A DNA stretch of 64,000 nucleotides from Escherichia phage vB_EcoM_G53. The stretch lies in sequence record MK327943.1. One strand, written 5' to 3'. This document shows positions 1-64,000 of this stretch, piece after piece. Position 1 is the first letter of the stretch. The number at the start of each line of letters is the position of its first letter. Both the position numbers and the translations under genes were made by a program. Under the pieces are notes generated by a model, which saw only the letters and a list, made by a program, of their open reading frames with translations, had not been told where the DNA came from and ran no database searches.

Positions 1-1220
1 ACATATTTGTATCGATTTGGAATAGGTTCCTTAACAAAAGCGCCGGGATAAGGTTGAACCGGGTGAGAACGACCTTGTGGAATCACCTTGTTCTGCTCTT
101 TAAGGCTATTAAAAATAATAGCATCCCATGTTTTAATTGGGCTAAACACAGATTGAATCTGTATCTTAGCATAATAACCCATGTCCAAGCTCAAGTTGAT
201 GAACTGACGCTTAGCATCAATTTGCAATACACGATACACGTCGATAATGTTATAAGAAATATATCGTTGGTGATTGCTTTCACGAAGTTTAGAAATAGGG
301 CCGTCATATTTCAGTTTACCAACGTTCAATTCAAATTCTGAAATGTAATCCAGAGAATACGACGGTTGATTGGTAAAAGAGAATTTTTTGTAAAGGTCAA
401 TGTAATCAAGAACAGAGATACCGAACAATGTAATGATTTCACGAGAACCATACATGTTTTCGATAACTTTAACACGAGTTTTACGATGTGGTGATAAACG
501 TTTCGCAGTAGATTCGCCAAAAATATTCTTGATTCGGTTATACACATATGGAATATCAAATGACTCAACGTTCCATCCAGTCAAAATGACAGGAGTTTTC
601 TGTTGCCAGAAGTTGAGATATTCCATCAACAATTCTTTTTCGTTATCGAACGGCATATAAATGATTTTATCGATAATTTCAGATGGAACTTCATCACCGC
701 CTTGTTCTTGAAGCTTAGCAGCGATTTCAATAGACCATTCTTCTACATTACCATATGGAGAATTCAATAGATCAAATACGTAGAACCTGTCGTCAATTGA
801 GTCATAATGGGTGATAGCATCAATCGGATGTTTTGCTTGTGACGGCTCAGGGAACCCATCCGGAGATGTTACTTCGATGTCGAAGTTAGCCACACGAATT
901 TTTGTATGGTCGTATTTGATTTCATAGTTATAAGTGTCAGACAAATACGCCAATTTGAAATCGTCCATGCCAAGTGCTTCAAGTCCGATATCTTCCATGC
1001 GTTTAATCCATTGGGAGGCATCACGCATATTAGCGAACAACTTACGAGTACACGGCTTACCGTAGATATCGAAATATTTCGTAGCCTGACTTTCTGGACA
1101 ATGAGCAAACAGTGATGGTTTATATTCTACTTCACGAGTACGTTCACGGCCATTAGAATCGATGTAACGTTCAAAAATTGAATCACCAATCTGTTCAACC
1201 GTTAAGTAAAATTCTTTCAT
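1..1220 (-). CDS. 43: DNA polymerase gp43 (family B), N-terminal ~406 aa; gene continues beyond window start
   Basis: Reverse complement of 1191-1220 reads ATG AAA GAA TTT TAC TTA ACG GTT GAA CAG = MKEFYLTVEQ, then IGDSIFERYI; matches remembered RB69 gp43 N-terminus. SD AAAGGAAATTAA upstream. Gene order 45-44-62-regA-43 as in T4. Confidence 0.93.
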   Translation of the reverse strand, partial: MKEFYLTVEQIGDSIFERYIDSNGRERTREVEYKPSLFAHCPESQATKYFDIYGKPCTRKLFANMRDASQWIKRMEDIGLEALGMDDFKLAYLSDTYNYEIKYDHTKIRVANFDIEVTSPDGFPEPSQAKHPIDAITHYDSIDDRFYVFDLLNSPYGNVEEWSIEIAAKLQEQGGDEVPSEIIDKIIYMPFDNEKELLMEYLNFWQQKTPVILTGWNVESFDIPYVYNRIKNIFGESTAKRLSPHRKTRVKVIENMYGSREIITLFGISVLDYIDLYKKFSFTNQPSYSLDYISEFELNVGKLKYDGPISKLRESNHQRYISYNIIDVYRVLQIDAKRQFINLSLDMGYYAKIQIQSVFSPIKTWDAIIFNSLKEQNKVIPQGRSHPVQPYPGAFVKEPIPNRYKY

Positions 1221-1267
1221 TTAATTTCCTTTAGACGAGTTATTGTCTTTTGTTTGTTGATGAACTT

Positions 1268-1297
1268 ATTATACTCCAAATGGGACCGAAGTCCCAT
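1268..1297 (-). promoter_or_regulatory. Hairpin ATGGGAC-CGAA-GTCCCAT abutting a TATAAT -10 box upstream of gene 43
   Basis: Minus-sense reads AATGGGACTTCGGTCCCATTTGGAGTATAATAAG; same TTGGAGTATAAT -10 context as other early promoter cassettes in the window. Confidence 0.4.
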
Positions 1298-1301
1298 TGC
1301 T

Positions 1302-1670
1302 TTAATTACCAATTGTATATTTTGCTTTCAAAGTCCAGTCATCTTTCTGTTTAAAAGAGATAACACGGAAGTTATTAGTCAGGCCAAACAGATCTTCACG
1401 AGCAGAGTCTTCAATAACAATCAATCCCCAGTCTTCAAGCAACTGAGCAATCGAATCACGTCGCTGATAGTCTTCACCGTCAATATCAACCTGACGTCCA
1501 TCCATACGCAGCATTTCTTTAAAGTGGACGATGTAGTATTTACCTTGCTTTTGGAGGATATGACAGGACTGATAAAGGACTTTATCCTTGTTATTAGCGA
1601 TGCCCATACGGGTCAAAGTCTCTTTGACTTTCAGAAAATCTTCAGGGTTCTTCAATTTAATTTCAATCAT
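1302..1670 (-). CDS. regA: RegA translational repressor
   Basis: 122-aa product MIEIKLKNPEDFLKVKETLTRMGIANNKDKVLYQSCHILQK... closely matches T4 RegA; start taken at the second in-frame ATG (MIEIK), right after gene 62 stop. Confidence 0.92.
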   Translation of the reverse strand: MIEIKLKNPEDFLKVKETLTRMGIANNKDKVLYQSCHILQKQGKYYIVHFKEMLRMDGRQVDIDGEDYQRRDSIAQLLEDWGLIVIEDSAREDLFGLTNNFRVISFKQKDDWTLKAKYTIGN

Positions 1671-1672
1671 TT

Positions 1673-2236
1673 TTACCATTCCAATGCTAATTTTTTAAAT
1701 TGTTTTTGTTCTTTCACATTTTTTGTAACTTCTTTGAGAAACTCATCAGTGACCACGGCCTTCAGTTCTTTAAGGACTATTGGCAACTTGTTATTTTTTT
1801 CAAGGAGCCGCTTATACTCGGTAGCATCATTCATGTTGATTGTGTAATGTTTCATCAACAGTTTGATAACTAGTAACTCTGAAGTGTCTTCGACTAGTTT
1901 AGCCCATTTAGAGAATCGTCGGCCACGTGGAATTGCCGCCATCATATAGTTGAAGTGCGCTTCATCACTTAATTCAGAACCAACTAAGTTCATCATGTAA
2001 ACGGCTGGCATACATTCTGGGAACTGGGATAATGAGTTCTCAACCATAAATTTTGAGTAGTCGACCTGAGCAATTGACATAGATTTCTTTTCATTAATAG
2101 CATTAATGATTTTAAAGAATTCATTCTCAGGTTTTTCTTTAAACATGTCAGCACATTTTTGAATCGCATCAGCGTCGTTAGACTTCCATGCAATTTGGTG
2201 CTCGTTAAGTTGGACGTCATCATCAAATAAGTTCAT
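1673..2236 (-). CDS. 62: Clamp loader small subunit gp62
   Basis: 187 aa, same length and position as T4 gp62, between gene 44 and regA. Confidence 0.88.
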
Positions 2237-2237
2237 A

Positions 2238-3200
2238 TTATTTCCAAGTCAGTTCGCAGGTCAGTTGAAGAAGCATATACATAACATGTAATTCAATATT
2301 ACTTGCTAATCCATGAAACTTATTATTTTCGCCTGCAATTTCATAAAGCGAAATAATACTTTTACCTGGTGCAACTTTGTCATAACACTCAGAAACTAAT
2401 TTATCGATGAACCATGAATAATCAGCGGCATATTTTGGAGCTAACGCACGAAGCTGTTTGATATCTTTATTTTTCATTGCTTCTATGACATCATCTACCG
2501 TGCCACGATCATTGGTTACAATCGACAAAATACCTGCATCAAGAACACCTTTAGACGAGTACTGGTCTAATTGACCAATTGTACGTCGAAAGTCCGGGAA
2601 GTTCTTTTTAACCAGAGCTGCAACAACTTTCATATCAGCGATTTCGATATTTTCGTTCTTACAGATTTCAACCATGCGATGAATCATTTTCTTCATCATT
2701 GAGATTTTATCTTCTTCGGTTGGACGTCCGAATTCGATAACTCGACAACGACTACGTAACGGTTCGATAATTCCATCGATGTTGTTGGCAGTAATAATAA
2801 TAGAACAGTTACTAGAGAATTCTTCCATGAATGTACGAAGGTGACGTTGTGATTCAGCGAGGCCACTACGGTCAAATTCATCAATAACAATAACTTTAGG
2901 CTTGCCTTCCATTGAGACTGAACGAGCGAATGCAGTTAACGGACCGCGCACAAAATCAATCTTACAATCAGAACCGTTGACGAACATCATTTCGGCATTG
3001 ATATCATTACATAATGCTTTTGCTACGGTTGTTTTACCGGTACCAGGAGATGGAGAGTGTAAAATAATATGAGGAAGTTTTCCTTTAGATACTAAAGACT
3101 TGAATGTTTCATGGTCATACGCAGGCAGAATACATTCGTCAATGGAAGAAGGACGATATTTCTGTTCTAGAATGTGTTCTTTGGAATTGATAGTAATCAT
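2238..3200 (-). CDS. 44: Clamp loader large subunit gp44 (AAA+ ATPase)
   Basis: 320 aa; Walker [11 protein letters not shown] and DEFD Walker B; strong match to T4 gp44. Confidence 0.93.
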
Positions 3201-3226
3201 GTAATTTTCCTCATTATCATTAAACT

Positions 3227-3242
3227 GGAGGATTTCTCCTCC
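3227..3242 (-). promoter_or_regulatory. Intercistronic hairpin GGAGGA-TTTC-TCCTCC between genes 45 and 44
   Basis: Perfect 6-bp inverted repeat with 4-nt loop in the 75-nt gap upstream of the gene 44 SD; followed on the minus strand by TTTAATGATAATGAGGAAAATTACATG. Confidence 0.45.
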
Positions 3243-3275
3243 ATAATCGTATCACAATAAACGTAAAGCTTTGAC

Positions 3276-3962
3276 TTAGAAGTCGTGAGTAGAATCGGCT
3301 TCCATCGCAATAACATAACTTACTTGAGAGCTTTCAAACTTAGCTGCAACTTTATCACCAGCTCCCCACAACATTACTTTATAGTTACCTGGCTGGATTT
3401 TCATATTAGCCATATTGATTACGAAGTTAAAGTTATTAGAACCGTCATAATCAGTAAGAGTCAAAGAATACTTAGGACGAGTTAGTCCGGAATCTTCAAC
3501 TTTATTATAGCCATTGATAACAATTTTACCATCTTTATTTGTAATAGCAATTGTATCAATCTGAAGACCACGTGAAACTCGAAGCAATTGTTGAAGGTCT
3601 TCGGCTTTAATTTCAGTAATCACAGAAGCCACTGGGAATTGAATTGGCTTATTAGGAAAAACAATGGTGCTCTTGTCGGCAGCAGGCCAATAAACTGTGG
3701 AACGTGTATCTGCAATTTTAATATTGCCATCAGTATGCATTGAAATTTCGGCATCATCAGACACTAGACTCAAAATGCTTAAGAAGCTATTCAAATCATA
3801 AAGTGCTACGTCAAAATCAATTTCATCAGAGATATTTGCTTCCGCATAAGTGGTGCCATTAACTGCACGAGTCATAATAAATTTACCTTGACTCAGCAGA
3901 ATGCCAGAGTTAATAGAGGCAAAGTTTTTCAGAATAGCGATAGTATCTTTAGACAGTTTCAT
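3276..3962 (-). CDS. 45: Sliding clamp gp45
   Basis: 228 aa MKLSKDTIAILKNFASINSGILL... closely matches T4 gp45; start at the second ATG, which has SD AAAGGAAATAAA. Confidence 0.94.
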   Translation of the reverse strand: MKLSKDTIAILKNFASINSGILLSQGKFIMTRAVNGTTYAEANISDEIDFDVALYDLNSFLSILSLVSDDAEISMHTDGNIKIADTRSTVYWPAADKSTIVFPNKPIQFPVASVITEIKAEDLQQLLRVSRGLQIDTIAITNKDGKIVINGYNKVEDSGLTRPKYSLTLTDYDGSNNFNFVINMANMKIQPGNYKVMLWGAGDKVAAKFESSQVSYVIAMEADSTHDF

Positions 3963-4004
3963 TTTATTTCCTTTCAAGACAATTCAAAGTTTATAACAAA
4001 TTTA

Positions 4005-4421
4005 TTATGCAGCAACCATCTGCTTTTTAATAGCTTCAGGCAGTGATTCAATATATTCTGGAATTTTAGAAGCAACAATTTCGCCAGCTGCAATTAGTTG
4101 TTCGTCGGCATCAACACAGTAAAAATCTTCAAGGCGTTCAGAACCGTCTTTATCAAGAACGATTTTAGCACCTGCTTCGATAGAATCTTTATAGTGCTTA
4201 CGCATCAAATGAATCCACATATCAGACACATCGTTATCAATAAAACCATAAATCATAAAACGAGTTTCTTGTGGCAAAGATTGGAGTTTTTTAGCACTTG
4301 CGTCATCACAATGCAGGACCCATGCTTTACGAACACGATTATGGTTATGCGGGTTAGCGTCAGTACGGATAGAAGTAACTTTCAGATCAGCAGCGGTAAA
4401 ACCTTTAGCAGTAGTAAACAT
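4005..4421 (-). CDS. rpbA: RNA polymerase-binding protein RpbA (putative)
   Basis: 138-aa ORF in the position of T4 rpbA between genes 45 and 46; assignment is by synteny and size, sequence not independently recalled. Confidence 0.6.
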   Translation of the reverse strand: MFTTAKGFTAADLKVTSIRTDANPHNHNRVRKAWVLHCDDASAKKLQSLPQETRFMIYGFIDNDVSDMWIHLMRKHYKDSIEAGAKIVLDKDGSERLEDFYCVDADEQLIAAGEIVASKIPEYIESLPEAIKKQMVAA

Positions 4422-4433
4422 ATTATTTCTCTC

Positions 4434-4622
4434 TTATTCGTAGAAGTCGGTAACTGTCCATGCGGAATTGCGATTAGACATTATTTTATTATACTCATCT
4501 TTAAAAGCAGATTTGAGCATTTGTTCAGTGACAATATGTTCTTCACCTGAAAACGTATTGGTCAAAACATATTTTTTAATTTCAGGGACAACGAGAAGAT
4601 GTTGTCCAGTTGAATACTCCAT
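4434..4622 (-). CDS. Small conserved hypothetical protein (T4 45.2 position)
   Basis: 62 aa from the ATG with SD GGAGAA (MEYSTGQHLLVVPE...); lies between rpbA and gene 46. Confidence 0.55.
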   Translation of the reverse strand: MEYSTGQHLLVVPEIKKYVLTNTFSGEEHIVTEQMLKSAFKDEYNKIMSNRNSAWTVTDFYE

Positions 4623-4676
4623 GTTGTTCTCCATTTAATTTGATGTGGTCATTATAACCACATCGTGTTAAAGCGT

Positions 4677-6365
4677 TTATGAAACAGTCATTACAGTAAA
4701 TCGTCCAACTTTGCTCATTTGCAAATGTTGTCCATAACGTTGAGGGTCATGGTCCCTATGAGAAATAATGAACACGTTAGTATTTTGTAAACTTCCAAGA
4801 ATGGTATCTATAGCCTTAACAGCTTCAGAATCAACTGCCCCATCAAAAACCTCATCAAGAATCAGAGTGTTGATTTTAACACCAGAGACCTTTTCAGCAA
4901 TATCTCGCCATGTAAACAACAACGCGATATCAATGCGTGCTTTTTCACCTTGACTAAATGAAGCATAACTAAAATCTTCACGACCACGTGATTTTATAGA
5001 TTCATTGAATTCTTCATCAATAGAAAACACGTAATCAGCTTCCATGATTTTAAGATAATGGTTAATCTGCTTGTTGAACAGAGGCACATATTTTTTAATG
5101 ATAGCACCTTTAATACCAGAATCTTTTAACATATCTGTGATAATACCACGATGGTATTTTTCAAGAACGATATCTGATTTTGTTTTAATGATTTTATCAA
5201 GTTCTTTTTGAAGCAAAGCTATCTCATCGGCATGGTCGATAAATTCTGCTGAGGCTTGCTCTATTGCAGCTTTAACTTTCTTAGCTTTATCAATAGTGGC
5301 AATCATTGCTTGTTTCTTGGTACGAATATCAGATGCAAGGTCCTGTTTAGTCTTAACATTAGCTCTATATTCATCAACTAGGACACTCAGATTATCTCTG
5401 TGACAGGTAAGTTGCTCGAATGAGTGATTACATTCATGAAGCTTATCGGTAATCTTAGAGACAATAGGGTCACCCTGGTGCAATTGTGATGCACAAGTAG
5501 GACATGTGCCACCGTCATGATACATCTTAATAACTTTGTTATATGAGTCGATTTTAGATTTAATCAAGAATGCTTCTTGTCCTATCTTGTTGAATGCCTC
5601 AGTAGGGTCTTCATCAAGAACGATATTAAGTAGTCGCTCATTAGCTTCTTCGATTTCTGCTTTTAATGAACGAGCTTCTTTGGCTAGGTCGTCATACATA
5701 TTCTGTAGACGCGCTACATTATCACCAGATAATTTCTTTTGACGTTCGATATTCTCGTTATAAATCTTAATTTGTTGGATAATACCATCTTTCTTGGCAT
5801 CAAGAACTTGTCCCTGAGAATTAAGTTCGCGAACTTGAGACTTATTGATTTTATCCATTTCAGCGAGTGTGCCGACTTCTAAAAGGTCTTCGACAAGTTT
5901 TCTACGAGCAGGGGTGCTAAGAGCCATGAAAGGGGTATACCCTGCCGTCCCAAGCACAACGATTTGTTTAAAAGACGCGTATGACATTCCGATGCTACGT
6001 TCAAATTCTTCTTGGAAGTCACGACTGCTGGCAGATTCATCGAGACGAACACCGTCAACGGAGATTTCGAAAATATTGGGCTTTTGGCCGCGTCTAATGA
6101 AGTATTTTTTATCATCGAATTCCATCCAAAGCTCAACTAAGAGCTCTTTCTTGTTCGTGCTATTAATGATTTGTCCTTTCTTAACATCACGAAATGGTTT
6201 ACCGAAAAGTCCGAAAGTAATGGCTTCTAACATCGTAGATTTACCACCGCCATTTTTACCGGTGATTAATGTCTTTTGGACTTTATCTAATTGGATATCG
6301 ATAGGATTCCCACCTACCGACATGATGTTTTGATAACGAACACGATTTAATTTAAATGATTTCAT
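4677..6365 (-). CDS. 46: Recombination endonuclease subunit gp46 (Rad50/SbcC-like ATPase)
   Basis: 562 aa; N-terminal Walker A GKNGGGKST, long coiled-coil middle, C-terminal LILDEVFDGAVD signature/Walker B region. Confidence 0.92.
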   Translation of the reverse strand: MKSFKLNRVRYQNIMSVGGNPIDIQLDKVQKTLITGKNGGGKSTMLEAITFGLFGKPFRDVKKGQIINSTNKKELLVELWMEFDDKKYFIRRGQKPNIFEISVDGVRLDESASSRDFQEEFERSIGMSYASFKQIVVLGTAGYTPFMALSTPARRKLVEDLLEVGTLAEMDKINKSQVRELNSQGQVLDAKKDGIIQQIKIYNENIERQKKLSGDNVARLQNMYDDLAKEARSLKAEIEEANERLLNIVLDEDPTEAFNKIGQEAFLIKSKIDSYNKVIKMYHDGGTCPTCASQLHQGDPIVSKITDKLHECNHSFEQLTCHRDNLSVLVDEYRANVKTKQDLASDIRTKKQAMIATIDKAKKVKAAIEQASAEFIDHADEIALLQKELDKIIKTKSDIVLEKYHRGIITDMLKDSGIKGAIIKKYVPLFNKQINHYLKIMEADYVFSIDEEFNESIKSRGREDFSYASFSQGEKARIDIALLFTWRDIAEKVSGVKINTLILDEVFDGAVDSEAVKAIDTILGSLQNTNVFIISHRDHDPQRYGQHLQMSKVGRFTVMTVS

Positions 6366-6601
6366 ATGTATTCTCTTCGAATGAAGTCCTCTACATATTT
6401 TAACATGTCATCTCTATCAGCAAAATATTCATCTAGTTCTGCATACATAACAACACCTGGTGCATACTCACAGGTAACATACATTGTTCCAAAGAAACGA
6501 GGAGTTGATTCCTCGTAATTCTCAGTCCATTCAACGATACCAATATAACCGTCACCAATACTAAATTCATGACGATGGATTTCATAATCAGTCTTCGTCA
6601 T
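6362..6601 (-). CDS. Hypothetical protein between genes 47 and 46
   Basis: 79 aa from ATG with SD GAGGA; acidic small protein; overlaps gene 46 start by ATGA. Confidence 0.55.
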   Translation of the reverse strand: MTKTDYEIHRHEFSIGDGYIGIVEWTENYEESTPRFFGTMYVTCEYAPGVVMYAELDEYFADRDDMLKYVEDFIRREYI

Positions 6602-6845
6602 TATACGCATCCTCAATACACGCTTCAGCCATTTTAAGAATAGAGCCGGGAGTATCGTTGTCCATTATATTAAAGCTAAATTCAATGGCCCAGTCGGTGC
6701 AGACATGAACTGCTTTAACTTCATTGCCTTCAACGCGTAATGGCTCAATCCAATACTTGATAGTGTTCTCGAATCCATCATCGTCTTTAACGTCCATTTC
6801 AACTTCAAGTCCAAGCCCAGCATTATTAAATTCATCTAAAGTCAT
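6588..6845 (-). CDS. Hypothetical protein between genes 47 and 46
   Basis: 85-aa ORF, start overlaps gene 47 stop; acidic. Confidence 0.55.
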   Translation of the reverse strand: MTLDEFNNAGLGLEVEMDVKDDDGFENTIKYWIEPLRVEGNEVKAVHVCTDWAIEFSFNIMDNDTPGSILKMAEACIEDAYNDED

Positions 6846-7861
6846 TGTGTTGCCTCAATATAAAGTTCGTTGGAATATTTGACCAGCGCTTCTCTGTCTT
6901 CGTCTGAGATATCTGGAATCGCGTCAATATATTCTTTAATGATATCTTGAAGTGATTTAATCTCGATTTCCTGGTCGTCATCAGATTCAACACTGTTATC
7001 AACTTTAGAAACCATGCGAAGAGAGTGAACTACTTTTTCAAGTTCAGATTCAAACTTAGTCAACTCTGAATCAATTTCTGATACTATAACACGTAAGGCT
7101 AGATTAGTATAATCAGAATAATTGATTTTGCCTTTAAACGGATAAGTGATTCGTCGATGCCATGTTGTTTCATTAGGAATAAATTCCATACGTTCAACAT
7201 CAGTGTCAAATACCCAGAATCCGCGCGGGTCATTCTCATCACCTGCAGTAAGGGTCCATGGTGTCCCAATATATTTGACGTTAGCAGCTTCAGAGATTGT
7301 GTGGAAGTGGCCGGACCAGACTTGTTTATAGGTCTTTAAGAAATCAGGTTCAAGCCCATGAGACTTCATTCCTTTATAGAAATAAAAGCCATTCAGTTCC
7401 CAGTGCCCAACACAATACGCTGCGGAAGAAGTCTTGATGTGCTCTAAGATTTCACCTGTATTTTCTTCACACATCCATGGAACGATATCAATCAGACATC
7501 CGTCAAAATCTACAGTAGTCGGATGCTCGTAAATAGTAAAGTTTTCAAATTGAGTTAACAATTCAGAAACAGTGTTAGGTGTTATTGTATTCTTAAACGC
7601 CATGTCATGGTTTCCTATCGTGACATGAACGTGAATGCCTGCTTTAGAAATCATATCAACGATTTCACGATTGAATTCCATTGTACGATGTGTTATTGCT
7701 TTACGGACGTCAAACCAATCACCGTACTGAATCCAAGTTTTAATCCCGTGTTTCTTAGAGTATTCAATTGCTTGTTGAATACCATCACGTTGAATATCTT
7801 GAACCCATGGGTCGTCTTGTTTGACTCCGATATGGAAGTCGCCTAAGTGCAAAATTTTCAT
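6842..7861 (-). CDS. 47: Recombination endonuclease subunit gp47 (Mre11/SbcD-like phosphoesterase)
   Basis: 339 aa; MKILHLGDFHIG, GDWFD and GNHD phosphoesterase motifs; same length as T4 gp47. Confidence 0.93.
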   Translation of the reverse strand: MKILHLGDFHIGVKQDDPWVQDIQRDGIQQAIEYSKKHGIKTWIQYGDWFDVRKAITHRTMEFNREIVDMISKAGIHVHVTIGNHDMAFKNTITPNTVSELLTQFENFTIYEHPTTVDFDGCLIDIVPWMCEENTGEILEHIKTSSAAYCVGHWELNGFYFYKGMKSHGLEPDFLKTYKQVWSGHFHTISEAANVKYIGTPWTLTAGDENDPRGFWVFDTDVERMEFIPNETTWHRRITYPFKGKINYSDYTNLALRVIVSEIDSELTKFESELEKVVHSLRMVSKVDNSVESDDDQEIEIKSLQDIIKEYIDAIPDISDEDREALVKYSNELYIEATQ

Positions 7862-7904
7862 ATTATTTCCTCATTAGTTAATTCATTCTATCATCCGTTT
7901 ATAA

Positions 7905-7931
7905 AGCAAAAAAGGAACTCCGAAGAGTTCC
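7905..7931 (-). terminator. Rho-independent terminator-like hairpin (TTCG tetraloop) upstream of gene 47
   Basis: Minus-sense GGAACTC-TTCG-GAGTTCC followed by TTTTTTGCTTT. Confidence 0.6.
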
Positions 7932-8104
7932 TATCCACATAGTACACCGTACAGAGGCTCATTTGAACTTTTAAATCGAATGGGCTTGTACGTAATAGTT
8001 CCTTCGGCTTTAGCTTTATCATAAGACTCTTTAAAACGTCTCATTCTTTCTGCTTTGCCTTTACGGATTTTATCGAAATTTTCAGAAGTCGGGATGTTCG
8101 TCAT
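7931..8104 (-). CDS. Small basic hypothetical protein (57 aa), below the ORF-track size cutoff
   Basis: ATG ACG AAC ATC... = MTNIPTSENFDKIRKGKAERMRRFKESYDKAKAEGTITYKPIRFKSSNEPLYGVLCG; SD GAGAGGTG upstream; fills an otherwise empty 280-nt gap. Confidence 0.4.
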   Translation of the reverse strand: MTNIPTSENFDKIRKGKAERMRRFKESYDKAKAEGTITYKPIRFKSSNEPLYGVLCG

Positions 8105-8143
8105 GCATAAGCACCTCTCAGAAAATACCTAAATCGATTTCTC

Positions 8144-8350
8144 TCATCGTTTCCACCATTTCTTAACTTGAAATGAATCGACCCACACGAGTTGTTTTGG
8201 GTCTGCCTTTACAATAGGCGGACAAATTTCTGTAATAGAACCGTCGTGATATTCCTTTTCAGAAATTTTAACACAAAGAGGACCTCCCAATTTAAGGGTG
8301 AACCCTGCGTTCAGCTTCAGACGTTTAAACTTTGTTTGAACTAGCGCCAT
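8144..8350 (-). CDS. Hypothetical protein
   Basis: 68 aa from the ATG with SD GAGGA (MALVQTKFKRLKLNAG...); the track ORF starts upstream at a TTG. Confidence 0.45.
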   Translation of the reverse strand: MALVQTKFKRLKLNAGFTLKLGGPLCVKISEKEYHDGSITEICPPIVKADPKQLVWVDSFQVKKWWKR

Positions 8351-8648
8351 TAATGATGTCCTCAATAGCCTGACGAGTAGTAACCCACTGGATTTTAATT
8401 AACTTGTCATTGTATGGTTGTCGTAGAATATCCCGAGATTTCTTAATAGCATATTCGTAAGCTTCGAAGTTGTTTTGAATTGCTGCTTCTTGAGCATGAG
8501 CATAAAGACGGTTTAGTTCAAAACGATTCTTTTTAAGAATCTTTTCGGATTTTTTACGTGCTTCAGCTTCATTTTTCTTTTGGATTTCTTGTAGCATTTT
8601 AGCTACTGCATCTTCTGCTTCTTTATTTTCAATAATCTCGGTAGTCAT
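8325..8648 (-). CDS. Hypothetical coiled-coil protein
   Basis: 107-aa ORF, charged and helical-looking. Confidence 0.55.
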   Translation of the reverse strand: MTTEIIENKEAEDAVAKMLQEIQKKNEAEARKKSEKILKKNRFELNRLYAHAQEAAIQNNFEAYEYAIKKSRDILRQPYNDKLIKIQWVTTRQAIEDIINGASSNKV

Positions 8649-8649
8649 A

Positions 8650-8865
8650 TTATCTCATTAAATTAAAATAAAAACGTCCATCCTCTTCAATACAGAACTC
8701 ATATTCAACTGGAGTCCCGTTTATCGAAAATGACACGTCATGTGGGTTCAAAGGGTCGATGTCAAAATTAATTTTAAATTCACGACCCAACAGTTTTACC
8801 AAATAAGGGATTGCTTCGTCAAAAGGTTCTTCTAAGTAGTTAGAGATGTCAATTGTCATCCTCAT
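8650..8865 (-). CDS. Hypothetical protein downstream of gene 55
   Basis: ORF overlapping the 3' end of gene 55; start uncertain (internal ATGs at 8865 or 8859). Confidence 0.45.
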
Positions 8866-9406
8866 ATAAAAAATCCAAACTAGGCGAATCGCTAACAACT
8901 TCCTTCTTTTCAGCCCCAGGAGCTTTATAAGCGGATTCTTCATAATGCGTCATTTTATCGTAGATGTCTTGAATAAATGTTTCATCTACCAACGCTACCA
9001 TATCATCGTCATGACTGTCGTAGACATTATGAACGAAGTAACTATATTTCTTTGCAACTTCCTTACGTTCTTTTTTGATACGTTGGACAAAAGCATTAAA
9101 ACAAGCTCGAGTTATGTATGCATGTGGGTTATTGTACTTAGTTTCGTCGAAATTATGAAGTCCCTTAATAGAGGCTTCAATCCCATCTGCAATCATCTCC
9201 TGCTTCCAAGACTGGGTATATCCTGAAAAGTTGAAACGTTTGGACAGGCCTTCGGCGATAAGCATAATTGCTAAACCGATGGTATCATTCTGACGAATAA
9301 TTTTGTTTGGGTCTTTATTATTTAAGAGCTCCTTTTTCCACTCGATTATAGCGGCGAGAAGCTCTTTATTATTCACATAGTTATTTTTAGGTTTTTGTTC
9401 AGTCAT
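8849..9406 (-). CDS. 55: Late-transcription sigma factor gp55
   Basis: 185 aa from [24 protein letters not shown]... with SD AGAGG; close match in sequence and length to T4 gp55. Confidence 0.92.
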
Positions 9407-9478
9407 AAGTACCTCTTGGCTCAATTCATAGGTCTATTATATCATAATATTTAGAGACCTATCTTAAAGCACGAGATA

Positions 9479-9748
9479 CTATCGGAGCAAACAATAAGCC
9501 TGAAACACTTTTTCCATTAAACGTTTGAACTCATGGATATCGATATAAAGCTCAGTAAGACCGGCATTATAAAGAAAATCTAAAAAGTTCTCATGTGTTT
9601 CGTTATAGTCGCCTTCGTTTAATTGAGATACATGAGTTTCCCAAAAACCAACACCTTTAACGAATGGAAAATACGTGACTTTCATGTATTCGTCAACATA
9701 AAATTCGCCCAGCTTTTCTTCAGTTATACTGATTCGAGTTAATTTCAT
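9479..9748 (-). CDS. Hypothetical protein
   Basis: 89-aa ORF, tightly packed on the gene strand. Confidence 0.5.
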   Translation of the reverse strand: MKLTRISITEEKLGEFYVDEYMKVTYFPFVKGVGFWETHVSQLNEGDYNETHENFLDFLYNAGLTELYIDIHEFKRLMEKVFQAYCLLR

Positions 9749-9972
9749 TCTAGTTCCTTTGCTGCTTCAAGAGCAGCATCCAGCGAATCAAATTGGTCAA
9801 CGAAATCAATATTCAACGCATCGTCAACCGTAGCATATAACCACCATTGTTTGAATTCGTATTCTAGAATAAATCCAGGACCTTCAATCTGAGGAAGACC
9901 TAGACTATTTGTACCAACTTCGTAACCAGCTAGACGCAGGTCATTAATCAAAGTTTCTGTTAATACGCTCAT
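9745..9972 (-). CDS. Hypothetical protein
   Basis: 75-aa acidic ORF; stop overlaps next start. Confidence 0.5.
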   Translation of the reverse strand: MSVLTETLINDLRLAGYEVGTNSLGLPQIEGPGFILEYEFKQWWLYATVDDALNIDFVDQFDSLDAALEAAKELE

Positions 9973-10301
9973 TTTACCGCCTTAACAATTTTAAGGTCAA
10001 CGAATTTTTTCTTACGTTGATTTTTCATACGACGGATAGTCTTTTCAGAGATTTCATGTTTCTGATAAGCTTTAGATTCAACACCAAATGCAGCAACGTC
10101 AAATTCAGAAAGAATATATTGTACTAGAATTTCACGAATAGAATTACGTCCAATTTTCTGGTCGTGTTTTTGCATGATTTCATAAAGACGGAATTCCCAC
10201 GCATCAAGAACTTGAGGAGTAACAATATTGCCAGATTCCAGAAGAGCAACAACTTTATCGAAAGCGAAAGAATTAACTACGTTTTTGATTTTAGTAGACA
10301 T
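9969..10301 (-). CDS. Hypothetical protein
   Basis: 111 aa from MSTKIKNV with SD GAGGAAAATAAT; the track ORF extends 15 codons upstream without an SD. Confidence 0.55.
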   Translation of the reverse strand: MSTKIKNVVNSFAFDKVVALLESGNIVTPQVLDAWEFRLYEIMQKHDQKIGRNSIREILVQYILSEFDVAAFGVESKAYQKHEISEKTIRRMKNQRKKKFVDLKIVKAVK

Positions 10302-10332
10302 ATTATTTTCCTCGGTTATTTTATTATCCAAC

Positions 10333-10367
10333 GAGAGAATTATACTCATCTCTCAAGAGTTTGTATA
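10333..10367 (-). promoter_or_regulatory. Early-type promoter with inverted repeat around the -10 box
   Basis: Minus-sense GTATACA-17 nt-TATAAT; GAGAGA/TCTCTC inverted repeat brackets the -10; near-duplicate of the element at 38841-38875. Confidence 0.55.
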
Positions 10368-10607
10368 CTATTTTTTAAGCATGAAAAGTAAGTAATTTGT
10401 ATCACGTGGAGTAATATCAACACCCATATCAAAGATGCCTTTATAGATTGGGTATTTGTTTTCGGTTGTATCGAAGCTGAAACTATTTCCATCACAACTA
10501 ACAGTAATAGCATCTGTTAAAATGTCATACTCAATCCTAACAATTGAATCCCCAATTTTAACGTCGAGGTGTTTTTTGAATTTGATAAAATCTAATTCTT
10601 GGGCCAT
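10368..10607 (-). CDS. Hypothetical protein
   Basis: 79-aa ORF. Confidence 0.5.
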   Translation of the reverse strand: MAQELDFIKFKKHLDVKIGDSIVRIEYDILTDAITVSCDGNSFSFDTTENKYPIYKGIFDMGVDITPRDTNYLLFMLKK

Positions 10608-10670
10608 GATATTTTCCTCATTTTAAGACGATAGGAAGATAATAACATGTCTTCCTATCGTTGTACATTA

Positions 10671-10871
10671 TTAACCGAACTTTTTAGCGCCTTTCCAGCC
10701 TTCGTACATAACTGCACAAGTCAGTAGTACAGCGTGCTGGCATTCTTTGTATTTGTAAATCCAGAACCAGCGTAAGAAGTCTTCGTCCTCAACACCGTTG
10801 AGTTTCATATTGGCAAAGAATTCGGCACGTTCTTCACGAAGCTTTTGCGATAACATAGATTCAGGATTCAT
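10671..10871 (-). CDS. Hypothetical protein
   Basis: 66-aa ORF. Confidence 0.45.
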   Translation of the reverse strand: MNPESMLSQKLREERAEFFANMKLNGVEDEDFLRWFWIYKYKECQHAVLLTCAVMYEGWKGAKKFG

Positions 10872-11002
10872 TTTGTGTTCCAGGCCCCATTTTCATCGAT
10901 GAACTTAATCCAGTCATTTACAGACCATTTAGTTGTATCACCCTTTGGATTAACATTTAAAGTATATAATCCCTGCTTAAAAAGCATTCGTTTGATATTC
11001 AT
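10868..11002 (-). CDS. Small hypothetical protein (44 aa)
   Basis: Internal ATG with SD GAGGAAATT (MNIKRMLFKQGLYTLNVNPKGD...), chosen to avoid an 86-nt overlap with the upstream gene. Confidence 0.35.
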   Translation of the reverse strand: MNIKRMLFKQGLYTLNVNPKGDTTKWSVNDWIKFIDENGAWNTK

Positions 11003-11009
11003 AATTTCC

Positions 11010-11303
11010 TCAACTGTAACGATAACATTCGTTAGCTTTACGTTTGGCTTCAGTATGAGAAGTATTATAATCATACTCTTCTTTACTGTAAACATCTTTT
11101 TTCAACTTACGAACTTCTTTGCGGAGTTGTCGATTCATTTCGTTCTTGACTTCAGAATCAACGCCTTTCATACGTTTCCATTTATCTGAGCGGAAGATGT
11201 TTTCAACCATGTCTTTGTGGCTAACACCGTCAGGAGCTTTACGCTTACCAAAATAGTCGTAATCGCGAACTTTCAAATCTTTACGACGATATGTTTTACC
11301 CAT
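11010..11303 (-). CDS. Hypothetical basic protein
   Basis: 97 aa from MGKTYRRKDLKVRDYDYF with SD GAGG; lysine/arginine-rich. Confidence 0.5.
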   Translation of the reverse strand: MGKTYRRKDLKVRDYDYFGKRKAPDGVSHKDMVENIFRSDKWKRMKGVDSEVKNEMNRQLRKEVRKLKKDVYSKEEYDYNTSHTEAKRKANECYRYS

Positions 11304-11310
11304 AAGTACC

Positions 11311-11559
11311 TCAGAGGTTGATTGATACAACGCGTTTGATAAAATTCACTTCACTTACTGAAAGGTCTTTAAGACCGATTGATTCTAAACGCTGAGTAAG
11401 CGTCAACATCGGGATATAATCCCAATGAGTTTTATTTGCTTGATAAGTACGAACGCCATTAGCAATTTCAACGTTCAAATCAGAAATGGTAATGAATATC
11501 GGACGTTCGTTATTTACATTAAGAGATAGAACAACTTTCTTTGAATCTAAACTAATCAT
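11311..11559 (-). CDS. Hypothetical protein
   Basis: 82-aa ORF. Confidence 0.5.
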   Translation of the reverse strand: MISLDSKKVVLSLNVNNERPIFITISDLNVEIANGVRTYQANKTHWDYIPMLTLTQRLESIGLKDLSVSEVNFIKRVVSINL

Positions 11560-11738
11560 GGCTTAATTTCCTTCGCAATTGAACAGAAGATACCGCGGTC
11601 ACAAAGCATTTCACCAATTTCTGGATATTTGATTGAACGGTACCAAACATCCAGGTTTGAAACTTTGGTTATCTGTACTGCATTACCGTTGACAGAATAG
11701 TACTGGTCAACCTTAATTTCTTTATCTTCAATTGTCAT
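11556..11738 (-). CDS. Hypothetical protein (60 aa)
   Basis: Start MTIEDKEIKV with SD GAGGAAAATAAA; the longer track ORF runs into the upstream promoter region. Confidence 0.5.
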   Translation of the reverse strand: MTIEDKEIKVDQYYSVNGNAVQITKVSNLDVWYRSIKYPEIGEMLCDRGIFCSIAKEIKP

Positions 11739-11880
11739 TTTATTTTCCTCTATAGTAGATGGTTTAATCTTAACACATTTATTGAGGATGTAAACTGTTT
11801 TATGAAAATATTTTTTGATTTGAGAGGGGCACAAGGAGATAGTGAAGTGAAGATTCCAATGGATTATATTAGAAATGAGA

Positions 11881-11906
11881 TAAAGAAGACCAGGCGGCAC
11901 CTGGTC
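11881..11906 (-). terminator. Terminator-like hairpin GACCAGG-loop-CCTGGTC
   Basis: 7-bp GC-rich stem overlapping the stop codon of the glutaredoxin-like gene; followed by TTCTTTA on the minus strand. Confidence 0.45.
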
Positions 11907-12228
11907 AATCTTCTATGATATCAGAGTCATATCCTAATGAAATCAAGGACTTTTTAAACTCTGCAATATTCTTTTGTTTCTTATCATTTAAAAATATGAC
12001 AGGATAACGAATATTAAGTGAAGTGAATCCTGCACGTTTAGCAAGAGATATGATTAAAGGACGGTCATATTCAATCTTACCATTATTAGTGAGGACTTTA
12101 TAAAATGTATAAGGAGCATTGAGATCCTTTAAAAGTTTTGTAACAGCATAACATCCTGGACAACGTCCTACTTCTTCAGGGATGCCATAAACTTCAATTT
12201 TATTCTTTGGGTTCGAGTTTTGTTCCAC
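11905..12228 (-). CDS. Glutaredoxin-like protein (CxxC), possible NrdH counterpart
   Basis: IEVYGIPEEVGRCPGCYAVTKLLKDL resembles the glutaredoxin active-site region; start ambiguous (GTG at 12228 with SD AAGGAA, or ATG at 12276). Confidence 0.55.
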   Translation of the reverse strand: MEQNSNPKNKIEVYGIPEEVGRCPGCYAVTKLLKDLNAPYTFYKVLTNNGKIEYDRPLIISLAKRAGFTSLNIRYPVIFLNDKKQKNIAEFKKSLISLGYDSDIIED

Positions 12229-12511
12229 GAGAAATAATTCCTTGATAAGCCCAGTACGGCGGGTTAACAGAATCATCACCAGAATTTTCTTCAGGGAAAT
12301 AAACCTGAATAACGAATCCGGATTCGTCAAAGGTAAAATACACTGTAGGCAGTTCACCAAGCAATTCGGAACGAGCGTTAATTTCTTCGAGGTCTTGCTC
12401 ACGTCCAGCCCAGAAACTATGGTTCAGTGTACACTCATAGAAATAATAGTCATTGCCAAACATGTCAAAGCCGTTCCAGCTCTCGGCGACATAACGTTCA
12501 AAACTAAGCAT
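12200..12511 (-). CDS. Hypothetical protein
   Basis: 103-aa ORF (MLSFERYVAESWNGFDMFGNDYYFYECTL...). Confidence 0.5.
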   Translation of the reverse strand: MLSFERYVAESWNGFDMFGNDYYFYECTLNHSFWAGREQDLEEINARSELLGELPTVYFTFDESGFVIQVYFPEENSGDDSVNPPYWAYQGIISRGTKLEPKE

Positions 12512-12513
12512 AA

Positions 12514-12729
12514 TTAGGCCTTTTTATCAAGAATACGTTCGATGCGACGAGTAATTGATTCACAACGTGCTTTAAACTCGGCAGGCGGAAGTCCCTTTTC
12601 AGGAGAAATCGTTCCAATGATGTAGAACATTACTAATGCCGGAATTGTAACCACAGCACCGATGGCCAACAAAATAACCATCACAATAAATCCGAGTGTT
12701 TGTGCTACTGCTAATCGAAATTTATACAT
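12514..12729 (-). CDS. Hypothetical membrane protein
   Basis: 71 aa from MYKFRLAVAQTLGFIVMVILLAIGAVV...; one hydrophobic helix then basic tail; the start overlaps the stop of the upstream 41-aa ORF (TAATG). Confidence 0.45.
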   Translation of the reverse strand: MYKFRLAVAQTLGFIVMVILLAIGAVVTIPALVMFYIIGTISPEKGLPPAEFKARCESITRRIERILDKKA

Positions 12730-12730
12730 T

Positions 12731-12854
12731 AGAAAAAGTTCCCGTACATTGATGCAACAAAAAGCCATTGAGAAGGATACTCAAGGCCCATTAGACGAAC
12801 CGCATCGTTTACTGCTTCTTGTAATGCGTAGAACACATATCCGTAAAAATTCAT
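12731..12854 (-). CDS. Small hydrophobic ORF (41 aa) translationally coupled to gene 49
   Basis: ATG overlaps the gene 49 stop (ATGA); SD GAGGAAA 9 nt upstream; MNFYGYVFYALQEAVNDAVRLMGLEYPSQWLFVASMYGNFF. Confidence 0.4.
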
Positions 12855-13324
12855 TTAAGCGATTTCCTCAGTTGTTTTTTAAATGACGTTACCATTTTAG
12901 CTTTGGTATCGTCTTCATTATAACTAAAACCGTTTGAAAGCATTTCTGCAATCATTTCTTCTTTAGCTAATCTTGAGAACTCTTTAGTTTTGTCCGGAAC
13001 AAAATTAGGATGGATGTTATTAGCAGAATAATCTTGTTTCAAATAAGCAAGAAGAGCTTCAAGCCATTCGAGGTAGTCGACATCACGACCTTTAAGACCA
13101 GAACGGTTGAACTTATGCTTCATTTGACCTTCTGCTGCGTTGCACAGATTACAGAGTAACCCACGAACTCTACCTGCTTTTGGCCCGTTTAATTCGTGGT
13201 CGTGGTCAAGATGGTTACCTTGAACATCAGGGTCTAATTCACGGTGGCAAATAGGACACTTACCGTTCTGTGCATCATAAAATTTTTGTTTTTCTTCTTT
13301 GTATAATTTGCCAGATAATAACAT
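12851..13324 (-). CDS. 49: Endonuclease VII (Holliday junction resolvase) gp49
   Basis: 157 aa MLLSGKLYKEEKQKFYDAQNGKCPICHRELDPDVQGNHLDHDHELNGPKAG... closely matches T4 endonuclease VII. Confidence 0.93.
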   Translation of the reverse strand: MLLSGKLYKEEKQKFYDAQNGKCPICHRELDPDVQGNHLDHDHELNGPKAGRVRGLLCNLCNAAEGQMKHKFNRSGLKGRDVDYLEWLEALLAYLKQDYSANNIHPNFVPDKTKEFSRLAKEEMIAEMLSNGFSYNEDDTKAKMVTSFKKQLRKSLK

Positions 13325-13363
13325 AATAAACCCTTACCATATATAGATAAGGGTATTTATAAT

Positions 13364-13543
13364 TTAGTAAACGTTATAAAAGTCTCGATGAAAACGTTTA
13401 TACTGTCGAATCATTCTTTTAGTAGGACGTGTTACCGAAATGATTGAAGTCCTCATGTTTGGATTGTTTGGAGCCCCAATCATAATAAATTTCCAGGATT
13501 TTTGGCCGTTTGTTCTTTCGCCATAAAATAGTTCAGTTTTCAT
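13364..13543 (-). CDS. Small basic protein (59 aa), paralog of 13968-14138
   Basis: SD AAAGG; ...SIISVTRPTKRMIRQYKRFHRDFYNVY shares its C-terminal motif with the neighbouring small ORF. Confidence 0.45.
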   Translation of the reverse strand: MKTELFYGERTNGQKSWKFIMIGAPNNPNMRTSIISVTRPTKRMIRQYKRFHRDFYNVY

Positions 13544-13552
13544 AATAAACCT

Positions 13553-13966
13553 TTAACTTAAACGTCTTTCTAAATATTCAACGTATTCCGCTGCGGCTTG
13601 CATCAGATTACCTTCATAACCGTCATTATTTTCTTGGGCGGCTAATTTAGCTAAAGCATAAGAAATACGTTCACCTTCGAATTCGCCAAGTCCACCATCA
13701 CAAACTACTTGGTCAATTTCTTCGAGTTCATCTATTGAATGGGATTCCCAGAAGCACCAAAGAGAAGTATCACGGTCATAGATGCAAAGTTTCTCACCTG
13801 TGTTCAACATCACTTCAATAATGCCATGGTCGCCATAACCATCTTCGGTAGTAGTACCAATTACCTTGATGATCGTATCTTTCTTTAATTCAGGAAACTT
13901 GACTTGTAGTTCTTCATCTTCTTTAACAATCTTGAACCATTTACCGCGAGTTTCAGAAATATTCAT
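13553..13966 (-). CDS. Hypothetical acidic protein
   Basis: 137 aa from MNISETRGKWFKIVKEDEEL; the upstream part of the track ORF overlaps the small paralog gene. Confidence 0.5.
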   Translation of the reverse strand: MNISETRGKWFKIVKEDEELQVKFPELKKDTIIKVIGTTTEDGYGDHGIIEVMLNTGEKLCIYDRDTSLWCFWESHSIDELEEIDQVVCDGGLGEFEGERISYALAKLAAQENNDGYEGNLMQAAAEYVEYLERRLS

Positions 13967-13967
13967 A

Positions 13968-14138
13968 TCAATATTCTCTATAAAAGTTACGATGAGAACG
14001 TTTAGCTTTGCGAAGCTGACGTTTAGTAGGACGAACTGTAAACGGTTGTCCAGAGAAAAAATTCGGATCGGTTTTAATAAGCAAATACCAATCATGCTTG
14101 CCATTTTTTAATAAACGGTACAATAATTTAACTTGCAT
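13968..14138 (-). CDS. Small basic protein (56 aa), paralog of 13364-13543
   Basis: MQVKLLYRLLKNGKHDWYLLIKTDPNFFSGQPFTVRPTKRQLRKAKRSHRNFYREY; early-type promoter GTTTACA-17-TATGAT lies just upstream. Confidence 0.45.
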   Translation of the reverse strand: MQVKLLYRLLKNGKHDWYLLIKTDPNFFSGQPFTVRPTKRQLRKAKRSHRNFYREY

Positions 14139-14266
14139 AATAATCTCTTCCCATCTCCATATCAATTAATTCATTTATTGAAGGTTCATCATAACACGTT
14201 TCTTCGTCGTTGTAAACTGTTTCGACGTCCGGCTCGACTGTCTCCCATCGAGCCGAATACCATGGC

Positions 14267-14623
14267 TTAACCCCGGAGTTTATTGAGCTCTTCATAATCA
14301 ATCCAGGATTCTAGCCCTGACGGCAGGTCACATTCAATGTTCCACAGAAGCTCTTCAATGGCTTGCAGGCGATTATATTCTTCAACGGTAATGGTAACCA
14401 TTGGTGCAACCGGTTCTGCCTTTTTAACCATCATGTCGTTCATCAGGACGTAAAGGTCATCACGAACGACAGTGTCGTTCCATCCCCATGATTTGGCTTC
14501 GTAAGCTAATGATGAAGGGAGCACATTTAAAACTTCAATAATAGTTGGAGCATCAGGACCAAGTTCATTGGCACAAACTTCGTATACATCTTGGAAATCT
14601 TTAAGATTTAATGAATATGTCAT
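14267..14623 (-). CDS. Hypothetical acidic protein
   Basis: 118-aa ORF. Confidence 0.5.
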   Translation of the reverse strand: MTYSLNLKDFQDVYEVCANELGPDAPTIIEVLNVLPSSLAYEAKSWGWNDTVVRDDLYVLMNDMMVKKAEPVAPMVTITVEEYNRLQAIEELLWNIECDLPSGLESWIDYEELNKLRG

Positions 14624-14641
14624 TTAAAATTTTCTCGCAGG

Positions 14642-14938
14642 TTATTGTTCTACCCATGAACAAGAGACTTCAAAATCAGGACCACCGTATTCCCAGTGAT
14701 ATTCACCAACAGGAATCCAGTCACCGTGCTCGTTTTCTTCATAGTCCTCAGGCTCAAGGCCAACGAATCGCCATTGGACACCGATGATTCGATTACCCAT
14801 CATTACTCGAAATTCGCCCCATGGATTATCGATAGCATACTGAATATCGTTCTTGGCACGAGAGCACATTTCTTGATATAATAAAGCTTCTAATTCACCC
14901 TTGTCATAAGGACCAGGGAAAGTTAAATCAATACTCAT
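14642..14938 (-). CDS. Hypothetical acidic protein
   Basis: 98-aa ORF, Trp/Glu-rich. Confidence 0.5.
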   Translation of the reverse strand: MSIDLTFPGPYDKGELEALLYQEMCSRAKNDIQYAIDNPWGEFRVMMGNRIIGVQWRFVGLEPEDYEENEHGDWIPVGEYHWEYGGPDFEVSCSWVEQ

Positions 14939-15198
14939 TTAAAATATTCTCGTAGTTGGTCAAATCCACCAATGTGACTTCCGTCAGGAGCAAACACCTG
15001 AGGCATAGTCAATCCAACTTGTGATTCACGTCCAAGCTTAACCAGAAGCTCAGTAATTTTCTCATCATCGAACACACCTTTTTCCGGCATAACATTAATG
15101 AATTCGAATGGTTGTTTCTTAACAGTCAGCAATCGTTTCGCATTATCACAATAAATGCATTTATGAATAGTAGAGTCATACCCGTACACTTTAAACAT
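14935..15198 (-). CDS. nrdC: Glutaredoxin/thioredoxin NrdC
   Basis: 87 aa MFKVYGYDSTIHKCIYCDNAKRLLTVKKQPFEFINVMPEKGVFDDEK... closely matches T4 NrdC; start at the ATG with SD AAAGGAAAAATA. Confidence 0.92.
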   Translation of the reverse strand: MFKVYGYDSTIHKCIYCDNAKRLLTVKKQPFEFINVMPEKGVFDDEKITELLVKLGRESQVGLTMPQVFAPDGSHIGGFDQLREYFK

Positions 15199-15604
15199 TA
15201 TTTTTCCTTTCATCGATTAAATATGCAATGCCAAATACAATACATGTAATAAAACCTGTGATACAGATAGAAACCAACAATACTGTACCAAAGAACCAAA
15301 TCAAGTTATCTTTGGTAGTTTGTTTGATATCCATCTCACGAATTTCTATAGCTATCGTATCACCTTTATTCAGAAGCGTATAAAACGATGGCGATACACG
15401 CCTGTCAAAAACTCGTCCTTGCTCATCTTTATAGACTGCAATAAATTCTAATTTAGAATATTTTCCTGTAGATTGGCCTGAGATTAATTCCACTACCTCC
15501 ACAGGAATTACTTTAGTTTCCATGTAAGTATTCTGGCTGTTCCAAATGAATGGAATAATAGCAAAAACTAAAGCTGCGATAAAACAACGAAGGCTATATC
15601 TCAT
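15191..15604 (-). CDS. Hypothetical membrane protein
   Basis: 137 aa with hydrophobic helices at both ends. Confidence 0.55.
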   Translation of the reverse strand: MRYSLRCFIAALVFAIIPFIWNSQNTYMETKVIPVEVVELISGQSTGKYSKLEFIAVYKDEQGRVFDRRVSPSFYTLLNKGDTIAIEIREMDIKQTTKDNLIWFFGTVLLVSICITGFITCIVFGIAYLIDERKNNV

Positions 15605-15909
15605 TATAATGTTCTCTCAAATTTGTGGAAGCATTTACGGCATTTCAATTTCAAGTTATCAGTGGTCCAGTTAACCAATTGGACTTGGATAGTTCCACAT
15701 TCCGGACACGGGTGTTTTGCTGCCGATTTGGCAGCATTTTCACGTCGTTCAACCATTTTCATTATTTCGTTCCATGCCGGAGGAACAAACTCTTCTTCAC
15801 CGTGGATTTTATCTCGCTGAACAAATTCAATCTTTGAACTATCGTCAATAAACTTAACCAAGCCATGATTAGTGCTCATATCAATATCCTCTAAAAGACG
15901 TAGTTTCAT
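15604..15909 (-). CDS. Hypothetical protein with C-terminal zinc ribbon
   Basis: 101 aa; CPECG...17 aa...CRKC four-Cys arrangement. Confidence 0.55.
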   Translation of the reverse strand: MKLRLLEDIDMSTNHGLVKFIDDSSKIEFVQRDKIHGEEEFVPPAWNEIMKMVERRENAAKSAAKHPCPECGTIQVQLVNWTTDNLKLKCRKCFHKFERTL

Positions 15910-16856
15910 TATAACACCTCAATGGCATTTCGTAAACCATCCGCTTTCGCATTCAGAGCTTTTAACGATTTAGTTTGTTCTGCAATCTGGGCTTCGACTT
16001 CTTTCAGACGAGATTTGAGATATTCGCGTTCTTCTCTTAAGTTATCAACTTTTTCTGCTTTAGGCTCTTTAATAGGCTTAGGCTTATACTCGTTAGGGTT
16101 CTTCAACTTAATTTGAATGCGAGAACTGTATAACATTGAACCATTATCTTCGGTTTCATCATACATTTCTACCACGTCCATGATTCTTAACATCATGCGA
16201 AGTTTATAAGACAGCGAACGAATGGTTTTATTGTGCTTCTTAATTTCTTCAGCTTTCATGGTGCCGAGATTACGCGAGTAATAATAAGGAACCTGAATAT
16301 CAATTGATAATGATGCGGTACCATTACCGGTTGGTTTGAACACTGCAGTAACCCAATCTTTAGCATGAACTGTATTTGTACGATCATCGCCGCCTGTGAA
16401 TAATTTACGAGAATGTTTAAAAAGCATATTCACTTGGTTATTGAATTCACAAGCAAATTTATCAGCAAATTTAGTTTCAGGAATGGTAGTTAACCAATCA
16501 GCCAAATGAGTCTTTTTAACATCATTAACAATAGTGAATTCAACCAAATCGGTTTTAGATGTCACAGATTTAATAAAGCTCGGCTTCATAAAGTTTTTAA
16601 TGTTATCGCGAGCTACAGTAGAAGATAATAAACGAGAACGTTTGAACCATTGAAGCAGCGTCCCTAATGAATGAGAATATGCATTTTGAGTATCTTTACA
16701 GATATGATTTTCTTGGCCTGTGTATGTAAGAAAATCACGAAGAATACTATAAACCACACCTTTATGTGGAACATCAGTCCAAGCACCAGTAGCACGTTGA
16801 GCGTGAGCGTTAGCGATAAGACCGGCAAAGTATTCAATGTAATGTGAACGTGTCAT
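15909..16856 (-). CDS. Lineage-specific hypothetical protein with C-terminal coiled coil (315 aa)
   Basis: Long ORF; the last ~50 aa are heptad-like (KVDNLREEREYLKSRLKEVEAQIAEQTKSLKALNAKADGL); preceded by a promoter cassette. Confidence 0.65.
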   Translation of the reverse strand: MTRSHYIEYFAGLIANAHAQRATGAWTDVPHKGVVYSILRDFLTYTGQENHICKDTQNAYSHSLGTLLQWFKRSRLLSSTVARDNIKNFMKPSFIKSVTSKTDLVEFTIVNDVKKTHLADWLTTIPETKFADKFACEFNNQVNMLFKHSRKLFTGGDDRTNTVHAKDWVTAVFKPTGNGTASLSIDIQVPYYYSRNLGTMKAEEIKKHNKTIRSLSYKLRMMLRIMDVVEMYDETEDNGSMLYSSRIQIKLKNPNEYKPKPIKEPKAEKVDNLREEREYLKSRLKEVEAQIAEQTKSLKALNAKADGLRNAIEVL

Positions 16857-16884
16857 AATATTTTCCTCTCGTTAAGATAAATTC

Positions 16885-16914
16885 ATTATACTCCAACCAT
16901 CCTTGGTTGTAAAC
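16885..16914 (-). promoter_or_regulatory. Early-type promoter cassette (GTTTACA-17-TATAAT) with inverted repeat in the spacer
   Basis: Minus-sense GTTTACAACCAAGGATGGTTGGAGTATAAT; CAACC/GGTTG inverted repeat; near-identical copy at 17905-17933. Confidence 0.6.
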
Positions 16915-16918
16915 TGAT

Positions 16919-17878
16919 TTATGATTTTAACGCATTCATTGCGTTAAAAAGTTTAGAATACTGCAACTGGAGATTCGTTACAACACTTTGAGCATCACGA
17001 AGCTTAGCTTGTGCTTTGTCAAGTTCAACAGACAGTTGGTCCATAGTGGCCTTGATTTGATTGTAATGGTAATCTTCGACCGGAAGAAGGTCATTAGAAA
17101 CATTTAGTTTTACTGCAGACAGTTTGCACACATTTGGCGAACCTTTAAACATTGATTTACCCGAAGTAGAATAAGCACTTAGGACTTCGGCCTGTTCAAT
17201 TGGGGTCCCAGTAAGCGATGCTTCAAACAATGCATTTTCCTTTTTAAGATTTTGATAATATTCGGAGTCTTTGTGCCACCATGGCGCCGGAACCTTTTTA
17301 CCAATAGATACACGAGCCTGGATAGCGATATGGCCCTTATTCTTGATAGGGTTGATAATATTAAGCTCACGAGAATAAATTGCTTTAATCTGGTGAATAT
17401 TATCACCTAAAACTTCCAATGCTTGGTGGAATACACGAGCAACATTATCATTCTTAGGTTTATACGTAAGAGTGAACTCATTCTCACTGATAACCATGAT
17501 TTCCAACTTATCGTAAGTATATTTCAAATGTTTCATGTTAATTGCTTGAGAACGAATACGAGAAGCAATGGCCATCAGATTGTTAAGGTTATTCCGGAAC
17601 TGCTTAGCGAAATATTGTCCTTCACCGCCAATACAAAAATTACGAAGTTTCTGTTTGGCCAATAAACGGCTGAACTCGCCATTTTTAATGAACTCTTTAA
17701 CGGGTGTGTTAGTAACGCATTCAAATTGAGTAAACTTACGAGAATTAATCCCATAATATGAACAGATTTCCTCAATCTCTTCAGGAGTCTTTACAGGCAT
17801 ACGGATAGGATTAGGTCCTGGAGTATATGCGTTCGAGGTAAATTCTTTGATAAGTTCTCTACGTGTAATAAAAGCCAT
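16919..17878 (-). CDS. Lineage-specific hypothetical protein with C-terminal coiled coil (319 aa)
   Basis: Long ORF ending in a coiled-coil-like segment (DQLSVELDKAQAKLRDAQSVVTNLQLQYSKL). Confidence 0.65.
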   Translation of the reverse strand: MAFITRRELIKEFTSNAYTPGPNPIRMPVKTPEEIEEICSYYGINSRKFTQFECVTNTPVKEFIKNGEFSRLLAKQKLRNFCIGGEGQYFAKQFRNNLNNLMAIASRIRSQAINMKHLKYTYDKLEIMVISENEFTLTYKPKNDNVARVFHQALEVLGDNIHQIKAIYSRELNIINPIKNKGHIAIQARVSIGKKVPAPWWHKDSEYYQNLKKENALFEASLTGTPIEQAEVLSAYSTSGKSMFKGSPNVCKLSAVKLNVSNDLLPVEDYHYNQIKATMDQLSVELDKAQAKLRDAQSVVTNLQLQYSKLFNAMNALKS

Positions 17879-17904
17879 TTTATATTCCTCATGTTGAAAA
17901 ATTT

Positions 17905-17933
17905 ATTATACTCCAACCATCCTTGGTTGTACA
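17905..17933 (-). promoter_or_regulatory. Early-type promoter cassette, second copy
   Basis: ttatactccaaccatccttggttgtaca, identical to the 16885 copy except in the -35 region. Confidence 0.55.
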
Positions 17934-18929
17934 TCATTCCTTAAGAAGTTTTACTACTTGAATAAGATTAGCTCGTTCTGTTTTATTTTTACCGTTTAAG
18001 CCTGCTAATCGTGAGATTTCATCGTCAGTCTGTTGAATAGTTACATTAAGTTCGTTAATCAAAGCTTCAAAGTATTTGATTTGCTCAGCATGTTTTGATT
18101 CAAATTTCTGAACCGGAATAACGTCTTGGTTCAGTTCATCAATAAGGTCTTTAAGAGCATCTTCTTGGTTGATATCATATTCAACTTCTTTTATTTCTTC
18201 AACGAGCTCGTCTTTATATCTAACGTCTTTTAGTCCTGGAGCTGGTCCTGAAATCTCTTCTTTAAGAGTACAAACATACCCAATACGGTATCCAATGCCG
18301 TCTCGCTTGATATCAACTTCGTCGATAAATCCACAATGTTTAAGCCCGGAGCCGATTATGTCAAAATATCCTTGACGTCGTCCTTCAAACGTTACACGAA
18401 CTACTAAGACAGTTTTACCTGCAACCTTTTGAAGCTCACATTTATAAAAGTCAGTTGAACCTGAATAACGTGGATGAGTTTTAAAGTTCATCTGACGATC
18501 TAGGCCCATTTGTAAGCGTGCTGTTACGGCCATAAAACGTGTTTGGTTCTCGTTAAGATGAGCAACAATCCATTTCAAAGGCATTTTACACTGTTCACGG
18601 CCGAACAAATCAGTACGTCCTAGATTACGCAGGATGTTGTTAGAGTTAATCATCGACAGAACGTTAAGTTTATTCAGCGCGCTGAAGATTCCATCAGCCA
18701 TTGATTTTCCATAACCTTTACACGCTTTAATAAGTGCTCGCGGCAGATTAGTATAGATTTCAGACGGCATATGAAAATCAAATTTACTAGTCAGTAATTG
18801 ATGAACTTGGATAGCAATTTGCTCATAATTAAGTGCTCTGCGATCGTTATGGTCTTTAAACCATACTTTAATCTGTGAAGCACATAAACCGTTAATTTCA
18901 TGTTTTACCGCATCAGATGTAATGCTCAT
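17934..18929 (-). CDS. Lineage-specific hypothetical protein with C-terminal coiled coil (331 aa)
   Basis: Long ORF; C-terminal ~90 aa acidic and heptad-like. Confidence 0.65.
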   Translation of the reverse strand: MSITSDAVKHEINGLCASQIKVWFKDHNDRRALNYEQIAIQVHQLLTSKFDFHMPSEIYTNLPRALIKACKGYGKSMADGIFSALNKLNVLSMINSNNILRNLGRTDLFGREQCKMPLKWIVAHLNENQTRFMAVTARLQMGLDRQMNFKTHPRYSGSTDFYKCELQKVAGKTVLVVRVTFEGRRQGYFDIIGSGLKHCGFIDEVDIKRDGIGYRIGYVCTLKEEISGPAPGLKDVRYKDELVEEIKEVEYDINQEDALKDLIDELNQDVIPVQKFESKHAEQIKYFEALINELNVTIQQTDDEISRLAGLNGKNKTERANLIQVVKLLKE

Positions 18930-18991
18930 AACTATTTCCTCAGATTGAATTGGAACTCAAAACCATTATAACCCGTCCTTGGGTAAAGCGT

Positions 18992-19519
18992 TTATGCGTG
19001 AACCGTCTTTAAACGTTCTTCAAATTTCCGAAGAGTACTAATACGTTCTGCTTTCTGTTTTGTATAGTTTGCAATACGTTCTGAAGTGAGAGCGTATCGT
19101 TCGTTTACTGTTTCTTTCATGAAGTCAGGGATTTCACGAGAAGCTTTAATTTCATCAAACTTATCGAGTACTGCCTGGTCTTCAGCAATTAAATTTTCGT
19201 ACATCTCGATATCTTTCTTGATGAAGTCGATATCTTCCTGGGTTACTTTGGATAAACGAGATGCTTTATCCTTTTTGTACTGCTCGTTAGTTTCACGAGA
19301 CCAGAATAATGTACGTTTTTTGTTAGTGTTTTTGTAGACTTCCACAATTCCAACTGAATCGATGATAACAATCCAATTCCAGCGAGATTTGAAAATCTGA
19401 CCTCCGTCCACGGTAATCTCGTTACCATAAGCAACGTCATTAAAGAACTTACTTTGTGCTTCAGATTTAAATTTACCGTCGTTATAATTTACCAGGTTGA
19501 AAATATCTTTAGCGTTCAT
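18992..19519 (-). CDS. Hypothetical protein with C-terminal coiled coil (175 aa)
   Basis: ORF with helical charged C-terminal half. Confidence 0.6.
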   Translation of the reverse strand: MNAKDIFNLVNYNDGKFKSEAQSKFFNDVAYGNEITVDGGQIFKSRWNWIVIIDSVGIVEVYKNTNKKRTLFWSRETNEQYKKDKASRLSKVTQEDIDFIKKDIEMYENLIAEDQAVLDKFDEIKASREIPDFMKETVNERYALTSERIANYTKQKAERISTLRKFEERLKTVHA

Positions 19520-19577
19520 GTTTTACCTCCAGTAGTTGATAGGTCTATAATAACATAACCATAGACCTTGTAAACAA

Positions 19578-19865
19578 CTAAAAGAAACTTTTTTCGGTAT
19601 TTTTTCCACTGAACCAAACAGACTTCGGGATTTTTTGTAATTTTTCAGATTTAAGTTTCTCTTCCTGTTCTTTCTTATATACACCCTTGTCGTACTGGAG
19701 CATCTCTATGGCATTCTTTTGCAAACGATCTAAGGTAATTAAGGCTTTAGTTTTTCCTTTCAAGGAAGAGTCCTGGCGAACCTCCTCGCTATATTGCATT
19801 GTAGAACTAACCATACGATGAGCATAGAGTTCGACTGCGGCTTTAATTTTTTGCATAAAATCCAT
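19578..19865 (-). CDS. Hypothetical protein
   Basis: 95 aa; SD AGAGGA upstream of the ATG. Confidence 0.55.
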   Translation of the reverse strand: MDFMQKIKAAVELYAHRMVSSTMQYSEEVRQDSSLKGKTKALITLDRLQKNAIEMLQYDKGVYKKEQEEKLKSEKLQKIPKSVWFSGKNTEKSFF

Positions 19866-20003
19866 AACATATCCTCTTTGATTTGTACATCATTATTTTT
19901 AAATATTTCTATGCCCTCAGTAGGTTCCTGGTGTCCTTCTTTGAGGTAAGCCATATGATTATTCATCTTTATGGCTTTTGTTACCTCAGAACTTCCTATA
20001 AGC

Positions 20004-21005
20004 TTATTTCAGTAAAGTTACTTCAGAGATTTCCTCCCAACCATCTTTATCAGTTGAAATAAAATCTGCTACATAAAGAGCGGTACGTAATGATACATTG
20101 CGAAGACGAGATACATTAGCCTTCATCCAGGACAATGCTTTGTACGTTTCTGCATCCGTCAGGCCACGTTTCTGCATCATGTCAGTAGATAATATTACAT
20201 CTTCAACTCGAACCATAATCTCTTCATTAGAGTGTACTCCAAGGTCGAGATACACTGAACGAGATACTAAAGCTTGAAGGTGTGGAGCAAGTTTCGAACC
20301 CCGTTCTAACTCTTTATCGATATCAACGTTTGTAATGAAAACGATAGTACCTTCAAACTCAAATTCTTTATCAATACCCTTATCCTCGAGATAAGATGAC
20401 GCAGTGCTCCAACAAACTTTGCGTTTATCTCCGGTATCTAATGCTGCTTTAAGAAGGTTCAGGATGTCCATATCTGAGAATACGTCAACGTCATCGATTA
20501 AGAGAACGCTGTCTGCATCACGGTTGAGCCAAAGTTGTTCGTAAAGGCCAATACCAGAGATTTTACCATTAATGCTTTTGTATTTGATGAAACCATTATC
20601 ATTAGCATTATTAAGTGCTTTATCCAGAGAATACGTCTTACCAATACCAGCTGCACCTGAAATAATGAGTGAACGAATTTTGCCATCGATAATACCATTC
20701 GTCATCATGTTCATTACTTTAAAGCGTTTGTTGATACGGGTTTTCATATCTTCAGTGCTTTCAACAACTGCAACTGGTGATGTCTCAACTCCTTCCATTA
20801 CGATGTCTGATTTGAAGACCCATACTCCACGTTCAGAACCATCAATAATAACGAAAATTTTACCATCACCTAAGTGGGAACATTCAGGATTAAGCTTTGC
20901 CGGGAACCAGGTCTTTGTGGCAACATAAGAACCAGAGATTTCGTTATTACGATAGATACCTTTTTTGATTTGAACGTTGAACATTTTATTCTCCAATTTA
21001 CTCAT
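20004..21005 (-). CDS. P-loop NTPase (AAA-like), function unknown
   Basis: 333 aa; Walker A SGAAGIGKT and Walker B-like VLLIDDVD. Confidence 0.65.
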   Translation of the reverse strand: MSKLENKMFNVQIKKGIYRNNEISGSYVATKTWFPAKLNPECSHLGDGKIFVIIDGSERGVWVFKSDIVMEGVETSPVAVVESTEDMKTRINKRFKVMNMMTNGIIDGKIRSLIISGAAGIGKTYSLDKALNNANDNGFIKYKSINGKISGIGLYEQLWLNRDADSVLLIDDVDVFSDMDILNLLKAALDTGDKRKVCWSTASSYLEDKGIDKEFEFEGTIVFITNVDIDKELERGSKLAPHLQALVSRSVYLDLGVHSNEEIMVRVEDVILSTDMMQKRGLTDAETYKALSWMKANVSRLRNVSLRTALYVADFISTDKDGWEEISEVTLLK

Positions 21006-21069
21006 TTCGTTTCGATAGGTCTATAGTATCATATCCTAAAAGCATGTACACTACTTTTTAAAAATATTT

Positions 21070-21098
21070 TAACCCCCTAAAGGGACCCGAAGGTCCCC
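21070..21098 (-). terminator. Terminator-like hairpin GGGACC-loop-GGTCCC
   Basis: Minus-sense hairpin followed by TTTAGGGGGTTAAAATATTTTT, downstream of the 21103-21369 gene. Confidence 0.5.
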
Positions 21099-21102
21099 AA
21101 AT

Positions 21103-21369
21103 TTACTTATCGCACTTAGCAACATAATTAGGCATATCACAGAATACAGAGCGAGTAACTACTCGGCCCTTTGACCATGCTTCAGTTGCTTGTCCGGCCG
21201 TGCTATTAATATAGCTTGATTTGATATTCTCAATACCCTGAGAATGTGATGCATTTACCGAACCGTTGGAAGGCCCAGAAGACTGGTTACCACCAGCTCC
21301 TGTACCTGTGGTAGCACCAACAGAGAATGCCATCATTACTGCGAATAAACCAATTACTAATTTTTTCAT
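21103..21369 (-). CDS. Small secreted protein (signal peptide predicted)
   Basis: 88 aa; MKKLVIGLFAVMMAFSVGA then Gly/Ser/Thr/Asn-rich region and two Cys near the C-terminus. Confidence 0.6.
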   Translation of the reverse strand: MKKLVIGLFAVMMAFSVGATTGTGAGGNQSSGPSNGSVNASHSQGIENIKSSYINSTAGQATEAWSKGRVVTRSVFCDMPNYVAKCDK

Positions 21370-21400
21370 ATTTACCTCAAGTTAAGGGTTATTTATCTAT

Positions 21401-22390
21401 TTATTTATAGTAAGAATTATGATTTTCGAGATAGACTTGCTCAAGGAAATCATCCCAGAAACTCATATCTACTTTTTGTTGCATACCGTTCTTAGCGGCT
21501 TGTTCTGATGCTTGTTCTACCTGGTCAACAATGTCTTCCAGGAATTCTTGTACAGTTTTAAACGTATGTTTACCAAGCTTAACATCGAGAATAAATGGAG
21601 CATCCTGAAGTGGGTAAACCAAGTCACCGGTTTTGTAAATTTCCAATAATTGAAGTCCACCACGACATGCATGGCTCAATGCTTTCCAGTCAATACCTTC
21701 GTTGGCTTCTGCCTTACGAGCACGTTCGCCATAGTTCTCTTCCAGTTTAACCAGGATGGCATTGAACTCTTTATTGGTTAACGTATCTTGGAATTTACGG
21801 TCTAACAGATTATAGAATGTTTGCTTACCTGTTTTCTCGTTTTCGGTTTCAACCCACGAAGCAAATTCACCTACAGGCAGAACATTCTTCATATGTGATA
21901 AACGAATTACTGCACCATTATCAAAGTATCGTCCCCATTCATTAGAACGTTTAAGGGCTTGACGAAGAACAGCCAGTCGAGAACCCTTGACACCGTATTT
22001 AGAAGCTTGCTTACGGACATACCCTAAATAAGATTTCATGTTAGTGGTATAGAAACGAGACCTGTTATCTTGAATATACTTCCATACATCAGGCAAATCA
22101 GATTTAACTACTAGACTTTGTGGAGTGTGAAGCATATCTAATGCGACGGTTTCACCATCCGCAGCTAGTTTAAAGAAATATTTGAGACTATACAACTCAT
22201 GGTCCACGTCGTCTTTTGTGTTCTTAGAAGCCGTGTTGTTAGTGTTCTTGCTCATGTGTTCTTTAACGTTACCGGTCAAGATATCGCGAGCATGAGGGAC
22301 ATAAATTTCTTTAAAATCGACGTCAGAATCAGGAGTAGACGTTCCATAAAGGTGGCTACCAAAGTAAGCCTTAACAATCGTTTTCATCAT
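21401..22390 (-). CDS. Predicted nucleotidyltransferase-fold protein (Pol beta superfamily-like)
   Basis: 329 aa; N-terminal YFGSHLYGTSTPDSDVDFKEIYVP fits the G[GS]x9-13 D-x-[DE] nucleotidyltransferase motif. Confidence 0.55.
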   Translation of the reverse strand: MMKTIVKAYFGSHLYGTSTPDSDVDFKEIYVPHARDILTGNVKEHMSKNTNNTASKNTKDDVDHELYSLKYFFKLAADGETVALDMLHTPQSLVVKSDLPDVWKYIQDNRSRFYTTNMKSYLGYVRKQASKYGVKGSRLAVLRQALKRSNEWGRYFDNGAVIRLSHMKNVLPVGEFASWVETENEKTGKQTFYNLLDRKFQDTLTNKEFNAILVKLEENYGERARKAEANEGIDWKALSHACRGGLQLLEIYKTGDLVYPLQDAPFILDVKLGKHTFKTVQEFLEDIVDQVEQASEQAAKNGMQQKVDMSFWDDFLEQVYLENHNSYYK

Positions 22391-22860
22391 TTAGCCTTAT
22401 ATTCAAGAGTAGGACAGACTTTTTCTTTACGAGCTTTAAGGTATTCACCTATTAATGATTTCTTACGTTCAATAGGCTCAAGTCCATTTTTAATTCGTTC
22501 TTGGTTTTGTGCAATGAGCTCAATTTCTTTATAATATTTTCTGTCGTTATACTTGTCTAACAACCAAGACGGACCAATTACCGCCCCGACAGCAATAAGA
22601 ACCATTACTGATATTGTTAAAATGCCTATACCAATTGAAGCAGGAACTAATGTCCATAAACTACTAAAGACAAAGAATTTAGTTAAAATTTCTTGGCCAA
22701 TGATCGCGGCACCTGCTAAAGTTGCAAATCCAACAATTGAAACAGCTAATACCGGGATAAACGTTTTCCAAAAATAAGCACATAGCGTTTTTGGACGATT
22801 CCACGTACTATTGAACGCGGCATAAATTTTAAAGTGCCAAGAGTTTTCATTGATAATCAT
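22387..22860 (-). CDS. Hypothetical membrane protein
   Basis: 157 aa with two or three hydrophobic helices and a basic C-terminal tail. Confidence 0.55.
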   Translation of the reverse strand: MIINENSWHFKIYAAFNSTWNRPKTLCAYFWKTFIPVLAVSIVGFATLAGAAIIGQEILTKFFVFSSLWTLVPASIGIGILTISVMVLIAVGAVIGPSWLLDKYNDRKYYKEIELIAQNQERIKNGLEPIERKKSLIGEYLKARKEKVCPTLEYKAK

Positions 22861-22869
22861 AATAATTCC

Positions 22870-23400
22870 TTATTTCAAAGTCGGGATAATAGAATCAAGA
22901 TAAGCTTTAAGAGCAACTGCTTCATCTTTGTCTAATGTAATGATATGTTGACGAAGGTCGTCAATTTGATGAATAACTACGACATCACCATCTTCATAAG
23001 AAGGATTAACGCTCAGGACTGTTGTATAGTCAGGGTTGTCCTGATTTGTAATAAAAGCATTACGACATTTAGCCCATTGAAGTTTGGCCTTTTTGACTGT
23101 TTCAGATTCCATGAATTCTTTCACTTTAGTGACGAATGTTTTCCAATTATTAATAGAAAAACATTCGTCTTCAGTTTCGATATTAACCCCACTATAAAGT
23201 CCGTGATAAAAACGAACTTGAAGGTCTTCATCAATGTTAATTACAGATGCATGGCCTGGCGGATTGAGTTTCAAAATCTTGTCTAGTTCCATAGGAAGAA
23301 TAGTAACAGCATCATCTTCTTGCGTCAGAACGTAAGCATAACCGCGTTTTTCAATACATAAATCACCGAACAACTCTGTTGTTTCAATTACAGTTTTCAT
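22870..23400 (-). CDS. Hypothetical acidic protein
   Basis: 176 aa from MKTVIETTELFG; start placed just after the stop of the upstream small ORF. Confidence 0.5.
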   Translation of the reverse strand: MKTVIETTELFGDLCIEKRGYAYVLTQEDDAVTILPMELDKILKLNPPGHASVINIDEDLQVRFYHGLYSGVNIETEDECFSINNWKTFVTKVKEFMESETVKKAKLQWAKCRNAFITNQDNPDYTTVLSVNPSYEDGDVVVIHQIDDLRQHIITLDKDEAVALKAYLDSIIPTLK

Positions 23401-23401
23401 A

Positions 23402-23581
23402 TTATTCACCAATTAAAGTTTCAACAAAATTCACCAAAGCATTCTGGCAAGCGTCAACCTGATTTTCATAAAAATCTCCATTATCATTTACCGCATGATA
23501 AGCTACGTCATTCAAATCTGAATCAGCTTCACGTAAGTCACGGATAAGGTCCATCAATTTATTAGCTTGTTCACGGGTCAT
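23402..23581 (-). CDS. Small acidic hypothetical protein (59 aa)
   Basis: MTREQANKLMDLIRDLREADSDLNDVAYHAVNDNGDFYENQVDACQNALVNFVETLIGE; below the track size cutoff. Confidence 0.4.
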   Translation of the reverse strand: MTREQANKLMDLIRDLREADSDLNDVAYHAVNDNGDFYENQVDACQNALVNFVETLIGE

Positions 23582-23688
23582 TTTACCATACTCGTTTCAA
23601 TAAGATTCACTATGCCGTTTACCATGTTATAGGTAAACATCGGATAATTGTATTGTACTACAACATAAGCGATAAGCAAAAGTTTCAT
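23578..23688 (-). CDS. Small hydrophobic ORF (36 aa)
   Basis: MKLLLIAYVVVQYNYPMFTYNMVNGIVNLIETSMVK with SD GGAGAA; stop overlaps the next start (ATGA). Confidence 0.3.
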   Translation of the reverse strand: MKLLLIAYVVVQYNYPMFTYNMVNGIVNLIETSMVK

Positions 23689-23707
23689 TTTGTTCTCCGT
23701 TTGTTTT

Positions 23708-23746
23708 GATAGGACTACTATAACATAGTCCTACCAAGATGTAAAC
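23708..23746 (-). promoter_or_regulatory. Early promoter / stem-loop cassette (GATAGGACT ... AGTCCTAC inverted repeat around the -10)
   Basis: gataggactactataacatagtcctac...gtaaac; minus-sense -35 GTTTAC and -10 TATAGT. Confidence 0.55.
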
Positions 23747-23952
23747 TACCGATTGTGTTTTAAATGTTGATAAAGTTCTTCAACTTGTTTTGGGTCCAAA
23801 ACAATTAGGTCATTTTCTTGGCGAAGATAAATCCATCCATTATCCCCAGGACCATTTTTACAAAACATCACCACCATATCATCATCTTCAGCGCTTTCAG
23901 GTAAAAGTTCAAGTACACCGTCTTCAGATTTTCCAGTATAATCGTAAAGCAT
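23746..23952 (-). CDS. Hypothetical acidic protein
   Basis: 68 aa from MLYDYTGKSEDGV with SD GAGGA. Confidence 0.45.
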   Translation of the reverse strand: MLYDYTGKSEDGVLELLPESAEDDDMVVMFCKNGPGDNGWIYLRQENDLIVLDPKQVEELYQHLKHNR

Positions 23953-23959
23953 AATATCC

Positions 23960-24139
23960 TCACATAATCTCGTTAACATACATTTGCAATTCGGTGTGGG
24001 CATCGGCCATCTTTTTCATAGCTCTGTTAATGTCGATGTCTCCATCTTCGCAACCATGAGCATTTTCCCAATCAGATACCGCATTAGCGTACTCTTCAAT
24101 CAAAAACATTAACTTAGAAATTTTTTCTTTACGTGACAT
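23960..24139 (-). CDS. Hypothetical protein (59 aa)
   Basis: Start MSRKEKISKLMF with SD GGAGAA; promoter GTTTAC-17-TATAGT just upstream. Confidence 0.45.
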   Translation of the reverse strand: MSRKEKISKLMFLIEEYANAVSDWENAHGCEDGDIDINRAMKKMADAHTELQMYVNEIM

Positions 24140-24205
24140 AACGTTCTCCTCTAGTAAGTAAGGTTTACTATAACACAACCTGAGGAGAAGTAAACTGATA
24201 GATGC

Positions 24206-24234
24206 CAAAAAGCCCCAACCATAAGGAAGGGGCT
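24206..24234 (-). terminator. Rho-independent terminator-like hairpin AGCCCC-12 nt-GGGGCT
   Basis: Minus-sense hairpin followed by TTTTTGG, downstream of the 24241-24543 gene. Confidence 0.55.
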
Positions 24235-24240
24235 AGTAAA

Positions 24241-24543
24241 TTAGATAGATGTAGGCTCTAATTTTATTTTCATGAACTCGGCAAATTGTCTGGCAGTTTT
24301 TATGCCTTGTTCATGACATTCAAATGCATCATCACAGGGACTATTTTTGTAATGCTTTGCCATATACTTATAGAATTTTTCAGAATTCTCGACATTTTGA
24401 ATTTCAAACAAAGTATATACGTTTTTAATCCCTGATTCCATAAAGTTATCAAAATATGGGTCGATATGTGCAGTACCAACGATAGGAGTTGTTGCTGCAA
24501 AAAACCCCAGCATCGCTATGACAGCTATCGCTCTTAAGGCCAT
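24241..24543 (-). CDS. Hypothetical protein with N-terminal signal/membrane helix
   Basis: 100 aa; MALRAIAVIAMLGFFAATTPIVGTA hydrophobic N-terminus. Confidence 0.55.
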   Translation of the reverse strand: MALRAIAVIAMLGFFAATTPIVGTAHIDPYFDNFMESGIKNVYTLFEIQNVENSEKFYKYMAKHYKNSPCDDAFECHEQGIKTARQFAEFMKIKLEPTSI

Positions 24544-24555
24544 ATAGGCCTCCTG

Positions 24556-24768
24556 TTAATTTTGGCCAGTATTTATTTTTCGCCTTTGGACGGCCTTAAC
24601 ATCTGTGAGGTATTTTTCCAGCTTGCGCTTGCGTGTATAATCAGCTTTAGAACCGGTTTGACGGATATCCTCGTTTAAATGAGAAATAGAATGTCCTAAT
24701 TCTCTTCGGATTTCATCTAATTGGGTTACAGTAAGATTACGAAGTTGTCTTTCGTTTAATTGCTGCAT
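24556..24768 (-). CDS. Hypothetical basic protein
   Basis: 70-aa ORF, Arg/Lys-rich. Confidence 0.5.
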
Positions 24769-24795
24769 ATATACCTCTTGGTTAGATATTAGTAT

Positions 24796-25377
24796 TTATA
24801 ACAACCCTGTCAAATCATTCCAATGCTTCCGGCATAATGACACATATCTATCGGTATCACCAATTTCAATTTGACTGCCATCTGTAATTGGAAGTCCGTC
24901 TTCCGTGACTCTAGCTACCATTGTGGCCTTTTTACCACAATGACAGACACCTTTAAGTTCAACAAGCTTATCGGCAATAGCCATTAATGCTTGAGAACCT
25001 TCAAATAGATTACCTTTAAAATCTGTTCGTAGTCCATATGCCATTACCGGCACATTGTACACGTCAACAATACGACTAAGTTGATACACCTTTTCAGTAG
25101 TTAAGAACTGAGCTTCGTCAACAAATACACAATGAATATCCTTTTGTGCTGCAGCCCATTTATAAAATTCAAAGATATCCATGTCTTTTGTAATTATATT
25201 GGCATCCTGACGAATACCAATACGAGAGACTATTTCACCTTTTGAATCGCGAGTATCAATAGCCGGTTTAAGAACTAATACACCCATGCCACGTTCTTTA
25301 TAGTTATGTGCGGCAGTAAGTAATGAAGCAGACTTACCAGCGTTCATAGCGGCATAGGTAAAAATTAAACTAGCCAT
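24796..25377 (-). CDS. tk: Thymidine kinase
   Basis: 193 aa; P-loop AAMNAGKSASL, VFVDEAQF Walker B, C-terminal Cys cluster; same length as T4 Tk. Confidence 0.92.
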   Translation of the reverse strand: MASLIFTYAAMNAGKSASLLTAAHNYKERGMGVLVLKPAIDTRDSKGEIVSRIGIRQDANIITKDMDIFEFYKWAAAQKDIHCVFVDEAQFLTTEKVYQLSRIVDVYNVPVMAYGLRTDFKGNLFEGSQALMAIADKLVELKGVCHCGKKATMVARVTEDGLPITDGSQIEIGDTDRYVSLCRKHWNDLTGLL

Positions 25378-25386
25378 AAGAGTCCC

Positions 25387-25569
25387 TTATAGTGAATTCA
25401 CGTAGTCAATGAGTTCTTGTTCTTTCCTGTCAAATGATTCCAACAATGCTTGATATTCTTCGTCTGTTAAAGGAGCATATTCATCGTACGCATTGGTGGC
25501 TGCTTGCTCATCCAATAGGTCATGGATAAGTTCGAACAGTTTAGTTTTCTCTTCTTTAGTCAATTTCAT
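25387..25569 (-). CDS. Hypothetical acidic protein
   Basis: 60-aa ORF. Confidence 0.45.
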   Translation of the reverse strand: MKLTKEEKTKLFELIHDLLDEQAATNAYDEYAPLTDEEYQALLESFDRKEQELIDYVNSL

Positions 25570-25793
25570 TTAGGTTCACCTTCTTTAACGAAATCTGGGT
25601 AAGGGTAAAATCCTGAGTAAAACCCTTCACCTTTATGATTGCTACAACCTTTGTTCGAACAGTAACACCAATAATCAAAATCACAAGCCATTTCGTCATT
25701 GCATAAAGCAAAAACTACAGGCCATTCGCATTTTTCGCATTTAGCACCTGTAAGAATTTTTGTTTGACTCATAGCCATGTCACCTTTAAGCAA
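25566..25793 (-). CDS. Cys-rich small protein
   Basis: 75 aa with 11 Cys (CEKCEW, CNDEMAC, CYCSNKGC); putative metal-binding. Confidence 0.5.
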   Translation of the reverse strand: MLKGDMAMSQTKILTGAKCEKCEWPVVFALCNDEMACDFDYWCYCSNKGCSNHKGEGFYSGFYPYPDFVKEGEPK

Positions 25794-25981
25794 TATTCTT
25801 CTACATGTTGTTTACGGCCTTTCTTATCAATAAAGGTATATTCAACGAATGTTCCGATGTAGTCTTTATCTACATCATGTGGACTATTAATTGGACATTT
25901 GGTACGACAAATGCGTTCCCATTGACGAATAATTACTGCCTTATTCTTTGGGTCATATGGATGTGGATAATGTATATTCAT
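25769..25981 (-). CDS. Hypothetical protein
   Basis: 70 aa from MNIHYPHPYD, adjacent to the macro-domain gene stop. Confidence 0.45.
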   Translation of the reverse strand: MNIHYPHPYDPKNKAVIIRQWERICRTKCPINSPHDVDKDYIGTFVEYTFIDKKGRKQHVEEYCLKVTWL

Positions 25982-26445
25982 AATAACGGTTCCCAATCAA
26001 CAATCACAATTTCTAGTTTAGTAGAATACGTATCTAAAATCTCTTCGATGACATCCCAGTTTCCACCACCAATACCTGCACCAATTCTTGGCATATAAAT
26101 TACAGGCTTTATTATCTTATTCTTTCCGAATTCATTTAATTCTATTATACAATTCATTAAAGCAGAGTACTCAAAATTAGGTCCCGGCTCAAACTGTGTA
26201 TAAAGATTAAAGCAATAAGCTTTATGGGTCTTAAAATATTTTTCATAAACCGAATAAGTCCCGAGTTTAGACTCGTCTCCGAATTCGGTTTGAAGTTTAT
26301 CGGCTTCCAGAATTTTTGGATAAGCCTTTGCTAATTGTCCTGCCACACCCGCGCCCATTGTATGAAAACAATTACACCCATGAGCAATATTATTACCTTT
26401 AGAAAACAGGGCGACAATATCGCCCTTGATATAGTTTTTAATCAC
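25978..26445 (-). CDS. Macro-domain protein (ADP-ribose binding/processing fold)
   Basis: NNIAHGCNCFHTMGAGVAGQLAKAY and PRIGAGIGGGNW resemble the two glycine-rich macro-domain motifs; start probably GTG at 26445 (SD GAGGA), since the track start at 26475 is a TTG. Confidence 0.6.
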   Translation of the reverse strand: MIKNYIKGDIVALFSKGNNIAHGCNCFHTMGAGVAGQLAKAYPKILEADKLQTEFGDESKLGTYSVYEKYFKTHKAYCFNLYTQFEPGPNFEYSALMNCIIELNEFGKNKIIKPVIYMPRIGAGIGGGNWDVIEEILDTYSTKLEIVIVDWEPLL

Positions 26446-26785
26446 TTGCTGCAAGTCCTCTATTATAAGAGTCAACTAGACGGTCCACCATAGAATTGCA
26501 TGCTGCCTTATCTTTAGGTTCCGCCACCGAGCATTCTAATATTTGCCATTTTTTATAGTATCTTTTAATTAAGGTAGACGCCTTGAACCTACTAGACGCC
26601 CCGTCTTTTTCTCCGTCTTTATACGCATATAACAATTTTTGTGAAAAATCTACTTTACACTCTTGACTTTTACCACAGTAATCAGACGCCGTTCTGTTTG
26701 TATACTCCGTTACATCAGTATATGTAGTATTAGCAAGAGCGTTAAATGAAACCAAGCCAACTATTAAAGCCAACATTTTGGTCAT
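26438..26785 (-). CDS. Secreted/periplasmic hypothetical protein (signal peptide predicted)
   Basis: 115 aa; MTKMLALIVGLVSFNALA signal-like N-terminus; four Cys. Confidence 0.55.
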   Translation of the reverse strand: MTKMLALIVGLVSFNALANTTYTDVTEYTNRTASDYCGKSQECKVDFSQKLLYAYKDGEKDGASSRFKASTLIKRYYKKWQILECSVAEPKDKAACNSMVDRLVDSYNRGLAASD

Positions 26786-27324
26786 TCTTTTATTTCCAGT
26801 AGTTTATTTGATTTAAGGTAATTAGCCTTTTCTAGGACTTCAGAAGCATATTTACTTCCGGCACTTGTCTTCCATCCCGCATTATATGAGGATATAGCTT
26901 TTCTTATATCCCCGTTATGTATATTTAACCAATAAGAAAATTCGATATAAGCCCATCTGGCTGAATTAGACCGCTTAGATAGCATTTTCTTAATTTGGGC
27001 ATCAGTCATATTATAACCAAGTTGGTTAATTCTTGCCCTCATTGTTGGTAGATAATTTTGGAACATTCCATACGCATGGTGACCTTTCTTATCTTTAAGA
27101 TTAATACCGGCAGATGATTCCTGCCATAGTATTGCGGCCATTATGTATCCAAGTCCTTTCTTATGCATATTTTCATGCGTTTTAAATTTTCCATCCTTAG
27201 AAAACTGTTCCCCAAACTGATAAGCATAATTCAAGTTATCGAGTTGGACATTACTAAAAGTATGCTCGGAGCTATGTGCTGATAACGAAAGAGCAAATAG
27301 ACCAGCGAGTAGTGCTTTTCTCAT
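26782..27324 (-). CDS. Periplasmic lytic transglycosylase-like protein (SLT domain) with signal peptide
   Basis: 180 aa; MRKALLAGLFALSLSAHS signal peptide; WQESS, YGMFQ and SYNAG resemble the E-S, GLMQ and AYNAG motifs of SLT-family enzymes. Confidence 0.6.
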   Translation of the reverse strand: MRKALLAGLFALSLSAHSSEHTFSNVQLDNLNYAYQFGEQFSKDGKFKTHENMHKKGLGYIMAAILWQESSAGINLKDKKGHHAYGMFQNYLPTMRARINQLGYNMTDAQIKKMLSKRSNSARWAYIEFSYWLNIHNGDIRKAISSYNAGWKTSAGSKYASEVLEKANYLKSNKLLEIKE

Positions 27325-27332
27325 GTTTACCT

Positions 27333-27791
27333 CTAGATTTTAATCACTGCTTTAGAAGCTTTTCCTGGTAGTCGTTTACTGTTAATAATAGCCATTCTAC
27401 ATCGAAGAGTCTTCATTTTGAATGCCGGATTTTCGCGACAAACTGTAAGTCCTAACCAAAGATTTCCGTCAGTTATTTCTAAACGGCCTGGACGATACTC
27501 GACACCTTCGACAAAATCTTCATCAACATCTGGACGTGCCGGCATTGATAAAAATTCTGCAACTTCTTTAACGTGATTTTTTACTTTATGAAATAATTCA
27601 AAAACGTAATTCTCATCTATTTCTCTCTGGATGGCACGATCTAAGAGATGTTGAGAATACTTGATATGAAAGCCTGGTAGTCCAAGAGACTTTGCAGCAT
27701 CTTTTATACCGGCATTTATTTTGCGGAACTCCGTTTCAAAGATTCGACGGAGTTTATTACGGCGGATAAAAACTTCCGAATTGATAGTCAT
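27333..27791 (-). CDS. regB: RegB endoribonuclease
   Basis: 152 aa MTINSEVFIRRNKLRRIFETEFRKIN...HLLDRAIQREIDENYVFELFHK... closely matches T4 RegB. Confidence 0.9.
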   Translation of the reverse strand: MTINSEVFIRRNKLRRIFETEFRKINAGIKDAAKSLGLPGFHIKYSQHLLDRAIQREIDENYVFELFHKVKNHVKEVAEFLSMPARPDVDEDFVEGVEYRPGRLEITDGNLWLGLTVCRENPAFKMKTLRCRMAIINSKRLPGKASKAVIKI

Positions 27792-27847
27792 TTTGATTTC
27801 TCCTCTAGTTGACAAGTCTATAGTAACACAACTAGAGGAGAAGTAAA

Positions 27848-28147
27848 CTACTCTTTGAAAGGAATTAACTTTTTAACTGCTTTAGATACTTCGTCACGAA
27901 CCTGATGGAAGTTCTTGAGCTGTTCAAGGCGTTGTTCGTAATACGCAATCTCATCTTCTTCAAGACAATCGTCAGCGTCTTCTTTCAGATATGCCTTGTA
28001 CTCATTAAAGAGGGCCCATAGGCGGTTCTCAAAGTCATCAAGGCTTTGAATTTTCTTGTGCTTCGGAACAAGGCCAAAAGGATTGCTTTCAGTTATGCGT
28101 CTAGATGCTTCATAATGAGTTCCAAAGCCTGATAGGATTTGAGCCAT
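27848..28147 (-). CDS. Hypothetical acidic protein
   Basis: 99-aa ORF. Confidence 0.5.
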
Positions 28148-28413
28148 TAGTATTTTTCCTCAGGTCGAAATACCGCACGACATGCCCACATGCTGGCTTC
28201 TTTTAGATGTTGCTTAGCATACTTAAGAGCCTGCACTGCATCCATATCTTCTTTGGTTTGTTGCTCTGTTTCATTTTCTTTCAAGATATATGCTTCTTCA
28301 ATCAGAGCATCAAACAACAATCCAAGACGGACTTCTGCATCTTTAATAGCGTTCACTTTACCGATTTTATCATCGGTATGCGGCTTGTAGCCTTTGATGT
28401 CTTCAATCGACAT
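28147..28413 (-). CDS. Hypothetical protein
   Basis: 88 aa from [18 protein letters not shown] with SD GAGGAAA; the longer track ORF overlaps the upstream gene. Confidence 0.45.
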
Positions 28414-28627
28414 AAGGAATTTCCTCATCTGTGGCAAGGTCATATTCGACCAATTGGATAGGCTCATTAATACCATATCCACGTACAGTGATATCAGTTG
28501 TCGGATAGTTTCCAGTAATATCACCCATTCTAAATGATTCAGTGAATGATTGCTCGCCTGAGCAACTAAACCAGGCGGCAAAACATTTTAAAACATCTTC
28601 AGACCCTTCTATAATCAATTTAGCCAT
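28403..28627 (-). CDS. Hypothetical acidic protein
   Basis: 74-aa ORF. Confidence 0.45.
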   Translation of the reverse strand: MAKLIIEGSEDVLKCFAAWFSCSGEQSFTESFRMGDITGNYPTTDITVRGYGINEPIQLVEYDLATDEEIPYVD

Positions 28628-28989
28628 TATAGACTCTCAGTAAAGGTGCGAGCGATAACGTCACGCTGCTGTTCCGGAGTCAGAGAGTTAAAGCGAACTG
28701 CATAACCGGATACACGGATGGTCAGCTGCGGATATTTTTCCGGATGCTTAACTGCATCTTCCAGAGTTTCACGACGCAGAACGTTAACGTTCAGGTGTTG
28801 ACCACCTTCAATTTTAACTTTAGGTTGATGTTCAATTTCAATTTCACGGGCATTCAAACCGTAGAAAATTTCCGGGTCTACAATAGCGTCTTCTTTAAAA
28901 GTCTTAGAGACAATAATCCGGGCTTGAGTACCGTCTTCAAAATAAATAGTGCCTTTATGTGCACCTTCAAGAATTTGATATGCTTTCAT
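28627..28989 (-). CDS. Glycyl-radical cofactor protein (GrcA/YfiD-like)
   Basis: 120 aa; the C-terminal ~60 aa ([59 protein letters not shown]) carry the RVSGY glycyl-radical motif and match my recollection of enterobacterial GrcA. Confidence 0.8.
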
Positions 28990-28995
28990 ATAACC

Positions 28996-29304
28996 TCAAT
29001 TAGAAAATAAATTTATCCAAGTTTTTTCTTTAATCAAAAATGGGTCGGAATTAAACGCCATTAAACTTTGAGTGATTAATCCCTTAAATGGCCCATCAAT
29101 AAATTCCATTTTGAAATGTGGAATACTAGTCATCAACCGTGCATTAGGAGCAGTACAAAGAACCTGCTGCCCTGCGAACGGACCTTTAGTCAAACGATAT
29201 CGTTTAGGTTTAAAATGGTAAATCTCGTAATTTTCTACAAGGGCCCTTTTATTGCATACTGGGCTGTTATAACAATATTCAAAAACTTCAATAGTGGTCA
29301 TCAT
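28996..29304 (-). CDS. Hypothetical protein
   Basis: 102-aa ORF. Confidence 0.5.
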   Translation of the reverse strand: MMTTIEVFEYCYNSPVCNKRALVENYEIYHFKPKRYRLTKGPFAGQQVLCTAPNARLMTSIPHFKMEFIDGPFKGLITQSLMAFNSDPFLIKEKTWINLFSN

Positions 29305-29840
29305 TGCATTCCAATCACAAAAAATTGAGGACGAGCATTACCGCCGATGCAATATTTGCTTTTGCAACAGTGTTGGACTGTTTTAATATGTACATTGTAA
29401 ATCTTATCCATATCAGGAGCTTTAATAGGCTCGTCAATTATATACAGAATACGAGAAAGCGTTAATCCACGGAATTTAGAACCTTCATTGCCAATAAAAC
29501 TACGAACAGAATCAGTAAATAAACGGAATCGAATATCGTCGCTAGAATAACGAGAAAATTCTTTTTCAATGTTGCCAGCAGAAATTTTAGCATAAGCTGA
29601 AGTATTAGAAAGAACAATAACTGTTCCGCCATCATACAGCCAATTAGCAGCAAAGTTAGTCACAGCAATTGATTTACCTGATTGTCGGCCGCCGTCTAAA
29701 CGAAGTGTACAGTACTGCTTGAGTACGTCTTCAAATGGTGGGACATAACCGTTCTTACAAATTTCTTCTACTCTAGCATCAGAATGGTGTGTAAAAGCAT
29801 TCATCAGGGATAGATAAGGTCCAGTTAAAAATGTTCTCAT
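29301..29840 (-). CDS. P-loop protein, function unknown
   Basis: 179 aa from MRTFLTGPYL; Walker A-like DGGRQSGKS. Confidence 0.55.
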   Translation of the reverse strand: MRTFLTGPYLSLMNAFTHHSDARVEEICKNGYVPPFEDVLKQYCTLRLDGGRQSGKSIAVTNFAANWLYDGGTVIVLSNTSAYAKISAGNIEKEFSRYSSDDIRFRLFTDSVRSFIGNEGSKFRGLTLSRILYIIDEPIKAPDMDKIYNVHIKTVQHCCKSKYCIGGNARPQFFVIGMQ

Positions 29841-30012
29841 ATTATTTCTCTTAAGGTTGGGGCCATTCCGTGGCACATGTTAGGTCCTTCGACTCGCTAT
29901 GTAAACCCATTACCGCATTGCGCTCGACCTTATTACAGGTTGGAAAAGGTACATCACTCAGAGGACTCGACGTTCATGAGGAGAGGTTGCGTTTCCCTTT
30001 ATTAGGCAAGAA

Positions 30013-30342
30013 TTATACTCTAGGCTTTTGAGCTTGTTTGGTATTGGATTCCCATGCGGCTTTGGTAATTTTGTTAGCGGCATAACCAAAGGCATTAGAT
30101 AGAACACCTTTAGAGTTGAATACATCCAATCCAATAAGTACACCGGCTGTGTTAAATTTAGGAGCAAAGTACGCATTAGTTTTAGAAAGAACTTTTTTCA
30201 ATTCAGGGTCTTGAACCAAGCCATCAAAAACGCCTTTACTATTTACTTTGTATGTTACTTTGGGATTTTTACCTTCTTCGATAGCAGCTTTCTGTTCCGC
30301 AGATAATGTAACTTCAGTGATAAACTCCTGATATGTTTTCAT
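30013..30342 (-). CDS. Internal protein (IP) candidate with capsid-targeting N-terminus
   Basis: 109 aa starting MKTYQEFITE, the conserved N-terminal capsid-targeting sequence of T4 internal proteins. Confidence 0.75.
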   Translation of the reverse strand: MKTYQEFITEVTLSAEQKAAIEEGKNPKVTYKVNSKGVFDGLVQDPELKKVLSKTNAYFAPKFNTAGVLIGLDVFNSKGVLSNAFGYAANKITKAAWESNTKQAQKPRV

Positions 30343-30367
30343 TTTGTTCCTATTGTTTTAATTTATG

Positions 30368-30682
30368 TTATTCTTTAGGGAAGTTTTTAGAGTATGCATC
30401 ATAAAGTTTATTACCAATACGACGGAAGACTTTAGCTGCAAAACGGTTTTCAGGGTTTTTAATCATGATTTGCATCATGTAAGTTCCTGCATCCGAAAGA
30501 GCTTCTTCATAGTACCCATTAATTTCTTTAAGAGTCCTACGTTTACCGCCAGGACCATCAACAGTAATTTTCCATTTACCTGTAGAAGTGCGGCTCGGTG
30601 GCTCAACTTGTTCAATCCAAATATAACCACCTTCAACGCGTTGGTTGGCGGATTCTGCAATAAATTCTTTATACGTTTTCAT
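30368..30682 (-). CDS. Internal protein (IP) candidate with capsid-targeting N-terminus
   Basis: 104 aa starting MKTYKEFIAE; body unrelated to the neighbouring IP. Confidence 0.75.
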   Translation of the reverse strand: MKTYKEFIAESANQRVEGGYIWIEQVEPPSRTSTGKWKITVDGPGGKRRTLKEINGYYEEALSDAGTYMMQIMIKNPENRFAAKVFRRIGNKLYDAYSKNFPKE

Positions 30683-30746
30683 TTTTTGTTTCCTTGTTTG
30701 TTTTGATAGAGTAATTATACCATATTAATACTTAAGCGTAAACAAT

Positions 30747-31427
30747 TTAAGCTTTACCGCCAGAAATAATTCCGAAGTTGTTAAAATCGTATCCAATATC
30801 GTCAACATCTACTTTAGGGCTTGCTACAACATAAGCAATTTCACTACGTTTTGCATAGGTGTTGATTTCTTTACCATCGCCACCTAAGAAAGAATACCCA
30901 TTACGTTTTAATGAGCCAAAGTCTTCCGCATCACCAATGAAAGCTTTAACTTTAAATTTGGGGTCTTTGGCATCTGCTTCAATGATAAATTCTTGATACA
31001 TTTTCATTTTTTCCTTAGTAAATTGATTACCATAGTATTTGTACCAAGTCGGACGTTGAGCAATTTTTTCATCTAAGCGTGCTTGACTTATCGCAATGGA
31101 CGCTTCGGACGGGACGTAATTATTACGAAATTCGGCAGGAATGTCGGAAATATCCTGGACAGTCGTGTCCTTGATTTTGAAACCGCGTTTCAAGCATTCA
31201 GCGATTAGCTCGATTTGTCGTAAACGTAAAAATTCGAGTTTGTCGTAAAAGAATGTTACGTGACCTGTGCCTAAGATAAATGTTGGAGAGATTTTAAAAT
31301 CCTTTACACGTTTACCGTTTTGAACATGTTTACGGACTGCACCAAATACGCGTGGTAATTCACGATACTCAGCCATAAGATGTTGGTCGGACAGTTCAGA
31401 AACAAGTGTTAAATTGATACGAGTCAT
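30747..31427 (-). CDS. denV: Endonuclease V (DenV, pyrimidine-dimer glycosylase) with an in-frame C-terminal extension that is an IP-like ORF
   Basis: First ~140 aa [34 protein letters not shown]... match T4 DenV; the frame then continues with no stop through [18 protein letters not shown]... to 30747. An internal ATG at 31007 has SD TAAGGAAAAA. Confidence 0.8.
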
Positions 31428-31485
31428 AATTTCCTCCAAGTAGTTGATGAATGTATAGTATCAAAACCCTTGGAGGAAGTAAACA

Positions 31486-31767
31486 CTATTTTTCTGAAGC
31501 GCCTGAAATATATTTTTCAAGACGTTGTTTCATTAGCGAGCCGTTCTTAGCGATTTCTTCCGGTTTATCGCACATACGTAACAAGGCTTCAAGCTTAGCG
31601 ATATCGCTGGTACGTTCAAATTTGCGAGTATCTATTTTACTAGCAAGTTCAGAAATACGTGCTAATAGACTTTCAGCTTCAACCAAAGCTGCACCTAGCT
31701 TAGTTGCAAATGTGTCGGTAGCTTCGTTAAGAATAGATTCTGATAAAAATTCACTATATGTTTTCAT
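31486..31767 (-). CDS. Internal protein (IP) candidate with capsid-targeting N-terminus
   Basis: 93 aa starting [10 protein letters not shown]; ATG overlaps the lysozyme stop (ATGA). Confidence 0.7.
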
Positions 31768-32252
31768 ATATACGCTTTCCAAGTTCCTGTTTTAAATGTT
31801 GAGATTACGCGTTTCGCGCGATTAGGTGTCTGACGATACCATTTAGATTGGGCTAGATTTACTGCCGCTTCATCCCAACGTTTCTGTTGAAGCATACGAA
31901 GAGAATTAGTAAAACCGGCGACGCCTGCTACACCCATTTGGAAGACCATATTGACCAATGCACAACGACGAACTGCATCTAAAGAATCATACACCGGTTT
32001 AAGTTTAGCATTACCCAAGATTCCGCGAACGGCTTTATCAATGTCTTCATTAAATAGCTTTTCAGCCTCATCAAGGGTAATTGTACCGTTGCATTTATGA
32101 CCGATCATTCTGTCAAGTTCAGCTTTAGCTACGGCTAAAGACGGGTTCTTTGTTACCAAATGGCCTATGCCAATCGTCCAAAAGCCTTCGGTGTCTTTGT
32201 ATAAAGTCAGTCTAAGACCTTCGTCATTACGAAGCATTTCAAATATATTCAT
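31764..32252 (-). CDS. e: Lysozyme (endolysin) e
   Basis: 162 aa [32 protein letters not shown]... closely matches T4 lysozyme, including catalytic Glu11/Asp20 context. Confidence 0.95.
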
Positions 32253-32254
32253 AA

Positions 32255-32278
32255 TACCTCCCACGTTTATAGGAGGTA
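32255..32278 (-). promoter_or_regulatory. Hairpin sequestering the lysozyme SD (T4 e-gene type translational control)
   Basis: Minus-sense TACCTCC-TATAAACGTG-GGAGGTA then TT ATG; the 3' arm contains the SD GGAGG 5 nt from the e start; loop contains a late-promoter-like TATAAA. Confidence 0.6.
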
Positions 32279-32286
32279 TTTATTAC

Positions 32287-32745
32287 TTATAGGAGTGTAG
32301 TGAGCACCTTATATAATGATTTACCCATTACATATTCCCATTGAGAAGGTTTAATTAAAGCGAATGCATCAAATTCAGGAATCTGTCGTCCGTCTGGGAA
32401 TGTATGATAGGAATTACAAACACTGTTTCTGAATTGCTCGTGCTCTACAGGGATGGTATATAGGAACAGATGAATATTCTTATTGTCTGAGTAATGATGT
32501 TCACCTAGGTCTTTCAGGAAGGCAGGGTCATATTGTGTAAACCCGGTTTCTTCTTCGCATTCGCGAATAGCGGCTTCAATAGGAGATTCGCCAGGTTCGA
32601 CACGGCCTTTAGGAATATCCCACCGATGAGCTAATGCACCTTTAGGACGAGAACCAGTTACACGGCCCATGAATAACTCTTTATCTTTTGACATGAAGAT
32701 AATACCGGCTGATAGCTCTTTCACTTTATTTTTCTTACTCATCAT
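32287..32745 (-). CDS. nudE: Nudix hydrolase NudE
   Basis: 152 aa; Nudix box GRVEPGESPIEAAIRECEEETG; position next to e as in T4. Confidence 0.85.
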   Translation of the reverse strand: MMSKKNKVKELSAGIIFMSKDKELFMGRVTGSRPKGALAHRWDIPKGRVEPGESPIEAAIRECEEETGFTQYDPAFLKDLGEHHYSDNKNIHLFLYTIPVEHEQFRNSVCNSYHTFPDGRQIPEFDAFALIKPSQWEYVMGKSLYKVLTTLL

Positions 32746-32971
32746 CTCGGTCCCATGATTTGGCCATTAATTCGGACATAAATTCTTCAATGCGCGTTTC
32801 TTTAGATGGACTTTCACTATTAGAGACCGCAAGTTTGTAATCTGCAATAGGACAGAACATATCAAGGTCCATATTAAGGTCGTCTTTGATTTTTTCTTCT
32901 GACACATCTTTATCGTATGTGTACAGATAACTATCACATGATTCTGATTTAATGTAAATTGCTATACTCAT
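32735..32971 (-). CDS. Hypothetical acidic protein
   Basis: 78 aa from MSIAIYIKSESCD; start overlaps the upstream stop. Confidence 0.5.
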   Translation of the reverse strand: MSIAIYIKSESCDSYLYTYDKDVSEEKIKDDLNMDLDMFCPIADYKLAVSNSESPSKETRIEEFMSELMAKSWDRDDE

Positions 32972-33447
32972 CTCAAATTCCTGCATTCGGTAATAAAACG
33001 TTCAACTTCATTATTCTTGGCTTTTATCTTGTCTTTATGTTCTTGTAAACTACTTTTAATAAGATTAATAATGATAGCGACGGTGCCGCCGCCAATGATG
33101 CCACCAATAATACTTACGATAGTAGATGCTAATAAGATAGCAATAATATCAACAAAACCGAAAGAACTCACCTTAGTACTAAAAAACCATACCGACGGTA
33201 CAAATATAATCCATCCTGTTATCCATTGGCACTTATTGAAAAACTTTTCAAGCTCAGCTTGAGTTGTTCGTATTACTTCATCGATAGGTTGATATCCATT
33301 AATGTATCTGTTCACGATAATACCTGCTGGCTGGTCGATTTTAAATTCTTGGCAAATATGTTTCACTAAGTAGGATGGACATCCTGTCCAATCTACTGAA
33401 TAGTATGAAATACCTTCGTTGCCATCGTCTATATTATTGTTAATCAT
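32968..33447 (-). CDS. Hypothetical membrane protein ending in the FIxECR junction motif
   Basis: 159 aa; hydrophobic helices in the middle; C-terminus ...ERFITECRNLR. Confidence 0.55.
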   Translation of the reverse strand: MINNNIDDGNEGISYYSVDWTGCPSYLVKHICQEFKIDQPAGIIVNRYINGYQPIDEVIRTTQAELEKFFNKCQWITGWIIFVPSVWFFSTKVSSFGFVDIIAILLASTIVSIIGGIIGGGTVAIIINLIKSSLQEHKDKIKAKNNEVERFITECRNLR

Positions 33448-34133
33448 TACCAGCCTTCCATAGGGAATTCCAGATAAACTTGAGCATTGACACGAATTTC
33501 ATTGGTAATCTTTTTAACTCGGTCTGTATTACGAGATACACGTCCGAACCAACGCCATCCATTACTAATTGCACGAGAACCAGTGTGCCATGTTTGCCAA
33601 TCAAACTGAAGAAGAGTACGGTCTGGAGCTTCCCATTTCTCTAGTTCACCTTTTTCAATTTTTTCGAGGACTTCTTTGTGCCACTGACGATAGATAAGTT
33701 CGCCATCAGGAATCTGACTGAACTCTGCAGTTCCTGTTGCAAAATGAGTAGGACACACATCAGCGTTAACAAGACCAAGAATATGTTCAGAATGGTAACG
33801 AGGGTTGTCATAGTCAGGTTGTCCTGCAGTAATAAAGTGTTGTCCAACTGGAATATCAGGGCGTGGAACATCGTCATGGTGATATCCAGGAATAGCAGGG
33901 TACCAACCAGGCATCAGCATATGAACCCGAGAATCAAATACAACATGTTGATTAGTCCAATCAATTGGGAGATTGGCAATAAAGCTACGAGTGATTGAGC
34001 CACCATTATCCCAAGCAAAACCCAAATCACAATTAAAGAACATTGGTTCATTTTTGATTCGGTCATTTTGTACGTTATGTGCAAAACTACCAACTGCACG
34101 AGCTTGACTATTAAACACTTTAGAACTATTCAT
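33447..34133 (-). CDS. Hypothetical protein (228 aa), His/Trp-rich
   Basis: Long ORF; contains HHDD and several His; fold not recognised by eye. Confidence 0.6.
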   Translation of the reverse strand: MNSSKVFNSQARAVGSFAHNVQNDRIKNEPMFFNCDLGFAWDNGGSITRSFIANLPIDWTNQHVVFDSRVHMLMPGWYPAIPGYHHDDVPRPDIPVGQHFITAGQPDYDNPRYHSEHILGLVNADVCPTHFATGTAEFSQIPDGELIYRQWHKEVLEKIEKGELEKWEAPDRTLLQFDWQTWHTGSRAISNGWRWFGRVSRNTDRVKKITNEIRVNAQVYLEFPMEGW

Positions 34134-34134
34134 A

Positions 34135-34440
34135 TTATTTTCCTCGACATTCTTTAATGAAATTTTCTAGATTGGTAGATTCAATAGCTTTTTTACGAGC
34201 TTCTGTGTGTTCTTCTTCGGACAATTTACGTTTATAATTGACCCAGACATTATGGTCGAAACCAGACGTGGCATATAATAACAAAGCTCCAACGAATAGC
34301 AAAAATGGTGATAAAAATATACAACCAGGAACACCATCCATACTGTAAGCCTTTTGTAATACTGCAACAGAAAGAGTTGCGTAAAAAGGTGATGCAAGTA
34401 TTGTTAAAAGGCCAATTCGGTTGGTTTCGCCTAATTTCAT
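34135..34440 (-). CDS. Hypothetical membrane protein ending in the FIKECR junction motif
   Basis: 101 aa; two hydrophobic helices; C-terminus ...NLENFIKECRGK. Confidence 0.55.
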   Translation of the reverse strand: MKLGETNRIGLLTILASPFYATLSVAVLQKAYSMDGVPGCIFLSPFLLFVGALLLYATSGFDHNVWVNYKRKLSEEEHTEARKKAIESTNLENFIKECRGK

Positions 34441-34498
34441 AATATTCTCCTCATGTTTTAATAGGACTACTATAATATAGCCCTATCAGTTTGTACAC

Positions 34499-34699
34499 TT
34501 ATTTTGACATTTCTTCGATGTCACGACGATACCCATCACGAACTTCACGAAGAGCTTCAAGGCCACACATAGGCTCGATACCAGTAATGTGAACTTGATT
34601 AATCTGATACTCTACATCTTCTAACTGAGCGAAAACATAACGACGTTCTGCTGCACAACCAGGTTTAGCTTTACCGAAACGTTTATTCAAAGTAGTCAT
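34499..34699 (-). CDS. Hypothetical protein
   Basis: 66 aa from MTTLNKRFGKAKPG with SD GGAG. Confidence 0.45.
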   Translation of the reverse strand: MTTLNKRFGKAKPGCAAERRYVFAQLEDVEYQINQVHITGIEPMCGLEALREVRDGYRRDIEEMSK

Positions 34700-34779
34700 T
34701 TTTATATCTCCATTCACTCATTTGTTTTGATAGGTCTATAGTATCAACAACTACAGACCTTGTAAACTGTTTTGCGAAA

Positions 34780-35736
34780 TTATTTGAAAGGTTTTACCAT
34801 ATGGAAATTTTGTTTGAAACGTTTGACGTAATCGTCGTGTCCTAAGCTTTGGTACATACTTACTACTTTGCTATAATTTTCCCAAGCGAACTCACGGAAC
34901 CATCCTGATGTGATTGATGTACAGACCTTTTCAAGGGCCATCATAAAACTATCACGTGGATGGATTTTAAAGTCGTTAGGAATCTGTGAACGTTCAAGAG
35001 CTAATACACAAGCTTCTTCATATACACCGGCTAATTTAACCATTTCTGGTAATGATTCGAACTTCTCGCGTGATGTCATAACTTCTGAGCCTTCTTTCAT
35101 ATAAAACTTATAAGCAGGCTGGTCAGTTAGTGCAATGGCTTCATGGATAGTATCATGGTCATACGTATAGATGTCATCTTTAAAGAACGCACTTTTAGAA
35201 GTGTCAAGAACTGGGTGAGCATAATTCAAGGTTTCTTTCTGGCGTTTCAGCATAATTTCAGTAAGTTCATCGTTCAGTGTAACACCTTTACCACGAAGAT
35301 ACTGAATATGGTTCATAGTCTTTAAAAAGAATGGATTATTTTTCTTGAAACGATGAGACATCTTAATTGCAAGACATATCTCAGGAGTTGCCCAGTAAAA
35401 CCCGTTCAAACGGTCTTTAGTCAAATTTTTCTTGGCGTATTTTAAAAGGTCATAAGAAGACGTGAAATCTTCAGGAGTGAGTTCACCGACTAGTTCGCGA
35501 ACGTTAGTGAGAGCCGGAACGATGTATGCTTCAAAATGAGTTTCGCGTCCATTATGGAAGCATTTGAAAACTTGGACATCAGGGTTATCTTGGTGAACAT
35601 ATACACCCATCATTTGATTTTTGAATGCATTCCAAGAACCTTGGTCCGCAATAAAGTCCCAATCACTATTTTTAATAGCGCTAGAATCAATAAGACCGTG
35701 ATAGTGAAGTGCACGAGAACCAATAACTAACATCAT
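34780..35736 (-). CDS. Hypothetical protein (318 aa)
   Basis: Long ORF with dense coding; no motif confidently recognised. Confidence 0.6.
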   Translation of the reverse strand: MMLVIGSRALHYHGLIDSSAIKNSDWDFIADQGSWNAFKNQMMGVYVHQDNPDVQVFKCFHNGRETHFEAYIVPALTNVRELVGELTPEDFTSSYDLLKYAKKNLTKDRLNGFYWATPEICLAIKMSHRFKKNNPFFLKTMNHIQYLRGKGVTLNDELTEIMLKRQKETLNYAHPVLDTSKSAFFKDDIYTYDHDTIHEAIALTDQPAYKFYMKEGSEVMTSREKFESLPEMVKLAGVYEEACVLALERSQIPNDFKIHPRDSFMMALEKVCTSITSGWFREFAWENYSKVVSMYQSLGHDDYVKRFKQNFHMVKPFK

Positions 35737-35764
35737 AATATTTTCCTCGGATTAATTCATTAAC

Positions 35765-36004
35765 TTAAATTTCACGACATGCGATATTATATTCATCCCA
35801 GAGGTCATCATGTGAAGCCTCTACCAATGGAACGATTGTACCGTTTATGTCTTCATTATAAGGGCAAATTGTACAGTGCGCATCTTCGAATCGGATGCCT
35901 TTGTGTTCAGATTTTTTATAACGCATATCGAATATCTTTGCAAACTTTTCACGAGTAATGGTTTTACCAACCACTTTGGTTCCGATACTTTCGTAATAAA
36001 TCAT
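35765..36004 (-). CDS. Hypothetical protein
   Basis: 79 aa from MIYYESIGTK with SD GGAG. Confidence 0.5.
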   Translation of the reverse strand: MIYYESIGTKVVGKTITREKFAKIFDMRYKKSEHKGIRFEDAHCTICPYNEDINGTIVPLVEASHDDLWDEYNIACREI

Positions 36005-36023
36005 TGTGGACTCCATTTGTTTT

Positions 36024-36062
36024 GATAGGACTACTATAACATAGCCCTATCTTGTTGTAAAC
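36024..36062 (-). promoter_or_regulatory. Early promoter / stem-loop cassette
   Basis: gataggactactataacatagccctatc...gtaaac; minus-sense -35 GTTTAC, -10 TATAGT. Confidence 0.55.
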
Positions 36063-36066
36063 TGTT

Positions 36067-36264
36067 TTAGCAAGAATAACTAGATGATACCCAGCCTTGA
36101 ACAGTGATACTATTGTGGGATAATGAGATCGCGTCCTGGAGATTCAGACCTGCGTTATCTTCAATCCATAATGTAACTTCTTCGCGTTCTTCTGTTGCAA
36201 TTTGGAACAGGTTTTCCAGAGCAGCTACTGCCGTACGTACAGCACAATCTAATTCACGAGACAT
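36067..36264 (-). CDS. Small protein, member of the C-terminal GWVSSSxxC family
   Basis: 65 aa ending ...ITVQGWVSSSYSC. Confidence 0.55.
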   Translation of the reverse strand: MSRELDCAVRTAVAALENLFQIATEEREEVTLWIEDNAGLNLQDAISLSHNSITVQGWVSSSYSC

Positions 36265-36273
36265 ATTGTTTCC

Positions 36274-36546
36274 TTAGCAAGTGTGAGAAGATGCGACCCA
36301 ACCACCAGTTTCGAGGCTCAGGTTGTAGTCGTATTGGTAAACGTCAGCCCATTCAGCATAGCCGTTTTTTGTACAACGTTCAAGATCGGCTTTAAGATGT
36401 CCGGGTGAATGATAGGTTCCACCCATACCATAAGCTGGGTACAAGTTGAACGTTGTGTTTTGTTTATCAGCAATTTCTTTGGCAGCCTCAATAGCTGCAT
36501 AGATTTTTGCTACAGCTTCAGCCAGTTCGGTTTGTTCTTTAGACAT
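36274..36546 (-). CDS. Small protein, member of the C-terminal GWVSSSxxC family
   Basis: 90 aa ending ...ETGGWVASSHTC; N-terminal region similar to 36556-36861. Confidence 0.55.
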   Translation of the reverse strand: MSKEQTELAEAVAKIYAAIEAAKEIADKQNTTFNLYPAYGMGGTYHSPGHLKADLERCTKNGYAEWADVYQYDYNLSLETGGWVASSHTC

Positions 36547-36555
36547 AACGATTCC

Positions 36556-36861
36556 TTAGCACAACGCAGAAGACGAAACCCAAGCACCTTCAGTAATAAC
36601 GTAACCATTACCTTCACGCTTAACATCGCCACCATTATTTTCAATTTCATCTTTCATCCACTGGGATACGATTTCACCCTTAGGATAATAAGTACGACCG
36701 CTACCATAATCACCTACAGAAAATGATACGGCATATTGGTCTGCGATCTTTGTTGCTTCTTCTTCGATACGTTCAGCTTGATTCAGAAGTTTATAAATTG
36801 CATCTGAAGCGGATTTGGCATCATTAAACTCTGGTACTTTAATTTCAATAATCTTACTCAT
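36556..36861 (-). CDS. Small protein, member of the C-terminal GWVSSSxxC family
   Basis: 101 aa ending ...EGAWVSSSALC. Confidence 0.55.
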   Translation of the reverse strand: MSKIIEIKVPEFNDAKSASDAIYKLLNQAERIEEEATKIADQYAVSFSVGDYGSGRTYYPKGEIVSQWMKDEIENNGGDVKREGNGYVITEGAWVSSSALC

Positions 36862-37217
36862 TTTCTACATTCCTTAATAAAGTTTTCGATTGTTTCATTT
36901 TCACGTTTAGCTAGAAGTTCATTATAACTAATCATTTGAGAAGCGTAAATCTTTTTATTTTTCTTGTTATGGTTTATAAAATCGTAGTAAAAATAGACTA
37001 CAGTACAAAATGATGCGATGGATGCAAAGGCTTGGGTATACCGTAAGTCCTGCCATTGGTCTGTGAATCCACCAGTGTTCCCTATAAATCCTAACACAAC
37101 GCCGTCAATAAGAAATCCAACTAATCCAAAGGCAAATCCCATGCCAATACTCATAATAAAAATTAGAATGTTCTCACCAAGAGAAGGCCATACGGTTAAG
37201 AGTTGAGGCTTTTGCAT
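36858..37217 (-). CDS. Hypothetical membrane protein ending in the FIKECR junction motif
   Basis: 119 aa; three hydrophobic segments; C-terminus ...ETIENFIKECRK. Confidence 0.55.
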   Translation of the reverse strand: MQKPQLLTVWPSLGENILIFIMSIGMGFAFGLVGFLIDGVVLGFIGNTGGFTDQWQDLRYTQAFASIASFCTVVYFYYDFINHNKKNKKIYASQMISYNELLAKRENETIENFIKECRK

Positions 37218-37591
37218 CTTATTTCCTTAACGAATTCCATAGCTTCTTCATATTCATACTTTTTAACAGCTTCATCATACTGAGCTTGGGCTTTTGCGCA
37301 CTGAACTTTCCATTCTCTTAATCGGGCTCTGTGATGACGGCCTTGGTGCCAATATCCTACCCAATTAATAGGCATTAATAAAAACGGTACAATAAGTGGT
37401 GCGACGAACATTAATGAAAATGCTGCATCAGACGATATAACTTCACTAGAATCTAAAACAGCTCCTATAATCATAAAGATTAAAAATGCTAAAGCTAAAA
37501 TAGGGCCAAATAATACTTCATTTGGGATTAATTTACGCTTGTATTCATACGCCCAGGGCTTACTTGGCATGTATAGGGTTGGCTTTGACAT
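37196..37591 (-). CDS. Hypothetical membrane protein
   Basis: 131 aa from MSKPTLYMPSKPW; two hydrophobic helices; C-terminus ...AMEFVKEIRCKSLNS overlaps the next SD and start. Confidence 0.5.
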   Translation of the reverse strand: MSKPTLYMPSKPWAYEYKRKLIPNEVLFGPILALAFLIFMIIGAVLDSSEVISSDAAFSLMFVAPLIVPFLLMPINWVGYWHQGRHHRARLREWKVQCAKAQAQYDEAVKKYEYEEAMEFVKEIRCKSLNS

Positions 37592-38162
37592 ATTCTCTAC
37601 ATTCCATAATAAATTGCTCAAGGATTAAATTGTTAGTGAAATTAGGACTAACAACCATAGTTTCATAAAGCGCATCAATAGCACTTAAAGCATCAACTCT
37701 TTTAAGCAAAGGCTTGCCTTCATACATAGTTTCAGAATCGATGATTAACGTAAAGTAATATTTTTTATTATCGACTAGAACTTCTGTATCGATATAAAAC
37801 ATATTAGACCTCAGAAGCTTATCTCTAAAGCCATAATAATCTTCAGAGCGTTCGCTGATATATTCCCATTCAGTGTTTAAACAACAAACAGACCACGTAG
37901 GAGCAACGAAATCAGTGAATCTAATATCATGGTCTGCAACTAGTTTAGCAATAGCTCCGATATCATGAATCATAATACCTGGGGCTAATAAAGATTTTCT
38001 GCTATGGCTAGCCGTTTTCTCGGTGGTCTCATAAGAAGACGACCAGTACCATTTACGTCCGGTTGCAACATATCGTAATGAATCAACTAAAGACGTAGGT
38101 GGATTTACCTTATCTCGGAACTCTTCGAACATTGAGTCAATATCATTATTTTGGTTTCGCAT
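37560..38162 (-). CDS. Hypothetical protein (200 aa) with FIMECR near the C-terminus
   Basis: Start MRNQNNDIDSMFEEF with SD AAAGGAG; ends ...LEQFIMECREYVKANPIHAK, overlapping the next gene start by 32 nt. Confidence 0.55.
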   Translation of the reverse strand: MRNQNNDIDSMFEEFRDKVNPPTSLVDSLRYVATGRKWYWSSSYETTEKTASHSRKSLLAPGIMIHDIGAIAKLVADHDIRFTDFVAPTWSVCCLNTEWEYISERSEDYYGFRDKLLRSNMFYIDTEVLVDNKKYYFTLIIDSETMYEGKPLLKRVDALSAIDALYETMVVSPNFTNNLILEQFIMECREYVKANPIHAK

Positions 38163-38180
38163 GTTAACTCCTTTATTATC

Positions 38181-38203
38181 CAAAAGGAGGACCGGAGTCC
38201 TCC
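38181..38203 (-). terminator. Terminator-like hairpin GGAGGAC-CGGA-GTCCTCC (T-runs on both strands)
   Basis: Minus-sense hairpin followed by TTTTGG; plus-sense followed by GTATTATTTTATTT. Confidence 0.55.
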
Positions 38204-38211
38204 GTATTATT

Positions 38212-38805
38212 TTATTTCAAAGAGTTAATATATTCTTGTACATCAGCAGAAGTGGTTTCGACGCCGGCTGGAGTGCCATTGAACGTTTCAACACGAGTCA
38301 GAGTGTCTTCGATATCAACCTTAGTCAGTGCAGCTATTTCAATTACATCATCGGCCGTAGAGATACCAAGGGCATTAGCTGCTCGAGTTTCACGAATGTA
38401 TTCGAGTTTGATTGCCAGATTCTGACGAGCATCGTCAAGTTCAACCACCTTACGAGCAATTTCAATTCGCATAGCGGCATACCCGTCAGCTTTTGTATTA
38501 AGTTGTTCGGCAGTTCGACGATACAGAAGACCAAGCTTAGCATGCATAGTAACATCTTGTCCTTCAGCCAGGAGCTTACGAATTTCACGTTCCTTAGAAG
38601 CGGCTTGCTTGTTCTTTTCATTAACAAGTTCGCGAATACGTTTTTCTTCATTAATAGATTTAACAGAAGCCGTTTTTAGTTCTTTGATTTGGGTAATCAA
38701 CTTATCTGCAGCTGCGTTATACTGTTCTTCGACAGTCAGATTTTTAGCCATAGCAGTACCCAGTTTAGTGCGGATGAATTCAACAAGTTTCTTCAGTGTG
38801 TTCAT
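38212..38805 (-). CDS. Coiled-coil protein (197 aa), possibly PspA/IM30-like
   Basis: From [16 protein letters not shown] with SD AAAGGTAA; almost entirely helical and charged. The PspA-like assignment is a low-confidence guess. Confidence 0.55.
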
Positions 38806-38840
38806 ATTATTACCTTTCAATTGGTGGTTTATTATCCAAT

Positions 38841-38875
38841 GAGAGCATTATACTCTGCTCTCAAGAGTTTGTAAA
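38841..38875 (-). promoter_or_regulatory. Early-type promoter with inverted repeat bracketing the -10 box
   Basis: Minus-sense TTTACA-17-TATAAT; GAGAGCA/TGCTCTC inverted repeat; near-duplicate of 10333-10367. Confidence 0.55.
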
Positions 38876-39103
38876 TTATTTTTTAATCAAATTGACATAA
38901 AACTTGGCGTCTTCTGGGTGCATGCCTTCGCAGTATTCTTCAACCATGAACTTCTTAACAGCTTCATAAGGACCACTCAGATTAAGCTCAGTTGTCCAGA
39001 ACTTGGAATCTTGGGCTGAATCGATATGAACTTCAGGGTGACGGTTGCGAATAACTTCTTCTGTGTATTCATAATCAACGACATCAATACTAACTTTAGC
39101 CAT
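38876..39103 (-). CDS. Hypothetical acidic protein
   Basis: 75-aa ORF. Confidence 0.5.
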   Translation of the reverse strand: MAKVSIDVVDYEYTEEVIRNRHPEVHIDSAQDSKFWTTELNLSGPYEAVKKFMVEEYCEGMHPEDAKFYVNLIKK

Positions 39104-39164
39104 TTTGTTTTCCTCTCATTTGATTTGATAGGTCTATAGTAACACCGTCCTTGGTGTTTGTACA

Positions 39165-39668
39165 TCATTTATTTTTAATTTTGCAAATTTTTCCAGCTTC
39201 AATGCACGCAGCATAGATGATGCTCTGGGCAATTTTATTGCTAGTGGACCTTGCAATCACACTAAGAACAATTTCTTTTTCTTCACCACCACATCCCCAG
39301 CTATTTTGCCCATGTGTACCTTTAACTACGGCTGAAACTTCAACAGAACGTCCACCATCAGAAGTCTTAACATCCACAACCCAATCACCGTCTTTCTCAT
39401 TAACCTGTGGTTTATCCCAAGAAATACTAATATATGATTCACCGTCAATAGAAGTCGCCGGGTTTTTCTCTACAGTAAGACCTTCGCTTTCTAACCATTC
39501 AATAGTATTTGAGCATAAATCTGTAGAACATCTCATCGGAAAGCGGCATGATTTTTCACCTTTAGATGCAGCATCATACATCTTTTCCAAAATACGCTTT
39601 TGTACATTTTTAAAAACAACGTCACGCGATTCTTCAGATTTTTTATTCAGTTCAGTATAAAGACTCAT
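39165..39668 (-). CDS. Hypothetical protein (167 aa)
   Basis: ORF with several Cys (CRFPMRCSTDLC). Confidence 0.55.
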   Translation of the reverse strand: MSLYTELNKKSEESRDVVFKNVQKRILEKMYDAASKGEKSCRFPMRCSTDLCSNTIEWLESEGLTVEKNPATSIDGESYISISWDKPQVNEKDGDWVVDVKTSDGGRSVEVSAVVKGTHGQNSWGCGGEEKEIVLSVIARSTSNKIAQSIIYAACIEAGKICKIKNK

Positions 39669-39805
39669 AATGTTTTCCTCATTTGTTTTGATAGGTCTAT
39701 AGTATCATACCTCAAGGAGAAGTAAACAACTTTGTGAAAAATTTATCTGCCCTAGATGCCCGAAAGCCCCTTCCTATGGTTGGGGCTTAAGTGATTGTAA
39801 CTTAA

Positions 39806-40432
39806 TTATTTACGGGTTTTTGCATACTGAGCAGCGTCAGCAGCCAAACGACCTGCTTGTCGAAGTTTTTCTTTAATCTCATCATGAAGTGGTTGAGTAT
39901 ACTTCAAACCTTCGATAGTCAAATAAAGACGATAAAGGTCTGGGGTATCAAGGTTGTTGATATGTTGGCCATTACGAAGAATATTGAATTCACGAACGAG
40001 TGAAGACGTATCAGATTCAATATCACGAACAAGCGAAGATAGTTGTTTATATTTTTTTTCCAGGCTAGAAGTATCAAACTTAAGAGCAGGAGCTTTAGGA
40101 GTTGCTTTTACTTCCGGCTTAGGCTCAGGTTTTGCTACTGCTTTAGGGGTCGCAGGTTTAGGAGTGGTAGGAGCAGGTTTCACTTTAGGCGAACCAGATT
40201 TAGCAGAAACACCACCACTAACAATATCTTTGAATGCTTTAGAAGCTCTGTAATATTCTTTTTGGCTGGAAGTGTCGATACCGTACATGGCTTGAACGTT
40301 TTTGAAAAACTCTGTACTAGTTTTTGTACCAGAAATAGCATCGTAAGCAGCTTGCCATTTCTCTTTTGTCATACGTACACCGGCTTCGGTGATTACTTCC
40401 GTTTCGGCTAAAAATTCATTAAAAGTATACAT
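39806..40432 (-). CDS. Internal protein I-like protein (divergent capsid-targeting N-terminus, Pro/Lys-rich linker)
   Basis: 208 aa starting MYTFNEFLAETE; middle PKVKPAPTTPKPATPKAVAKPEPKPEVKATPKAPA; sits immediately downstream of the tRNA region, as ipI does in T4. Confidence 0.6.
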   Translation of the reverse strand: MYTFNEFLAETEVITEAGVRMTKEKWQAAYDAISGTKTSTEFFKNVQAMYGIDTSSQKEYYRASKAFKDIVSGGVSAKSGSPKVKPAPTTPKPATPKAVAKPEPKPEVKATPKAPALKFDTSSLEKKYKQLSSLVRDIESDTSSLVREFNILRNGQHINNLDTPDLYRLYLTIEGLKYTQPLHDEIKEKLRQAGRLAADAAQYAKTRK

Positions 40433-40467
40433 TGATGGTCCTTAGAAAGTAGGTTTATTGTTTACTA

Positions 40468-40475
40468 TATTTATA
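40468..40475 (-). promoter_or_regulatory. Late promoter TATAAATA upstream of the ipI-like gene
   Basis: Minus-sense TGTATAAATATAG about 35 nt upstream of the start; SD TAAGGA. Confidence 0.5.
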
Positions 40476-40505
40476 CAAAAAAGCCCCGACCTTTCGGAAG
40501 GGGCT
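40476..40505 (-). terminator. Rho-independent terminator-like hairpin AGCCCC-12 nt-GGGGCT followed by T6
   Basis: Minus-sense AGCCCCTTCCGAAAGGTCGGGGCTTTTTTG; terminates transcripts reading through the tRNA region. Confidence 0.6.
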
Positions 40506-40807
40506 ATATACCTTGTCGGGGTCCCACCTGCTAAGGCAAGTGTTTGTACGAAACGCCGGGATTCGAACCCGGTTATTAAGCAGTTGACGCTACTCAATAT
40601 TTTTAAAAGGCCATATCTCGACCATATCCGAACGTTCCGTCAAAAACGCTACTCGGCTTACGACAAAGATATTTCCTCGAATCGATAATTCTGTGCGCCG
40701 TTTCTGCTGTGATGTAAGGGGATATTAACAAATCGTAAAGATTTATTAAGACCAGTCCTTACTCAGGGAACATCAGTCCGACGTCTTGCCGGTAGCGACC
40801 CGGCTTC

Positions 40808-41152
40808 TTATTTTGGCATATCGTCAATTTGCTCTCGACGCCGACGCCATAGATTAATCGCTTCATAGGCACATTCTGCGTTTGGTATATGACGGCAATA
40901 ATATAATGATTCGCGTTTCTGGAACCGATGTTGCAACGGGATTTCGTTTAAAAGGTCTTTACGGTCAAAGTATTCAAAACTAGTTAACCCAGAACGGTTT
41001 TTAAGAAACTTCCAATGTCCGAATTCATTTTGAAAATAAACATAATCAGCATGCTGATACAGCGAATTAATTAACCTATCGGAAATAACTGTTTCACGTT
41101 CGTTAAAATAAAACGTTAAGTCATGAACTACCAGATAAATATTGCCTTTCAT
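40808..41152 (-). CDS. Hypothetical protein adjacent to the tRNA genes
   Basis: 114 aa from MKGNIYLVVHDL with SD GAGGAAAAT; the track ORF start would overlap tRNA-Arg. Confidence 0.55.
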   Translation of the reverse strand: MKGNIYLVVHDLTFYFNERETVISDRLINSLYQHADYVYFQNEFGHWKFLKNRSGLTSFEYFDRKDLLNEIPLQHRFQKRESLYYCRHIPNAECAYEAINLWRRRREQIDDMPK

Positions 41153-41170
41153 ATTTTCCTCACTTGAAGT

Positions 41171-41247
<77 letters not shown>

Positions 41248-41253
41248 AATATA

Positions 41254-41327
41254 TGACCCAGACCAGATTCGAACTGGTAACCTTTCCCTTATGAGGGGAC
41301 TGCTGCTAACCATTGAGCTACAGGGCC
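41254..41327 (-). tRNA. tRNA with anticodon CAU (Met or Ile2-type)
   Basis: Manual fold: T arm ACCAG-UUCGAAU-CUGGU, anticodon loop CUCAUAA, acceptor GGCCCUG/CUGGGUC with one U-U mismatch, 3-bp D stem; 6 nt from tRNA-Arg. Confidence 0.6.
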
Positions 41328-41406
41328 TAAATAACTTTCTATTATGAAAGGCACTTTAGAGCACCTTTGGTAATAGAGGGTATGAATTAATAATAACACA
41401 TAATTC

Positions 41407-41922
41407 TTAAAGCAAATCAATCATTTTAACAGTCGGCAAAACGATTTCTTCTTCAATATAAGCAAATTCAACACATTCAACTACGCGCAAGAAATCATAA
41501 TCATAATATTCAGAAGCATGGCCAAGAATATCAATGAGACCTTCTGATACTAAATATCCATTCTCATGGAACAGGTCAAATACACGCGATTCGTCTTCTT
41601 CAGATTTATTACCAAGGTCGACTTCAATATCAAAGACCTTTTTAATGAATTCTGGATAAAGCTGGTCTGAGAACAATCCTTCAACCAAGTATTCATAGAT
41701 TAAAAGCGAACAATCACTGAATAGTGTATTACCACAGTAACGTTCAGCTTTAGTGCTGGAATGACGGCTCTTAAATTTCTTCAAAAGATATTTAAACTGT
41801 TGGAGCTCATGCTCTTCCACACCAAATAATGTTTTGGTTTTATAGTTGTCGCCGTCATTTTCCCAAGTAGTGACATCAATTACGTAACCCTTAGGAATTG
41901 TACTGCCTAAACAAATATTCAT
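41407..41922 (-). CDS. Hypothetical acidic protein (171 aa)
   Basis: ORF, Glu/Asp/Tyr-rich. Confidence 0.55.
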   Translation of the reverse strand: MNICLGSTIPKGYVIDVTTWENDGDNYKTKTLFGVEEHELQQFKYLLKKFKSRHSSTKAERYCGNTLFSDCSLLIYEYLVEGLFSDQLYPEFIKKVFDIEVDLGNKSEEDESRVFDLFHENGYLVSEGLIDILGHASEYYDYDFLRVVECVEFAYIEEEIVLPTVKMIDLL

Positions 41923-41926
41923 TTAC

Positions 41927-42217
41927 TCACCGTACCATATTAATGTAATTATATTCAATGCAACATAATTTCAAAGGATTCTTGAAAATATCATATTCAA
42001 GAGGACCTTTTTCTGTTTCAATAAAGAAATCAAAGTTAACTGTGTTAAATTTATCGTCTTCACAGAGTAATTTAACTTGCGAAGATGAACGGTCGATATA
42101 AACCTTTTCAACCTCAAAGTTAGTCAGAATACCGTAGTCGTCGACTAGTGCTTTAGCTGCACGTTGATCGCTTTCATATCCATTCTCAACGGATTTTACC
42201 TTAGCATAAAGAATCAT
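41927..42217 (-). CDS. Hypothetical protein
   Basis: 96-aa ORF. Confidence 0.5.
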   Translation of the reverse strand: MILYAKVKSVENGYESDQRAAKALVDDYGILTNFEVEKVYIDRSSSQVKLLCEDDKFNTVNFDFFIETEKGPLEYDIFKNPLKLCCIEYNYINMVR

Positions 42218-42576
42218 GAATGTTCCACCATTTCAAAGGTATGAGCATCAACAATATGATACCAGTCAAAATTTTCTTCTGCGTTTTTATAAATTTCGCG
42301 AAGAGCCTCAACAGTTTTTCCTGTAGCAACAAGGTCGTCAATACCACCAAGAGGATAACAGTCATAACCAGCAAACAGAAGGAAATTAATAGTTTCTGTA
42401 GGTTCTGGATGCAGAACTCCGTTATCGTCTACCACTTCAAAGAAAGTGTAAGAAGGAGTACAAGTTTTAATCCAGGCCCATGCTTGAGCTGCTGAATCAA
42501 ACGGATTACGGAATAAACGACAATCTGGGTCTTTAGAAGGATTTGCTTCAAAATCCGCATATATGTGATATTTCAT
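42214..42576 (-). CDS. Hypothetical protein
   Basis: 120 aa from MKYHIYADFEANPS with SD AAGGTGA. Confidence 0.5.
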   Translation of the reverse strand: MKYHIYADFEANPSKDPDCRLFRNPFDSAAQAWAWIKTCTPSYTFFEVVDDNGVLHPEPTETINFLLFAGYDCYPLGGIDDLVATGKTVEALREIYKNAEENFDWYHIVDAHTFEMVEHS

Positions 42577-42577
42577 T

Positions 42578-42763
42578 TTACTCACCTTTTGCAATTTTAT
42601 CCATAACGATAGCGATTAAGCCGATTAGAAATGCTACTACCAATGAGATAGAATTTTCTGTTGTTGACAGTAGTCCACAAATGAATCCTACAAACATCGA
42701 AAAACTAAAAGCCATTGAAGCAATTACTACAGCAACATTACGAATCAGTTCAGCGCGTTTCAT
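42578..42763 (-). CDS. Small membrane protein
   Basis: 61 aa from MKRAELIRNVAVVIASMAFSFSMFVGFICGLL with SD GGAG; two hydrophobic helices. Confidence 0.5.
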   Translation of the reverse strand: MKRAELIRNVAVVIASMAFSFSMFVGFICGLLSTTENSISLVVAFLIGLIAIVMDKIAKGE

Positions 42764-42791
42764 TTTATTTCTCCATTTACTCATTTGATTT

Positions 42792-42830
42792 GATAGGACT
42801 ACTATAACATAGTCCTATCATCATGTAAAC
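42792..42830 (-). promoter_or_regulatory. Early promoter / stem-loop cassette (perfect 9-bp inverted repeat around the -10)
   Basis: gataggactactataacatagtcctatc...gtaaac; minus-sense GTTTACA-17-TATAGT. Confidence 0.6.
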
Positions 42831-42832
42831 TA

Positions 42833-43096
42833 TTAAATTCCAGCTTCGCGTTTAACATAATCGACATAAGCTTGGATAGCTTTCTTGCTGGTAATTTTTA
42901 CCTGGCCACGACCATTGCCTTCTTTAGAGTTTTTCTTAACAACTACATTACCATCTTTAACACCCCATACATGGACATAAGTACCGATGTTTCGGTCGTA
43001 GAACATTGCATGGTCGTTGTTGTAAGAGAATGATTCGTAGTTCTCCGACAGAGTAGAAGATTGAGATTCAGCGATAAATTCTTTATACGTTTTCAT
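42833..43096 (-). CDS. Internal protein (IP) candidate with capsid-targeting N-terminus
   Basis: 87 aa starting MKTYKEFIAESQ. Confidence 0.75.
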   Translation of the reverse strand: MKTYKEFIAESQSSTLSENYESFSYNNDHAMFYDRNIGTYVHVWGVKDGNVVVKKNSKEGNGRGQVKITSKKAIQAYVDYVKREAGI

Positions 43097-43122
43097 TTGT
43101 TTTTCCGTTTGGTTGTTGATTT

Positions 43123-43161
43123 GATAGGACTACTATAACATAGTCCTATCTGCATGTAAAC
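43123..43161 (-). promoter_or_regulatory. Early promoter / stem-loop cassette
   Basis: Identical core to the 42792 copy (gataggactactataacatagtcctatc). Confidence 0.6.
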
Positions 43162-43164
43162 TAC

Positions 43165-43452
43165 TTACAGAAGAGTTTTTGCAATAATTTTAAGCTGAGC
43201 TACAGAAATATGCTTAGCTTTAAACAGTGCGGTCTCTTCAGCCGGAGAGATAACAATAGTAGCGCCATCTTTCTTAGCAGACCATCCATCCCCTAAGTAA
43301 ACAGTACCTTTTACTTCTTCGCCATCAACCAGACTAATCATCGGTTTACCCTCACGTCCTTTATTTGCTTTAATAACTTCGGAAGTAAGGGTTGCTTCGG
43401 TCAGAGTAGAAACGTTAGCAACAGGTGATATAAATTCTTTATAGGTTTTCAT
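43165..43452 (-). CDS. Internal protein (IP) candidate with capsid-targeting N-terminus
   Basis: 95 aa starting MKTYKEFISPVANVSTLTEA. Confidence 0.7.
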   Translation of the reverse strand: MKTYKEFISPVANVSTLTEATLTSEVIKANKGREGKPMISLVDGEEVKGTVYLGDGWSAKKDGATIVISPAEETALFKAKHISVAQLKIIAKTLL

Positions 43453-43529
43453 TTTATTTCCTTGAGGTTGTTTATTTGATAGGATGATAGTAACACACCA
43501 TCATCCTTATGTAAACTGTTTTGTGAAAA

Positions 43530-44215
<686 letters not shown>

Positions 44216-44219
44216 TTTA

Positions 44220-44954
44220 TTACCTTAAGATTGTTTCAATTTTAGAATAAAGCTCTTCTAAAGAGCCGTCGTTTGTAATAACTAAATCGCCTTCTTCAAT
44301 AGGCAACCCAGCTTCTGTAATATGTTTATCGGTGGATTCCGTACCAGAGCGAACCACATGAATAACTGTAGCACCCATCGCTCTAGCGGTTTCCATTTCA
44401 TGGACTTGGCGTGTATCGGTTACAACATAGTAATCGAAATCACTTCCAATATAATCCATATAGTTTAATGCAAAAAGCTTAACCCAATACATACGGTCAA
44501 ATAAATTAACGACAACATCCGTACCGAGGGCTTGCATAAGACGGCGGATTGACCATGTGTCGTTGATATTATTTATAGCTTCACGCAGGGCTTCATATGG
44601 TTTAATATCTAGATACGAATATCCACCTTCTAACGATGATAATACTTTAACATTATTAATCGGTAAATATTGACTTTGCAAATAAATTAGCGCTTCTTCC
44701 AATAATTCAATAACATCCAACTTATTGAGATTTAATGGTGTTTCACGGTCGTATCCAATGCCTTCAAAGTATTCGTATTTCAACTCTGTGAATACATCAG
44801 GATTTTCAGCATGCCTACGTCCCCAGGCTATTGCTAGAGCGTCTTTAATTGGATATGCTAATTGGTATTTTACGGATTTAAAGTTTGAATTGATGTAATC
44901 AGCAGTGGTGTCTTTACCACTACGTTTGATGCCACTTAAAAAGATTAGCTCCAT
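44220..44954 (-). CDS. 1: Deoxynucleoside monophosphate kinase gp1
   Basis: 244 aa; P-loop LSGIKRSGKDT; matches T4 gp1 in size and N-terminus. Confidence 0.9.
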   Translation of the reverse strand: MELIFLSGIKRSGKDTTADYINSNFKSVKYQLAYPIKDALAIAWGRRHAENPDVFTELKYEYFEGIGYDRETPLNLNKLDVIELLEEALIYLQSQYLPINNVKVLSSLEGGYSYLDIKPYEALREAINNINDTWSIRRLMQALGTDVVVNLFDRMYWVKLFALNYMDYIGSDFDYYVVTDTRQVHEMETARAMGATVIHVVRSGTESTDKHITEAGLPIEEGDLVITNDGSLEELYSKIETILR

Positions 44955-45007
44955 AGGTTTTCCTCATATAATTTATGAGTGATTATAACATACGGAGCTA
45001 GAAGCGA

Positions 45008-45592
45008 TTAACGTAAGGAAGGGTGTCTAGAAATGGATTTAGATTCGACTGCTTGACGTGGTTGTTGAGATACAATGACTTCACCATCCTTTTCTATCGT
45101 CATATACGCATAGTGAATAGTTGCTACGCACGTAACGGCAGGGTCAGAGTCTTCGGTGTAACTAAATTCAATTTCACTCAAATCAGAAATCCATGGTTTA
45201 TAGAAATTCGCCGTCAAAACTACTTCAGTCTTATTGTTGTTTAAAATGTGCAAAGTAACAAACTCAGGACCATCGGAGTGGGCAGTATTATGTCCGGTTA
45301 TATAGTTATTAGTGCTGAGCATCCATTTATACATGTTCATCCAGGACGTCATGTCTTCATCAACTATAAATCGTACAACAAAAGGGTCATATTCAAATGT
45401 GGTGCCTGCACGCATTGCACGTCCTAACCCCATCGTGCCTGTCACAGTTTCAACAACAGGAATTCTCACACCTGGCAATGGAGCCGTTTGGGCATTGAGC
45501 ACAAAACCTGAAGTTCGTGTACTATCCGGGATATCCACAACAAAGTTTGTTATATTTGTTTGGTTAAAAATCTGTCTCGCTGGACGAGTCAT
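45008..45592 (-). CDS. 3: Tail completion / sheath stabiliser gp3
   Basis: 194 aa from the ATG with SD GAGGTG; position between genes 1 and 2 as in T4. Confidence 0.75.
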   Translation of the reverse strand: MTRPARQIFNQTNITNFVVDIPDSTRTSGFVLNAQTAPLPGVRIPVVETVTGTMGLGRAMRAGTTFEYDPFVVRFIVDEDMTSWMNMYKWMLSTNNYITGHNTAHSDGPEFVTLHILNNNKTEVVLTANFYKPWISDLSEIEFSYTEDSDPAVTCVATIHYAYMTIEKDGEVIVSQQPRQAVESKSISRHPSLR

Positions 45593-45694
45593 AAGCACCT
45601 CAAAAACGCTTTAATAAAAATGCAGTATAATGGTTTTAGGTCTCTTCCATTAATCCGGTTCAACAGAATATCAGAAGAACGGAAGAGAATAGAA

Positions 45695-46516
45695 TTAAGA
45701 TTTCCAAACAGTATTCGCAGAGAAACGTTTTCCTTTTGACATAAACTGCTGAGTAGGTAACATGATTATGTTAGCCCAGTCTTTAGGAGCTATTTCTGTT
45801 ATTGTTCCTCTAATGTGGCCTGGCAGGTATGCTTTAATCATTTTGTCAGCACCTTGAAATCCTTTCACCTTGCTCCAGTCTATCTTCAACTTTGTGTTAT
45901 TAGTAATAGTAGTTGTGCTAGCATATTGCTTCAGCAATTCTTCAAGAAACTGTTGACGTGCTTTAGGTGGGATATAGTGCAAGTTTAACCCATACATCAA
46001 ATTATGTTTACCTAATCCTAAATAAATAATCAAAGGATATCTGTCCCAATACGGCAGAGTATCTTTATGTTTAGCATCATACACGTAAGTATAAATTTTG
46101 CCTGGCGTAGGCTTGACTACTTTATGACCTTTTACACTTTTCTTAATTGTTTCAACAAACCACTTAGATGATTTGTTGTTTACTGCTGCGCCTTCATTTC
46201 TAATCTTTTCTCGTATTGAACTGCGAAACGAGTTTATCATCAGAAGTTGACGTTCTTGCTTATTGAGTTTATTTTTAGGTTTAGATTCAAGCGTTTCAAT
46301 TTTCTGTGCAGTTTTAATAGATGATGCATATCTAGACATTGCAGATGTAAACGACGAGTATTTTATTCCTTTTGATTCTGCAAATGCTTTTGCAGTGATT
46401 CCTTTCTCTTTAGCTTTCTTGTATTCTAATCCTATCTCAATCCATTTTCTTTCATTCATAGACTGAGCAATCTTAGGGGCTTGTACGCCTTCAGATATAA
46501 TTTGGAATATGCTCAT
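45695..46516 (-). CDS. 2: DNA end-protector protein gp2
   Basis: 273 aa, basic; T4 gp2 length and position. Confidence 0.8.
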
Positions 46517-46518
46517 AA

Positions 46519-46968
46519 TTACCCCTTGTATCCGAGTTTTCTAAGACCATCTTCGGTTAGAACTCGAAATTTTATATTTCTCTTTTCAGCAACAGCTGAG
46601 GCAGCTTTCCATTTGTCACAGTTCACAGACCACGTGTAGATTTCATTCATATAACGTTTCTTAGCCGCAGTTGTAAGATTCACCGGTTTAATAGGTGGCT
46701 GAGTTTCTTTCTTTGGTTTTATTTCTACAAAGAACTCTTGACCTGATGCATCTTTCATCCATATGTCCATATAGTATCGACGTTTCTTACCTTCAGCATT
46801 ACAAAAATATGGAATTACTGCTGTTTCACTACCCCATGCAATAATTTCTGGATTTTTATCCAACCATTCGAAAAAGAATTTTTCCCAGTTTGAACGATAC
46901 GTTATTTTGGTATGGTCTCCACGGTATTTTTTTAAATTTTTTGGGACCCATTTACCAGAGTAGGCCAT
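46519..46968 (-). CDS. 4: Head completion protein gp4
   Basis: 149 aa from [19 protein letters not shown] with SD AGGAGG; T4 gp4 is 150 aa. Confidence 0.8.
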
Positions 46969-46979
46969 GTTGTCCTCCT

Positions 46980-46987
46980 TATAAATA
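46980..46987 (+). promoter_or_regulatory. Late promoter TATAAATA (rightward, upstream of gene 53)
   Basis: Exact T4 late-promoter octamer in the divergent gap between genes 4 and 53. Confidence 0.6.
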
Positions 46988-46994
46988 GTATTAT

Positions 46995-47002
46995 TATTTA
47001 TA
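46995..47002 (-). promoter_or_regulatory. Late promoter TATAAATA (leftward, upstream of gene 4)
   Basis: Reverse complement of tatttata at 46995-47002. Confidence 0.55.
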
Positions 47003-47029
47003 CCAATTTCATATTGGAAGGAGACTATC

Positions 47030-47605
47030 TTGTTATTTACATTCTTCGACCCAATAGGATATAGTGCTAAAACAGTTGATAAGAATGCACCTACTATTCC
47101 TATGACAGACATATTTCGTAACTATAAAGAGTACTTTAAGCGTGTTGCTGCCAATTATAGATTACGTTCTTATTACATTAAAGGCTCTCCGCGTCCTGAA
47201 GAATTAGCAAACATAATTTATGGAAACCCTCAATTATACTGGGTTCTTTTGATGTGCAACGATAACTACGACCCGTATTATGGTTGGATTACATCTCAGG
47301 AAGCAGCGTATCAAGCTTCTATTCAGAAATATGCTAATGCTGGCGGCGACCAAATTCTTTATCATATTAACGAGAACCGTGAGAAATTTTACAATTTGGT
47401 TTCATATCCTGACGAGCCTTTAGTTTGGTACGATAAAGGTGATGAAGCTCGTAAGTATCCGCAATATAAAGGACCTTTAGCTGCAGTAGATATTTATGAA
47501 GCGGCTGTATTAGATAACGAAAAACTTCGTAAAATAAAAATTGTTGCAAAAGAAGATATAAACTCGTTTATTACAGATTTGATTCGTGAGATGGAGATTG
47601 CATAA
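47030..47605 (+). CDS. 53: Baseplate wedge protein gp53
   Basis: 191 aa; starts at TTG with strong SD GGAAGGAG 7 nt upstream; MLFTFFDPIGYSAKTV... resembles T4 gp53. Confidence 0.85.
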   Translation: MLFTFFDPIGYSAKTVDKNAPTIPMTDIFRNYKEYFKRVAANYRLRSYYIKGSPRPEELANIIYGNPQLYWVLLMCNDNYDPYYGWITSQEAAYQASIQKYANAGGDQILYHINENREKFYNLVSYPDEPLVWYDKGDEARKYPQYKGPLAAVDIYEAAVLDNEKLRKIKIVAKEDINSFITDLIREMEIA

Positions 47606-49338
47606 TGGAAATGATTAGCAGTAGCCTTAATTGGTTCGTGGGTGTTGTCGAGGACAGAATGGACCCATTAAAACAAGGGCGAGTTCGAGTGCGAGTAGTT
47701 GGACTTCATCCCGCACAGAGAGTACAAGGCGATGTGCAGGGTATTCCTACAGAAAAACTTCCATGGATGACTGTTATTCAACCTATTACGTCTGCATCAA
47801 TGTCAGGTATTGGTGGTTCTGTTACAGGTCCTGTTGAAGGAACTCGAGTATATGGTCATTTCTTAGACAAATGGAAAACAAACGGGATTGTACTTGGTAC
47901 ATATGGCGGAATTGTACGTGAAAAGCCTAATAGACTTGAAGGTTTTTCAGACCCGACAGGCCAGTATCCGCGACGTTTAGGTAATGATACGAACGTATTA
48001 AACCAAGGTGGTGAAGCTGGTTATTATTCAAACTCTAACGTAATTCAAGATAACAACTTAGATTATGGTATAAACCCAGACGATACAGATTTAGCAAATA
48101 TTCCAGAAGATGATGACCCTAATTTTACAATAACAGAAATGTTACGTCGTGACGAAGGTCTTCGTGATAAAGTGTATTGGGACCATCTCGGATATCCTAC
48201 AGTAGGTATTGGACACCTTATAGTAATGGAAAAAACCCGGGATATGTCTCGAATTAATAAATTGTTATCTGATCAAGTAGGGCGTGAAGTAACAGGAAAT
48301 CCGGGAACTATTACATTAGAAGAAGCAACAGCGTTATTTGAGAAAGACCTTGCTAAGATGCAGAAAGACATTCGTTCTAATTCTAAAGTAGGTCCTGTTT
48401 ATGCTAAAATGAACAGATCTCGCCAAATGGCATTAGAAAACATGTGCTTCCAAATGGGCGTTGGTGGTGTAGCAAAATTCAATACTATGCTTAAAGCAAT
48501 GGCCGAAGGTGATTGGAAAACTGCATACAAATCTGGGCGCGATTCATTATGGTTCCAACAGACTAAAGGACGTGCTTCACGCGTAACAACAATTATTTTA
48601 ACTGGTAACATGGAATCATACGGTGTTCCTGTTAAAACACCACCTTCGCCTGGTGTTGGTGCCGATTTAGTTACTAGAAATACAGATCCAGAAGATCCGG
48701 CTAGTCCTCCTGTTCCGTTAGATTCACGCATCCTTTTTAAAGAACCGGAATCAAGTTATCGTGGTGAGTACCCATATGTTCATGCTATGGAAACAGAAAG
48801 TGGTCATATCCAAGAATTTGACGATACTCCAGGTAATGAACGTTATCGCTTAGTTCATCCAACAGGGTCATATGAGGAAGTTTCTCCGTCTGGGCGTCGT
48901 ACTCGTAAAACTGTAGAAGACCTTTTTGACATCACTAATGGCGACGGGAACTTCTTGATTTCTGGCGATAAGCTTGTTAACGTTGGTGCTAATGAAATAT
49001 ATTATAACATGGCAGACCGCCTCCATCAAATAGACGGCAATGACACAATCTTTATTCGTGGTAACCAAGCTAAAACTGTTGAAGGCGATGGAACTCTTTA
49101 CGTTAAGGGTAATATCAAAATAGTTGTTGACGGAAATGCAGATATTCTTGTTAAAGGTGATGCCAAAACTCAGGTCGAAGGGAATCATGATTACACCGTC
49201 AACGGAAACGTTAAATGGACTGTTAATGGTAATGTTGATATGACTGTTGCCGGGGATTGGGCAGAAACAATGTCTACAATGAGCTCAGTAGCTTCAGGAC
49301 AATACACTGTTGATGGATCTCGTATTGATATTGGGTAA
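47605..49338 (+). CDS. 5: Baseplate hub and tail lysozyme gp5
   Basis: 577 aa; lysozyme domain MLRRDEGLRDKVYWDHLGYPTVGIGHL and C-terminal V-x-G-x repeats (VKGNIKIVVDGNADILVKGDAKTQVEGNHDYTVNGNVKWTVNGNV) of the beta-helix needle. Confidence 0.93.
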   Translation: MEMISSSLNWFVGVVEDRMDPLKQGRVRVRVVGLHPAQRVQGDVQGIPTEKLPWMTVIQPITSASMSGIGGSVTGPVEGTRVYGHFLDKWKTNGIVLGTYGGIVREKPNRLEGFSDPTGQYPRRLGNDTNVLNQGGEAGYYSNSNVIQDNNLDYGINPDDTDLANIPEDDDPNFTITEMLRRDEGLRDKVYWDHLGYPTVGIGHLIVMEKTRDMSRINKLLSDQVGREVTGNPGTITLEEATALFEKDLAKMQKDIRSNSKVGPVYAKMNRSRQMALENMCFQMGVGGVAKFNTMLKAMAEGDWKTAYKSGRDSLWFQQTKGRASRVTTIILTGNMESYGVPVKTPPSPGVGADLVTRNTDPEDPASPPVPLDSRILFKEPESSYRGEYPYVHAMETESGHIQEFDDTPGNERYRLVHPTGSYEEVSPSGRRTRKTVEDLFDITNGDGNFLISGDKLVNVGANEIYYNMADRLHQIDGNDTIFIRGNQAKTVEGDGTLYVKGNIKIVVDGNADILVKGDAKTQVEGNHDYTVNGNVKWTVNGNVDMTVAGDWAETMSTMSSVASGQYTVDGSRIDIG

Positions 49339-49341
49339 TAT

Positions 49342-49857
49342 ATGGCACAAATACTTCCTTTAAATACCGACTTAGGAGAAGACATGGAAGGGGCGTCTAT
49401 TGACGTCCTTTTTACTCCACAGTTAGAAACAACCGAAACTTTAGTGTCAATAAATATAACAGATTATGAACCGACACAAGGCATTACGGTAGATGGTAAT
49501 CGTTTATATGGAACATATGAAAGTGTGTTTAGCTTTTCTTCGGATGCATTGAAATATCGATTAAATGATGATTTTAAAACTGCATCTTCATGGGATGATT
49601 TACCGAAAGATGAATCCACCCAGTTATATTTGTGGAGAGCTCCTCAGAATCTTCGTAAAGTGTTTAGTTATACGGTTGAAATGATTTATAACTACCAAGA
49701 AGAAAGTTCATCAGGCGGTTCTAGAAGTGACTCTGGTGCAGAACCTCCACCAGCTCCAGTACAAAAAACTCTTACTAAGGTTTATACAAAAACTATAGTA
49801 GGAAATTGGAGCAAATGGGCTCATCAATTACGAAACTATGTTTATGTGAGGCCGTGA
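49342..49857 (+). CDS. Hypothetical protein in the gene 5.1 position
   Basis: 171-aa ORF between genes 5 and 5.4. Confidence 0.6.
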
Positions 49858-49859
49858 AA

Positions 49860-50153
49860 ATGTCTGGCTTAAGTTACGACAAGTGCGTTACAACAGGTCA
49901 TGAAGCATGGCCTCCTACTGTAATAAATGCTTCCCAATCTAAAGTGTTCACCGGCGGTATTCCTGTTCTTGTGGCAGGAGACCAAATAACACCTCATACA
50001 GAAATTAAAAAACCATACGAGACTCATGGAGGTGTTACTGAACCTCGTACATCTAAAGTATACGTCACCGGTAAAAAGGCCGTTCAAATGGCTGACCCAA
50101 TTTCATGCGGGGATACTGTTTCTCAGGCCTCGTCAAAAGTCTTTATAAAATAG
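49860..50153 (+). CDS. 5.4: Spike-tip protein gp5.4 (PAAR-like)
   Basis: 97 aa from [21 protein letters not shown]; size and position match T4 gp5.4. Confidence 0.75.
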
Positions 50154-50161
50154 GAATTAAA

Positions 50162-52135
50162 ATGGCAAACACTCCTGTAAATTATCAATTAACACGAACA
50201 GCGAATGCTATTCCCGAGATTTTTATCGGGGGCACATTTGCCGAAATCAAACAGAACATTATTGAATGGCTCAATGGGCAGAATGAATTTCTTGATTATG
50301 ATTTTGAAGGTTCACGCTTAAACGTATTGTGCGACCTTTTAGCATATAACACTCTTTACATCCAACAGTTCAGTAATAGTGCAGTGTATGAAAGTTTTAT
50401 GCGTACTGCAAACTTGCGTAGTTCTGTTGTACAAGCGGCTCAAGATAACGGATATCTGCCTTCATCTAAATCAGCAGCACAAACAGAAATTATGCTCACA
50501 TGTACGGATGCATTAAATAGAAACTATATCACCATTCCACGTGGCACTCGTTTCTTAGCATACGCTAAAGATACTTCTGTTAACCCGTATAACTTTGTTT
50601 CTACCGAAGATGTCATTGTAGTTAAAGACAAAAATAACCAATATTTCCCGCGTCTTAGATTAGCTCAAGGGCGTATTGTTCGCACTGAATTAACATTTGA
50701 TAGATTAAAACCTATCATTATTCGTGATAAGAATATTGACCGTAATTTGGTTAAGTTGTATGTTGACGGAGCAGAATGGATTAACTGGACTCGTAAGTCG
50801 ATGGTTCACGCTGGTTCTACGTCAACAATCTATTATATGCGTGAAACAGTTGATGGGAACACCGAATTTTATTTTGGTGAAGGCGAAATCTCTATTAACA
50901 CGTCAGAAGGTGCGTTAACATCTAACTATATTGGTGGCCTTAAACCTGTTCAGGGTTCTAAAATCGTAATTGAGTATATTTCTACTAATGGCGCAGATGC
51001 TAACGGTGCTGTAGGATTTTCTTATGCTGATACATTAGCTAATATCACTGTAATCGATATTAATGAGAACCCTAGCAATAACCCGGACTTTGTCGGGGCC
51101 GATGGTGGTGGTGACCCTGAAGATATTGAACGTATCCGCGAATTAGGCACAATTAAACGCGAAACTCAACAACGTTGTGTAACCGCTTCCGACTATGACA
51201 CATTCGTCTCTGAGCGGTTTGGTTCTATTATTCAAGCGGTTCAAACATTCACAGATTCATCTAAACCAGGGTACGCATATATTGCTGCTAAGCCTAAATC
51301 TGGATTGTATTTGACTTCTGTCCAACGCGATGATATCAAAAACTATTTGAATGATTATAACTTAGGGACTATTACACCTGTTGTTATTTCGCCTGATTAT
51401 TTGTTTATCAAAATGAATATCAAAGTTACATACGCGTTGAATAAACTCCAAGAATCAGAACAATATCTTGAAGGGCAAATTATTAATAAAATTGACCGAT
51501 ATTATATTGAAGATGTAGAAATTTTTAACTCATCGTTTGCAAAATCTAAAATGCTAACTTATGTCGATGATGCAGATATTTCTATTATTGGTTCTTCAGC
51601 TACTATTCAAATGGTTCGCGAAGTACAAAACTTCTATAAAACGCCTGAGGCCGGTATTAAATACAATAATCAGATTAAAGATAGATCGATGGAATCTAAT
51701 ATATTCTCGTTTGATTCGCACAGACCTAATCCAGAAAATGCAAACGAAACTATTAAATATGGTGTTCGCATAGTATCTTCTGACCGTAATGACCGTGGCA
51801 TAGGTCAAGTTATTATTGGTCCATTTGCAGACGGTGATGTTGTTGAAAACGAAAATATACAACCTTATACAGGTAATGATTTTAATAAACTTACTGTTAC
51901 TGACGGACGAAACAAATACTATTCAATTGGTGAAGTGAATTATCCTGCCGATTCGATTTATTGGAACATTGCTAAAATTGACCTCACTTCAGACCGTTTT
52001 GAAGTTCAAACAATTGAACTTTATTCCGACCCTGCAGATGATATTATTTTTACAAAGGATGGTTCTTTAATCGTATTCGAAAATGACTTACGTCCTCAGT
52101 ACTTAACTATAGATTTGGAGCCTATTTCACAATGA
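50162..52135 (+). CDS. 6: Baseplate wedge protein gp6
   Basis: 657 aa from MANTPVNYQLTRTANAIPEIFIGGTF with SD AGGAATTAAA. Confidence 0.9.
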   Translation: MANTPVNYQLTRTANAIPEIFIGGTFAEIKQNIIEWLNGQNEFLDYDFEGSRLNVLCDLLAYNTLYIQQFSNSAVYESFMRTANLRSSVVQAAQDNGYLPSSKSAAQTEIMLTCTDALNRNYITIPRGTRFLAYAKDTSVNPYNFVSTEDVIVVKDKNNQYFPRLRLAQGRIVRTELTFDRLKPIIIRDKNIDRNLVKLYVDGAEWINWTRKSMVHAGSTSTIYYMRETVDGNTEFYFGEGEISINTSEGALTSNYIGGLKPVQGSKIVIEYISTNGADANGAVGFSYADTLANITVIDINENPSNNPDFVGADGGGDPEDIERIRELGTIKRETQQRCVTASDYDTFVSERFGSIIQAVQTFTDSSKPGYAYIAAKPKSGLYLTSVQRDDIKNYLNDYNLGTITPVVISPDYLFIKMNIKVTYALNKLQESEQYLEGQIINKIDRYYIEDVEIFNSSFAKSKMLTYVDDADISIIGSSATIQMVREVQNFYKTPEAGIKYNNQIKDRSMESNIFSFDSHRPNPENANETIKYGVRIVSSDRNDRGIGQVIIGPFADGDVVENENIQPYTGNDFNKLTVTDGRNKYYSIGEVNYPADSIYWNIAKIDLTSDRFEVQTIELYSDPADDIIFTKDGSLIVFENDLRPQYLTIDLEPISQ

Positions 52136-55100
52136 CAGTAAAAGCGCCAGCAGTCACAAGTCTCAGAATATCCAAGTTGTCCGCTAACCAAGTTCAAATA
52201 CGCTGGGATGACGTTGGTGCTAATTTCTACTATTTTGTAGAAATCGCTGAGACTAAAACGGCAGACGGGGAAATAATTCCCCCTGCCAGCTACAGATGGA
52301 TAAATTTAGGATATACTCCTAATAGCAACTGGTTCGAAAGTAGCTTAGACCCATTAACTTCTTATATTATTCGTGTATCAACTGCCGCCGAAGGCTTCGA
52401 GAGATCTGATTGGGTATATACCGAAATATTTGAATCATTTCAGACTAACGCGTATACATTTCAACATATGATTGAAATGCAATTGGCTAACACTTTTATT
52501 AGAGAAAAATTTACAAATAACAACATGGCTTATGTCGATTTTAATAACGACACTATAATGGCAGCTCTAATGAATGAATCGTTCCAATTTAGCCCAGCTT
52601 ATGCGGATATTTCATCTATTAAAAATTTCATTATTGGCGAAAATGAGTATCATGAAATTCAAGGTTCGATTCAACAGGTGTGTCATGATATAAACCGTGT
52701 TTATTTGATGGAATCCGAAGGAATTCTTTATTTGTTTGAACGATATCAGCCTGTGGTTAAAGTCTCTAATGATAAGGGACAAACCTGGAAATCGGTTAAA
52801 TTGTTTAATGACCGTGTAGGGTACCCTGTATCAAGAACAGTGTATTACCAGACAGGTTATACCACGTATGTTCTTGGGTATGATAAATTATTTTACGGCC
52901 GTAAATCAACTGACGTTCGTTGGTCTGCTGATGATGTGAGATTTAGTTCTCAAGATATAACATTTGCTAAAATTGGTGACCAGTTAAATTTAGGATTTGA
53001 TGTAGAAATATTTGGTAACTACGCATCATTACCTGCTAACGTGTCACGTATTGCAGAAGCTATCGTTTGCAATGACGATTATGTATACGTTGCTGCTCGA
53101 GATAAAGTTCGTTTTATTAAAACTAGTAATGCCCCTATTGATTCGGACCCGTTATCTCCGACATATTCCGAACGTTTGTTTGAACAAGAAACATTTAACA
53201 TCACAGGTAACCCTAAGGCAGTTTGCTATAAAATGGATTCTGTCGGTGGTAAAATATTTGCACTGATTATCGGTGAAGTTGTTAATCTTAATGACGACCC
53301 GAGGACCACTCCTATTGTTGATTCTGCTGATAAGGGCGTTTACGTTCTAGACCATGATGCTGGCACATTTAAACGTGTGTTTGGTAATACTGAAGAAGAA
53401 CGCCGTCGTATTGAACCTGGGTACACCAGTATGTCTACTGATGGTGTTGAGTTATCTATTTCATCTAGTAATTTTAAATTTCTAGAATCGGATATTGTTG
53501 ATGACCCAAAAACACAAATCAAGTACGGTTTAATCGGTGCTGTTAAATATGAGTATCCTCGCGAATGGTTGGCTGATAAACATTATCATATGATGGCATT
53601 TATTTCAACTGAAGACTCTCAATGGGAATCGTTCACTCCTCAACCGATGGAATACTATGCTGAGCCATTCTTTAGTTATTCTAGAAAGTCCGGTACTCGA
53701 TGTTGGATTAATAACTCAGACAAGGCTGTTGTAATTTATTCTGATTTACTTTACACTAAGGTTATTGAGAATCATCCACTTAGTTCTTCAGACCGTGAAG
53801 TTCATGAATATTGGAAGGACGGTGACTGTACAATAGTGATGCCTAACGTAGATTTCACCGGATTTAAAAAATATGCATCCGGCATGATTTTCTATAAATC
53901 ATCAGGTGAGATTATTTCTTATTATGATTTTAGTTATCGTGTTAGAGATAATGTTTCTATAATTTGGAAGCCTACTAATATATTCTTAACAGCATCGTTA
54001 CAAAACCAAGAAAAAGATACCACATGGACTCCTGTAGAAGAGAACGGTATTGCAGACCCAGATTTACGACCATTGCTCACTACAATGATGCCAGAGTCTT
54101 ATCTTTTAGATAATACAAACTTTGAAGCATTCTGCGAGGCTTATATTCAGTATCTTTCTGACGGTTATGGGACCCATTATAACAACCTTTTAAATCTTAT
54201 TAAAAATCAATATCCGCGCGAAGAACATGCGTGGGAATATTTATGGTCTGAGATTTATAAACGAAACATTTACTTAAACGCCGAAAAACGCGATTTAGTG
54301 TCTCGTTTCTTTGAATCAAGAAGTTATGACTTCTATTCAACTAAAGGAACTGAAGCGTCATATAAATTCTTGTTTAAAGTGCTTTATAACGAAGATGTTG
54401 AAATTGAAATTGAATCTAGTTCCGGGACCGAATATGATATCATCATTGAATCTGATTCGTTGACAGAAGATTTGGTCGGGCAAACCATATACACCGCTAC
54501 AGGACGTTGTAATGTGACGTATATCGAGAGAAGTTACTCTAAAGGTAAATTACAATGGACTGTAACAATTCACAACCTCTTAGGTCGTTTAATCCAAGGA
54601 CAGGAAGTTAAAGCTGAAAGACTTCCTGGTTTTGAAGGTGAAATTGTTCGTGGTATTAAAGGTAAAGAGCTTTCTCAGAACAACATCGATTACATAAATC
54701 GTGGTAGAGCATACTACGTAATGAAGATTAAATCTAAACTTCCATCATCTCGTTGGAAATCAGACGTATTACGTTTTGTTCATCCGGTTGGATTTGGATT
54801 TATCGCAATTACCCTTCTCACAATGTTTATTAACACCGGATTAACACTTAAACATGTTGAAACCATTATTAATAAATACAAAAACTATAAGTGGGATTCT
54901 GGATTACCGACTAAATATGCAGACCGAGTGGCTAAATTAGACCCACAAGGAAATGTTGAGTTTGACCCTATTACAGGTAAAGCGATATATGAAATAGGCC
55001 CTATGGCTGGTCAAGATTATCCATTGCCTGAAGATTATAACGCTGAAAACAATAACTCCATATTTCAAGGTCAACTTCCATCGGAACGACGTAAACTGAT

Positions 55101-55230
55101 GAGCCCATTATTTGATGCGTCCGGAACAACATTCTCTAGATTTAGAGATTTGGTTGAACAACGGTTAATCGATAATGTAGGAAATCCAAGAGACCCCGTG
55201 AATCCACCACAGGTTAAATTAGATGAATGA
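52132..55230 (+). CDS. 7: Baseplate wedge initiator gp7
   Basis: 1032 aa, the same length as T4 gp7; ATGA overlap with gene 6. Confidence 0.92.
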   Translation: MTVKAPAVTSLRISKLSANQVQIRWDDVGANFYYFVEIAETKTADGEIIPPASYRWINLGYTPNSNWFESSLDPLTSYIIRVSTAAEGFERSDWVYTEIFESFQTNAYTFQHMIEMQLANTFIREKFTNNNMAYVDFNNDTIMAALMNESFQFSPAYADISSIKNFIIGENEYHEIQGSIQQVCHDINRVYLMESEGILYLFERYQPVVKVSNDKGQTWKSVKLFNDRVGYPVSRTVYYQTGYTTYVLGYDKLFYGRKSTDVRWSADDVRFSSQDITFAKIGDQLNLGFDVEIFGNYASLPANVSRIAEAIVCNDDYVYVAARDKVRFIKTSNAPIDSDPLSPTYSERLFEQETFNITGNPKAVCYKMDSVGGKIFALIIGEVVNLNDDPRTTPIVDSADKGVYVLDHDAGTFKRVFGNTEEERRRIEPGYTSMSTDGVELSISSSNFKFLESDIVDDPKTQIKYGLIGAVKYEYPREWLADKHYHMMAFISTEDSQWESFTPQPMEYYAEPFFSYSRKSGTRCWINNSDKAVVIYSDLLYTKVIENHPLSSSDREVHEYWKDGDCTIVMPNVDFTGFKKYASGMIFYKSSGEIISYYDFSYRVRDNVSIIWKPTNIFLTASLQNQEKDTTWTPVEENGIADPDLRPLLTTMMPESYLLDNTNFEAFCEAYIQYLSDGYGTHYNNLLNLIKNQYPREEHAWEYLWSEIYKRNIYLNAEKRDLVSRFFESRSYDFYSTKGTEASYKFLFKVLYNEDVEIEIESSSGTEYDIIIESDSLTEDLVGQTIYTATGRCNVTYIERSYSKGKLQWTVTIHNLLGRLIQGQEVKAERLPGFEGEIVRGIKGKELSQNNIDYINRGRAYYVMKIKSKLPSSRWKSDVLRFVHPVGFGFIAITLLTMFINTGLTLKHVETIINKYKNYKWDSGLPTKYADRVAKLDPQGNVEFDPITGKAIYEIGPMAGQDYPLPEDYNAENNNSIFQGQLPSERRKLMSPLFDASGTTFSRFRDLVEQRLIDNVGNPRDPVNPPQVKLDE

Positions 55231-56227
55231 TTCAAGTGTTATCTATCGTGCAATAGTTACATCAAAATTTAGAACAGAGAAAATGCTGAATTTTTATAAT
55301 TCAGTTGGGGATGGAGACGATAAGAACTCCATTTATATTACGTTTGGACGTTCAGAGCCTTGGGCGTCAAATGAAAATGAGGTGGGCTTCGCCCCACCTT
55401 ATCCTACAGATTCTGTTCTTGGTGTTACTGATATGTGGACCCATATGATGGGTACCGTTAAAGTTTTACCTTCAATGTTAGATTCTGTTATTCCTAGACG
55501 TGATTGGGGAGATGTGCGATATCCAGACCCTTACACGTTTAGAATTAACGATATAGTCGCATGTAATACTGCTCCGTACAACGCGACAGAAGTTGGAGCT
55601 GGTTGGTTAATTTACCGTTGTTTAGATGTCCCTGACGTAGGGCTCTGTTCAATAGAATCTTTAGATAATAAAGATGAATGTCTTAAATTGGGTGGTAAAT
55701 GGACTCCGTCTGTTCGTTCTATGTCTCCTCCTGAAGGCAGAGGCGATGCTAATGGGGTTATCGAAACCGGTGATGGATATATTTGGGAATATCTTTATGA
55801 GATTCCTGCCGATGTGTCAATTAACCGTTGCACTAACGAATATCTTGTAGTTCCATGGCCGGAAGAAATTAAAGAAGACCCCACCCGTTGGGGATATGAA
55901 AATAACTTAACTTGGCAACAAGATGACTACGGTTTGATTTACCGTGTTAAAGCTAATACGATGCGGTTTAAAGCATATTTTGATTCTGTTTATTTCCCTG
56001 AGGCAGCTTTGCCTGGTAACAAGGGTTTTAGACAGATATCAATTATCGCAAACCCGTTAGAAGCTAAGAAAAATCCAAATGACCCTAATGTTAAAGCAGA
56101 AAAGGATTATTACGACCCTAGAGACCTGCAACGTCATTCCGGTGAAATGATTTATATGGAAAACCGACCACCTGTTATTATGGCAATGGACCAAACAGAA
56201 GAAATTAACATTTTGTTTATGTTTTAA
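55223..56227 (+). CDS. 8: Baseplate wedge protein gp8
   Basis: 334 aa MNDSSVIYRAIVTSKFRTEKMLNFYNS... closely matches T4 gp8. Confidence 0.93.
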   Translation: MNDSSVIYRAIVTSKFRTEKMLNFYNSVGDGDDKNSIYITFGRSEPWASNENEVGFAPPYPTDSVLGVTDMWTHMMGTVKVLPSMLDSVIPRRDWGDVRYPDPYTFRINDIVACNTAPYNATEVGAGWLIYRCLDVPDVGLCSIESLDNKDECLKLGGKWTPSVRSMSPPEGRGDANGVIETGDGYIWEYLYEIPADVSINRCTNEYLVVPWPEEIKEDPTRWGYENNLTWQQDDYGLIYRVKANTMRFKAYFDSVYFPEAALPGNKGFRQISIIANPLEAKKNPNDPNVKAEKDYYDPRDLQRHSGEMIYMENRPPVIMAMDQTEEINILFMF

Positions 56228-56230
56228 TTA

Positions 56231-56256
56231 GGGAGCCTTCGGGCTCCCATTTTTGT
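56231..56256 (+). terminator. Rho-independent terminator (TTCG tetraloop) after gene 8
   Basis: GGGAGCC-TTCG-GGCTCCC followed by ATTTTTG. Confidence 0.65.
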
Positions 56257-56259
56257 ATC

Positions 56260-56267
56260 TATAAATA
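56260..56267 (+). promoter_or_regulatory. Late promoter TATAAATA upstream of gene 9
   Basis: Exact octamer 33 nt before the gene 9 ATG. Confidence 0.6.
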
Positions 56268-56299
56268 GAATATAATATCGGACAACAAAAGGCAGAATT

Positions 56300-57172
56300 A
56301 TGGCATTTTTTAAGCAAACTCCTAAACAATTAATCGATACCGGCGAAATTGGTAATGCCTCAACAGGTGATATCTTATTCGACGGCGGTAATAAAATAAA
56401 TGACGATATCAACGCTATTTACAATGCATTTGGCGATCAACGTAAAATGGCCGTAGCAGATGGAACCGGACCTACAGGTCAAACTATTCATGCCACAGGT
56501 TATTATCAAAAAGGAAAGGCGATCGATTATCAAACTCCTATTAAACCCGGCACCATGCATGATATTGATGCTTCTGATGGCGGTGTGATTGTTATTATTG
56601 ACCGTCCTGAATTAGGTGATTCTGTAGAATTCATAAACTCTAATGGGTCTATTTCTGTTAACAATCCTTTAAGTATCCAAGTAACCGATGGTTCAATTAA
56701 AGGTGTTCTTAATAATCTTGTTATTTCCACCCCTTATACCCATGTTGTTCTTCGTTGTGTTGAACTTAACGGGCCAACTTCAGTATGGAATTATTCTACT
56801 GATAGCATGTTTGGGCAGAAAGAATCTCCTGTTGATGGGACTTGGAGTCTTACAGGAAACACAGTTTCTATTCCTCTGTTTTATCGCACAGATTATAACA
56901 TGGCTAAATTGCTTGTTACATGCCAATCCGCCGACGGTAGAAAAATAAAAACATGCGAAATAAATATTCTAATAGATACAATTAACTCAGAAGTTCTTTC
57001 TACCGAATTTGCAGTAATGCGAGTTGGTAATGTAGATGAAACCGACGAGATTGCTAATATTAGCTTTAGTATTATTAACAACTTTGCTACTATGACGATT
57101 ACATCCGATATTATTGGATTACGTTCAGCAGTTAAAATTATCTCAACTCAGAAAATTGGGGTCGCTCAATAA
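56300..57172 (+). CDS. 9: Baseplate wedge / long tail-fibre connector gp9
   Basis: 290 aa; ...KLIDTGEIGNASTGDILFDGGNKIN... resembles T4 gp9. Confidence 0.92.
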   Translation: MAFFKQTPKQLIDTGEIGNASTGDILFDGGNKINDDINAIYNAFGDQRKMAVADGTGPTGQTIHATGYYQKGKAIDYQTPIKPGTMHDIDASDGGVIVIIDRPELGDSVEFINSNGSISVNNPLSIQVTDGSIKGVLNNLVISTPYTHVVLRCVELNGPTSVWNYSTDSMFGQKESPVDGTWSLTGNTVSIPLFYRTDYNMAKLLVTCQSADGRKIKTCEINILIDTINSEVLSTEFAVMRVGNVDETDEIANISFSIINNFATMTITSDIIGLRSAVKIISTQKIGVAQ

Positions 57173-58977
57173 TGAAACAAAATATTAAAATTGGTAACGT
57201 CGTTGATGACGGACAAGGCGATTACCTTCGTCGAGGTGGTGAAAAAATAAATGAGAACTTTGACGAAATCTATTATGAATTAGGTGATGGTGAAGTTCCT
57301 TATGCCGCTGGCGCATGGAAGACTTATGATGCGGCTGATGGTCTTAATCTTAAGGCTGCTTGGGGTAAATCTTATGCAATTAATACTACTTCTGGACGAG
57401 TTTCGGTAAATCTTCCTAAAGGGACAATTGCAGACTATAATAAAGTTATTCGTGCTCGTGACGTATTTGCAACTTGGAACATTAACCCTGTTACTTTAAT
57501 TCCGGCAAACGGGGACACGATTAAAGGTTCTTCATCTCCGGTAGAAATTAACGTTCAGTTCTCTGATTTAGAATTAGTTTATTGTGCTCCTGGTCGTTGG
57601 GAATACATCAAGAACAAACAAATTGATAAAATAGTTAGCTCTGACATTAGTAATGTTGCTCGTAGAGAATATCTGGTTGAAACCCAAGGTCAGACCGATT
57701 TCATGGATGTTTTTAACGGGACCTCTTATAACGTTAACAACATTCGCGTAAAACATCGTGGCAACGAATTGTATTATGGTGATGTATTCAGTGATAATAG
57801 TGATTTTGGTTCTCCAGGCGCTAATCCTGGTGAACTGGTTGCACTCGATGGATTTAATATTAGATTACGCCAACCGTGTAATGTTGGGGACACTGTACAA
57901 ATTGAGACATTCCTAGACGGTGTTTCTCAGTGGCGTAGTTCATATACTCGTCGCCAAGTTCGCATTTTAGATAGTAAATTGACTGCTAAAAAGTCTATTG
58001 ATGGAAGTATTTACGTCACTGATTTGAGTACATTCAGGTCTATTCCATTTACAGCATTTGGTATTAATCCTACAGAACCACCTAACCCGAATTCATTAGA
58101 AGTTCGCTTCAATGGTATTCTCCAAGAATTAGCTGGTACTGTTGGAACTCCTATTTTCCGTTGTGAAGGTGTGGATGCTGATTCTGAAGAGTCGTGCGCT
58201 AATCTAGGTGGGACATGGACTCAATCGTATACAGATTATGCGATTGAGTATACTGATAATACCCCTAGCGCAATTCTGTTTGACCGTCAATTTGAAGACC
58301 AAGACATTATTACCATCACATGGTTTAATAACGATTTAGGAACTCTTCTTGAAATGGAAGAAATCCTTGATGTCGCTGATGAGAAATATGTTTCTCAAGG
58401 GTCTAACATTGAAATTACTGGCGATGTTGCATTAACCGATTTTGATAAAATCGGCTGGCCTAATGTAGAACCTGTTCCTACATATGAACGTGAATTCTCG
58501 ACTATTTCAGCAATATTTGACACAATTTATCCTGTTGGGACTATTTACGAAAATGCTGTTAACCCTAATAATCCGGCCACTTATTTAGGTTTTGGTTCGT
58601 GGAAAATTTGGGGACAAGGCAAAGTATTAGCAGGTTGGAATGACGACGCATCCGATCCTAATTTTGCATTAAATAATAATGACCTTGACGTCAATGGTAA
58701 CCCTACTCATACCGCGGGTGGTACCGTTGGTGTAACAACCATCACATTAGAAAATGCTGATTTACCGGCTACACAAACCGATGAAAAGGTTCTTATTTCT
58801 GATGATAATGGTACAGTAATTATAGGCGGTTGCCAATATGACCCGGATGAAGAAGGTCCTATTTACACTAAATATCGTGAAGACCATGCAAAGACTAATG
58901 AATCTCATGTTCCAGCGCGTTCTATAACTAATATTCAGCCATCTATAACTGTATACCGTTGGGTAAGGATTGCATAA
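57172..58977 (+). CDS. 10: Baseplate wedge / tail pin protein gp10
   Basis: 601 aa; T4 gp10 length and position. Confidence 0.9.
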
Positions 58978-59636
58978 TGACTGTACTTAATACAAAGGCG
59001 GGAGTTATTTCCCGCCATGCTGATTTTTTGAATTACAGAAAAAATCCAGCTCAAATTGATGTTTTAAACAACCAAGCTGTAGGTTCCGTGACTATTTCTC
59101 AGTTAGCTCGCGGTTTTTATGACGCTAACGTAGAATCTGCAATAAATGATGTCCATAATATGGCACGAGCTGATATTGGTACTGTTGTCACAAACACTTC
59201 AGGCATATCGCCTGAAGGTACAGCACAAGTTGATTATTGGACTTTTTCTGGTGATGTTCTCGACGATACTTTGGCCCCTGGAACGCCTGTCGTTATTAAC
59301 GTATTTGGACTTGCTGTTAAAGCAACAATCGGTATGACTGATAACGAATTAACGGCACAAGTTCGTATAGCTTTACAAGAAGCCATTGCTAATCAAATCG
59401 CTATTTCTTCTTATAAAGACCATCCGTCTGAAGGTAATAAACTTCAGGTGACATATTTAGATAACCAACGTCATGTGTTGCCAACATATGCTTCGTTTGG
59501 TGTAACAATTTCGCAAGAAATTTTGTCTGAAGCAAAATCCGGATACGGAACATGGAATTTATTGGGTGCCCAAACGGTTACTCTTGATAACCATGGTACT
59601 CCTACCGTTTTCTACCACTTTGTGAGAGCCTCATGA
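58977..59636 (+). CDS. 11: Baseplate wedge / short-fibre attachment protein gp11
   Basis: 219 aa from [10 protein letters not shown]; the start shares a base with the gene 10 stop (TAATG). Confidence 0.9.
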
Positions 59637-61216
59637 GTAATAACAATACATACCAACACGTTTCAAATGAATCTATTTACGTTGAATTCGACCCCGTAGG
59701 GTCGAATTTTCCAGACACAGTCACTAATGTCCAAGCCGCATTAGCTGCCATTTCTCCTTCAGGTGTTAATGGCGTACCGGAAGCAACAACTACTACACCT
59801 GGAATTATTCAAATAGCTACTCCACAAGAAGTTATTGATGGATTAGATAATAGTAAAGCTGTTACTCCGGCAACACTGAATGCTCGTCTACAATATCCTA
59901 ATGCAACCGAAACTCAATATGGCTTAACTCGTTATGCTACTGAAGATGAAGCAGTAACAGGAACTATTGACGATGCATCAATTACTCCGCTTAAATTGAA
60001 TCAAAAAATAGACAATGTATTTCAGACAAAAGTGTCAACAGAAGCAACAAATGGTGTAATTAAAATTTCAACTTCTGCTGCGGCATTAGCCGGTTCTGAT
60101 GATACGACGGCAATGACTCCGTTAAAAACGCAACAATTAGCAATTAAACTTATTTCGCAAATTGCTCCAAATAATGGTGACGCAACCGAATCTATTACTG
60201 GTGTTGTTCGTTTGGCTACAGTTGCTCAAGCGCAACAAGGCACCCTTCGTGAAGGCTATGCAATTTCACCTTATACCTTTATGAATTCAGTAGCATCAGA
60301 AACTAATAAAGGTGTCGTTAAACTAGGGACACAGACCGAAGTAAATAGTAACAACTCTTCAGTTGTAGTGACCGGCGCAACATTAAACGGGCGTGGGGCT
60401 ACAACTTCTTTACGTGGAGTTGTTCGTTTAACTACACAAGCGGGTAGCCAATCAGGTGGTGATGGTTCTTCTGCCCTTGCTTGGAATGCTGATGTTATCC
60501 ACCAACGAGGCGGACAAACTATTAATGGCACGCTTCGCATTAATAATACGTTGACGGTTGGTTCTGGTGGCGCTAATATAACGGGTAATGTCAATATGAC
60601 CGGTGGTTATATTCAAGGCAATCGTATTGTGACTCAAAATGAATTGGACCGAATTCTTCCAGTTGGCGCTATTACAATGTGGGCTGCAGATAGTTTACCG
60701 AGTTCTGACTGGCGCTTCTGTCATGGTGGGACCGTTTCTGCTTCAGAATGTCCTGTATATGCTTCCAGAATTGGGACACGATATGGTGGTAGCTCTTCTA
60801 ACCCAGGCTTGCCTGATATGCGTGGATTATTTGTTCGCGGCTCAGGTCGTGGTAACCATTTAACTAACCCTAATGTTAATGGTAATGACCAATTCGGTAA
60901 GCCTCGTCTGGCGGTAGGTTGTACCGGTGGATATGTCGGTGAAGTGCAAAAACAACAGATGTCGTATCATAAGCATGCTGGTGGTTTTGGCGAACATGAC
61001 GATTCCGGTGCATTTGGTAATACTCGTCGTTCAAACTTTGTTGGTACTCGTAAAGGACTTGACTGGGATAACCGTTCATATTTTACTAACGAAGGATATG
61101 AAATTGATCCAGCGTCTCAGCGTAACTCTAAATATACCATGAATCGTCCAGAATTAATTGGAAATGAAACTCGTCCATGGAATATTTCTTTAAACTATAT
61201 CATTAAGGTAAAATAA
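59633..61216 (+). CDS. 12: Short tail fibre protein gp12
   Basis: 527 aa, the T4 gp12 length; Gly/Thr/Ser-rich repeats. Confidence 0.9.
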
Positions 61217-62664
61217 TGACTGATATAACTCTGGTAGATTTACCATATGTTGACGGCCCGCCAGACGCGGGTCAGAGTCGTATTGAATGGATTAAAAACG
61301 ATGAAGAAATAACAGGTGCTGACACAAAATACGGTTCTGAAGGTGTAATGAACCGCCCTATTGTTGAAGTTCAACGTAACGTAGAAGCGTTAGATGTTAA
61401 TATTAAAACTATAGCATCTTCTTTGAATACGGCCAATGAAGATATCAAAGTTATTCAAGGTATTTTAGATGTTTCTGGGGATGTTGATGCTCTTGCACAG
61501 ATAGGCCAGAACACCCAAGATATTGATGTCATTAAAGTCACAGTTCAAACCCATGCTAGTGAATTGAATGATTTGAATGAACATATTGATGCGAATACTG
61601 ATGATATTGGTGTTTATAATCAGGAAACAGATTCAGTTTATAGAACGGTTCGTAATGACCTGCTTTGGATTAAAAATGAATTAGGACAATATACTGGTCA
61701 AGATATTAATGGGGTTCCTACTCCAGGAAATGATAGCACTGGTATGAAACGCCGTATTATGACTAATAGCTCCGTAATTGTTGACCACGGTGTTCGATTA
61801 ACTGATTTAGAAACTAAATTTGCTGATTCTGACGTCGGCTCTTTAACTATTGAAGTCGAACACTTGCGCGAAGAAATGGGGCCTCGTACTTCTTTCACTA
61901 CTCCAGTGTTTAGTCGTCTTTCCGGTATTGATTTAACTTTGTCGCGTCAAAATGCTGACTTGGATGGCATTAAACAGTCTATTGGGTATCCTAATACGAC
62001 TTCTATTATTACTACAACTAATGCGAATAGTTCAGCAATAAACGACATTAATCTTGAGCTCAATCAATCAGGTGGTATTAAACCTCGTTTGACTACGGTA
62101 GAAACTGCCATTGGCGCTGATGATTTGCCTACTACAATCCAAGGACGTATTAAACTCAATACTGATGCTATCGGAGCATTGAACACTGTTGTCGGCTCTG
62201 ATTCTTCGTCAGGACTGCGTTTTAATGTGTCATGGTTAAATAACGTAGTTGGTGTTGACGCTTCAGGTGGGAAACCGGAACCAGACGGCTCTTTGCTTTA
62301 TCGTACTCGAGAGCTTGAAGGAACTATCAGTGGGATGAGTAATGACATTCAGAACATTCAAACTGATGTTGGGACTAATAGCACAGGAATTAAGGGTTCT
62401 GTAAACACATTAAATACTCTTATAAATGGCACCAACCCAAATGGTTCGACTGTTGAAGAACGCGGTATATTGCCTACAGTTAAAAGTCATGATATGACAA
62501 TTAATGGTTTAACTTCTAGAATTGCTACTCTTGAAACTGATTTGGCCGCTGCAGAAGCTGAAATCCAAACTCTTAAGGACGCTGGATATATTGAAGATGC
62601 TCCTTCAGACGGTAAATTCTATGTTCGCAAAGATGGCGCATGGGTTGAACTTCCTACAGCTTAA
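61216..62664 (+). CDS. wac: Fibritin (whisker antigen control) with C-terminal foldon
   Basis: 482 aa; C-terminus GYIEDAPSDGKFYVRKDGAWVELPTA is a foldon-type trimerisation domain; coiled-coil body. Confidence 0.92.
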   Translation: MTDITLVDLPYVDGPPDAGQSRIEWIKNDEEITGADTKYGSEGVMNRPIVEVQRNVEALDVNIKTIASSLNTANEDIKVIQGILDVSGDVDALAQIGQNTQDIDVIKVTVQTHASELNDLNEHIDANTDDIGVYNQETDSVYRTVRNDLLWIKNELGQYTGQDINGVPTPGNDSTGMKRRIMTNSSVIVDHGVRLTDLETKFADSDVGSLTIEVEHLREEMGPRTSFTTPVFSRLSGIDLTLSRQNADLDGIKQSIGYPNTTSIITTTNANSSAINDINLELNQSGGIKPRLTTVETAIGADDLPTTIQGRIKLNTDAIGALNTVVGSDSSSGLRFNVSWLNNVVGVDASGGKPEPDGSLLYRTRELEGTISGMSNDIQNIQTDVGTNSTGIKGSVNTLNTLINGTNPNGSTVEERGILPTVKSHDMTINGLTSRIATLETDLAAAEAEIQTLKDAGYIEDAPSDGKFYVRKDGAWVELPTA

Positions 62665-62670
62665 TGAAAA

Positions 62671-62684
62671 GGGCCTTCGGGCCC
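62671..62684 (+). terminator. Hairpin GGGCC-TTCG-GGCCC after wac (weak T-tract)
   Basis: Tetraloop hairpin 7 nt after the wac stop; followed by TAAAGGATTTATATG. Confidence 0.4.
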
Positions 62685-62696
62685 TAAAGGATTTAT

Positions 62697-64000
<1,304 letters not shown>

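Follow-up and report, generated by a model that had tools for sequence, protein, structure and literature searches.

The window, a stretch of 64,000 nucleotides from Escherichia phage vB_EcoM_G53 (MK327943.1), comes from a T4-like coliphage; it is ~98% identical to Shigella phage JK45 and 95–98% identical to Mosigvirus isolates. The motif repeated in it very probably represents the strong early promoters of the phage, most of which have a built-in hairpin. We model the T-even early promoter as an A-rich UP region, GTTTAC, a 17/18-nt spacer, (TG)TAtagT, and CCTATC, and score sites with a two-block weight matrix for the composite −35/−10. All 23 positions given for the motif in a preliminary description coincide with such a composite site. 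Scores range from 21.9 to 49.5 bits for 22 of them; the exception, near 9425, is weak (8.2 bits, −35 not good). Four extra promoter-like sites, mostly within coding sequence, are located at 11093–11064, 15937–15908, 32959–32930, and 36950–36921.

An inverted repeat is embedded in 19 of the 23 sites, in three geometries. In class A (n = 12; 9425, 10333, 10620, 19540, 23708, 34460, 34725, 36024, 38841, 42792, 43123, and 43480), the arms bracket the −10. In class B (n = 4; 11780, 24160, 27810, and 31440), a spacer arm pairs with the Shine-Dalgarno (SD) region of a 55.6-like ORF, a 59-aa ORF, regB, and denV, respectively. In class C (n = 3; 16885, 17905, and 39115), the hairpin lies entirely within the spacer. 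The embedded repeat is absent at 14195, 21015, 30700, and 39690; at the first, second, and fourth of these, a distinct stem-loop precedes the −35. The earlier expectation of a repeat in each cassette thus holds for 19 sites but not for these four; the CAACC...GGTTG type, described as lying around or beside the −10, belongs to class C and resides in the spacer, not around the −10. The sites are as follows (bits, weight-matrix score; z, fold z-score).

9430–9469 (−): weak, atypical promoter-like site, class A repeat, upstream of the gene 55 homologue; −10 TATAAT at 9436–9441, poor −35, 8.2 bits, z = 0.06; arms ATAGGTCT/AGACCTAT, loop 19
10333–10368 (−): cassette, class A (GAGAGA/TCTCTC), 21.9 bits; arms 10349–10354 and 10333–10338; paralogous to the 38876 cassette, the two differing by a compensatory change (A-T to C-G; repeat family D10)
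10628–10668 (−): cassette, class A, 12-bp arms ACGATAGGAAGA/TCTTCCTATCGT; 32.0 bits, z = −3.56
11052–11093 (−): promoter-like site within coding sequence, not listed earlier, 7-bp repeat; 18.9 bits; counterpart at T4 41261
11746–11795 (−): cassette, class B, upstream of the 55.6 homologue; 36.5 bits; spacer TCCTCAATA with TATAGAGGA (SD), 8 of 9 positions pairing; predicted SD accessibility 0.48 of the own-transcript value
14174–14257 (−): predicted early promoter within coding sequence, no embedded repeat; 29.0 bits; 11-bp upstream stem-loop at 14228–14257, which accounts for z = −3.0
15908–15937 (−): promoter-like site at a gene end, not listed earlier, no repeat; 18.7 bits; exact GTTTAC-N18-TATAAT
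16885–16949 (−): cassette, class C (CAACCAaggaTGGTTG in the spacer; the T4 nrdC.4 orthologue has CCACAaggaTGTGG in that position); 36.6 bits, z = −3.38; 10-bp upstream stem-loop at 16925–16949
17905–17934 (−): cassette, class C, hairpin as in the 16914 cassette (94% identity over 36 nt, repeat family D14); 29.2 bits
19541–19575 (−): cassette, class A (AGGTCTAT/ATAGACCT), upstream of the nrdC.8 homologue; 43.1 bits, z = −2.03
21011–21087 (−): predicted early promoter, no embedded repeat; 44.6 bits; terminator-like hairpin just upstream at 21071–21087
23706–23746 (−): cassette, class A (TTGGTAGGACTA/TAGTCCTATCAA, one G·T), upstream of the mobD.2 homologue; 43.6 bits, z = −4.07
24144–24235 (−): cassette, class B (TTCTCCTC/GAGGAGAA over the SD); 29.3 bits; preceded at 24202–24235 by a G+C-rich stem-loop with a T run (UUUUU) after it (repeat family D15)
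27798–27848 (−): cassette, class B, 14-bp arms TTCTCCTCTAGTTG/CAACTAGAGGAGAA covering the SD of the downstream gene, a RegB homologue; 42.9 bits
30702–30743 (−): predicted early promoter, no repeat, before the internal-protein-like gene 30368–30682; 31.3 bits
31431–31484 (−): cassette, class B, 10-bp arms TTCCTCCAAG/CTTGGAGGAA over the denV SD; 28.0 bits; predicted SD accessibility ratio 0.48
32930–32959 (−): promoter-like site within a 78-aa ORF, not listed earlier; 24.3 bits
34459–34498 (−): cassette, class A (TGATAGGGCTA/TAGTCCTATTA, two G·T); 36.8 bits, z = −3.76
34732–34767 (−): cassette, class A (AGGTCTGTAGT/ACTATAGACCT, one G·T); 45.5 bits, z = −2.67
36024–36062 (−): cassette, class A (GATAGGGCTA/TAGTCCTATC, one G·T); 49.5 bits, z = −3.78
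36921–36950 (−): promoter-like site within coding sequence, not listed earlier, no repeat; 19.5 bits, z = +1.17
38840–38876 (−): cassette, class A (TGAGAGCA/TGCTCTCA); 29.6 bits, z = −1.65
39124–39165 (−): cassette, class C (AACACCaaggacGGTGTT); 41.4 bits
39687–39727 (−): predicted early promoter, embedded repeat not convincing, G+C-rich hairpin upstream; 45.3 bits, z = +0.74
42791–42830 (−): cassette, class A (TGATAGGACTA/TAGTCCTATCA); 46.9 bits, z = −4.95
43123–43161 (−): cassette, class A (GATAGGACTA/TAGTCCTATC); 47.7 bits, z = −3.73
43481–43516 (−): cassette, class A (AGGATGATGGT/ACTATCATCCT); 48.0 bits, z = −3.30

At a cut-off of at least 14 bits, the weight matrix finds 26 sites on the minus strand, within 9–47 kb, and none on the plus strand across the whole 64 kb. 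The untrained pattern GTTTAC-N17/18-TAHWRT is matched 15 times, in every case on the minus strand, versus 0.45 expected, and GTTTAC-N16-18-TATAAT gives 4 versus 0.09 expected. A direct-repeat search independently recovers the cassettes as families, for example one of 53 nt in 10 copies. The centres of 21 of the 26 sites are in the non-coding 10% of the 9–47 kb region (p = 5e-17), so the motif is not equally common in coding sequence, the outcome that the preliminary description had named as contrary to its reading. In 20 of the 26, an ATG is positioned 27–42 nt downstream of the site end.

The consensus agrees with that of T4 and RB69 early promoters, which have GTTTAC at −36 to −31, an A-rich stretch at −40 to −44, and a C-rich one at −3 to −1 (PMC1524935; PMC2988021), and matching promoter sites precede the orthologous genes in the T4 record. 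In a cassette, the A-rich UP region is followed by the −35 GTTTAC, the 17/18-nt spacer, the extended −10 (TG)TAtagT, the conserved start region CCTATC, and a short A-rich leader with the SD of a small ORF. Judging from the sequence and from what is established for T4, each cassette would initiate immediate-early transcription of the single ORF or few ORFs that follow; promoter activity and start sites are referred to below in this predicted sense.

Elements of this type have been described. Promoter-early stem-loop (PeSL) elements are strong sigma70-type early promoters with an AT-rich upstream region, positioned before small ORFs in hyperplastic regions, and recombination between copies inserts or deletes ORFs (Arbiol et al. 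2010, PMC2839356). Comeau et al. (2014, PMC4122927) extended the family to the PST/T4 pair, in which the promoter reads TTTACW-N17-TAYWAT and the stems read AGNA-loop-TCNT. The window cassettes match the elements of both studies, and every sequence-level feature in the PeSL definition and tests (PMC2839356; PMC4122927) that could be looked for is found in them, which supports the match to PeSL elements proposed in the preliminary description. The cassette type is therefore real but already described. Very probably, the cassettes are T-even early promoters of ~60–100 bp, recognized by host sigma70 and of the published PeSL type.

The repeats might instead be functionless, a by-product of a part-palindromic consensus or of chance in AT-rich DNA, in otherwise ordinary early promoters. 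Consistent with this, about half of the cassettes show no better folding than shuffled sequences; 12 of 27 have a fold z-score of −2 or less. Cassettes that have no left arm (21051, 39165, and 39727) also keep the right arm CCTATC, indicating that this arm is a promoter feature by itself. However, among 359 non-redundant T-even promoters (from the window, four relatives, T4, and IMG/VR loci), 74 have a class A stem of at least 8, and most stems are lost on random re-pairing of spacers with the start regions of other promoters (11.7 ± 2.8). In 31 in-register stems, both sides have changed at 8 of 10 pairs, and the covariation score is 0.416, versus 0.207 for shuffles and 0.04–0.12 for slid controls; such compensatory changes separate the arms of different copies and of orthologues. 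One orthologous pair runs A-T in JK45, G·T in the window (23746), and G-C in NBG1. In T4, the mobD.2 promoter carries a 14-bp stem whose sequence is unrelated to that at 23746 but whose register is identical. The by-product explanation is thus already disfavoured, and we regard it as extremely unlikely.

Mismatches in 80 distinct stems, which are not phylogenetically independent, comprise 19 G·T/T·G, 3 A·C/C·A, and 6 others (p = 4e-4). The permutation test, the compensatory changes, and the excess of G·T over A·C show that arm pairing is under selection, on the sense strand only. This bears on a possible operator role, in which a dimeric DNA-binding protein, such as a factor that shuts off T4 early promoters a few minutes after infection, would bind the palindrome over the −10. 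The repeat is centred on the −10, the classical location of a repressor operator, the commonest arms have GATAGG...CCTATC in common, and the mechanism of early shut-off is described as unknown (PMC2988021). Mismatches tolerated only as G·T on one strand, however, are expected of a folded single strand, not of duplex recognition. Moreover, the arms are very diverse (GATAGGACTA, GAGAGCA, AGGATGAT, AGGTCTAT, and TAGGGTCA; AGTTGACAAGATTA in T4), the register varies from cassette to cassette, and classes B and C are not centred on the −10. An operator is therefore exceedingly improbable.

In every repeat-bearing cassette, the 5′ arm is upstream of the start site. The cassette's own transcript therefore lacks the hairpin, and read-through RNA from an upstream promoter contains it; by this geometry, the hairpin is present only in transcripts arriving from upstream. 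Taken with the selection on sense-strand pairing, this suggests that the hairpin most probably acts in read-through RNA, where it would mark or restrain transcripts from upstream. The authors of the PeSL studies propose attenuation. The hairpins lack the U-tract of an intrinsic terminator. In class A, AAAACAAA follows the hairpin instead, and a terminator scan detects none of the hairpins, so the sequence does not support the term terminator; terminator activity, and any effect of the hairpins, would be putative.

By analogy with T4 genes e, soc, 49, and I-TevI, the hairpins could be general translational masks, with translation of the gene restricted to the transcript whose start lies within the hairpin; masking of this kind is known from T4 (PMC3014915). 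Direct pairing of the spacer with the SD, over 8–14 bp, occurs at 11795, 24195, 27848 (regB), and 31484 (denV), and the predicted SD/AUG accessibility at these four class B cassettes drops to 0.48–0.84 of the own-transcript value. In contrast, the hairpins of class A (n = 12) and class C (n = 3) end at least 8–12 nt upstream of the SD and leave its predicted accessibility unchanged (ratios about 1 in class A). As a general account, masking is unlikely; it can hold for class B only, where the hairpin would cover the ribosome-binding site in addition to acting in read-through RNA.

Since the cassettes resemble each other, two of them can undergo homologous recombination, and PeSL-type cassettes let small genes be swapped in and out. 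The modular shuffling proposed earlier is borne out by three gene insertions or deletions relative to four close relatives, each with a hybrid cassette at the junction (34486|34761, 42835|43116, and the extra ORF of JK45). In these three events, recombination between two cassettes has deleted or inserted the intervening ORF and left one hybrid, complete cassette. The cassettes at 34459–34498 (downstream) and 34732–34767 (upstream) are partners of one indel, which carries the 66-aa ORF 34499–34699; AV111 and AlbertHofmann have the hybrid. Those at 42791–42830 (downstream) and 43123–43161 (upstream) are partners of another, which carries the internal-protein-like gene 42833–43096; NBG1 and AV111 have a single hybrid cassette, and AlbertHofmann has the same breakpoint. 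At the 39124–39165 locus, a 55-aa ORF in JK45 is flanked by two cassettes; the two alignments overlap by 48 bp, and the structure is hybrid.

The position of indel junctions within cassettes also fits repeats that act in DNA, as cruciforms or single-strand hairpins that aid promoter opening or attract structure-specific nucleases and so create recombination hot spots. The nucleases in question, endonuclease VII and the SbcCD-like gp46/47, are encoded in the window. However, plain cassette homology suffices for the hybrid junctions, and several indels have no cassette at either end (nrdG/nrdD, 13366|13553, 25773|25978, and 28408|29297). For a cruciform, both strands would have to pair, but the other strand tolerates A·C, the complement of G·T, and arms of 6–14 bp with 8-nt loops are short for cruciform extrusion. 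We consider such a role in DNA very unlikely.

Cassette footprints (8.2% of the sequence) hold 11 of the 33 alignment breakpoints versus the four relatives (p = 4e-5), an excess that is only modest if measured against gene junctions (24 of 89 gene starts have a cassette) and not against all positions. Relative to JK45, the window has a 728-bp insertion whose upstream edge is the promoter at 30702–30743 (breakpoint 30745), and the 78-aa ORF around 32930–32959 is missing in AlbertHofmann (breakpoint 32968).

By megablast, the window comes from a T-even phage whose closest relative is Shigella phage JK45, at about 98% identity; several Mosigvirus isolates (NBG1, AV111, and AlbertHofmann) are 95–98% identical to the window, and T4 itself matches it in patches only. 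The genus label is ambiguous in the databases: the JK45 record is assigned to Tequatrovirus and the equally close relatives to Mosigvirus (records NC_054940 and MH243438, OR352941, MZ501047). In the gene map transferred from the JK45 annotation, minus-strand genes extend from position 1 to ~46,970. They run from regA, 44, and 45 to gene 55, endonuclease VII, nrdC, tk, regB, denV, and e, continue with tRNAs and internal proteins, and end with genes 57, 1, 3, and 2; the baseplate and tail genes that come after this block are on the plus strand. Therefore, the cassettes occupy the classical early region of a T4-type genome, the 'hyperplastic' part.

To describe the promoter, we use a weight matrix of two blocks, UP/-35 and extended -10/start, separated by a spacer of 16–19 nt; it was seeded crudely and refined iteratively on the window itself. 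Scores are distributed bimodally. With a threshold of 14 bits, the whole 64 kb contains 26 minus-strand sites and no plus-strand site, and the plus-strand baseplate and tail block at 47–64 kb contains none. All 23 sites of the preliminary description are recovered, 22 of them with scores of 21.9–49.5 bits; the exception is 9425, a weak site of 8.2 bits with no good -35, which lies upstream of gene 55. Because the matrix had been trained on this window, untrained patterns are also counted. GTTTAC-N17/18-TAHWRT has 15 matches, all on the minus strand, where 0.45 are expected; TTAC-N17/18-TAYWRT-N5-TAT has 10 (0.12 expected) and GTTTAC-N16-18-TATAAT has 4 (0.09 expected). A generic sigma70 scan (TTGACA/TATAAT) is at chance, with 74 and 70 matches versus 68 and 61 expected, indicating that the signal is the T-even-specific composite only. 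The matrix consensus of this composite is TTTCAAAAAATA-GTTTAC-N17/18-(TG)TATAAT/TATAGT/TACTAT-AGACCTATCAAA, of the T4 early promoter (Pe) type TTTCAAAAAATAGTTTAC...TGTGTTATAATAGACCTATC and A-rich upstream of the -35. The cassettes are also recovered without a promoter model, as direct-repeat families of 10 copies of 53 nt, 5 of 59 nt, and 3 of 89 nt, with pairs 86–94% identical.

The motif is not equally frequent inside coding sequence: the non-coding 10% of the 9–47 kb region contains the centres of 21 of the 26 sites (p = 5e-17). In accordance with the claim that the elements precede small ORFs, an ATG lies 27–42 nt beyond the site end in 20 of the 26. A promoter site is present at 24 of the 89 gene starts. 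Four further sites, which are good matches to the early-promoter model and mostly within coding sequence, are candidate promoters that had not been listed before.

Promoter-like sites outside the original list
11052-11093, minus strand, inside or at the end of coding sequence; T4 counterpart at T4 41261
15908-15937, minus strand, inside or at the end of coding sequence
32930-32959, minus strand, inside or at the end of coding sequence
36921-36950, minus strand, inside or at the end of coding sequence

The promoter-plus-repeat observation is confirmed, with 19 rather than all 23 cassettes carrying a repeat. The repeats are 6–14 bp long and have one arm in the spacer; examples are TAGGACTA/TAGTCCTA, GAGAGCA/TGCTCTC, and AGGATGAT/ATCATCCT. 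They fall into three geometries: in 12, the arms bracket the -10 (class A), four reach the Shine-Dalgarno sequence (SD; class B), and three lie within the spacer (class C). At three of the four repeat-free sites (14195, 21015, and 39690), a stem-loop is present upstream of the -35. In 12 of 27 cassettes, the region from -75 to +8 has a fold z-score of -2 or below.

Cassettes by repeat class (listed coordinate, upstream end in brackets where used as a name)
9425, minus strand, class A, arms bracket the -10
10333 (10368), minus strand, class A
10620 (10668), minus strand, class A
19540 (19575), minus strand, class A
23708 (23746), minus strand, class A
34460 (34498), minus strand, class A
34725 (34767), minus strand, class A
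36024 (36062), minus strand, class A
38841 (38876), minus strand, class A
42792 (42830), minus strand, class A
43123 (43161), minus strand, class A
43480, minus strand, class A
11780 (11795), minus strand, class B, spacer arm pairs with the SD; 55.6 homologue
24160 (24195), minus strand, class B; 59-aa ORF
27810 (27848), minus strand, class B, 14 bp; regB
31440 (31484), minus strand, class B, 10 bp; denV
16885, minus strand, class C, small hairpin wholly in the spacer, CAACCAaggaTGGTTG
17905, minus strand, class C, CAACCAaggaTGGTTG
39115 (39165), minus strand, class C
14195, minus strand, no embedded repeat
21015 (21051), minus strand, no embedded repeat
30700, minus strand, no embedded repeat
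39690, minus strand, no embedded repeat

In class A, counting from the first base of the hexamer, the left arm occupies approximately -17 to -4 and the right arm +5 to +16; relative to the start site, these positions are roughly -29 to -16 and -7 to +5. This fixed placement may have a simple explanation. The -35 and -10 boxes would be barred from serving as arms, the 5' side would be taken up by the UP region and the upstream stop codon, and a hairpin beyond +1 would enter the cassette's own transcript too.

The cassettes are associated with gene gain and loss. Megablast chains against JK45, NBG1, AV111, and AlbertHofmann give 33 distinct breakpoints, 11 of which fall in cassette footprints (p = 4e-5); a footprint extends from the -10 minus 45 nt to the -35 plus 45 nt, and the footprints cover 8.2% of 9–47 kb. 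Against the stricter background of gene junctions, 24 of 89 of which carry a cassette, the excess is modest. Comparison of cassette-flanked modules across relatives is qualitatively decisive, since three indels have a hybrid cassette at the junction. In the first, a 66-aa ORF (34499-34699) lies between cassettes 34767 and 34498 (34486|34761), and AV111 and AlbertHofmann have one cassette composed of the upstream half of 34767 and the downstream half of 34498. In the second, an internal-protein-like gene (42833-43096) lies between cassettes 43161 and 42830 (42835|43116), and NBG1 and AV111 have one hybrid cassette, where the alignments overlap by 52 bp; AlbertHofmann has the same breakpoint and overlap, as judged from the alignment only. 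In the third, JK45 has a 55-aa ORF between two cassettes and the window has one hybrid cassette, 39165. Of the other indels, some touch a cassette at a single edge (21084, 27858, 32968, and 39770) and some have no cassette at either edge (nrdG/nrdD, 13366|13553, 25773|25978, and 28408|29297). A 728-bp insertion (30016|30745) is not counted as a cassette-to-cassette event, as JK45 has no hybrid cassette at the junction.

Other repeats are found in the same region. Seven genes start with the internal-protein capsid-targeting motif, which reads MK(T/M)Y(K/Q/S)EF(I/L) in six and MYTFNEFL in one.

Genes with the internal-protein motif
30013-30342
30368-30682
30747-31007
31486-31767
39806-40432
42833-43096
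43165-43452

Their conserved 5' coding sequence, encoding the N-terminal targeting segment, also forms a dispersed repeat (families D3 and D6), and at least one indel relative to AV111 (30351|30660) has its edges in this repeat, not in a promoter. Near-identical G+C-rich terminator hairpins occur at 24202-24235 and 40473-40506 (82% over 34 nt), with another at ~39760-39780. The hairpins at ~39770 and 40455-40506 flank an internal-protein-like ORF of 208 aa. NBG1 lacks this ORF, and JK45, AV111, and AlbertHofmann have an unrelated one in its place; therefore, terminators may also serve as swap points.

At 12534-12849, the window lacks the anaerobic ribonucleotide reductase genes nrdG and nrdD, which are present in all four close relatives (2.6–3.6 kb) and carry the I-TevII intron in JK45. 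A 316-bp segment adjoins endonuclease VII; it contains a divergent small ORF that is 55.8-like and resembles Dhakavirus phages in sequence (~77% identity over the segment). No promoter cassette is found at either edge of this segment, and no phage record searched matches the junction over at least 80% of the query. In addition, a 55-nt direct repeat (13375-13429 and 13979-14033, 76% identity), unrelated to the promoter cassettes, lies in or beside two small ORFs that flank the pin gene.

Elements of this type are already known, having been published in 2010 and 2014 as promoter-early stem-loops (PeSLs). A PeSL couples a strong early promoter of the sigma70 type, preceded by AT-rich sequence, to a stem-loop that contains G-T pairs and is usually located between the two boxes or spans the -10. 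The elements lead into the SD and start codon (ATG) of small ORFs, cluster in hyperplastic regions, and recombine, with ORFs deleted or inserted and mini-circles formed (Arbiol et al. 2010, PMC2839356). The published descriptions also include five positional subclasses of the stem-loop, downstream ORFs that are often uncharacterised, absence of the elements from virion modules, and encapsidation of the mini-circles, which arise between neighbouring copies. The window's cassettes resemble the PeSLs of coliphages RB49 and phi1 in the strong sigma70-type early promoter, the AT-rich upstream region, and the SD and ATG at the end of the element, as well as in the dozens of copies in variable regions and the presence or absence, between close relatives, of ORFs flanked by two copies. 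The sequences differ: RB49/phi1 PeSLs have near-perfect TTGACA-N17-TATAAT and G(n)-loop-C(n) stems, whereas the window has a GTTTAC -35, a -10 that is mostly TATAGT or TACTAT, and A/T-richer stems of varied sequence. PeSLs of the PST/T4 pair have TTTACW-N17-TAYWAT and AGNA-loop-TCNT stems and involve the internal-protein locus (Comeau et al. 2014, PMC4122927, citing Repoila 1994). They share with the window the phage group, the TTTACW -35, the 17-nt spacer, stems of the AGNA...TNCT kind, and the association with indels, including the internal-protein locus. However, the PST figure legend puts the stems just upstream of the promoter, whereas those of the window are mostly embedded (12 across the -10, three in the spacer, and four reaching to the SD) and a separate upstream stem-loop is present in only a minority of cassettes; the commonest -10 of the window, TATAGT, is also outside TAYWAT.

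As a promoter, the element matches T4 Pe, with its UP element, GTTTAC, TGn, -10, and extra conserved start positions (PMC2988021, PMC1524935). By definition, Pe promoters are those that unmodified host RNA polymerase uses directly after infection. The window consensus agrees with the published one in GTTTAC at -36 to -31, A-rich sequence at -40 to -44, A-11, and T-7, and the sites predicted in T4 front orthologous early genes (mobD.2, nrdC.8, nrdC.10, nrdC.4, and 55.6). Pe is described as a linear consensus, and an embedded, co-varying hairpin is outside that definition. Our literature search returned no title or abstract reporting a genome-wide map of T4 start sites.

The proposed likeness to PeSLs is thus supported at the sequence level by every feature compared: early promoter, stem-loop, intergenic position, dispersed similarity, and ORF indels with hybrid copies. 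For the window, the practical yield is an accurate list of predicted early promoters and three documented, explicit cassette-to-cassette gene swaps. To the published description, we make modest additions: these swaps, the inventory of three classes, the SD-pairing cassettes at regB and denV, the evidence for selection on the sense strand, and a hairpin expected in read-through RNA only. The cassettes probably set the T-even early transcription map and help to explain the gain and loss of small accessory genes between close relatives, including those for internal head proteins that counter host defences.

The right arm sequence CCTATC is conserved even without a left arm, and therefore stems arising from the consensus alone have to be tested for. 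The test set combines the promoters of the window and of four relatives with those in 22 kb of T4 and at IMG/VR loci, 359 non-redundant sequences in all. The T4 sites are matrix predictions, as the T4 GenBank record has no promoter features, and the IMG/VR loci come from two pattern scans. The first scan (GTTTAC-N14/15-TGTTATAGT) gives mostly chance matches in unrelated contigs; the second pattern, which includes CCTATC, is much more specific. Class A stems with a score of at least 8 are present in 74 of the 359 sequences, compared with 11.7 ± 2.8 (max 20) after random re-pairing of spacers and start regions. An earlier set of 152 sequences gives 38 stems versus 5.4 ± 2.1. Among 31 stems in the same register, both sides change in 8 of 10 pairs, and the covariation score is 0.416, compared with 0.207 when shuffled and 0.04–0.12 with the partner slid; these 31 were picked for having a stem, so only the covariation measures count, and the percentage paired does not.

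Individual stems display compensatory changes. GAGAGA/TCTCTC (10368) compares with GAGAGC/GCTCTC (38876), and GGACTA/TAGTCC with GGAAGA/TCTTCC (10668); GGGCTA/TAGCCC occurs in an IMG/VR locus, and the G·T intermediate GGGCTA/TAGTCC at 36062 and 34498. One orthologous pair is A-T in JK45, G·T in the window (23746), and G-C in NBG1. At the mobD.2 promoter, T4 has AGTTGACAAGATTA/TAATCTTGTCAACT and the window has TTGGTAGGACTA/TAGTCCTATCAA, unrelated in sequence but identical in register; the mobD.2 orthologues agree in 22 of 34 residues. The nrdC.4 promoter has CCACAaggaTGTGG in T4 where the window has CAACCAaggaTGGTTG. At the nrdC.8 promoter, the T4 spacer (T4 53943) pairs with the SD (GTTCCTC/GAGGAAC) and the window cassette (19575) is class A across the -10; the hairpin type can thus change while a hairpin persists.

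Mismatches point to the strand that folds. A score that is neutral to the type of mismatch yields 80 distinct class A stems, whose internal mismatches comprise 19 G·T/T·G, 3 A·C/C·A, and 6 others. Under strand-symmetric mutation, the G·T and A·C classes should be equally large (p = 4e-4). This p-value is generous, as the stems do not represent independent lineages, but the direction is clear. The excess of G·T over A·C indicates that pairing is needed on the sense strand only, and provides comparative evidence that the hairpin is selected on that strand. The one-strand bias argues against a duplex operator and a cruciform. It favours the sense transcript as the folding molecule or, less simply, the non-template DNA strand. 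If transcription starts 6–8 nt beyond the -10, as it does in T4, every 5' arm precedes the start site, and therefore the hairpin would form only in RNA from an upstream promoter. Together, geometry, covariation, and G·T bias point to a role of the hairpin in read-through RNA rather than as a DNA signal.

One such role may be attenuation, which was proposed by Arbiol et al., with one RB49 stem-loop cutting lacZ expression like a strong terminator (PMC2839356); terminator activity and mini-circles are demonstrated experimentally in RB49/phi1 only. Like intrinsic terminators, the window's hairpins are stable and located in intergenic gaps of co-directional genes. Unlike them, class A hairpins lead into AAAACAAA or AAATCAAA and have no 3' U-tract, so the combination of a G+C-rich hairpin and a directly following U run is absent, and a terminator scan flags none of the embedded hairpins. 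Separate terminator-like hairpins are present upstream of cassettes 21051 (21071-21087) and 24195 (24202-24235). An Rfam search of 9–47 kb finds two tRNAs only; the hairpin matches no family. In classes A and C, possible alternatives to attenuation are pausing and 3'-end protection after leader cleavage.

Translational masking as a general role is rejected for classes A and C, in which the SD-sequestering layout is absent and predicted SD accessibility is unchanged. The ratio of predicted SD/AUG accessibility in read-through RNA to that in own-promoter RNA is ~1 in class A and 0.48–0.84 in class B, including 11795. The layout is present at the four class B cassettes only (11795, 24195, 27848, and 31484), where the SD is covered by arms of 8–14 bp, with the 5' arm located in the promoter spacer. 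At regB (27798-27848) and denV (31431-31484), the ribosome-binding sites are complementary to their own promoter spacers over 14 and 10 bp, and therefore only read-through transcripts could be masked; GGAG, the motif cleaved by RegB, is part of the regB arm. The long transcripts of T4 e, soc, 49, and I-TevI have a paired ribosome-binding site, and a promoter inside the hairpin produces a short transcript that lacks the 5' arm and is translatable (PMC3014915). By sequence, class B (55.6-like, 59-aa ORF, regB, and denV) shares this layout. The timing differs: in the T4 genes, the long transcript is early and the internal promoter late, which delays expression, whereas the internal promoter of class B is early.

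A broader reading, which we regard as speculative and rather unlikely, is that the embedded hairpins are a general 'origin tag' on early RNA, letting the phage treat two RNA forms differently. The 5' arm would never be transcribed from the cassette's own promoter, and each cistron would therefore exist in two forms, hairpin-free from its own promoter and hairpin-bearing from read-through. The tag might block the ribosome site (class B), pause or attenuate RNA polymerase, or provide a protective 3' hairpin for the upstream message after cleavage by RegB or RNase E in the A-rich leader or at the GGAG SD. If true, the mechanism of T4 e, soc, 49, and I-TevI would extend to dozens of early cassettes, and recombination would be a side-effect, not the reason for retention of the element.

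Finally, two G+C-rich hairpins within the co-directional early array, 11888-11906 and 38186-38203, are terminator-like on both strands and are possible bidirectional terminators.

Follow-up and report, generated by a model that had tools for sequence, protein, structure and literature searches.

The pair of DUF7279 genes flanking pin in an RB69-like Mosigvirus and the rearrangements of their locus in T-even phages

Gene content of the nrdC-to-49 run

Bases 12800-15300 of the window (the whole 64-kb stretch of phage DNA that was analyzed) are a 98% match to RB69-like T-even phages (WFbE185, a Mosigvirus; JK45 and others). They contain the gene run from nrdC to gene 49, every gene of which is carried by the minus strand (Table 1). 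In T4, this run is transcribed early. The two small genes studied here, referred to as p1 and p2, are minus-strand ORFs of this RB69-like Mosigvirus, with the ends that had originally been assigned to them, and the larger gene that they were said to flank was confirmed and could be identified as pin. The product of pin matches PF10465 with 158.3 bits over residues 7-137 (cutoff 27 bits), and is by this match a member of the PinA/Inhibitor_I24 family. The 49.1-like gene overlaps the start of p2 by 11 nt, and the ATG of pin follows one base after the p2 stop (TGA-T-ATG). A 183-aa ORF in the mechanical ORF list (13553-14104) represents pin with a start at an in-frame ATG further upstream; relatives annotate pin from position 13966. 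The C-terminal half of an ORF near the locus matches a phrog annotated as "antitoxin".

Table 1. Positions of genes, repeats and putative regulatory elements in the nrdC-to-49 run of the window.
Feature	Coordinates	Strand	Remarks
nrdC	15213-14935	-	First in transcription order
49.3-like gene	14938-14642	-	Second in transcription order
118-aa ORF	14623-14267	-	Between the 49.3-like and 49.1-like genes
49.1-like gene	14128..14295	-	Upstream neighbor of p2; phrog_2382, E 1.5e-28; annotations of relatives
Promoter-like GTTTACA-17-TATGAT	14188..14216	-	Inside the 49.1-like ORF, upstream of p2; 10/12 match plus TG extension
p2	13968..14138	-	Codes for a 56-aa DUF7279 protein; bordered by the 49.1-like gene and pin
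Tail-coding direct repeat, copy 2	13979..14033		In p2; spacing 604 from copy 1
pin	13553..13966	-	PinA-type inhibitor of the host Lon protease, 137 aa; PF10465, E 1.4e-46; phrog_2167
p1	13364..13543	-	Codes for a 59-aa DUF7279 protein; counterpart of RB69ORF087c; adjoins gene 49 on its upstream side
Tail-coding direct repeat, copy 1	13375..13429		p1 codons about 39-56; 55 nt, 76% identical to 13979-14033
Late-promoter box TATAAATA (13361-13354) and 9-bp hairpin (13354-13330)	13330..13361	-	Terminator-like match
Gene 49 (endonuclease VII)	12851..13324	-	Downstream neighbor; annotation in records of relatives

The original prediction that p1 and p2 are paralogs was borne out by the pairwise alignment it had proposed as a check: the two proteins, both shorter than 60 aa from their own ATG, are 37% identical over their full length (22/59 identities, BLASTP, E 1e-11). 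In a six-frame tblastn search of the 64-kb window, they are each other's sole significant match (E about 6e-9), and no third paralog was found in the window by tblastn or with an extended family HMM. The next-best tblastn matches (E 0.03 or worse) were put down to chance, being antisense inside a baseplate gp6-like ORF, and weak third-paralog candidates at 51671-51718 and 50311-50343 were discarded as antisense matches within a 676-aa baseplate ORF.

Identity is concentrated in the C-terminal 21 residues, 62% of which (13/21) are shared as compared to about 24% of the N-terminal 38, as counted on the BLASTP alignment. The similarity nevertheless spans the whole protein and includes M1, L5, Y7, G13, W17, P28 and N29. 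The shared motif had been described essentially correctly, but with a spacing after RPTKR that was off by one; the tail pattern reads RPTKR..R..KR.HR.FY..Y. Likewise, the upstream motif NG.K.W is exact for p1 (NGQKSW), while p2 reads NGKHDW. The DNA that codes for the two tails constitutes a direct repeat of 55 nt, with 76% identity between the two copies, which a repeat search placed 604 bp apart, and conserved Arg codons differ between the paralogs (AGA in p1 versus CGT in p2).

We estimated dN/dS ratios between orthologs in comparisons in which synonymous sites are saturated. For p1, the ratios were 0.09-0.24 against the orthologs from RB32, BMB16 and ESCO10 where dS was computable, and pairs of p1-type orthologs gave 0.07-0.24 with the same proviso; for p2, they were 0.07-0.11 against its most divergent orthologs, from mar005P1 and AV113. 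The ORFs p1 and p2 are shown to be genuine protein-coding genes, diverged paralogs that are under purifying selection. Both can also be dispensed with, one of the two being absent from many close relatives and both being absent from T4.

Plausible ribosome-binding sites had been proposed for both ORFs and were found in each case, as AAAGG 7 nt before the ATG of p1 and as GGGAAGAG preceding the ATG of p2; a box AAGG(G)TTTATTATG recurs ahead of gene 49, p1 and, more loosely, p2. One of the two genes had furthermore been credited with its own early-type promoter. About 50 nt upstream of p2, a sigma-70/T4-early-like, TG-extended candidate (14216-14188) matches the consensus, and an own early promoter of p2 is plausible to that extent, as a putative match within the upstream gene. 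The hexamers of this candidate are kept in five Mosigviruses, and since the site is coding DNA inside the 49.1-like gene, their conservation is confounded. Another promoter-like site, at 14165-14137, cannot serve p2 because its -10 element overlaps the p2 ATG. Upstream of p1, no promoter-like site was found.

The p1 stop is directly followed by the late-promoter box and a 9-bp hairpin that pairs the Shine-Dalgarno sequence of gene 49 (RNA fold -12.8 kcal/mol, z -2.3). The element composed of the late-promoter box and this hairpin also follows pin or a DUF7279 gene in T4, RB32, p000v and phiE142.

Membership and distribution of the DUF7279 family

Both proteins belong, by their profile matches, to the catalogued family DUF7279/phrog_3272. 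The scores against PF23945 (DUF7279) are 53.1 bits for p1 and 54.5 bits for p2, well above the gathering cutoff of 24.5 bits, and cover essentially the whole 53-position model. The phrog_3272 profile is matched by p1 with an E-value of 3.8e-30 (1-59 of 59) and by p2 with an E-value of 5.8e-27 (1-56 against 1-59). The catalogued members, such as RB69ORF087c, RB32ORF078c, JS98 orf76 and S16 gp48.1, have the same size as p1 and p2, adjoin pin or gene 49, and have G13, W17, RPTK and the basic-helix residues in common with them, with no material difference. No match to p1 or p2 was obtained from NCBIfam, Rfam or PADLOC (for the latter, none at E 1 or better). A literature search returned no papers on DUF7279 or on RB32ORF078c/RB69ORF087c; a match to the name ORF087c concerned the Aeromonas phage Aeh1 and is unrelated.

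The two genes are thus already catalogued at the family level and annotated as ORFs in many T-even genomes. Copies of p1 that are 100% identical are annotated in WFbE185 and JK45, the ortholog RB69ORF087c is 90% identical to p1, and proteins identical to p1 or p2 carry the label "hypothetical protein" in many relatives. By tblastn, genes with 80% identity or more were found in 145 phage records for the p2 type and in 54 for the p1 type, and a more distant p1-like form (50-62% identity; RB32ORF078c, JS98 orf76) in a few hundred records of Tequatrovirus and Dhakavirus. Absence of both ORFs from close relatives would have spoken against the original prediction; instead, both are kept in relatives.

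The family as a whole was identified by tblastn in 363-409 phage records, almost all of which are named for phages of Escherichia, Shigella, Yersinia and Salmonella, and the DUF7279-bearing records examined are all T-even. When 1.84 billion cluster representatives were searched exhaustively with HMMER, no more than two clusters reached an E-value of 0.001 or better; word-indexed searches yielded 2 and 9 proteins, all of them DUF7279, and three loci were matched in IMG/VR, one of which is a match to a Pin tail. Structure-based and HMM searches added divergent members in other Tevenvirinae genera. These include Merlin79, located between pin and gene 49 in the Citrobacter phage Merlin (Moonvirus), and two members in the Salmonella phage S16 (Gelderlandvirus), gp48.1 and gp48.2, which flank the 116-aa gp48.3 (phrog_13441). 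A divergent Pin could be dismissed as the identity of gp48.3, which has no BLASTP similarity to Pin, belongs to a different PHROG and does not match PF10465.

DUF7279 genes adjoin pin and/or gene 49 in Mosigvirus, Tequatrovirus (RB32, BMB16), Dhakavirus (JS98) and Moonvirus (Merlin). The S16 copies are placed in the same nrdC-to-49 run, in which p1 and p2 also lie, beside pin and/or gene 49. Conservation over the full length was seen in four of the genera examined, and a fifth, represented by S16 gp48.2, has the family domain; the arrangement as a flanking pair is present in at least two genera. On the strength of these searches, DUF7279 appears to be specific to T-even phages (Tevenvirinae) and positionally conserved next to pin and/or gene 49.

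Natural rearrangements and the C-terminal tail of Pin

Three arrangements of the locus were identified in Mosigvirus. The first, p2-pin-p1-49, is that of the window, WFbE185 and JK45. In the second, found in p000v and similar phages, p1 is cleanly missing (p2-pin-49) and the stop of pin abuts the late-promoter/hairpin element in p000v. In the third, found in phiE142, ST0 and PTK, pin is gone and a single hybrid gene is located directly before gene 49. PHB12, a20, AV115, JM10/17, FL18 and others have the same junction and appear to carry the pin-less hybrid gene as well.

The hybrid gene corresponds to p2 through ...HRNFY, followed by the last codons of p1 (NVY) and the DNA downstream of p1. 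In phiE142 and ST0, the crossover lies within ACTTTTATA, which is common to both tail repeats, and the recombinant in ST0 is an intact in-frame gene. The record of phiE142 has an odd size of 121 kb, but its junction is no assembly artefact because the identical junction is present in full-length genomes of 160-171 kb (ST0, PHB12, AV115). As read from these junctions, the 55-nt tail repeats that flank pin are shown to act as recombination substrates and account for the pin-less hybrid of ST0 and phiE142. Sequence comparison further shows that a related event would account for the in-frame grafting of a tail onto Pin in T4-type phages.

The Pin protein of the window, with 137 aa, lacks a C-terminal tail, and its alignment with Pin from T4 and RB32 stops at ...EYLERRLS. 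PinA of T4 has 161 aa, of which residues 146-161 (RMIQQYKRLHQMFYNT) are homologous to the C-terminal helix of DUF7279 at both the protein and DNA levels, as are the 16 extra C-terminal residues of Pin in RB32 (QMIRQYKRLHQMFYNT). The tail of T4 PinA occupies the same site as the DUF7279 tail, immediately ahead of the gene 49 late promoter and hairpin. It differs from the latter in being appended to the Pin core without its beta-sheet partner, and in substitutions at family-conserved positions. Natural Pin proteins of 137-148 aa lack these 16 residues. T4 PinA, which has been studied biochemically, appears to be chimeric, with its 16 C-terminal residues stemming from a neighboring DUF7279 gene.

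A fused tail was identified in 432 of the 507 records with a Tequatrovirus-type Pin end. Among six Pin-fused tails, positions that are conserved in the family vary (R46Q, H52N, R53Q, Y56F), and the nucleotide differences are, by inspection, mostly nonsynonymous. Both observations suggest that constraint on the grafted tail is relaxed and that it is drifting.

Four arrangements can be distinguished in Tequatrovirus. Type A is represented by BMB16, in which a 148-aa pin, ending in SFSDRAF before the stop, is joined through a TAATG overlap to a DUF7279 gene that is followed by gene 49. The phages ime09 and HY03, which matched solely the tail-less Pin end, are probably also of type A. In type B (RB32), Pin with a tail is followed by a perfect 23-nt duplicate of the 3' end of pin and by an intact DUF7279 gene. 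Type C (T4) has pin with the tail and no DUF7279 gene, and type D (LH2 and Sf22) has a 148-aa pin, followed by just the last 7-8 nt of a DUF7279 gene.

The simplest history that we infer for these types is A to C to B and back to C. A microhomology-mediated deletion in a genome of type A would have joined the tail in frame to the Pin core and thereby created type C; unequal exchange between types C and A at CTTGAAA would have produced type B; and recombination between the two tail copies of type B would have generated type C again. This last step is supported by the Yersinia phage PST, since its Pin tail bears the DNA signature of a free DUF7279 gene.

We report as new the deletion of pin via the tail repeat, the clean absence of p1 and the origin of the tail-Pin fusion. 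Together, pin deletion, p1 deletion, in-frame fusion and re-duplication form a clean, sequence-resolved series, which illustrates how the hyperplastic regions of T-even phages are remodelled by short coding repeats and microhomologies. The apparent chimeric nature of T4 PinA is relevant for mapping the still unsolved PinA-Lon interface. The gene call itself changes little, both ORFs being already annotated and included in a Pfam DUF.

Predicted fold, possible functions and comparison with known systems

Structures were predicted with AlphaFold2, run on a 9-sequence alignment. The models of p1 (strands 2-9, 15-22 and 31-36, helix 42-58; mean pLDDT 86.9) and p2 (strands 3-9, 15-24 and 27-33, helix 39-55; mean pLDDT 80.6) have the same strand-strand-strand-helix topology. 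While the original prediction spoke of peptides, these models point to small folded proteins rather than unstructured chains. With a size of 6-7 kDa, both are very basic (pI 10.75 and net charge +9 for p1, pI 10.82 and +11 for p2). In a helical wheel of either paralog, K42, R43, R46, K49, R50 and R53 fall within a 120-degree arc, and I45, Y48, H52, F55 and Y56 are located on the opposite face, which is predicted to pack on the three-stranded antiparallel sheet. This Lys/Arg stripe is preceded by R39-P-T. Most of its positions are invariant in the 9-sequence alignment, with either R or K at position 43, and K42, R46, K49, R/K50 and R53 stay basic in the divergent S16/Merlin subfamily, in which H52 is not kept. 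We thus predict a beta3-alpha mini-domain with an exposed basic stripe that is mostly conserved in DUF7279.

A Foldseek search against the PDB gave no informative match (E above 0.6), and no significant match was obtained to known nucleic-acid-binding folds (dsRBD, PUR, chromo/Sso7d-like, CsrA, ribosomal proteins). A PDB profile search indicated a beta-hairpin likeness ("LY..NGK.KWK") to designed propeller ("Bagel") proteins, which was judged to be meaningless. The original suggestion that p1 and p2 bind nucleic acids is compatible with their pI of about 10.8, their charge and the basic helix face, but no known nucleic-acid-binding domain was matched.

Our preferred model, which we hold tentatively, is that p1 and p2 are accessory early factors whose basic stripe binds a polyanion, most likely nucleic acid. 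The stripe would be the working surface of the predicted fold, with RNA or DNA as the most likely target and an acidic host protein as a less likely one, and the proteins would contribute to host takeover or counter-defence early in infection. Should they prove to bind RNA, DNA or Lon, the list of small early host-takeover factors would grow by one.

Somewhat unlikely, in our judgment, is a function in which the basic helix docks onto an acidic host or defence protein instead of nucleic acid, as in a small anti-defence or host-shutoff factor. The physicochemical evidence is the same as for binding to nucleic acid, and genes of the accessory and counter-defence type abound in the neighborhood (pin, as well as the ORF matching the "antitoxin" phrog). 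The patchy presence in close relatives is typical of accessory genes related to host range or defence. Against this stands that neither PADLOC nor NCBIfam offers a matching model and that no structural analog can be named.

The association with pin raises the question of Lon itself. The helix could be a Lon-binding mimic of the SulA degron, with p1 and p2 acting as additional modulators of Lon or as Pin partners, and with T4 carrying the module as a fusion to PinA. The flanking of pin in Mosigvirus, the adjoining position in Tequatrovirus and Moonvirus, and the in-frame fusion of the tail to Pin in 432 phage records, a hint of the Rosetta-stone type, are in line with such a role. The C-terminal Lon degron of SulA, Sul20, contacts the Lon N-domain through its terminal Tyr-His (PMC8087443). 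Its end, ...KIHSNLYH, is resembled by the tail motifs HRNFY, HRDFY and HQMFY, so that Sul20 and the DUF7279 tail share H-x-(N/D)-(L/F)-Y near the C-terminus, and DUF7279 is genomically tied to a Lon inhibitor. This 5-residue likeness was, however, noticed post hoc. Sul20 is disordered and ends in Tyr-His, whereas the prediction places the DUF7279 motif within a packed helix (block-mean pLDDT 76-92) with its aromatics on the packed face and F55/Y56 buried, and the S16/Merlin subfamily, with the sequence KKWARxYWLY, has not kept the His. A degron of the Sul20 type was thus rejected: the likeness is a resemblance only, and did not survive comparison across the family and its predicted structures. 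Since, in addition, Pin-fused tails drift at family-conserved residues, pin exists alone (LH2 and Sf22, with neither a tail nor a neighboring DUF7279 gene) and DUF7279 exists without pin (ST0, phiE142, S16), we consider a Lon-directed module improbable.

We attach very little weight to a cis-linked RNA regulator, in which a p1-type protein would bind the hairpin that masks the ribosome-binding site of gene 49, or translation of its gene would open this hairpin, to tune early synthesis of endonuclease VII. Arginine-rich helices are classic binders of RNA hairpins. The hairpin begins about 10 nt past the end of the p1-type gene in the examples examined from Tequatro-, Mosig- and Dhakavirus, a terminating ribosome would reach its 5' arm, and the p1-type gene of Merlin lies within about 35 nt of gene 49. 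Yet p2 is not followed by a comparable hairpin, the hairpin is present in T4, LH2 and p000v, none of which has a p1 gene, and the spacing is explained equally by the late-promoter box that is needed there.

Hardly credible, finally, is a lack of any protein function, with the ORFs persisting as DNA homology arms or shuffling leftovers, a coding counterpart of the PeSL cassettes considered below: rearrangements through the tails are demonstrable, the two family members of S16 enclose a cargo gene other than pin, and p1/p2-type genes are frequently lost, but purifying selection at the amino-acid level is clear (with synonymous sites saturated), full length is conserved in four genera, with 37% identity between the paralogs of the window, the ST0 recombinant is again intact and in frame, and the predicted fold is confident in both proteins.

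Two known systems remain for comparison. With the arginine-rich-motif RNA-binding helices of the lambda N and HIV Rev/Tat type, p1 and p2 have in common a short helix, one face of which is densely and periodically lined with Arg/Lys, although there is no homology; those helices lack a beta-sheet scaffold and, as a rule, become structured only on binding.

The second are the PeSL cassettes of T4-type phages, which are described as short repeats that flank variable genes in hyperplastic regions and mediate gain, loss and swapping of the enclosed gene (Arbiol et al. 2010, PMC2839356; Comeau et al. 2014, PMC4122927). A PeSL is an intergenic unit of early promoter and stem-loop terminator, whereas the repeat in p1 and p2 is coding and under amino-acid selection, and in our locus a promoter-like site is located upstream of one copy only and a stem-loop downstream of the other only. 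With the repeats at 13375-13429 and 13979-14033 being coding, and with the promoter-like site and stem-loop outside of them, p1 and p2 do not qualify as a PeSL cassette. It is a long shot that the DUF7279 pair would be a protein-coding analog of such cassettes, enclosing a slot for cargo that is occupied by pin in Mosigvirus and by the unrelated gp48.3 in S16. Recombination between the tails would then drop, swap or fuse the cargo, and the tail would be a transferable basic helix that directs its carrier to RNA or Lon, as T4 PinA might exemplify. For the behavior of the p1 and p2 repeats as DNA, modular shuffling mediated by PeSLs is, by analogy, the closest functional parallel.

The PinA tail and the RB32 duplication

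The predicted C-terminal helix of DUF7279, the family of the two small proteins p1 and p2 that flank pin in the window, has a homologous counterpart in the last 16 residues of PinA, the T4 Lon inhibitor (RMIQQYKRLHQMFYNT). Natural Pin proteins of 137-148 aa lack this tail. Of the 507 records in which Pin ends in the Tequatrovirus manner, 432 have the tail-fused form. The fused tails carry substitutions at positions conserved in the DUF7279 family. In RB32, the tail is located between two perfectly matching copies of a 23-nt sequence, a duplication probably left behind when an arrangement of the T4 type exchanged unequally with one of the BMB16 type.

Coordinates of the features in the window and in the T4 (L003), RB32 (L004), JS98 (L005) and S16 (L021) loci
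Feature	Location	Strand	Remark
Fused PinA tail, T4	L003:2898-2948	minus	
Fused PinA tail, RB32	L004:1414-1464		
23-nt direct duplication, RB32	L004:1391-1413, 1467-1489		pin-core 3' end
DUF7279 pair and enclosed gene, S16	L021:4063-4759	minus	
Remodelled pin slot, Dhakavirus JS98	L005:1029-1504		
Ribosome-binding-site/start box	window 13322-13341, 13541-13560, 14136-14155	minus	
Extended pin ORF, 183 aa	window 13553-14104	minus	mechanical ORF list
Late-promoter box and hairpin	window 13330-13361	minus	
118-aa ORF	window 14267-14623	minus	

Genes in and around the pin slot

In Salmonella phage S16, two DUF7279 members, gp48.1 and gp48.2, are located on either side of gp48.3, a protein of 116 aa (phrog_13441) with a weakly FeoA-like N-terminus, for which no relationship to Pin was detectable; the DUF7279 bracket thus holds different cargo. 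The arrangement in JS98 shows additional remodelling of the slot, in that the annotated "pin" covers just a 57-aa piece, followed by an unrelated 100-aa gene (orf77) and then by a DUF7279 gene.

Upstream of p2, the 118-aa ORF appears to be two small genes joined into one. Its C-terminal module, residues 64-118, matches phrog_3402 (E 1e-32), a group annotated as "antitoxin from a toxin-antitoxin system", and has a weak match (E 0.015) to the Pfam family of the T7 gp5.9 RecBCD inhibitor; RB32 and S16 encode this module as a gene of its own, about 55 aa long. For the N-terminal half, the matches are to other PHROGs.

Start sites and the gene 49 leader

Three copies of a ribosome-binding-site/start box, AAGG(G)TTTATTATG, with 80-85% identity, precede gene 49 (endonuclease VII), p1 and p2. 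The 183-aa form of pin starts at an upstream in-frame ATG and overlaps p2 in a different frame; in the annotation of relatives, pin encodes 137 aa and starts at 13966, one base past the p2 stop codon.

Before gene 49, a hairpin of 9 bp comes directly after a T4-type late-promoter box (TATAAATA); its predicted folding energy is -12.8 kcal/mol (z -2.3), and the gene 49 Shine-Dalgarno sequence lies in its 3' arm. This element is kept in T4, RB32, p000v and phiE142, irrespective of the preceding gene. Barth et al. (1988) reportedly described the same late-promoter, hairpin and Shine-Dalgarno layout for T4 gene 49.

Follow-up and report, generated by a model that had tools for sequence, protein, structure and literature searches.

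The T4 nrdC.3–nrdC.8-type gene block of Escherichia phage vB_EcoM_G53: predicted promoter/hairpin cassettes and probable counter-defence genes

The window analysed here is a 64,000-nucleotide stretch of DNA from Escherichia phage vB_EcoM_G53 (MK327943.1). It contains four consecutive ORFs of 315, 319, 331 and 175 amino acids (15909–16856, 16919–17878, 17934–18929 and 18992–19519; termed A315, B319, C331 and D175), as the preliminary description had reported and as exact coordinates, Shine-Dalgarno sequences, conservation and dN/dS all bear out. All four lie on the minus strand. A Shine-Dalgarno sequence (GAGG/GGAGG) lies 6–9 nt before the ATG of each, and the genes are conserved in 607 phage records. 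They are under purifying selection with dN/dS values of 0.03–0.28, which identifies them as real genes; no signature of gene-wide positive selection was found among close relatives, where gene-wide dN/dS stays below 0.3. The features of the locus are the following:

15909..16856, minus strand: A315, orthologue of T4 nrdC.3 (phrog_1435, precomputed Pfam PF26897)
15912..16061, minus strand: A315 C-terminal heptad/coiled-coil segment (residues 266–315), ending GLRNAIEVL
16876..16911, minus strand: PeSL-type copy 1 (36-nt repeat), 5 nt past the B319 stop codon, predicted promoter of A315
16919..17878, minus strand: B319, highly diverged DUF7235 (PF23882)/phrog_2351 member, family of T4 NrdC.5
16922..17074, minus strand: B319 C-terminal heptad/coiled-coil segment (residues 269–319), ending KLFNAMNALKS
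17896..17931, minus strand: PeSL-type copy 2, overlapping the C331 stop codon region, predicted promoter of B319
17934..18929, minus strand: C331, diverged T4 nrdC.6 family member (phrog_2257, precomputed Pfam PF26899)
17937..18089, minus strand: C331 C-terminal helical/heptad segment (residues 281–331), with a break at GLNGKNK and ending NLIQVVKLLKE
18965..18990, minus strand: third, degenerate copy upstream of C331, core match with one mismatch
18992..19519, minus strand: D175, orthologue of T4 nrdC.8 (phrog_2274)
19547..19574, minus strand: predicted early promoter of D175, of the ordinary T4 type, TTTACA-N16-TATTAT followed by AGACCTATCAAC, without the CCAAGGAYGG hairpin

BLASTP and PHROG/Pfam comparisons assign the four genes to T4 nrdC.3, nrdC.5, nrdC.6 and nrdC.8, respectively. 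A315 is 56% identical to T4 NrdC.3 (E 7e-120) and matches phrog_1435 (E 5e-104), a family that also contains T4 nrdC.4; its 33 close relatives all belong to PF26897, and its dN/dS is 0.16–0.28. B319 matches PF23882 with 411.7 bits (cutoff 30; E 2.8e-123), as T4 NrdC.5 does (E 5e-126), the two proteins being 25% identical across 308 residues, and its RB69 orthologue carries the annotation NrdC.5. C331 (phrog_2257, E 1e-127; dN/dS 0.03) is 29% identical to T4 NrdC.6 (E 5e-18), and its family spans 741 phage records with a bimodal distribution of identity. D175 is 83% identical to T4 NrdC.8 and matches phrog_2274 (E 3e-106). The genes had been described as lineage-specific. They are specific to T-even phages, not to vB_EcoM_G53; they have named T4 relatives, and the function of one of these, NrdC.5, has been shown experimentally (PMC9391042).

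The window DNA is 98.6% identical to Mosigvirus genomes, and the gene order is the same across 10 T-even loci. At the sequence level, these comparisons show the block to be the form that the T4 nrdC.3–nrdC.8 segment of the nrdC–mobD hyperplastic region takes in RB69-like phages (Mosigvirus). As in T4, the genes lie between nrdC.2 and nrdC.9/.10/.11, on the same strand and in the same order; the PHROG/Pfam families are the same, a predicted immediate-early promoter lies in each gap, and the block, deletable in T4, would be non-essential here too. Identity to T4 is uneven along the locus, at 78–83% in the flanks and 25–30% in the B and C slots. The nrdC.5- and nrdC.6-type genes of vB_EcoM_G53 (25–29% identical to those of T4) represent different allelic classes because of this low identity. 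In addition, vB_EcoM_G53 has one phrog_1435 gene instead of the two found in T4 (nrdC.3 and nrdC.4), and the interval contains no nrdC.7, a nrdC.7-like gene being found next to nrdC.

A315, B319 and C331 are shown to share one architecture, in which a flexible linker joins a globular N-domain of about 220–260 residues to a coiled coil of 45–50 residues at the C-terminus. The linker is Pro/Lys-rich in A315 (around residues 252–273, following a folded N-domain), hypervariable in B319 (around residues 220–262), close relatives included, and acidic in C331. It had been proposed that a heptad-like helix ends each of the four proteins. When heptad scores were tested against 1000 shuffles per protein, the score of A315 (residues 266–315) was reached by none, that of B319 (residues 269–319) by two and that of C331 (windows spanning residues 281–309) by seven, so that the proposal stands for these three; for D175, whose C-terminal half is helical, 35 of the 1000 shuffles reached the score and the signal is marginal. 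AlphaFold2 (AF2) predicts a single long helix at residues 274–314 of A315 (pLDDT 70–83) and at residues 268–318 of B319 (low confidence), and the C331 tail has weak Pfam matches to coiled-coil families. The further idea of a common C-terminal module was not upheld by pairwise comparison: coiled-coil character aside, the tails of the window proteins do not resemble one another more than register-preserving shuffles do, except for a short terminal motif found in A315, B319 and C331 and absent from D175. This motif, which was defined post hoc, after the sequences had been seen, occurs in 32 of 514 ORFs, all of them from the A, B and C families or the bridging ORF described below.

The N-domains, considered unrelated in the preliminary description, are indeed so at the BLAST level, at which no pairwise match was found among the window proteins, but profile comparison points to distant paralogy. 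With hhalign, the three N-domains align collinearly through the same two motifs, with E-values of 1e-4 for A–B, 0.035 for B–C and 0.073 for A–C, against 0.22–0.77 for reversed controls; the A–C and B–C links are weak (E 0.03–0.07). A Yersinia phiR1-RT ORF (L012:14079-14957) bridges the families, its matches to A (6e-4), to C (1e-3) and to B (0.018) falling at consistent positions of the N-domain, and a Klebsiella ORF joins family A (E 9e-6). The AF2 models of A315 and B319 contain secondary-structure elements in the same order, although a common fold is not demonstrated because their confidence is low (pLDDT 58.6 and 39.6); fold searches gave no informative relatives. No profile link between D175 and A315, B319 or C331 was found in the profile comparison, and D175 is a conserved separate family, outside the variable paralogue set. 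From these data we infer, with reasonable confidence, that A315, B319 and C331 are distant paralogues within one T-even-specific family.

The preliminary description had also noted near-identical elements before two of the genes. The repeat itself is confirmed, its 26-mer occurring exactly twice in the 64 kb (none expected) as part of a 27-nt exact and 36-nt, 94% identical repeat with copies 1020 bp apart. The genes it would serve are A315 and B319 rather than those at 16919 (B319) and 17934 (C331): as the genes lie on the minus strand, the repeats fall past the stop codons at 16919 and 17934 and represent the predicted A315 and B319 promoters. Read on the coding strand, the repeat matches the early promoters of T4, TTTACA/TGTACA-N17-TATAAT, and its spacer contains a hairpin that covaries. 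Copy 1 (promoter match 11/12) contains a −35 TTTACA (16913–16908), a 17-nt spacer and a −10 TATAAT (16890–16885), with the hairpin CAACCA-AGGA-TGGTTG (16909–16894; RNA fold −6.9 kcal/mol); copy 2 (match 10/12) contains TGTACA (17933–17928), TATAAT (17910–17905) and an identical hairpin (17929–17914). The third copy, orthologous to the T4 nrdC.8→nrdC.7 gap, comprises a MotA-box-like CGCTTTA (18990–18984), the hairpin ACCC-AAGGAC-GGGT (18984–18971) and a −10 TATAAT (18970–18965), a spacing that, by the published consensus, would fit a middle (MotA-dependent), “PmSL”-like promoter; sequence comparison of this site with T4, ESCO47 and IME08 reveals compensatory stems. The hairpins surround an invariant core, CA-AGGA-YG (CCAAGGAYGG), around which three of five pairs change on both sides (a score reached by 0 of 500 shuffles). 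Hairpin cells are paired in 89.6% of cases, compared with 16–38% when slid, and in an unconstrained test of the 5′ arm all 10 of 10 matches, in three arm types, were complementary. The hairpin is not a canonical intrinsic terminator, due to the absence of a U-tract. A315, B319 and C331 are shown to be each its own cassette, with a compact promoter/stem-loop element in the gap beyond each stop codon, predicted to be early sigma-70 for A315 and B319 and middle (MotA)-like for C331.

In phage ESCO47, B319 is missing. At the chimeric junction found there, left-hand sequence from one copy of the element meets right-hand sequence from the other copy, and the hairpin is a mismatched hybrid. At this point dS rises from 0.11–0.19 to 0.6–1.3, and an imported D+C segment is bounded by the same joint. 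The junction reads as the trace of a cassette having been lost or gained at the repeated element, and the comparison shows that the promoter/stem-loop elements mark recombination joints. The cassette array envisaged earlier is in this respect borne out, by independent predicted promoters for each gene and by the presence or absence of B319 between close relatives with the junction at the repeated element. Promoter and hairpin together would provide the short homology through which cassettes are gained or lost and alleles exchanged. Present only in transcripts that read through from promoters further upstream, the hairpin would attenuate or insulate transcription. The elements fit the published PeSL/PmSL cassettes (promoter-early/promoter-middle stem-loops) of T4-type phages (Arbiol et al. 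2010, PMC2839356; Comeau et al. 2014, PMC4122927): they are intergenic in a hyperplastic region, follow the T4/PST-type consensus (TTTACW-N17-TAYWAT; PMC2839356; PMC4122927), have an associated stem-loop, occur as near-identical dispersed copies flanking single ORFs, include a middle-promoter version and leave a chimeric junction in a relative without the ORF, with the crossover inside the loop. They differ in that the stem-loop lies within the 17-nt promoter spacer, in full overlap, whereas the published PeSL stem-loop is just upstream of the −35, and in their invariant core CCAAGGAYGG instead of G-run/C-run or AGNA/TCNT stems.

Two other readings of these data were weighed. Unrelated effector-like N-domains might have been fused by shuffling to one homologous C-terminal module, as in polymorphic-toxin-style arrays, which would agree with the lack of BLAST similarity, the heptad helices and short motif ending three proteins, and the match of phrog_26858 to the tails of both B319 and T4 NrdC.5. 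We regard this as improbable: the N-domain profiles are collinear through two motifs and beat reversed controls, the bridging ORF matches all three families in the N-domain, the order of structural elements is common to the AF2 models, tail likeness does not exceed the shuffles, D175 lacks the motif and has a marginal heptad signal, and whole-protein paralogy accounts more simply for a common tail. An equally doubtful reading takes the element as a plain strong promoter, its inverted repeat being a dimeric regulator site or incidental and the ESCO47 deletion a product of ordinary homologous recombination. Short homology does suffice for T4 recombination (PMC2839356), the hairpin is short (−6 to −11 kcal/mol), and an invariant core is expected of a protein site; such a site, however, would keep bases, not complementarity, and at least seven variants carry compensatory stem changes, in both early- and middle-promoter contexts. 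Moreover, other early promoters nearby lack the motif, the sole non-complementary copy is the recombinant junction, and in RB49 a crossover has been mapped experimentally inside the PeSL loop (PMC2839356).

Regarding function, genes of the nrdC.3–nrdC.8 type are, by analogy, probably counter-defence genes. T4 nrdC.5 restores infection on dsr1 cells, its product being an inhibitor of the Dsr1 (SIR2) defence (PMC9391042), the T4 nrdC.1–6 block can be deleted (PMC9825161), and the neighbouring gp49.2 inhibits OLD (PMC13096335). The products might instead be host-takeover factors that modulate, for example, the host's RNA decay, its transcription or its nucleoid in the early phase of infection, with the coiled coil as a scaffold. 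This would agree with the predicted immediate-early expression of the genes, with the strong conservation of C331 and D175 among close relatives (dN/dS 0.03–0.08) and with a T4 deletion, delta-tk2 (tk to nrdC.2), that removes the cluster and abolishes phage-induced host mRNA destabilisation (PMC3014915), the gene responsible not yet having been named at the time of that review (PMC3014915). We nevertheless consider a takeover role unlikely: the sole assayed family member, NrdC.5, counters a defence system, the block is dispensable on laboratory hosts, the adjoining genes are anti-defence genes, and extreme between-genus divergence with presence/absence polymorphism is typical of host-range genes.

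The explanation as a whole (a T4-type cluster of promoter/hairpin cassettes, distant paralogues and counter-defence) is held with moderate confidence, and the cluster is a well-documented example with new members, not a new kind of system. A315, B319 and C331 would be dispensable proteins, produced as soon as infection begins, that serve in host range or counter-defence. B319 shares with T4 NrdC.5 (Srikant et al. 2022, eLife, PMC9391042) a full-length DUF7235, the genomic slot and the C-terminal coiled coil, and would most likely neutralise a Dsr1-type SIR2 NADase or a variant of it, an anti-Dsr1 activity proposed by analogy; because only 25% of residues are identical, its target may differ, being another Dsr1 variant or another system. 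A comparable mechanism is that of DSAD1, the SPbeta-like phage inhibitor of DSR2, which binds and neutralises a SIR2-type NADase defence, although it belongs to another phage group, has DSR2 rather than Dsr1 as its target, and no sequence relationship with it was detected. For A315 and C331, the targets would be different host immunity proteins. Oligomerisation of each protein through its coiled coil would let several N-domains engage an oligomeric target together, giving high avidity.

The block comprises four ORFs on the minus strand, which carries every gene between about 13.5 and 22.4 kb. Their coordinates are exactly those of the preliminary description, and each ORF is preceded by a strong Shine-Dalgarno (SD) sequence:

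15909-16856, minus strand: A315, ORF with a strong SD
16919-17878, minus strand: B319, ORF with a strong SD
17934-18929, minus strand: C331, ORF with a strong SD
18992-19519, minus strand: D175, ORF with a strong SD

The phage is a Mosigvirus (RB69-like T-even), and the block shows 98.6% identity to vB_Eco_mar005P1 and similar phages, with 607 phage records matched. The T4 reference interval served as the comparison set for naming the ORFs. A315 and D175 share 56% and 83% identity with T4 NrdC.3 and NrdC.8, respectively, and B319 and C331 have a sole T4 relative each, NrdC.5 (25% over 308 aa) and NrdC.6 (29% over 269 aa). NrdC.3, NrdC.4 and A315 belong to phrog_1435, NrdC.5 and B319 to Pfam DUF7235 (PF23882) and phrog_2351, NrdC.6 and C331 to phrog_2257, and NrdC.8 and D175 to phrog_2274. 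B319 matches PF23882 over its full length (profile positions 1-307 of 307) with 411.7 bits for a cutoff of 30, T4 NrdC.5 scores 420.6 bits, and the RB69 orthologue of B319 is annotated as NrdC.5. Precomputed database annotation places A315 and C331 in the newer Pfam families PF26897 and PF26899. The genes thus have named homologues, their counterparts being T4 nrdC.3,.5,.6 and.8. Word-index searches returned close relatives only (at least 55-80% identity), and no significant match for the proteins or sequence of the block was found in a PDB sequence search, NCBIfam, PADLOC or Rfam; a weak resemblance of A315 residues 38-93 to a tyrosine recombinase N-domain in NCBIfam (E 0.022) was disregarded.

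Compared with close relatives, dN/dS is 0.16-0.28 for A315 and B319 and 0.03-0.08 for C331 and D175, the flanking nrdC.10 and nrdC.11 giving 0.04-0.12. These low values mark the four as expressed, constrained proteins; gene-wide positive selection was rejected because dN/dS is below 0.3 in all of them. Gene order is kept at all T-even loci fetched (nrdC.11,.10,.9,.8, (.7),.6-type,.5-type, (.4),.3-type,.2), and B319 occupies the conserved DUF7235 slot, with an nrdC.6-type gene on one side and an nrdC.4/.3-type gene on the other. Identity to T4 is 78-83% in the flanks and only 25-30% in the.5 and.6 slots. Across phages, the identities of B319 and C331 are bimodal, either above 85% or 20-33%, which means that these slots hold discrete allele classes rather than the products of gradual drift. 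In some T4-like Tequatroviruses, the nrdC.3 allele resembles A315 (77-79% identity, compared with 56% for T4's own). An exhaustive HMMER search with the A-family (A315-type) profile found 5 cluster representatives in 1.84 billion proteins. The families being so small, the term “lineage-specific” used in the preliminary description holds for the T-even phages of enterobacteria as a group and not for this phage alone.

Two other small genes lie near the block. A 137-aa gene adjoining nrdC (15191-15604, minus strand) has 41% identity to T4 nrdC.7, the gene of a predicted membrane protein; since T4 nrdC.7 sits between nrdC.6 and nrdC.8, its position here differs, an apparent cassette relocation. 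An 88-aa ORF with a signal-like hydrophobic N-terminal segment (21103-21369, minus strand) is located between nrdC.11 and nrdC.10; the T4 reference interval contains no equivalent gene. This ORF is followed by a GGGGACC-UUCG-GGUCCC tetraloop hairpin with a T-run (21071-21087, minus strand), a classic T4-type intrinsic terminator after which comes a standard early promoter for nrdC.10; the T4 equivalent of this terminator is found after nrdC.11.

A315, B319 and C331 have a common architecture, in which an N-domain is joined by a linker to a terminal helix. Heptad character, taken as hydrophobic a and d positions recurring through four or more heptads with no Pro or Gly, was assessed with a simple home-made scorer (not COILS or MARCOIL) against whole-protein shuffles (n=1000). 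A score as high as the observed one was reached by 0/1000 shuffles for A315 residues 266-315, 2/1000 for B319 residues 269-319 and 7/1000 for C331 residues 281-309, and by 0/1000 for residues 286-340 of T4 NrdC.5. For D175 it was reached by 35/1000, a marginal result that is not significant at 1%, so that the heptad-like terminal helix ascribed to all four ORFs is borne out in three. AlphaFold2 monomer models contain one long terminal helix in A315 (274-314, pLDDT 70-83) and in B319 (268-318), and matches of the tails to coiled-coil families in Pfam are sub-threshold only. The linker is Pro/Lys-rich in A315, acidic in C331 and, in B319, hypervariable and indel-prone even among relatives 80-94% identical overall. 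As a separate observation, nrdC.6 of the T4 reference (NC_000866) is 275 aa long and lacks the coiled-coil tail of its relatives (295 aa). The missing tail, KSEREKLIKIVDLLKS up to its stop, lies out of frame in the 70-nt “intergenic” gap between nrdC.6 and nrdC.5 (7997-8066 of the fetched T4 locus, L001), and the reference therefore has either a frameshift that truly truncates the gene or a mistake in its sequence or annotation; with a different T4 record, the nrdC.6 alignment runs through to the end.

The N-domains of A315, B319 and C331 had been described as unrelated, and this is correct at the level of BLAST, which detected no relationship among them. Profile comparison gives a different picture. 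With the tails removed, hhalign aligned the A and B families (A315 and B319 types) with an E of 1e-4 over 130 columns (probability 57%), and B with C (C331 type) and A with C at 0.035 and 0.073, compared with 0.22-0.77 for reversed-profile controls; with so few family members the alignments have little depth, and deeper ones cannot be built. Two motifs recur in all three alignments, and their order is the same in each:

Motif 1 (hhalign): FKRSRLLSSTVARDNIKNF in A315, FIKNGEFSRLLAKQKLRNF in B319, LNKLNVLSMINSNNILRNL in C331
Motif 2 (hhalign): EFNNQVNMLFKHSRKL in A315, QFRNNLNNLMAIASRI in B319, HLNENQTRFMAVTARL in C331

The AlphaFold2 models of A315 (pLDDT 58.6) and B319 (39.6) are unreliable in three dimensions and too poor for fold assignment, and the order of elements agrees between them: the motif-1 helix comes first, followed by the long helix of motif 2, a meander of three strands, another long helix, the linker and the terminal helix. 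Foldseek found no PDB match below E 0.01; against BFVD it retrieved the nrdC.3 orthologue and weak matches to T4-type phage ORFs of ~320-370 aa with a TM of about 0.2, which were not used for function.

Profile matches were also found in other phages. In Yersinia phage phiR1-RT, the equivalent slot is occupied by g087, a 292-aa hypothetical protein (14079-14957 of the fetched locus, L012) with KLQESLRTLK at its end. It matches A at 6e-4, C at 1e-3 (HMMER 7e-7 per comparison) and B at 0.018, the positions of the three matches being consistent with one another, and may be an evolutionary intermediate among the three families. In Klebsiella phage PKO111 (NC_031095), an unannotated 324-aa ORF within a 1-kb annotation gap (13154-14128 of its locus, L013) is distantly related to the nrdC.3/.4 family (168 columns aligned by hhalign, E 9e-6). 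Large ORFs in the same slot of Erwinia, Enterobacter, Serratia and Acinetobacter phages could not be linked significantly to A, B or C by profiles, and the family is therefore not claimed to reach that far.

The preliminary description also proposed a common C-terminal module, which the tails do not reveal: those of the window proteins are no more similar than register-preserving shuffles. What they have beyond this is a terminal motif, L-x-[NQES]-[AVS]-h-x-h-[LI]-K, within three residues of the stop in families A, B and C. It occurs in 32 of 514 ORFs, all 32 from these families or the bridging phiR1-RT ORF; the pattern was defined post hoc, with the sequences already seen, and counts as supporting evidence only. 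Taken together, we consider it fairly probable that A, B and C share a common ancestry, nrdC.3/.4,.5 and.6 being distant paralogues. D175 was rejected as a member of this set, no link to A, B or C being found by profiles, tail shuffles or terminal motif.

The intergenic gaps of the block (55-62 nt from stop to ATG) contain a repeated element. The 26-mer quoted in the preliminary description is exact and occurs twice, with 0 occurrences expected by chance, and it extends to a 36-nt repeat at 94% identity (16876-16911 and 17896-17931), the copies lying 1020 bp apart with B319 between them. Each includes a sigma-70-like promoter that fits the T4/PST early consensus TTTACW-N17-TAYWAT:

16913-16885, minus strand: early promoter of copy 1, TTTACA-17-TATAAT, 11/12 match
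17933-17905, minus strand: early promoter of copy 2, TGTACA-17-TATAAT, 10/12 match

The element lies just past the stop of the upstream gene, and the next SD/ATG follows after about 30 nt; on the minus strand it would therefore drive A315 and B319, and not the 16919 and 17934 genes in front of which it had been placed. The 17-nt spacer is a hairpin, CAACCA-AGGA-TGGTTG (-6.9 kcal/mol as RNA). Its core, CCAAGGAYGG, is found again in the D175-C331 gap, at about 39150 and in the T4 gaps nrdC.4-.3,.5-.4 and.8-.7, and is absent from the other early promoters of the region. In the D175-C331 gap, the sequence reads AAACGCTTTA-N13-TATAAT (18990-18965). A third early promoter was rejected here because the spacing from the -35-like hexamer is only 11 nt. 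In the published middle-promoter consensus, the sigma-70 -10 is preceded at a distance of about 12 bp by a MotA box, (a/t)(a/t)(a/t)TGCTTtA, and there is no -35; the MotA-like box CGCTTTA, with one mismatch as judged by eye, fits this arrangement and suggests a middle, MotA-dependent promoter for C331.

Copies are also found elsewhere. A fourth hairpin-in-spacer early promoter, TGTACA-N17-TACTAT with the hairpin ACACC-AAGGAC-GGTGT (39120-39165, minus strand), lies outside the nrdC region, after a 167-aa ORF and upstream of a 75-aa ORF (38876-39103). In two Mosigvirus-like contigs, the cassette precedes other small genes at different loci (L022:1331-1352 and 1888-1909; L023:601-622) with the arm types CAACCA/TGGTTG and CATCCA/TGGATG, and the element is therefore a dispersed repeat family. 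In Dhakavirus-type phages, 185-280 nt separate the nrdC.6-type gene from the nrdC.5-type gene (L011:11843-12027, L009:11336-11529 and L010:11435-11711). Translated, this stretch gives short hydrophobic peptides such as MATLIISFIFGYLVIGFITVLIG..., which may belong to small membrane-protein genes that the annotation lacks.

According to the main rival explanation, the element would be an ordinary promoter in which a protein has its binding site, and the invariant core would suit this. The arms vary among copies, with their complementarity kept (CAACCA/TGGTTG, CATCCA/TGGATG, AGCCA/TGGCT, CCACA/TGTGG, ATACCA/TGGTAT, ACACC/GGTGT, ACCC(A)/(T)GGGT and CTTCCA/TGGAGG). In an alignment of 10 distinct copies of the 5-6-bp hairpin, 3 of 5 pairs are changed on both sides and 89.6% of cells are paired, compared with 16-38% when the partner is slid, and the covariation score was reached by 0/500 shuffles. 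A scan of viral contigs with the 5' arm left unconstrained yielded 10 matches of three arm types, 10/10 complementary. This covariation argues for a nucleic-acid structure rather than a protein-binding site. Given its location, the hairpin is absent from RNA begun at its own promoter and present only in read-through RNA from upstream. Directly 3' of it lies GGAG, the recognition motif of the RegB endoribonuclease (GGAGTATAAT at 16885-16893 and 17905-17913, minus strand), as is also the case in the T4 nrdC.4-.3 gap and the Dhakavirus copies. Read-through transcripts could be processed at this site; moderate RegB cleavage has been published for a GGAG/U motif at ORF nrdC.8.

The element resembles the promoter-early stem-loop (PeSL) cassettes described in the hyperplastic regions of T4-type phages (Arbiol et al. 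2010, PMC2839356; Comeau et al. 2014, PMC4122927). According to these reports, a PeSL consists of a strong early promoter and a stem-loop that attenuates upstream transcription; PeSLs are repeated, flank single ORFs and mediate deletion, insertion and replacement as well as mini-circle formation. In one case the crossover was located inside the loop, middle-promoter versions (PmSL) are known, and degraded PeSLs were noted at about 47-51 kb of PST, which is the nrdC region (PMC2839356, PMC4122927). The window copies likewise fit the T4/PST early-promoter consensus and are intergenic elements in a hyperplastic region, among genes that are not essential (in T4 the block can be deleted); near-identical copies flank a single ORF, B319, with more at about 39150 and at other loci in related genomes, and cassette loss or gain in Mosigvirus ESCO47 left a chimeric element at the junction. 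The difference is that the stem-loop lies inside the -35/-10 spacer, whereas in the described PeSLs it is just upstream of the promoter. Judged by sequence, the window elements are thus a positional variant of PeSL, agreeing with it in all but the place of the stem-loop.

The ESCO47 locus runs nrdC.8, C-type, A-type, nrdC.2, with no B319-type gene. Its C-A junction is recombinant, joining the left flank of the window C331-B319 gap to the right flank of the B319-A315 gap, and its hairpin, CAACC...GGATG, is the sole non-complementary copy, with hybrid arms, as would be expected if copies of two arm types had crossed over within the conserved core. Compared with the window, dS is 0.11-0.19 for A315, nrdC.2, nrdC.10 and nrdC.11, 0.6 for D175 and 1.3 for C331; this abrupt change at the joint means that the same joint bounds an imported segment. 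The “cassette array” of the preliminary description is thus well founded, the genes being bounded by promoter/hairpin elements and B319 being absent from ESCO47 with a chimeric junction in its place.

Regarding function, plasmid-borne T4 nrdC.5 enables a deletion mutant to infect cells with dsr1, a SIR2-domain defence gene, once more (Srikant et al. 2022, PMC9391042), and within the DUF7235 family neutralisation of Dsr1 has been shown for T4 NrdC.5 only. T4 survives block loss of nrdC.1-6 (PMC9825161), and the product of the neighbouring gene 49.2 is an OLD inhibitor (PMC13096335); the literature found on nrdC.3,.4,.6 and.8 amounts to incidental mentions. In the favoured reading, A315, B319 and C331 are immediate-early, dispensable host-range or counter-defence factors, B319 being directed at a Dsr1-type SIR2 NADase or a variant and A315 and C331 at other immune proteins. 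The coiled coil would oligomerise each protein and so raise its avidity for oligomeric targets, the hairpin would insulate each cassette transcriptionally, and hairpin and promoter together would offer short homology for cassette exchange. The main rival is a role in host takeover, in favour of which a larger T4 deletion, spanning tk to nrdC.2, leaves the phage no longer able to destabilise host mRNA, the causal gene being unassigned at the date of the review (PMC3014915). An improbable extension of the counter-defence reading is that nrdC.3/.4,.5 and.6 make up a single, rapidly diversifying T-even family whose members are immediate-early immune antagonists, with allele classes tuned to different defence proteins. 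Coiled coils with the common L-x-N/Q-A-h-x-h-L-K end would then let co-expressed paralogues homo- or hetero-oligomerise into a combinatorial, multivalent anti-defence hub, whose subunits are swapped as promoter/hairpin-bounded cassettes.

The initial observation was largely correct and its cassette-array intuition good. The components are of already known kinds, namely T4 nrdC.x early genes, the NrdC.5/DUF7235 anti-Dsr1 family and PeSL cassettes, and the additions are modest: the probable paralogy of nrdC.3/.4,.5 and.6, a covarying hairpin-in-spacer variant and a clean recombinant junction. Current understanding is unchanged, and known concepts gain new members. T-even phages are leading phage-therapy candidates, and accessory genes of this sort set their host range. 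If B319, A315 and C331 are indeed allelic or paralogous to the Dsr1 inhibitor NrdC.5, the cluster would be a ready panel for new inhibitors of bacterial immunity and would also show in what ways they diversify. PeSL-mediated exchange is clearly illustrated by this natural locus, with a datable chimeric junction and a compact hairpin-in-promoter design, and the locus could serve in studies of gene shuffling by T4-type phages that leaves the expression of neighbouring genes undisturbed.
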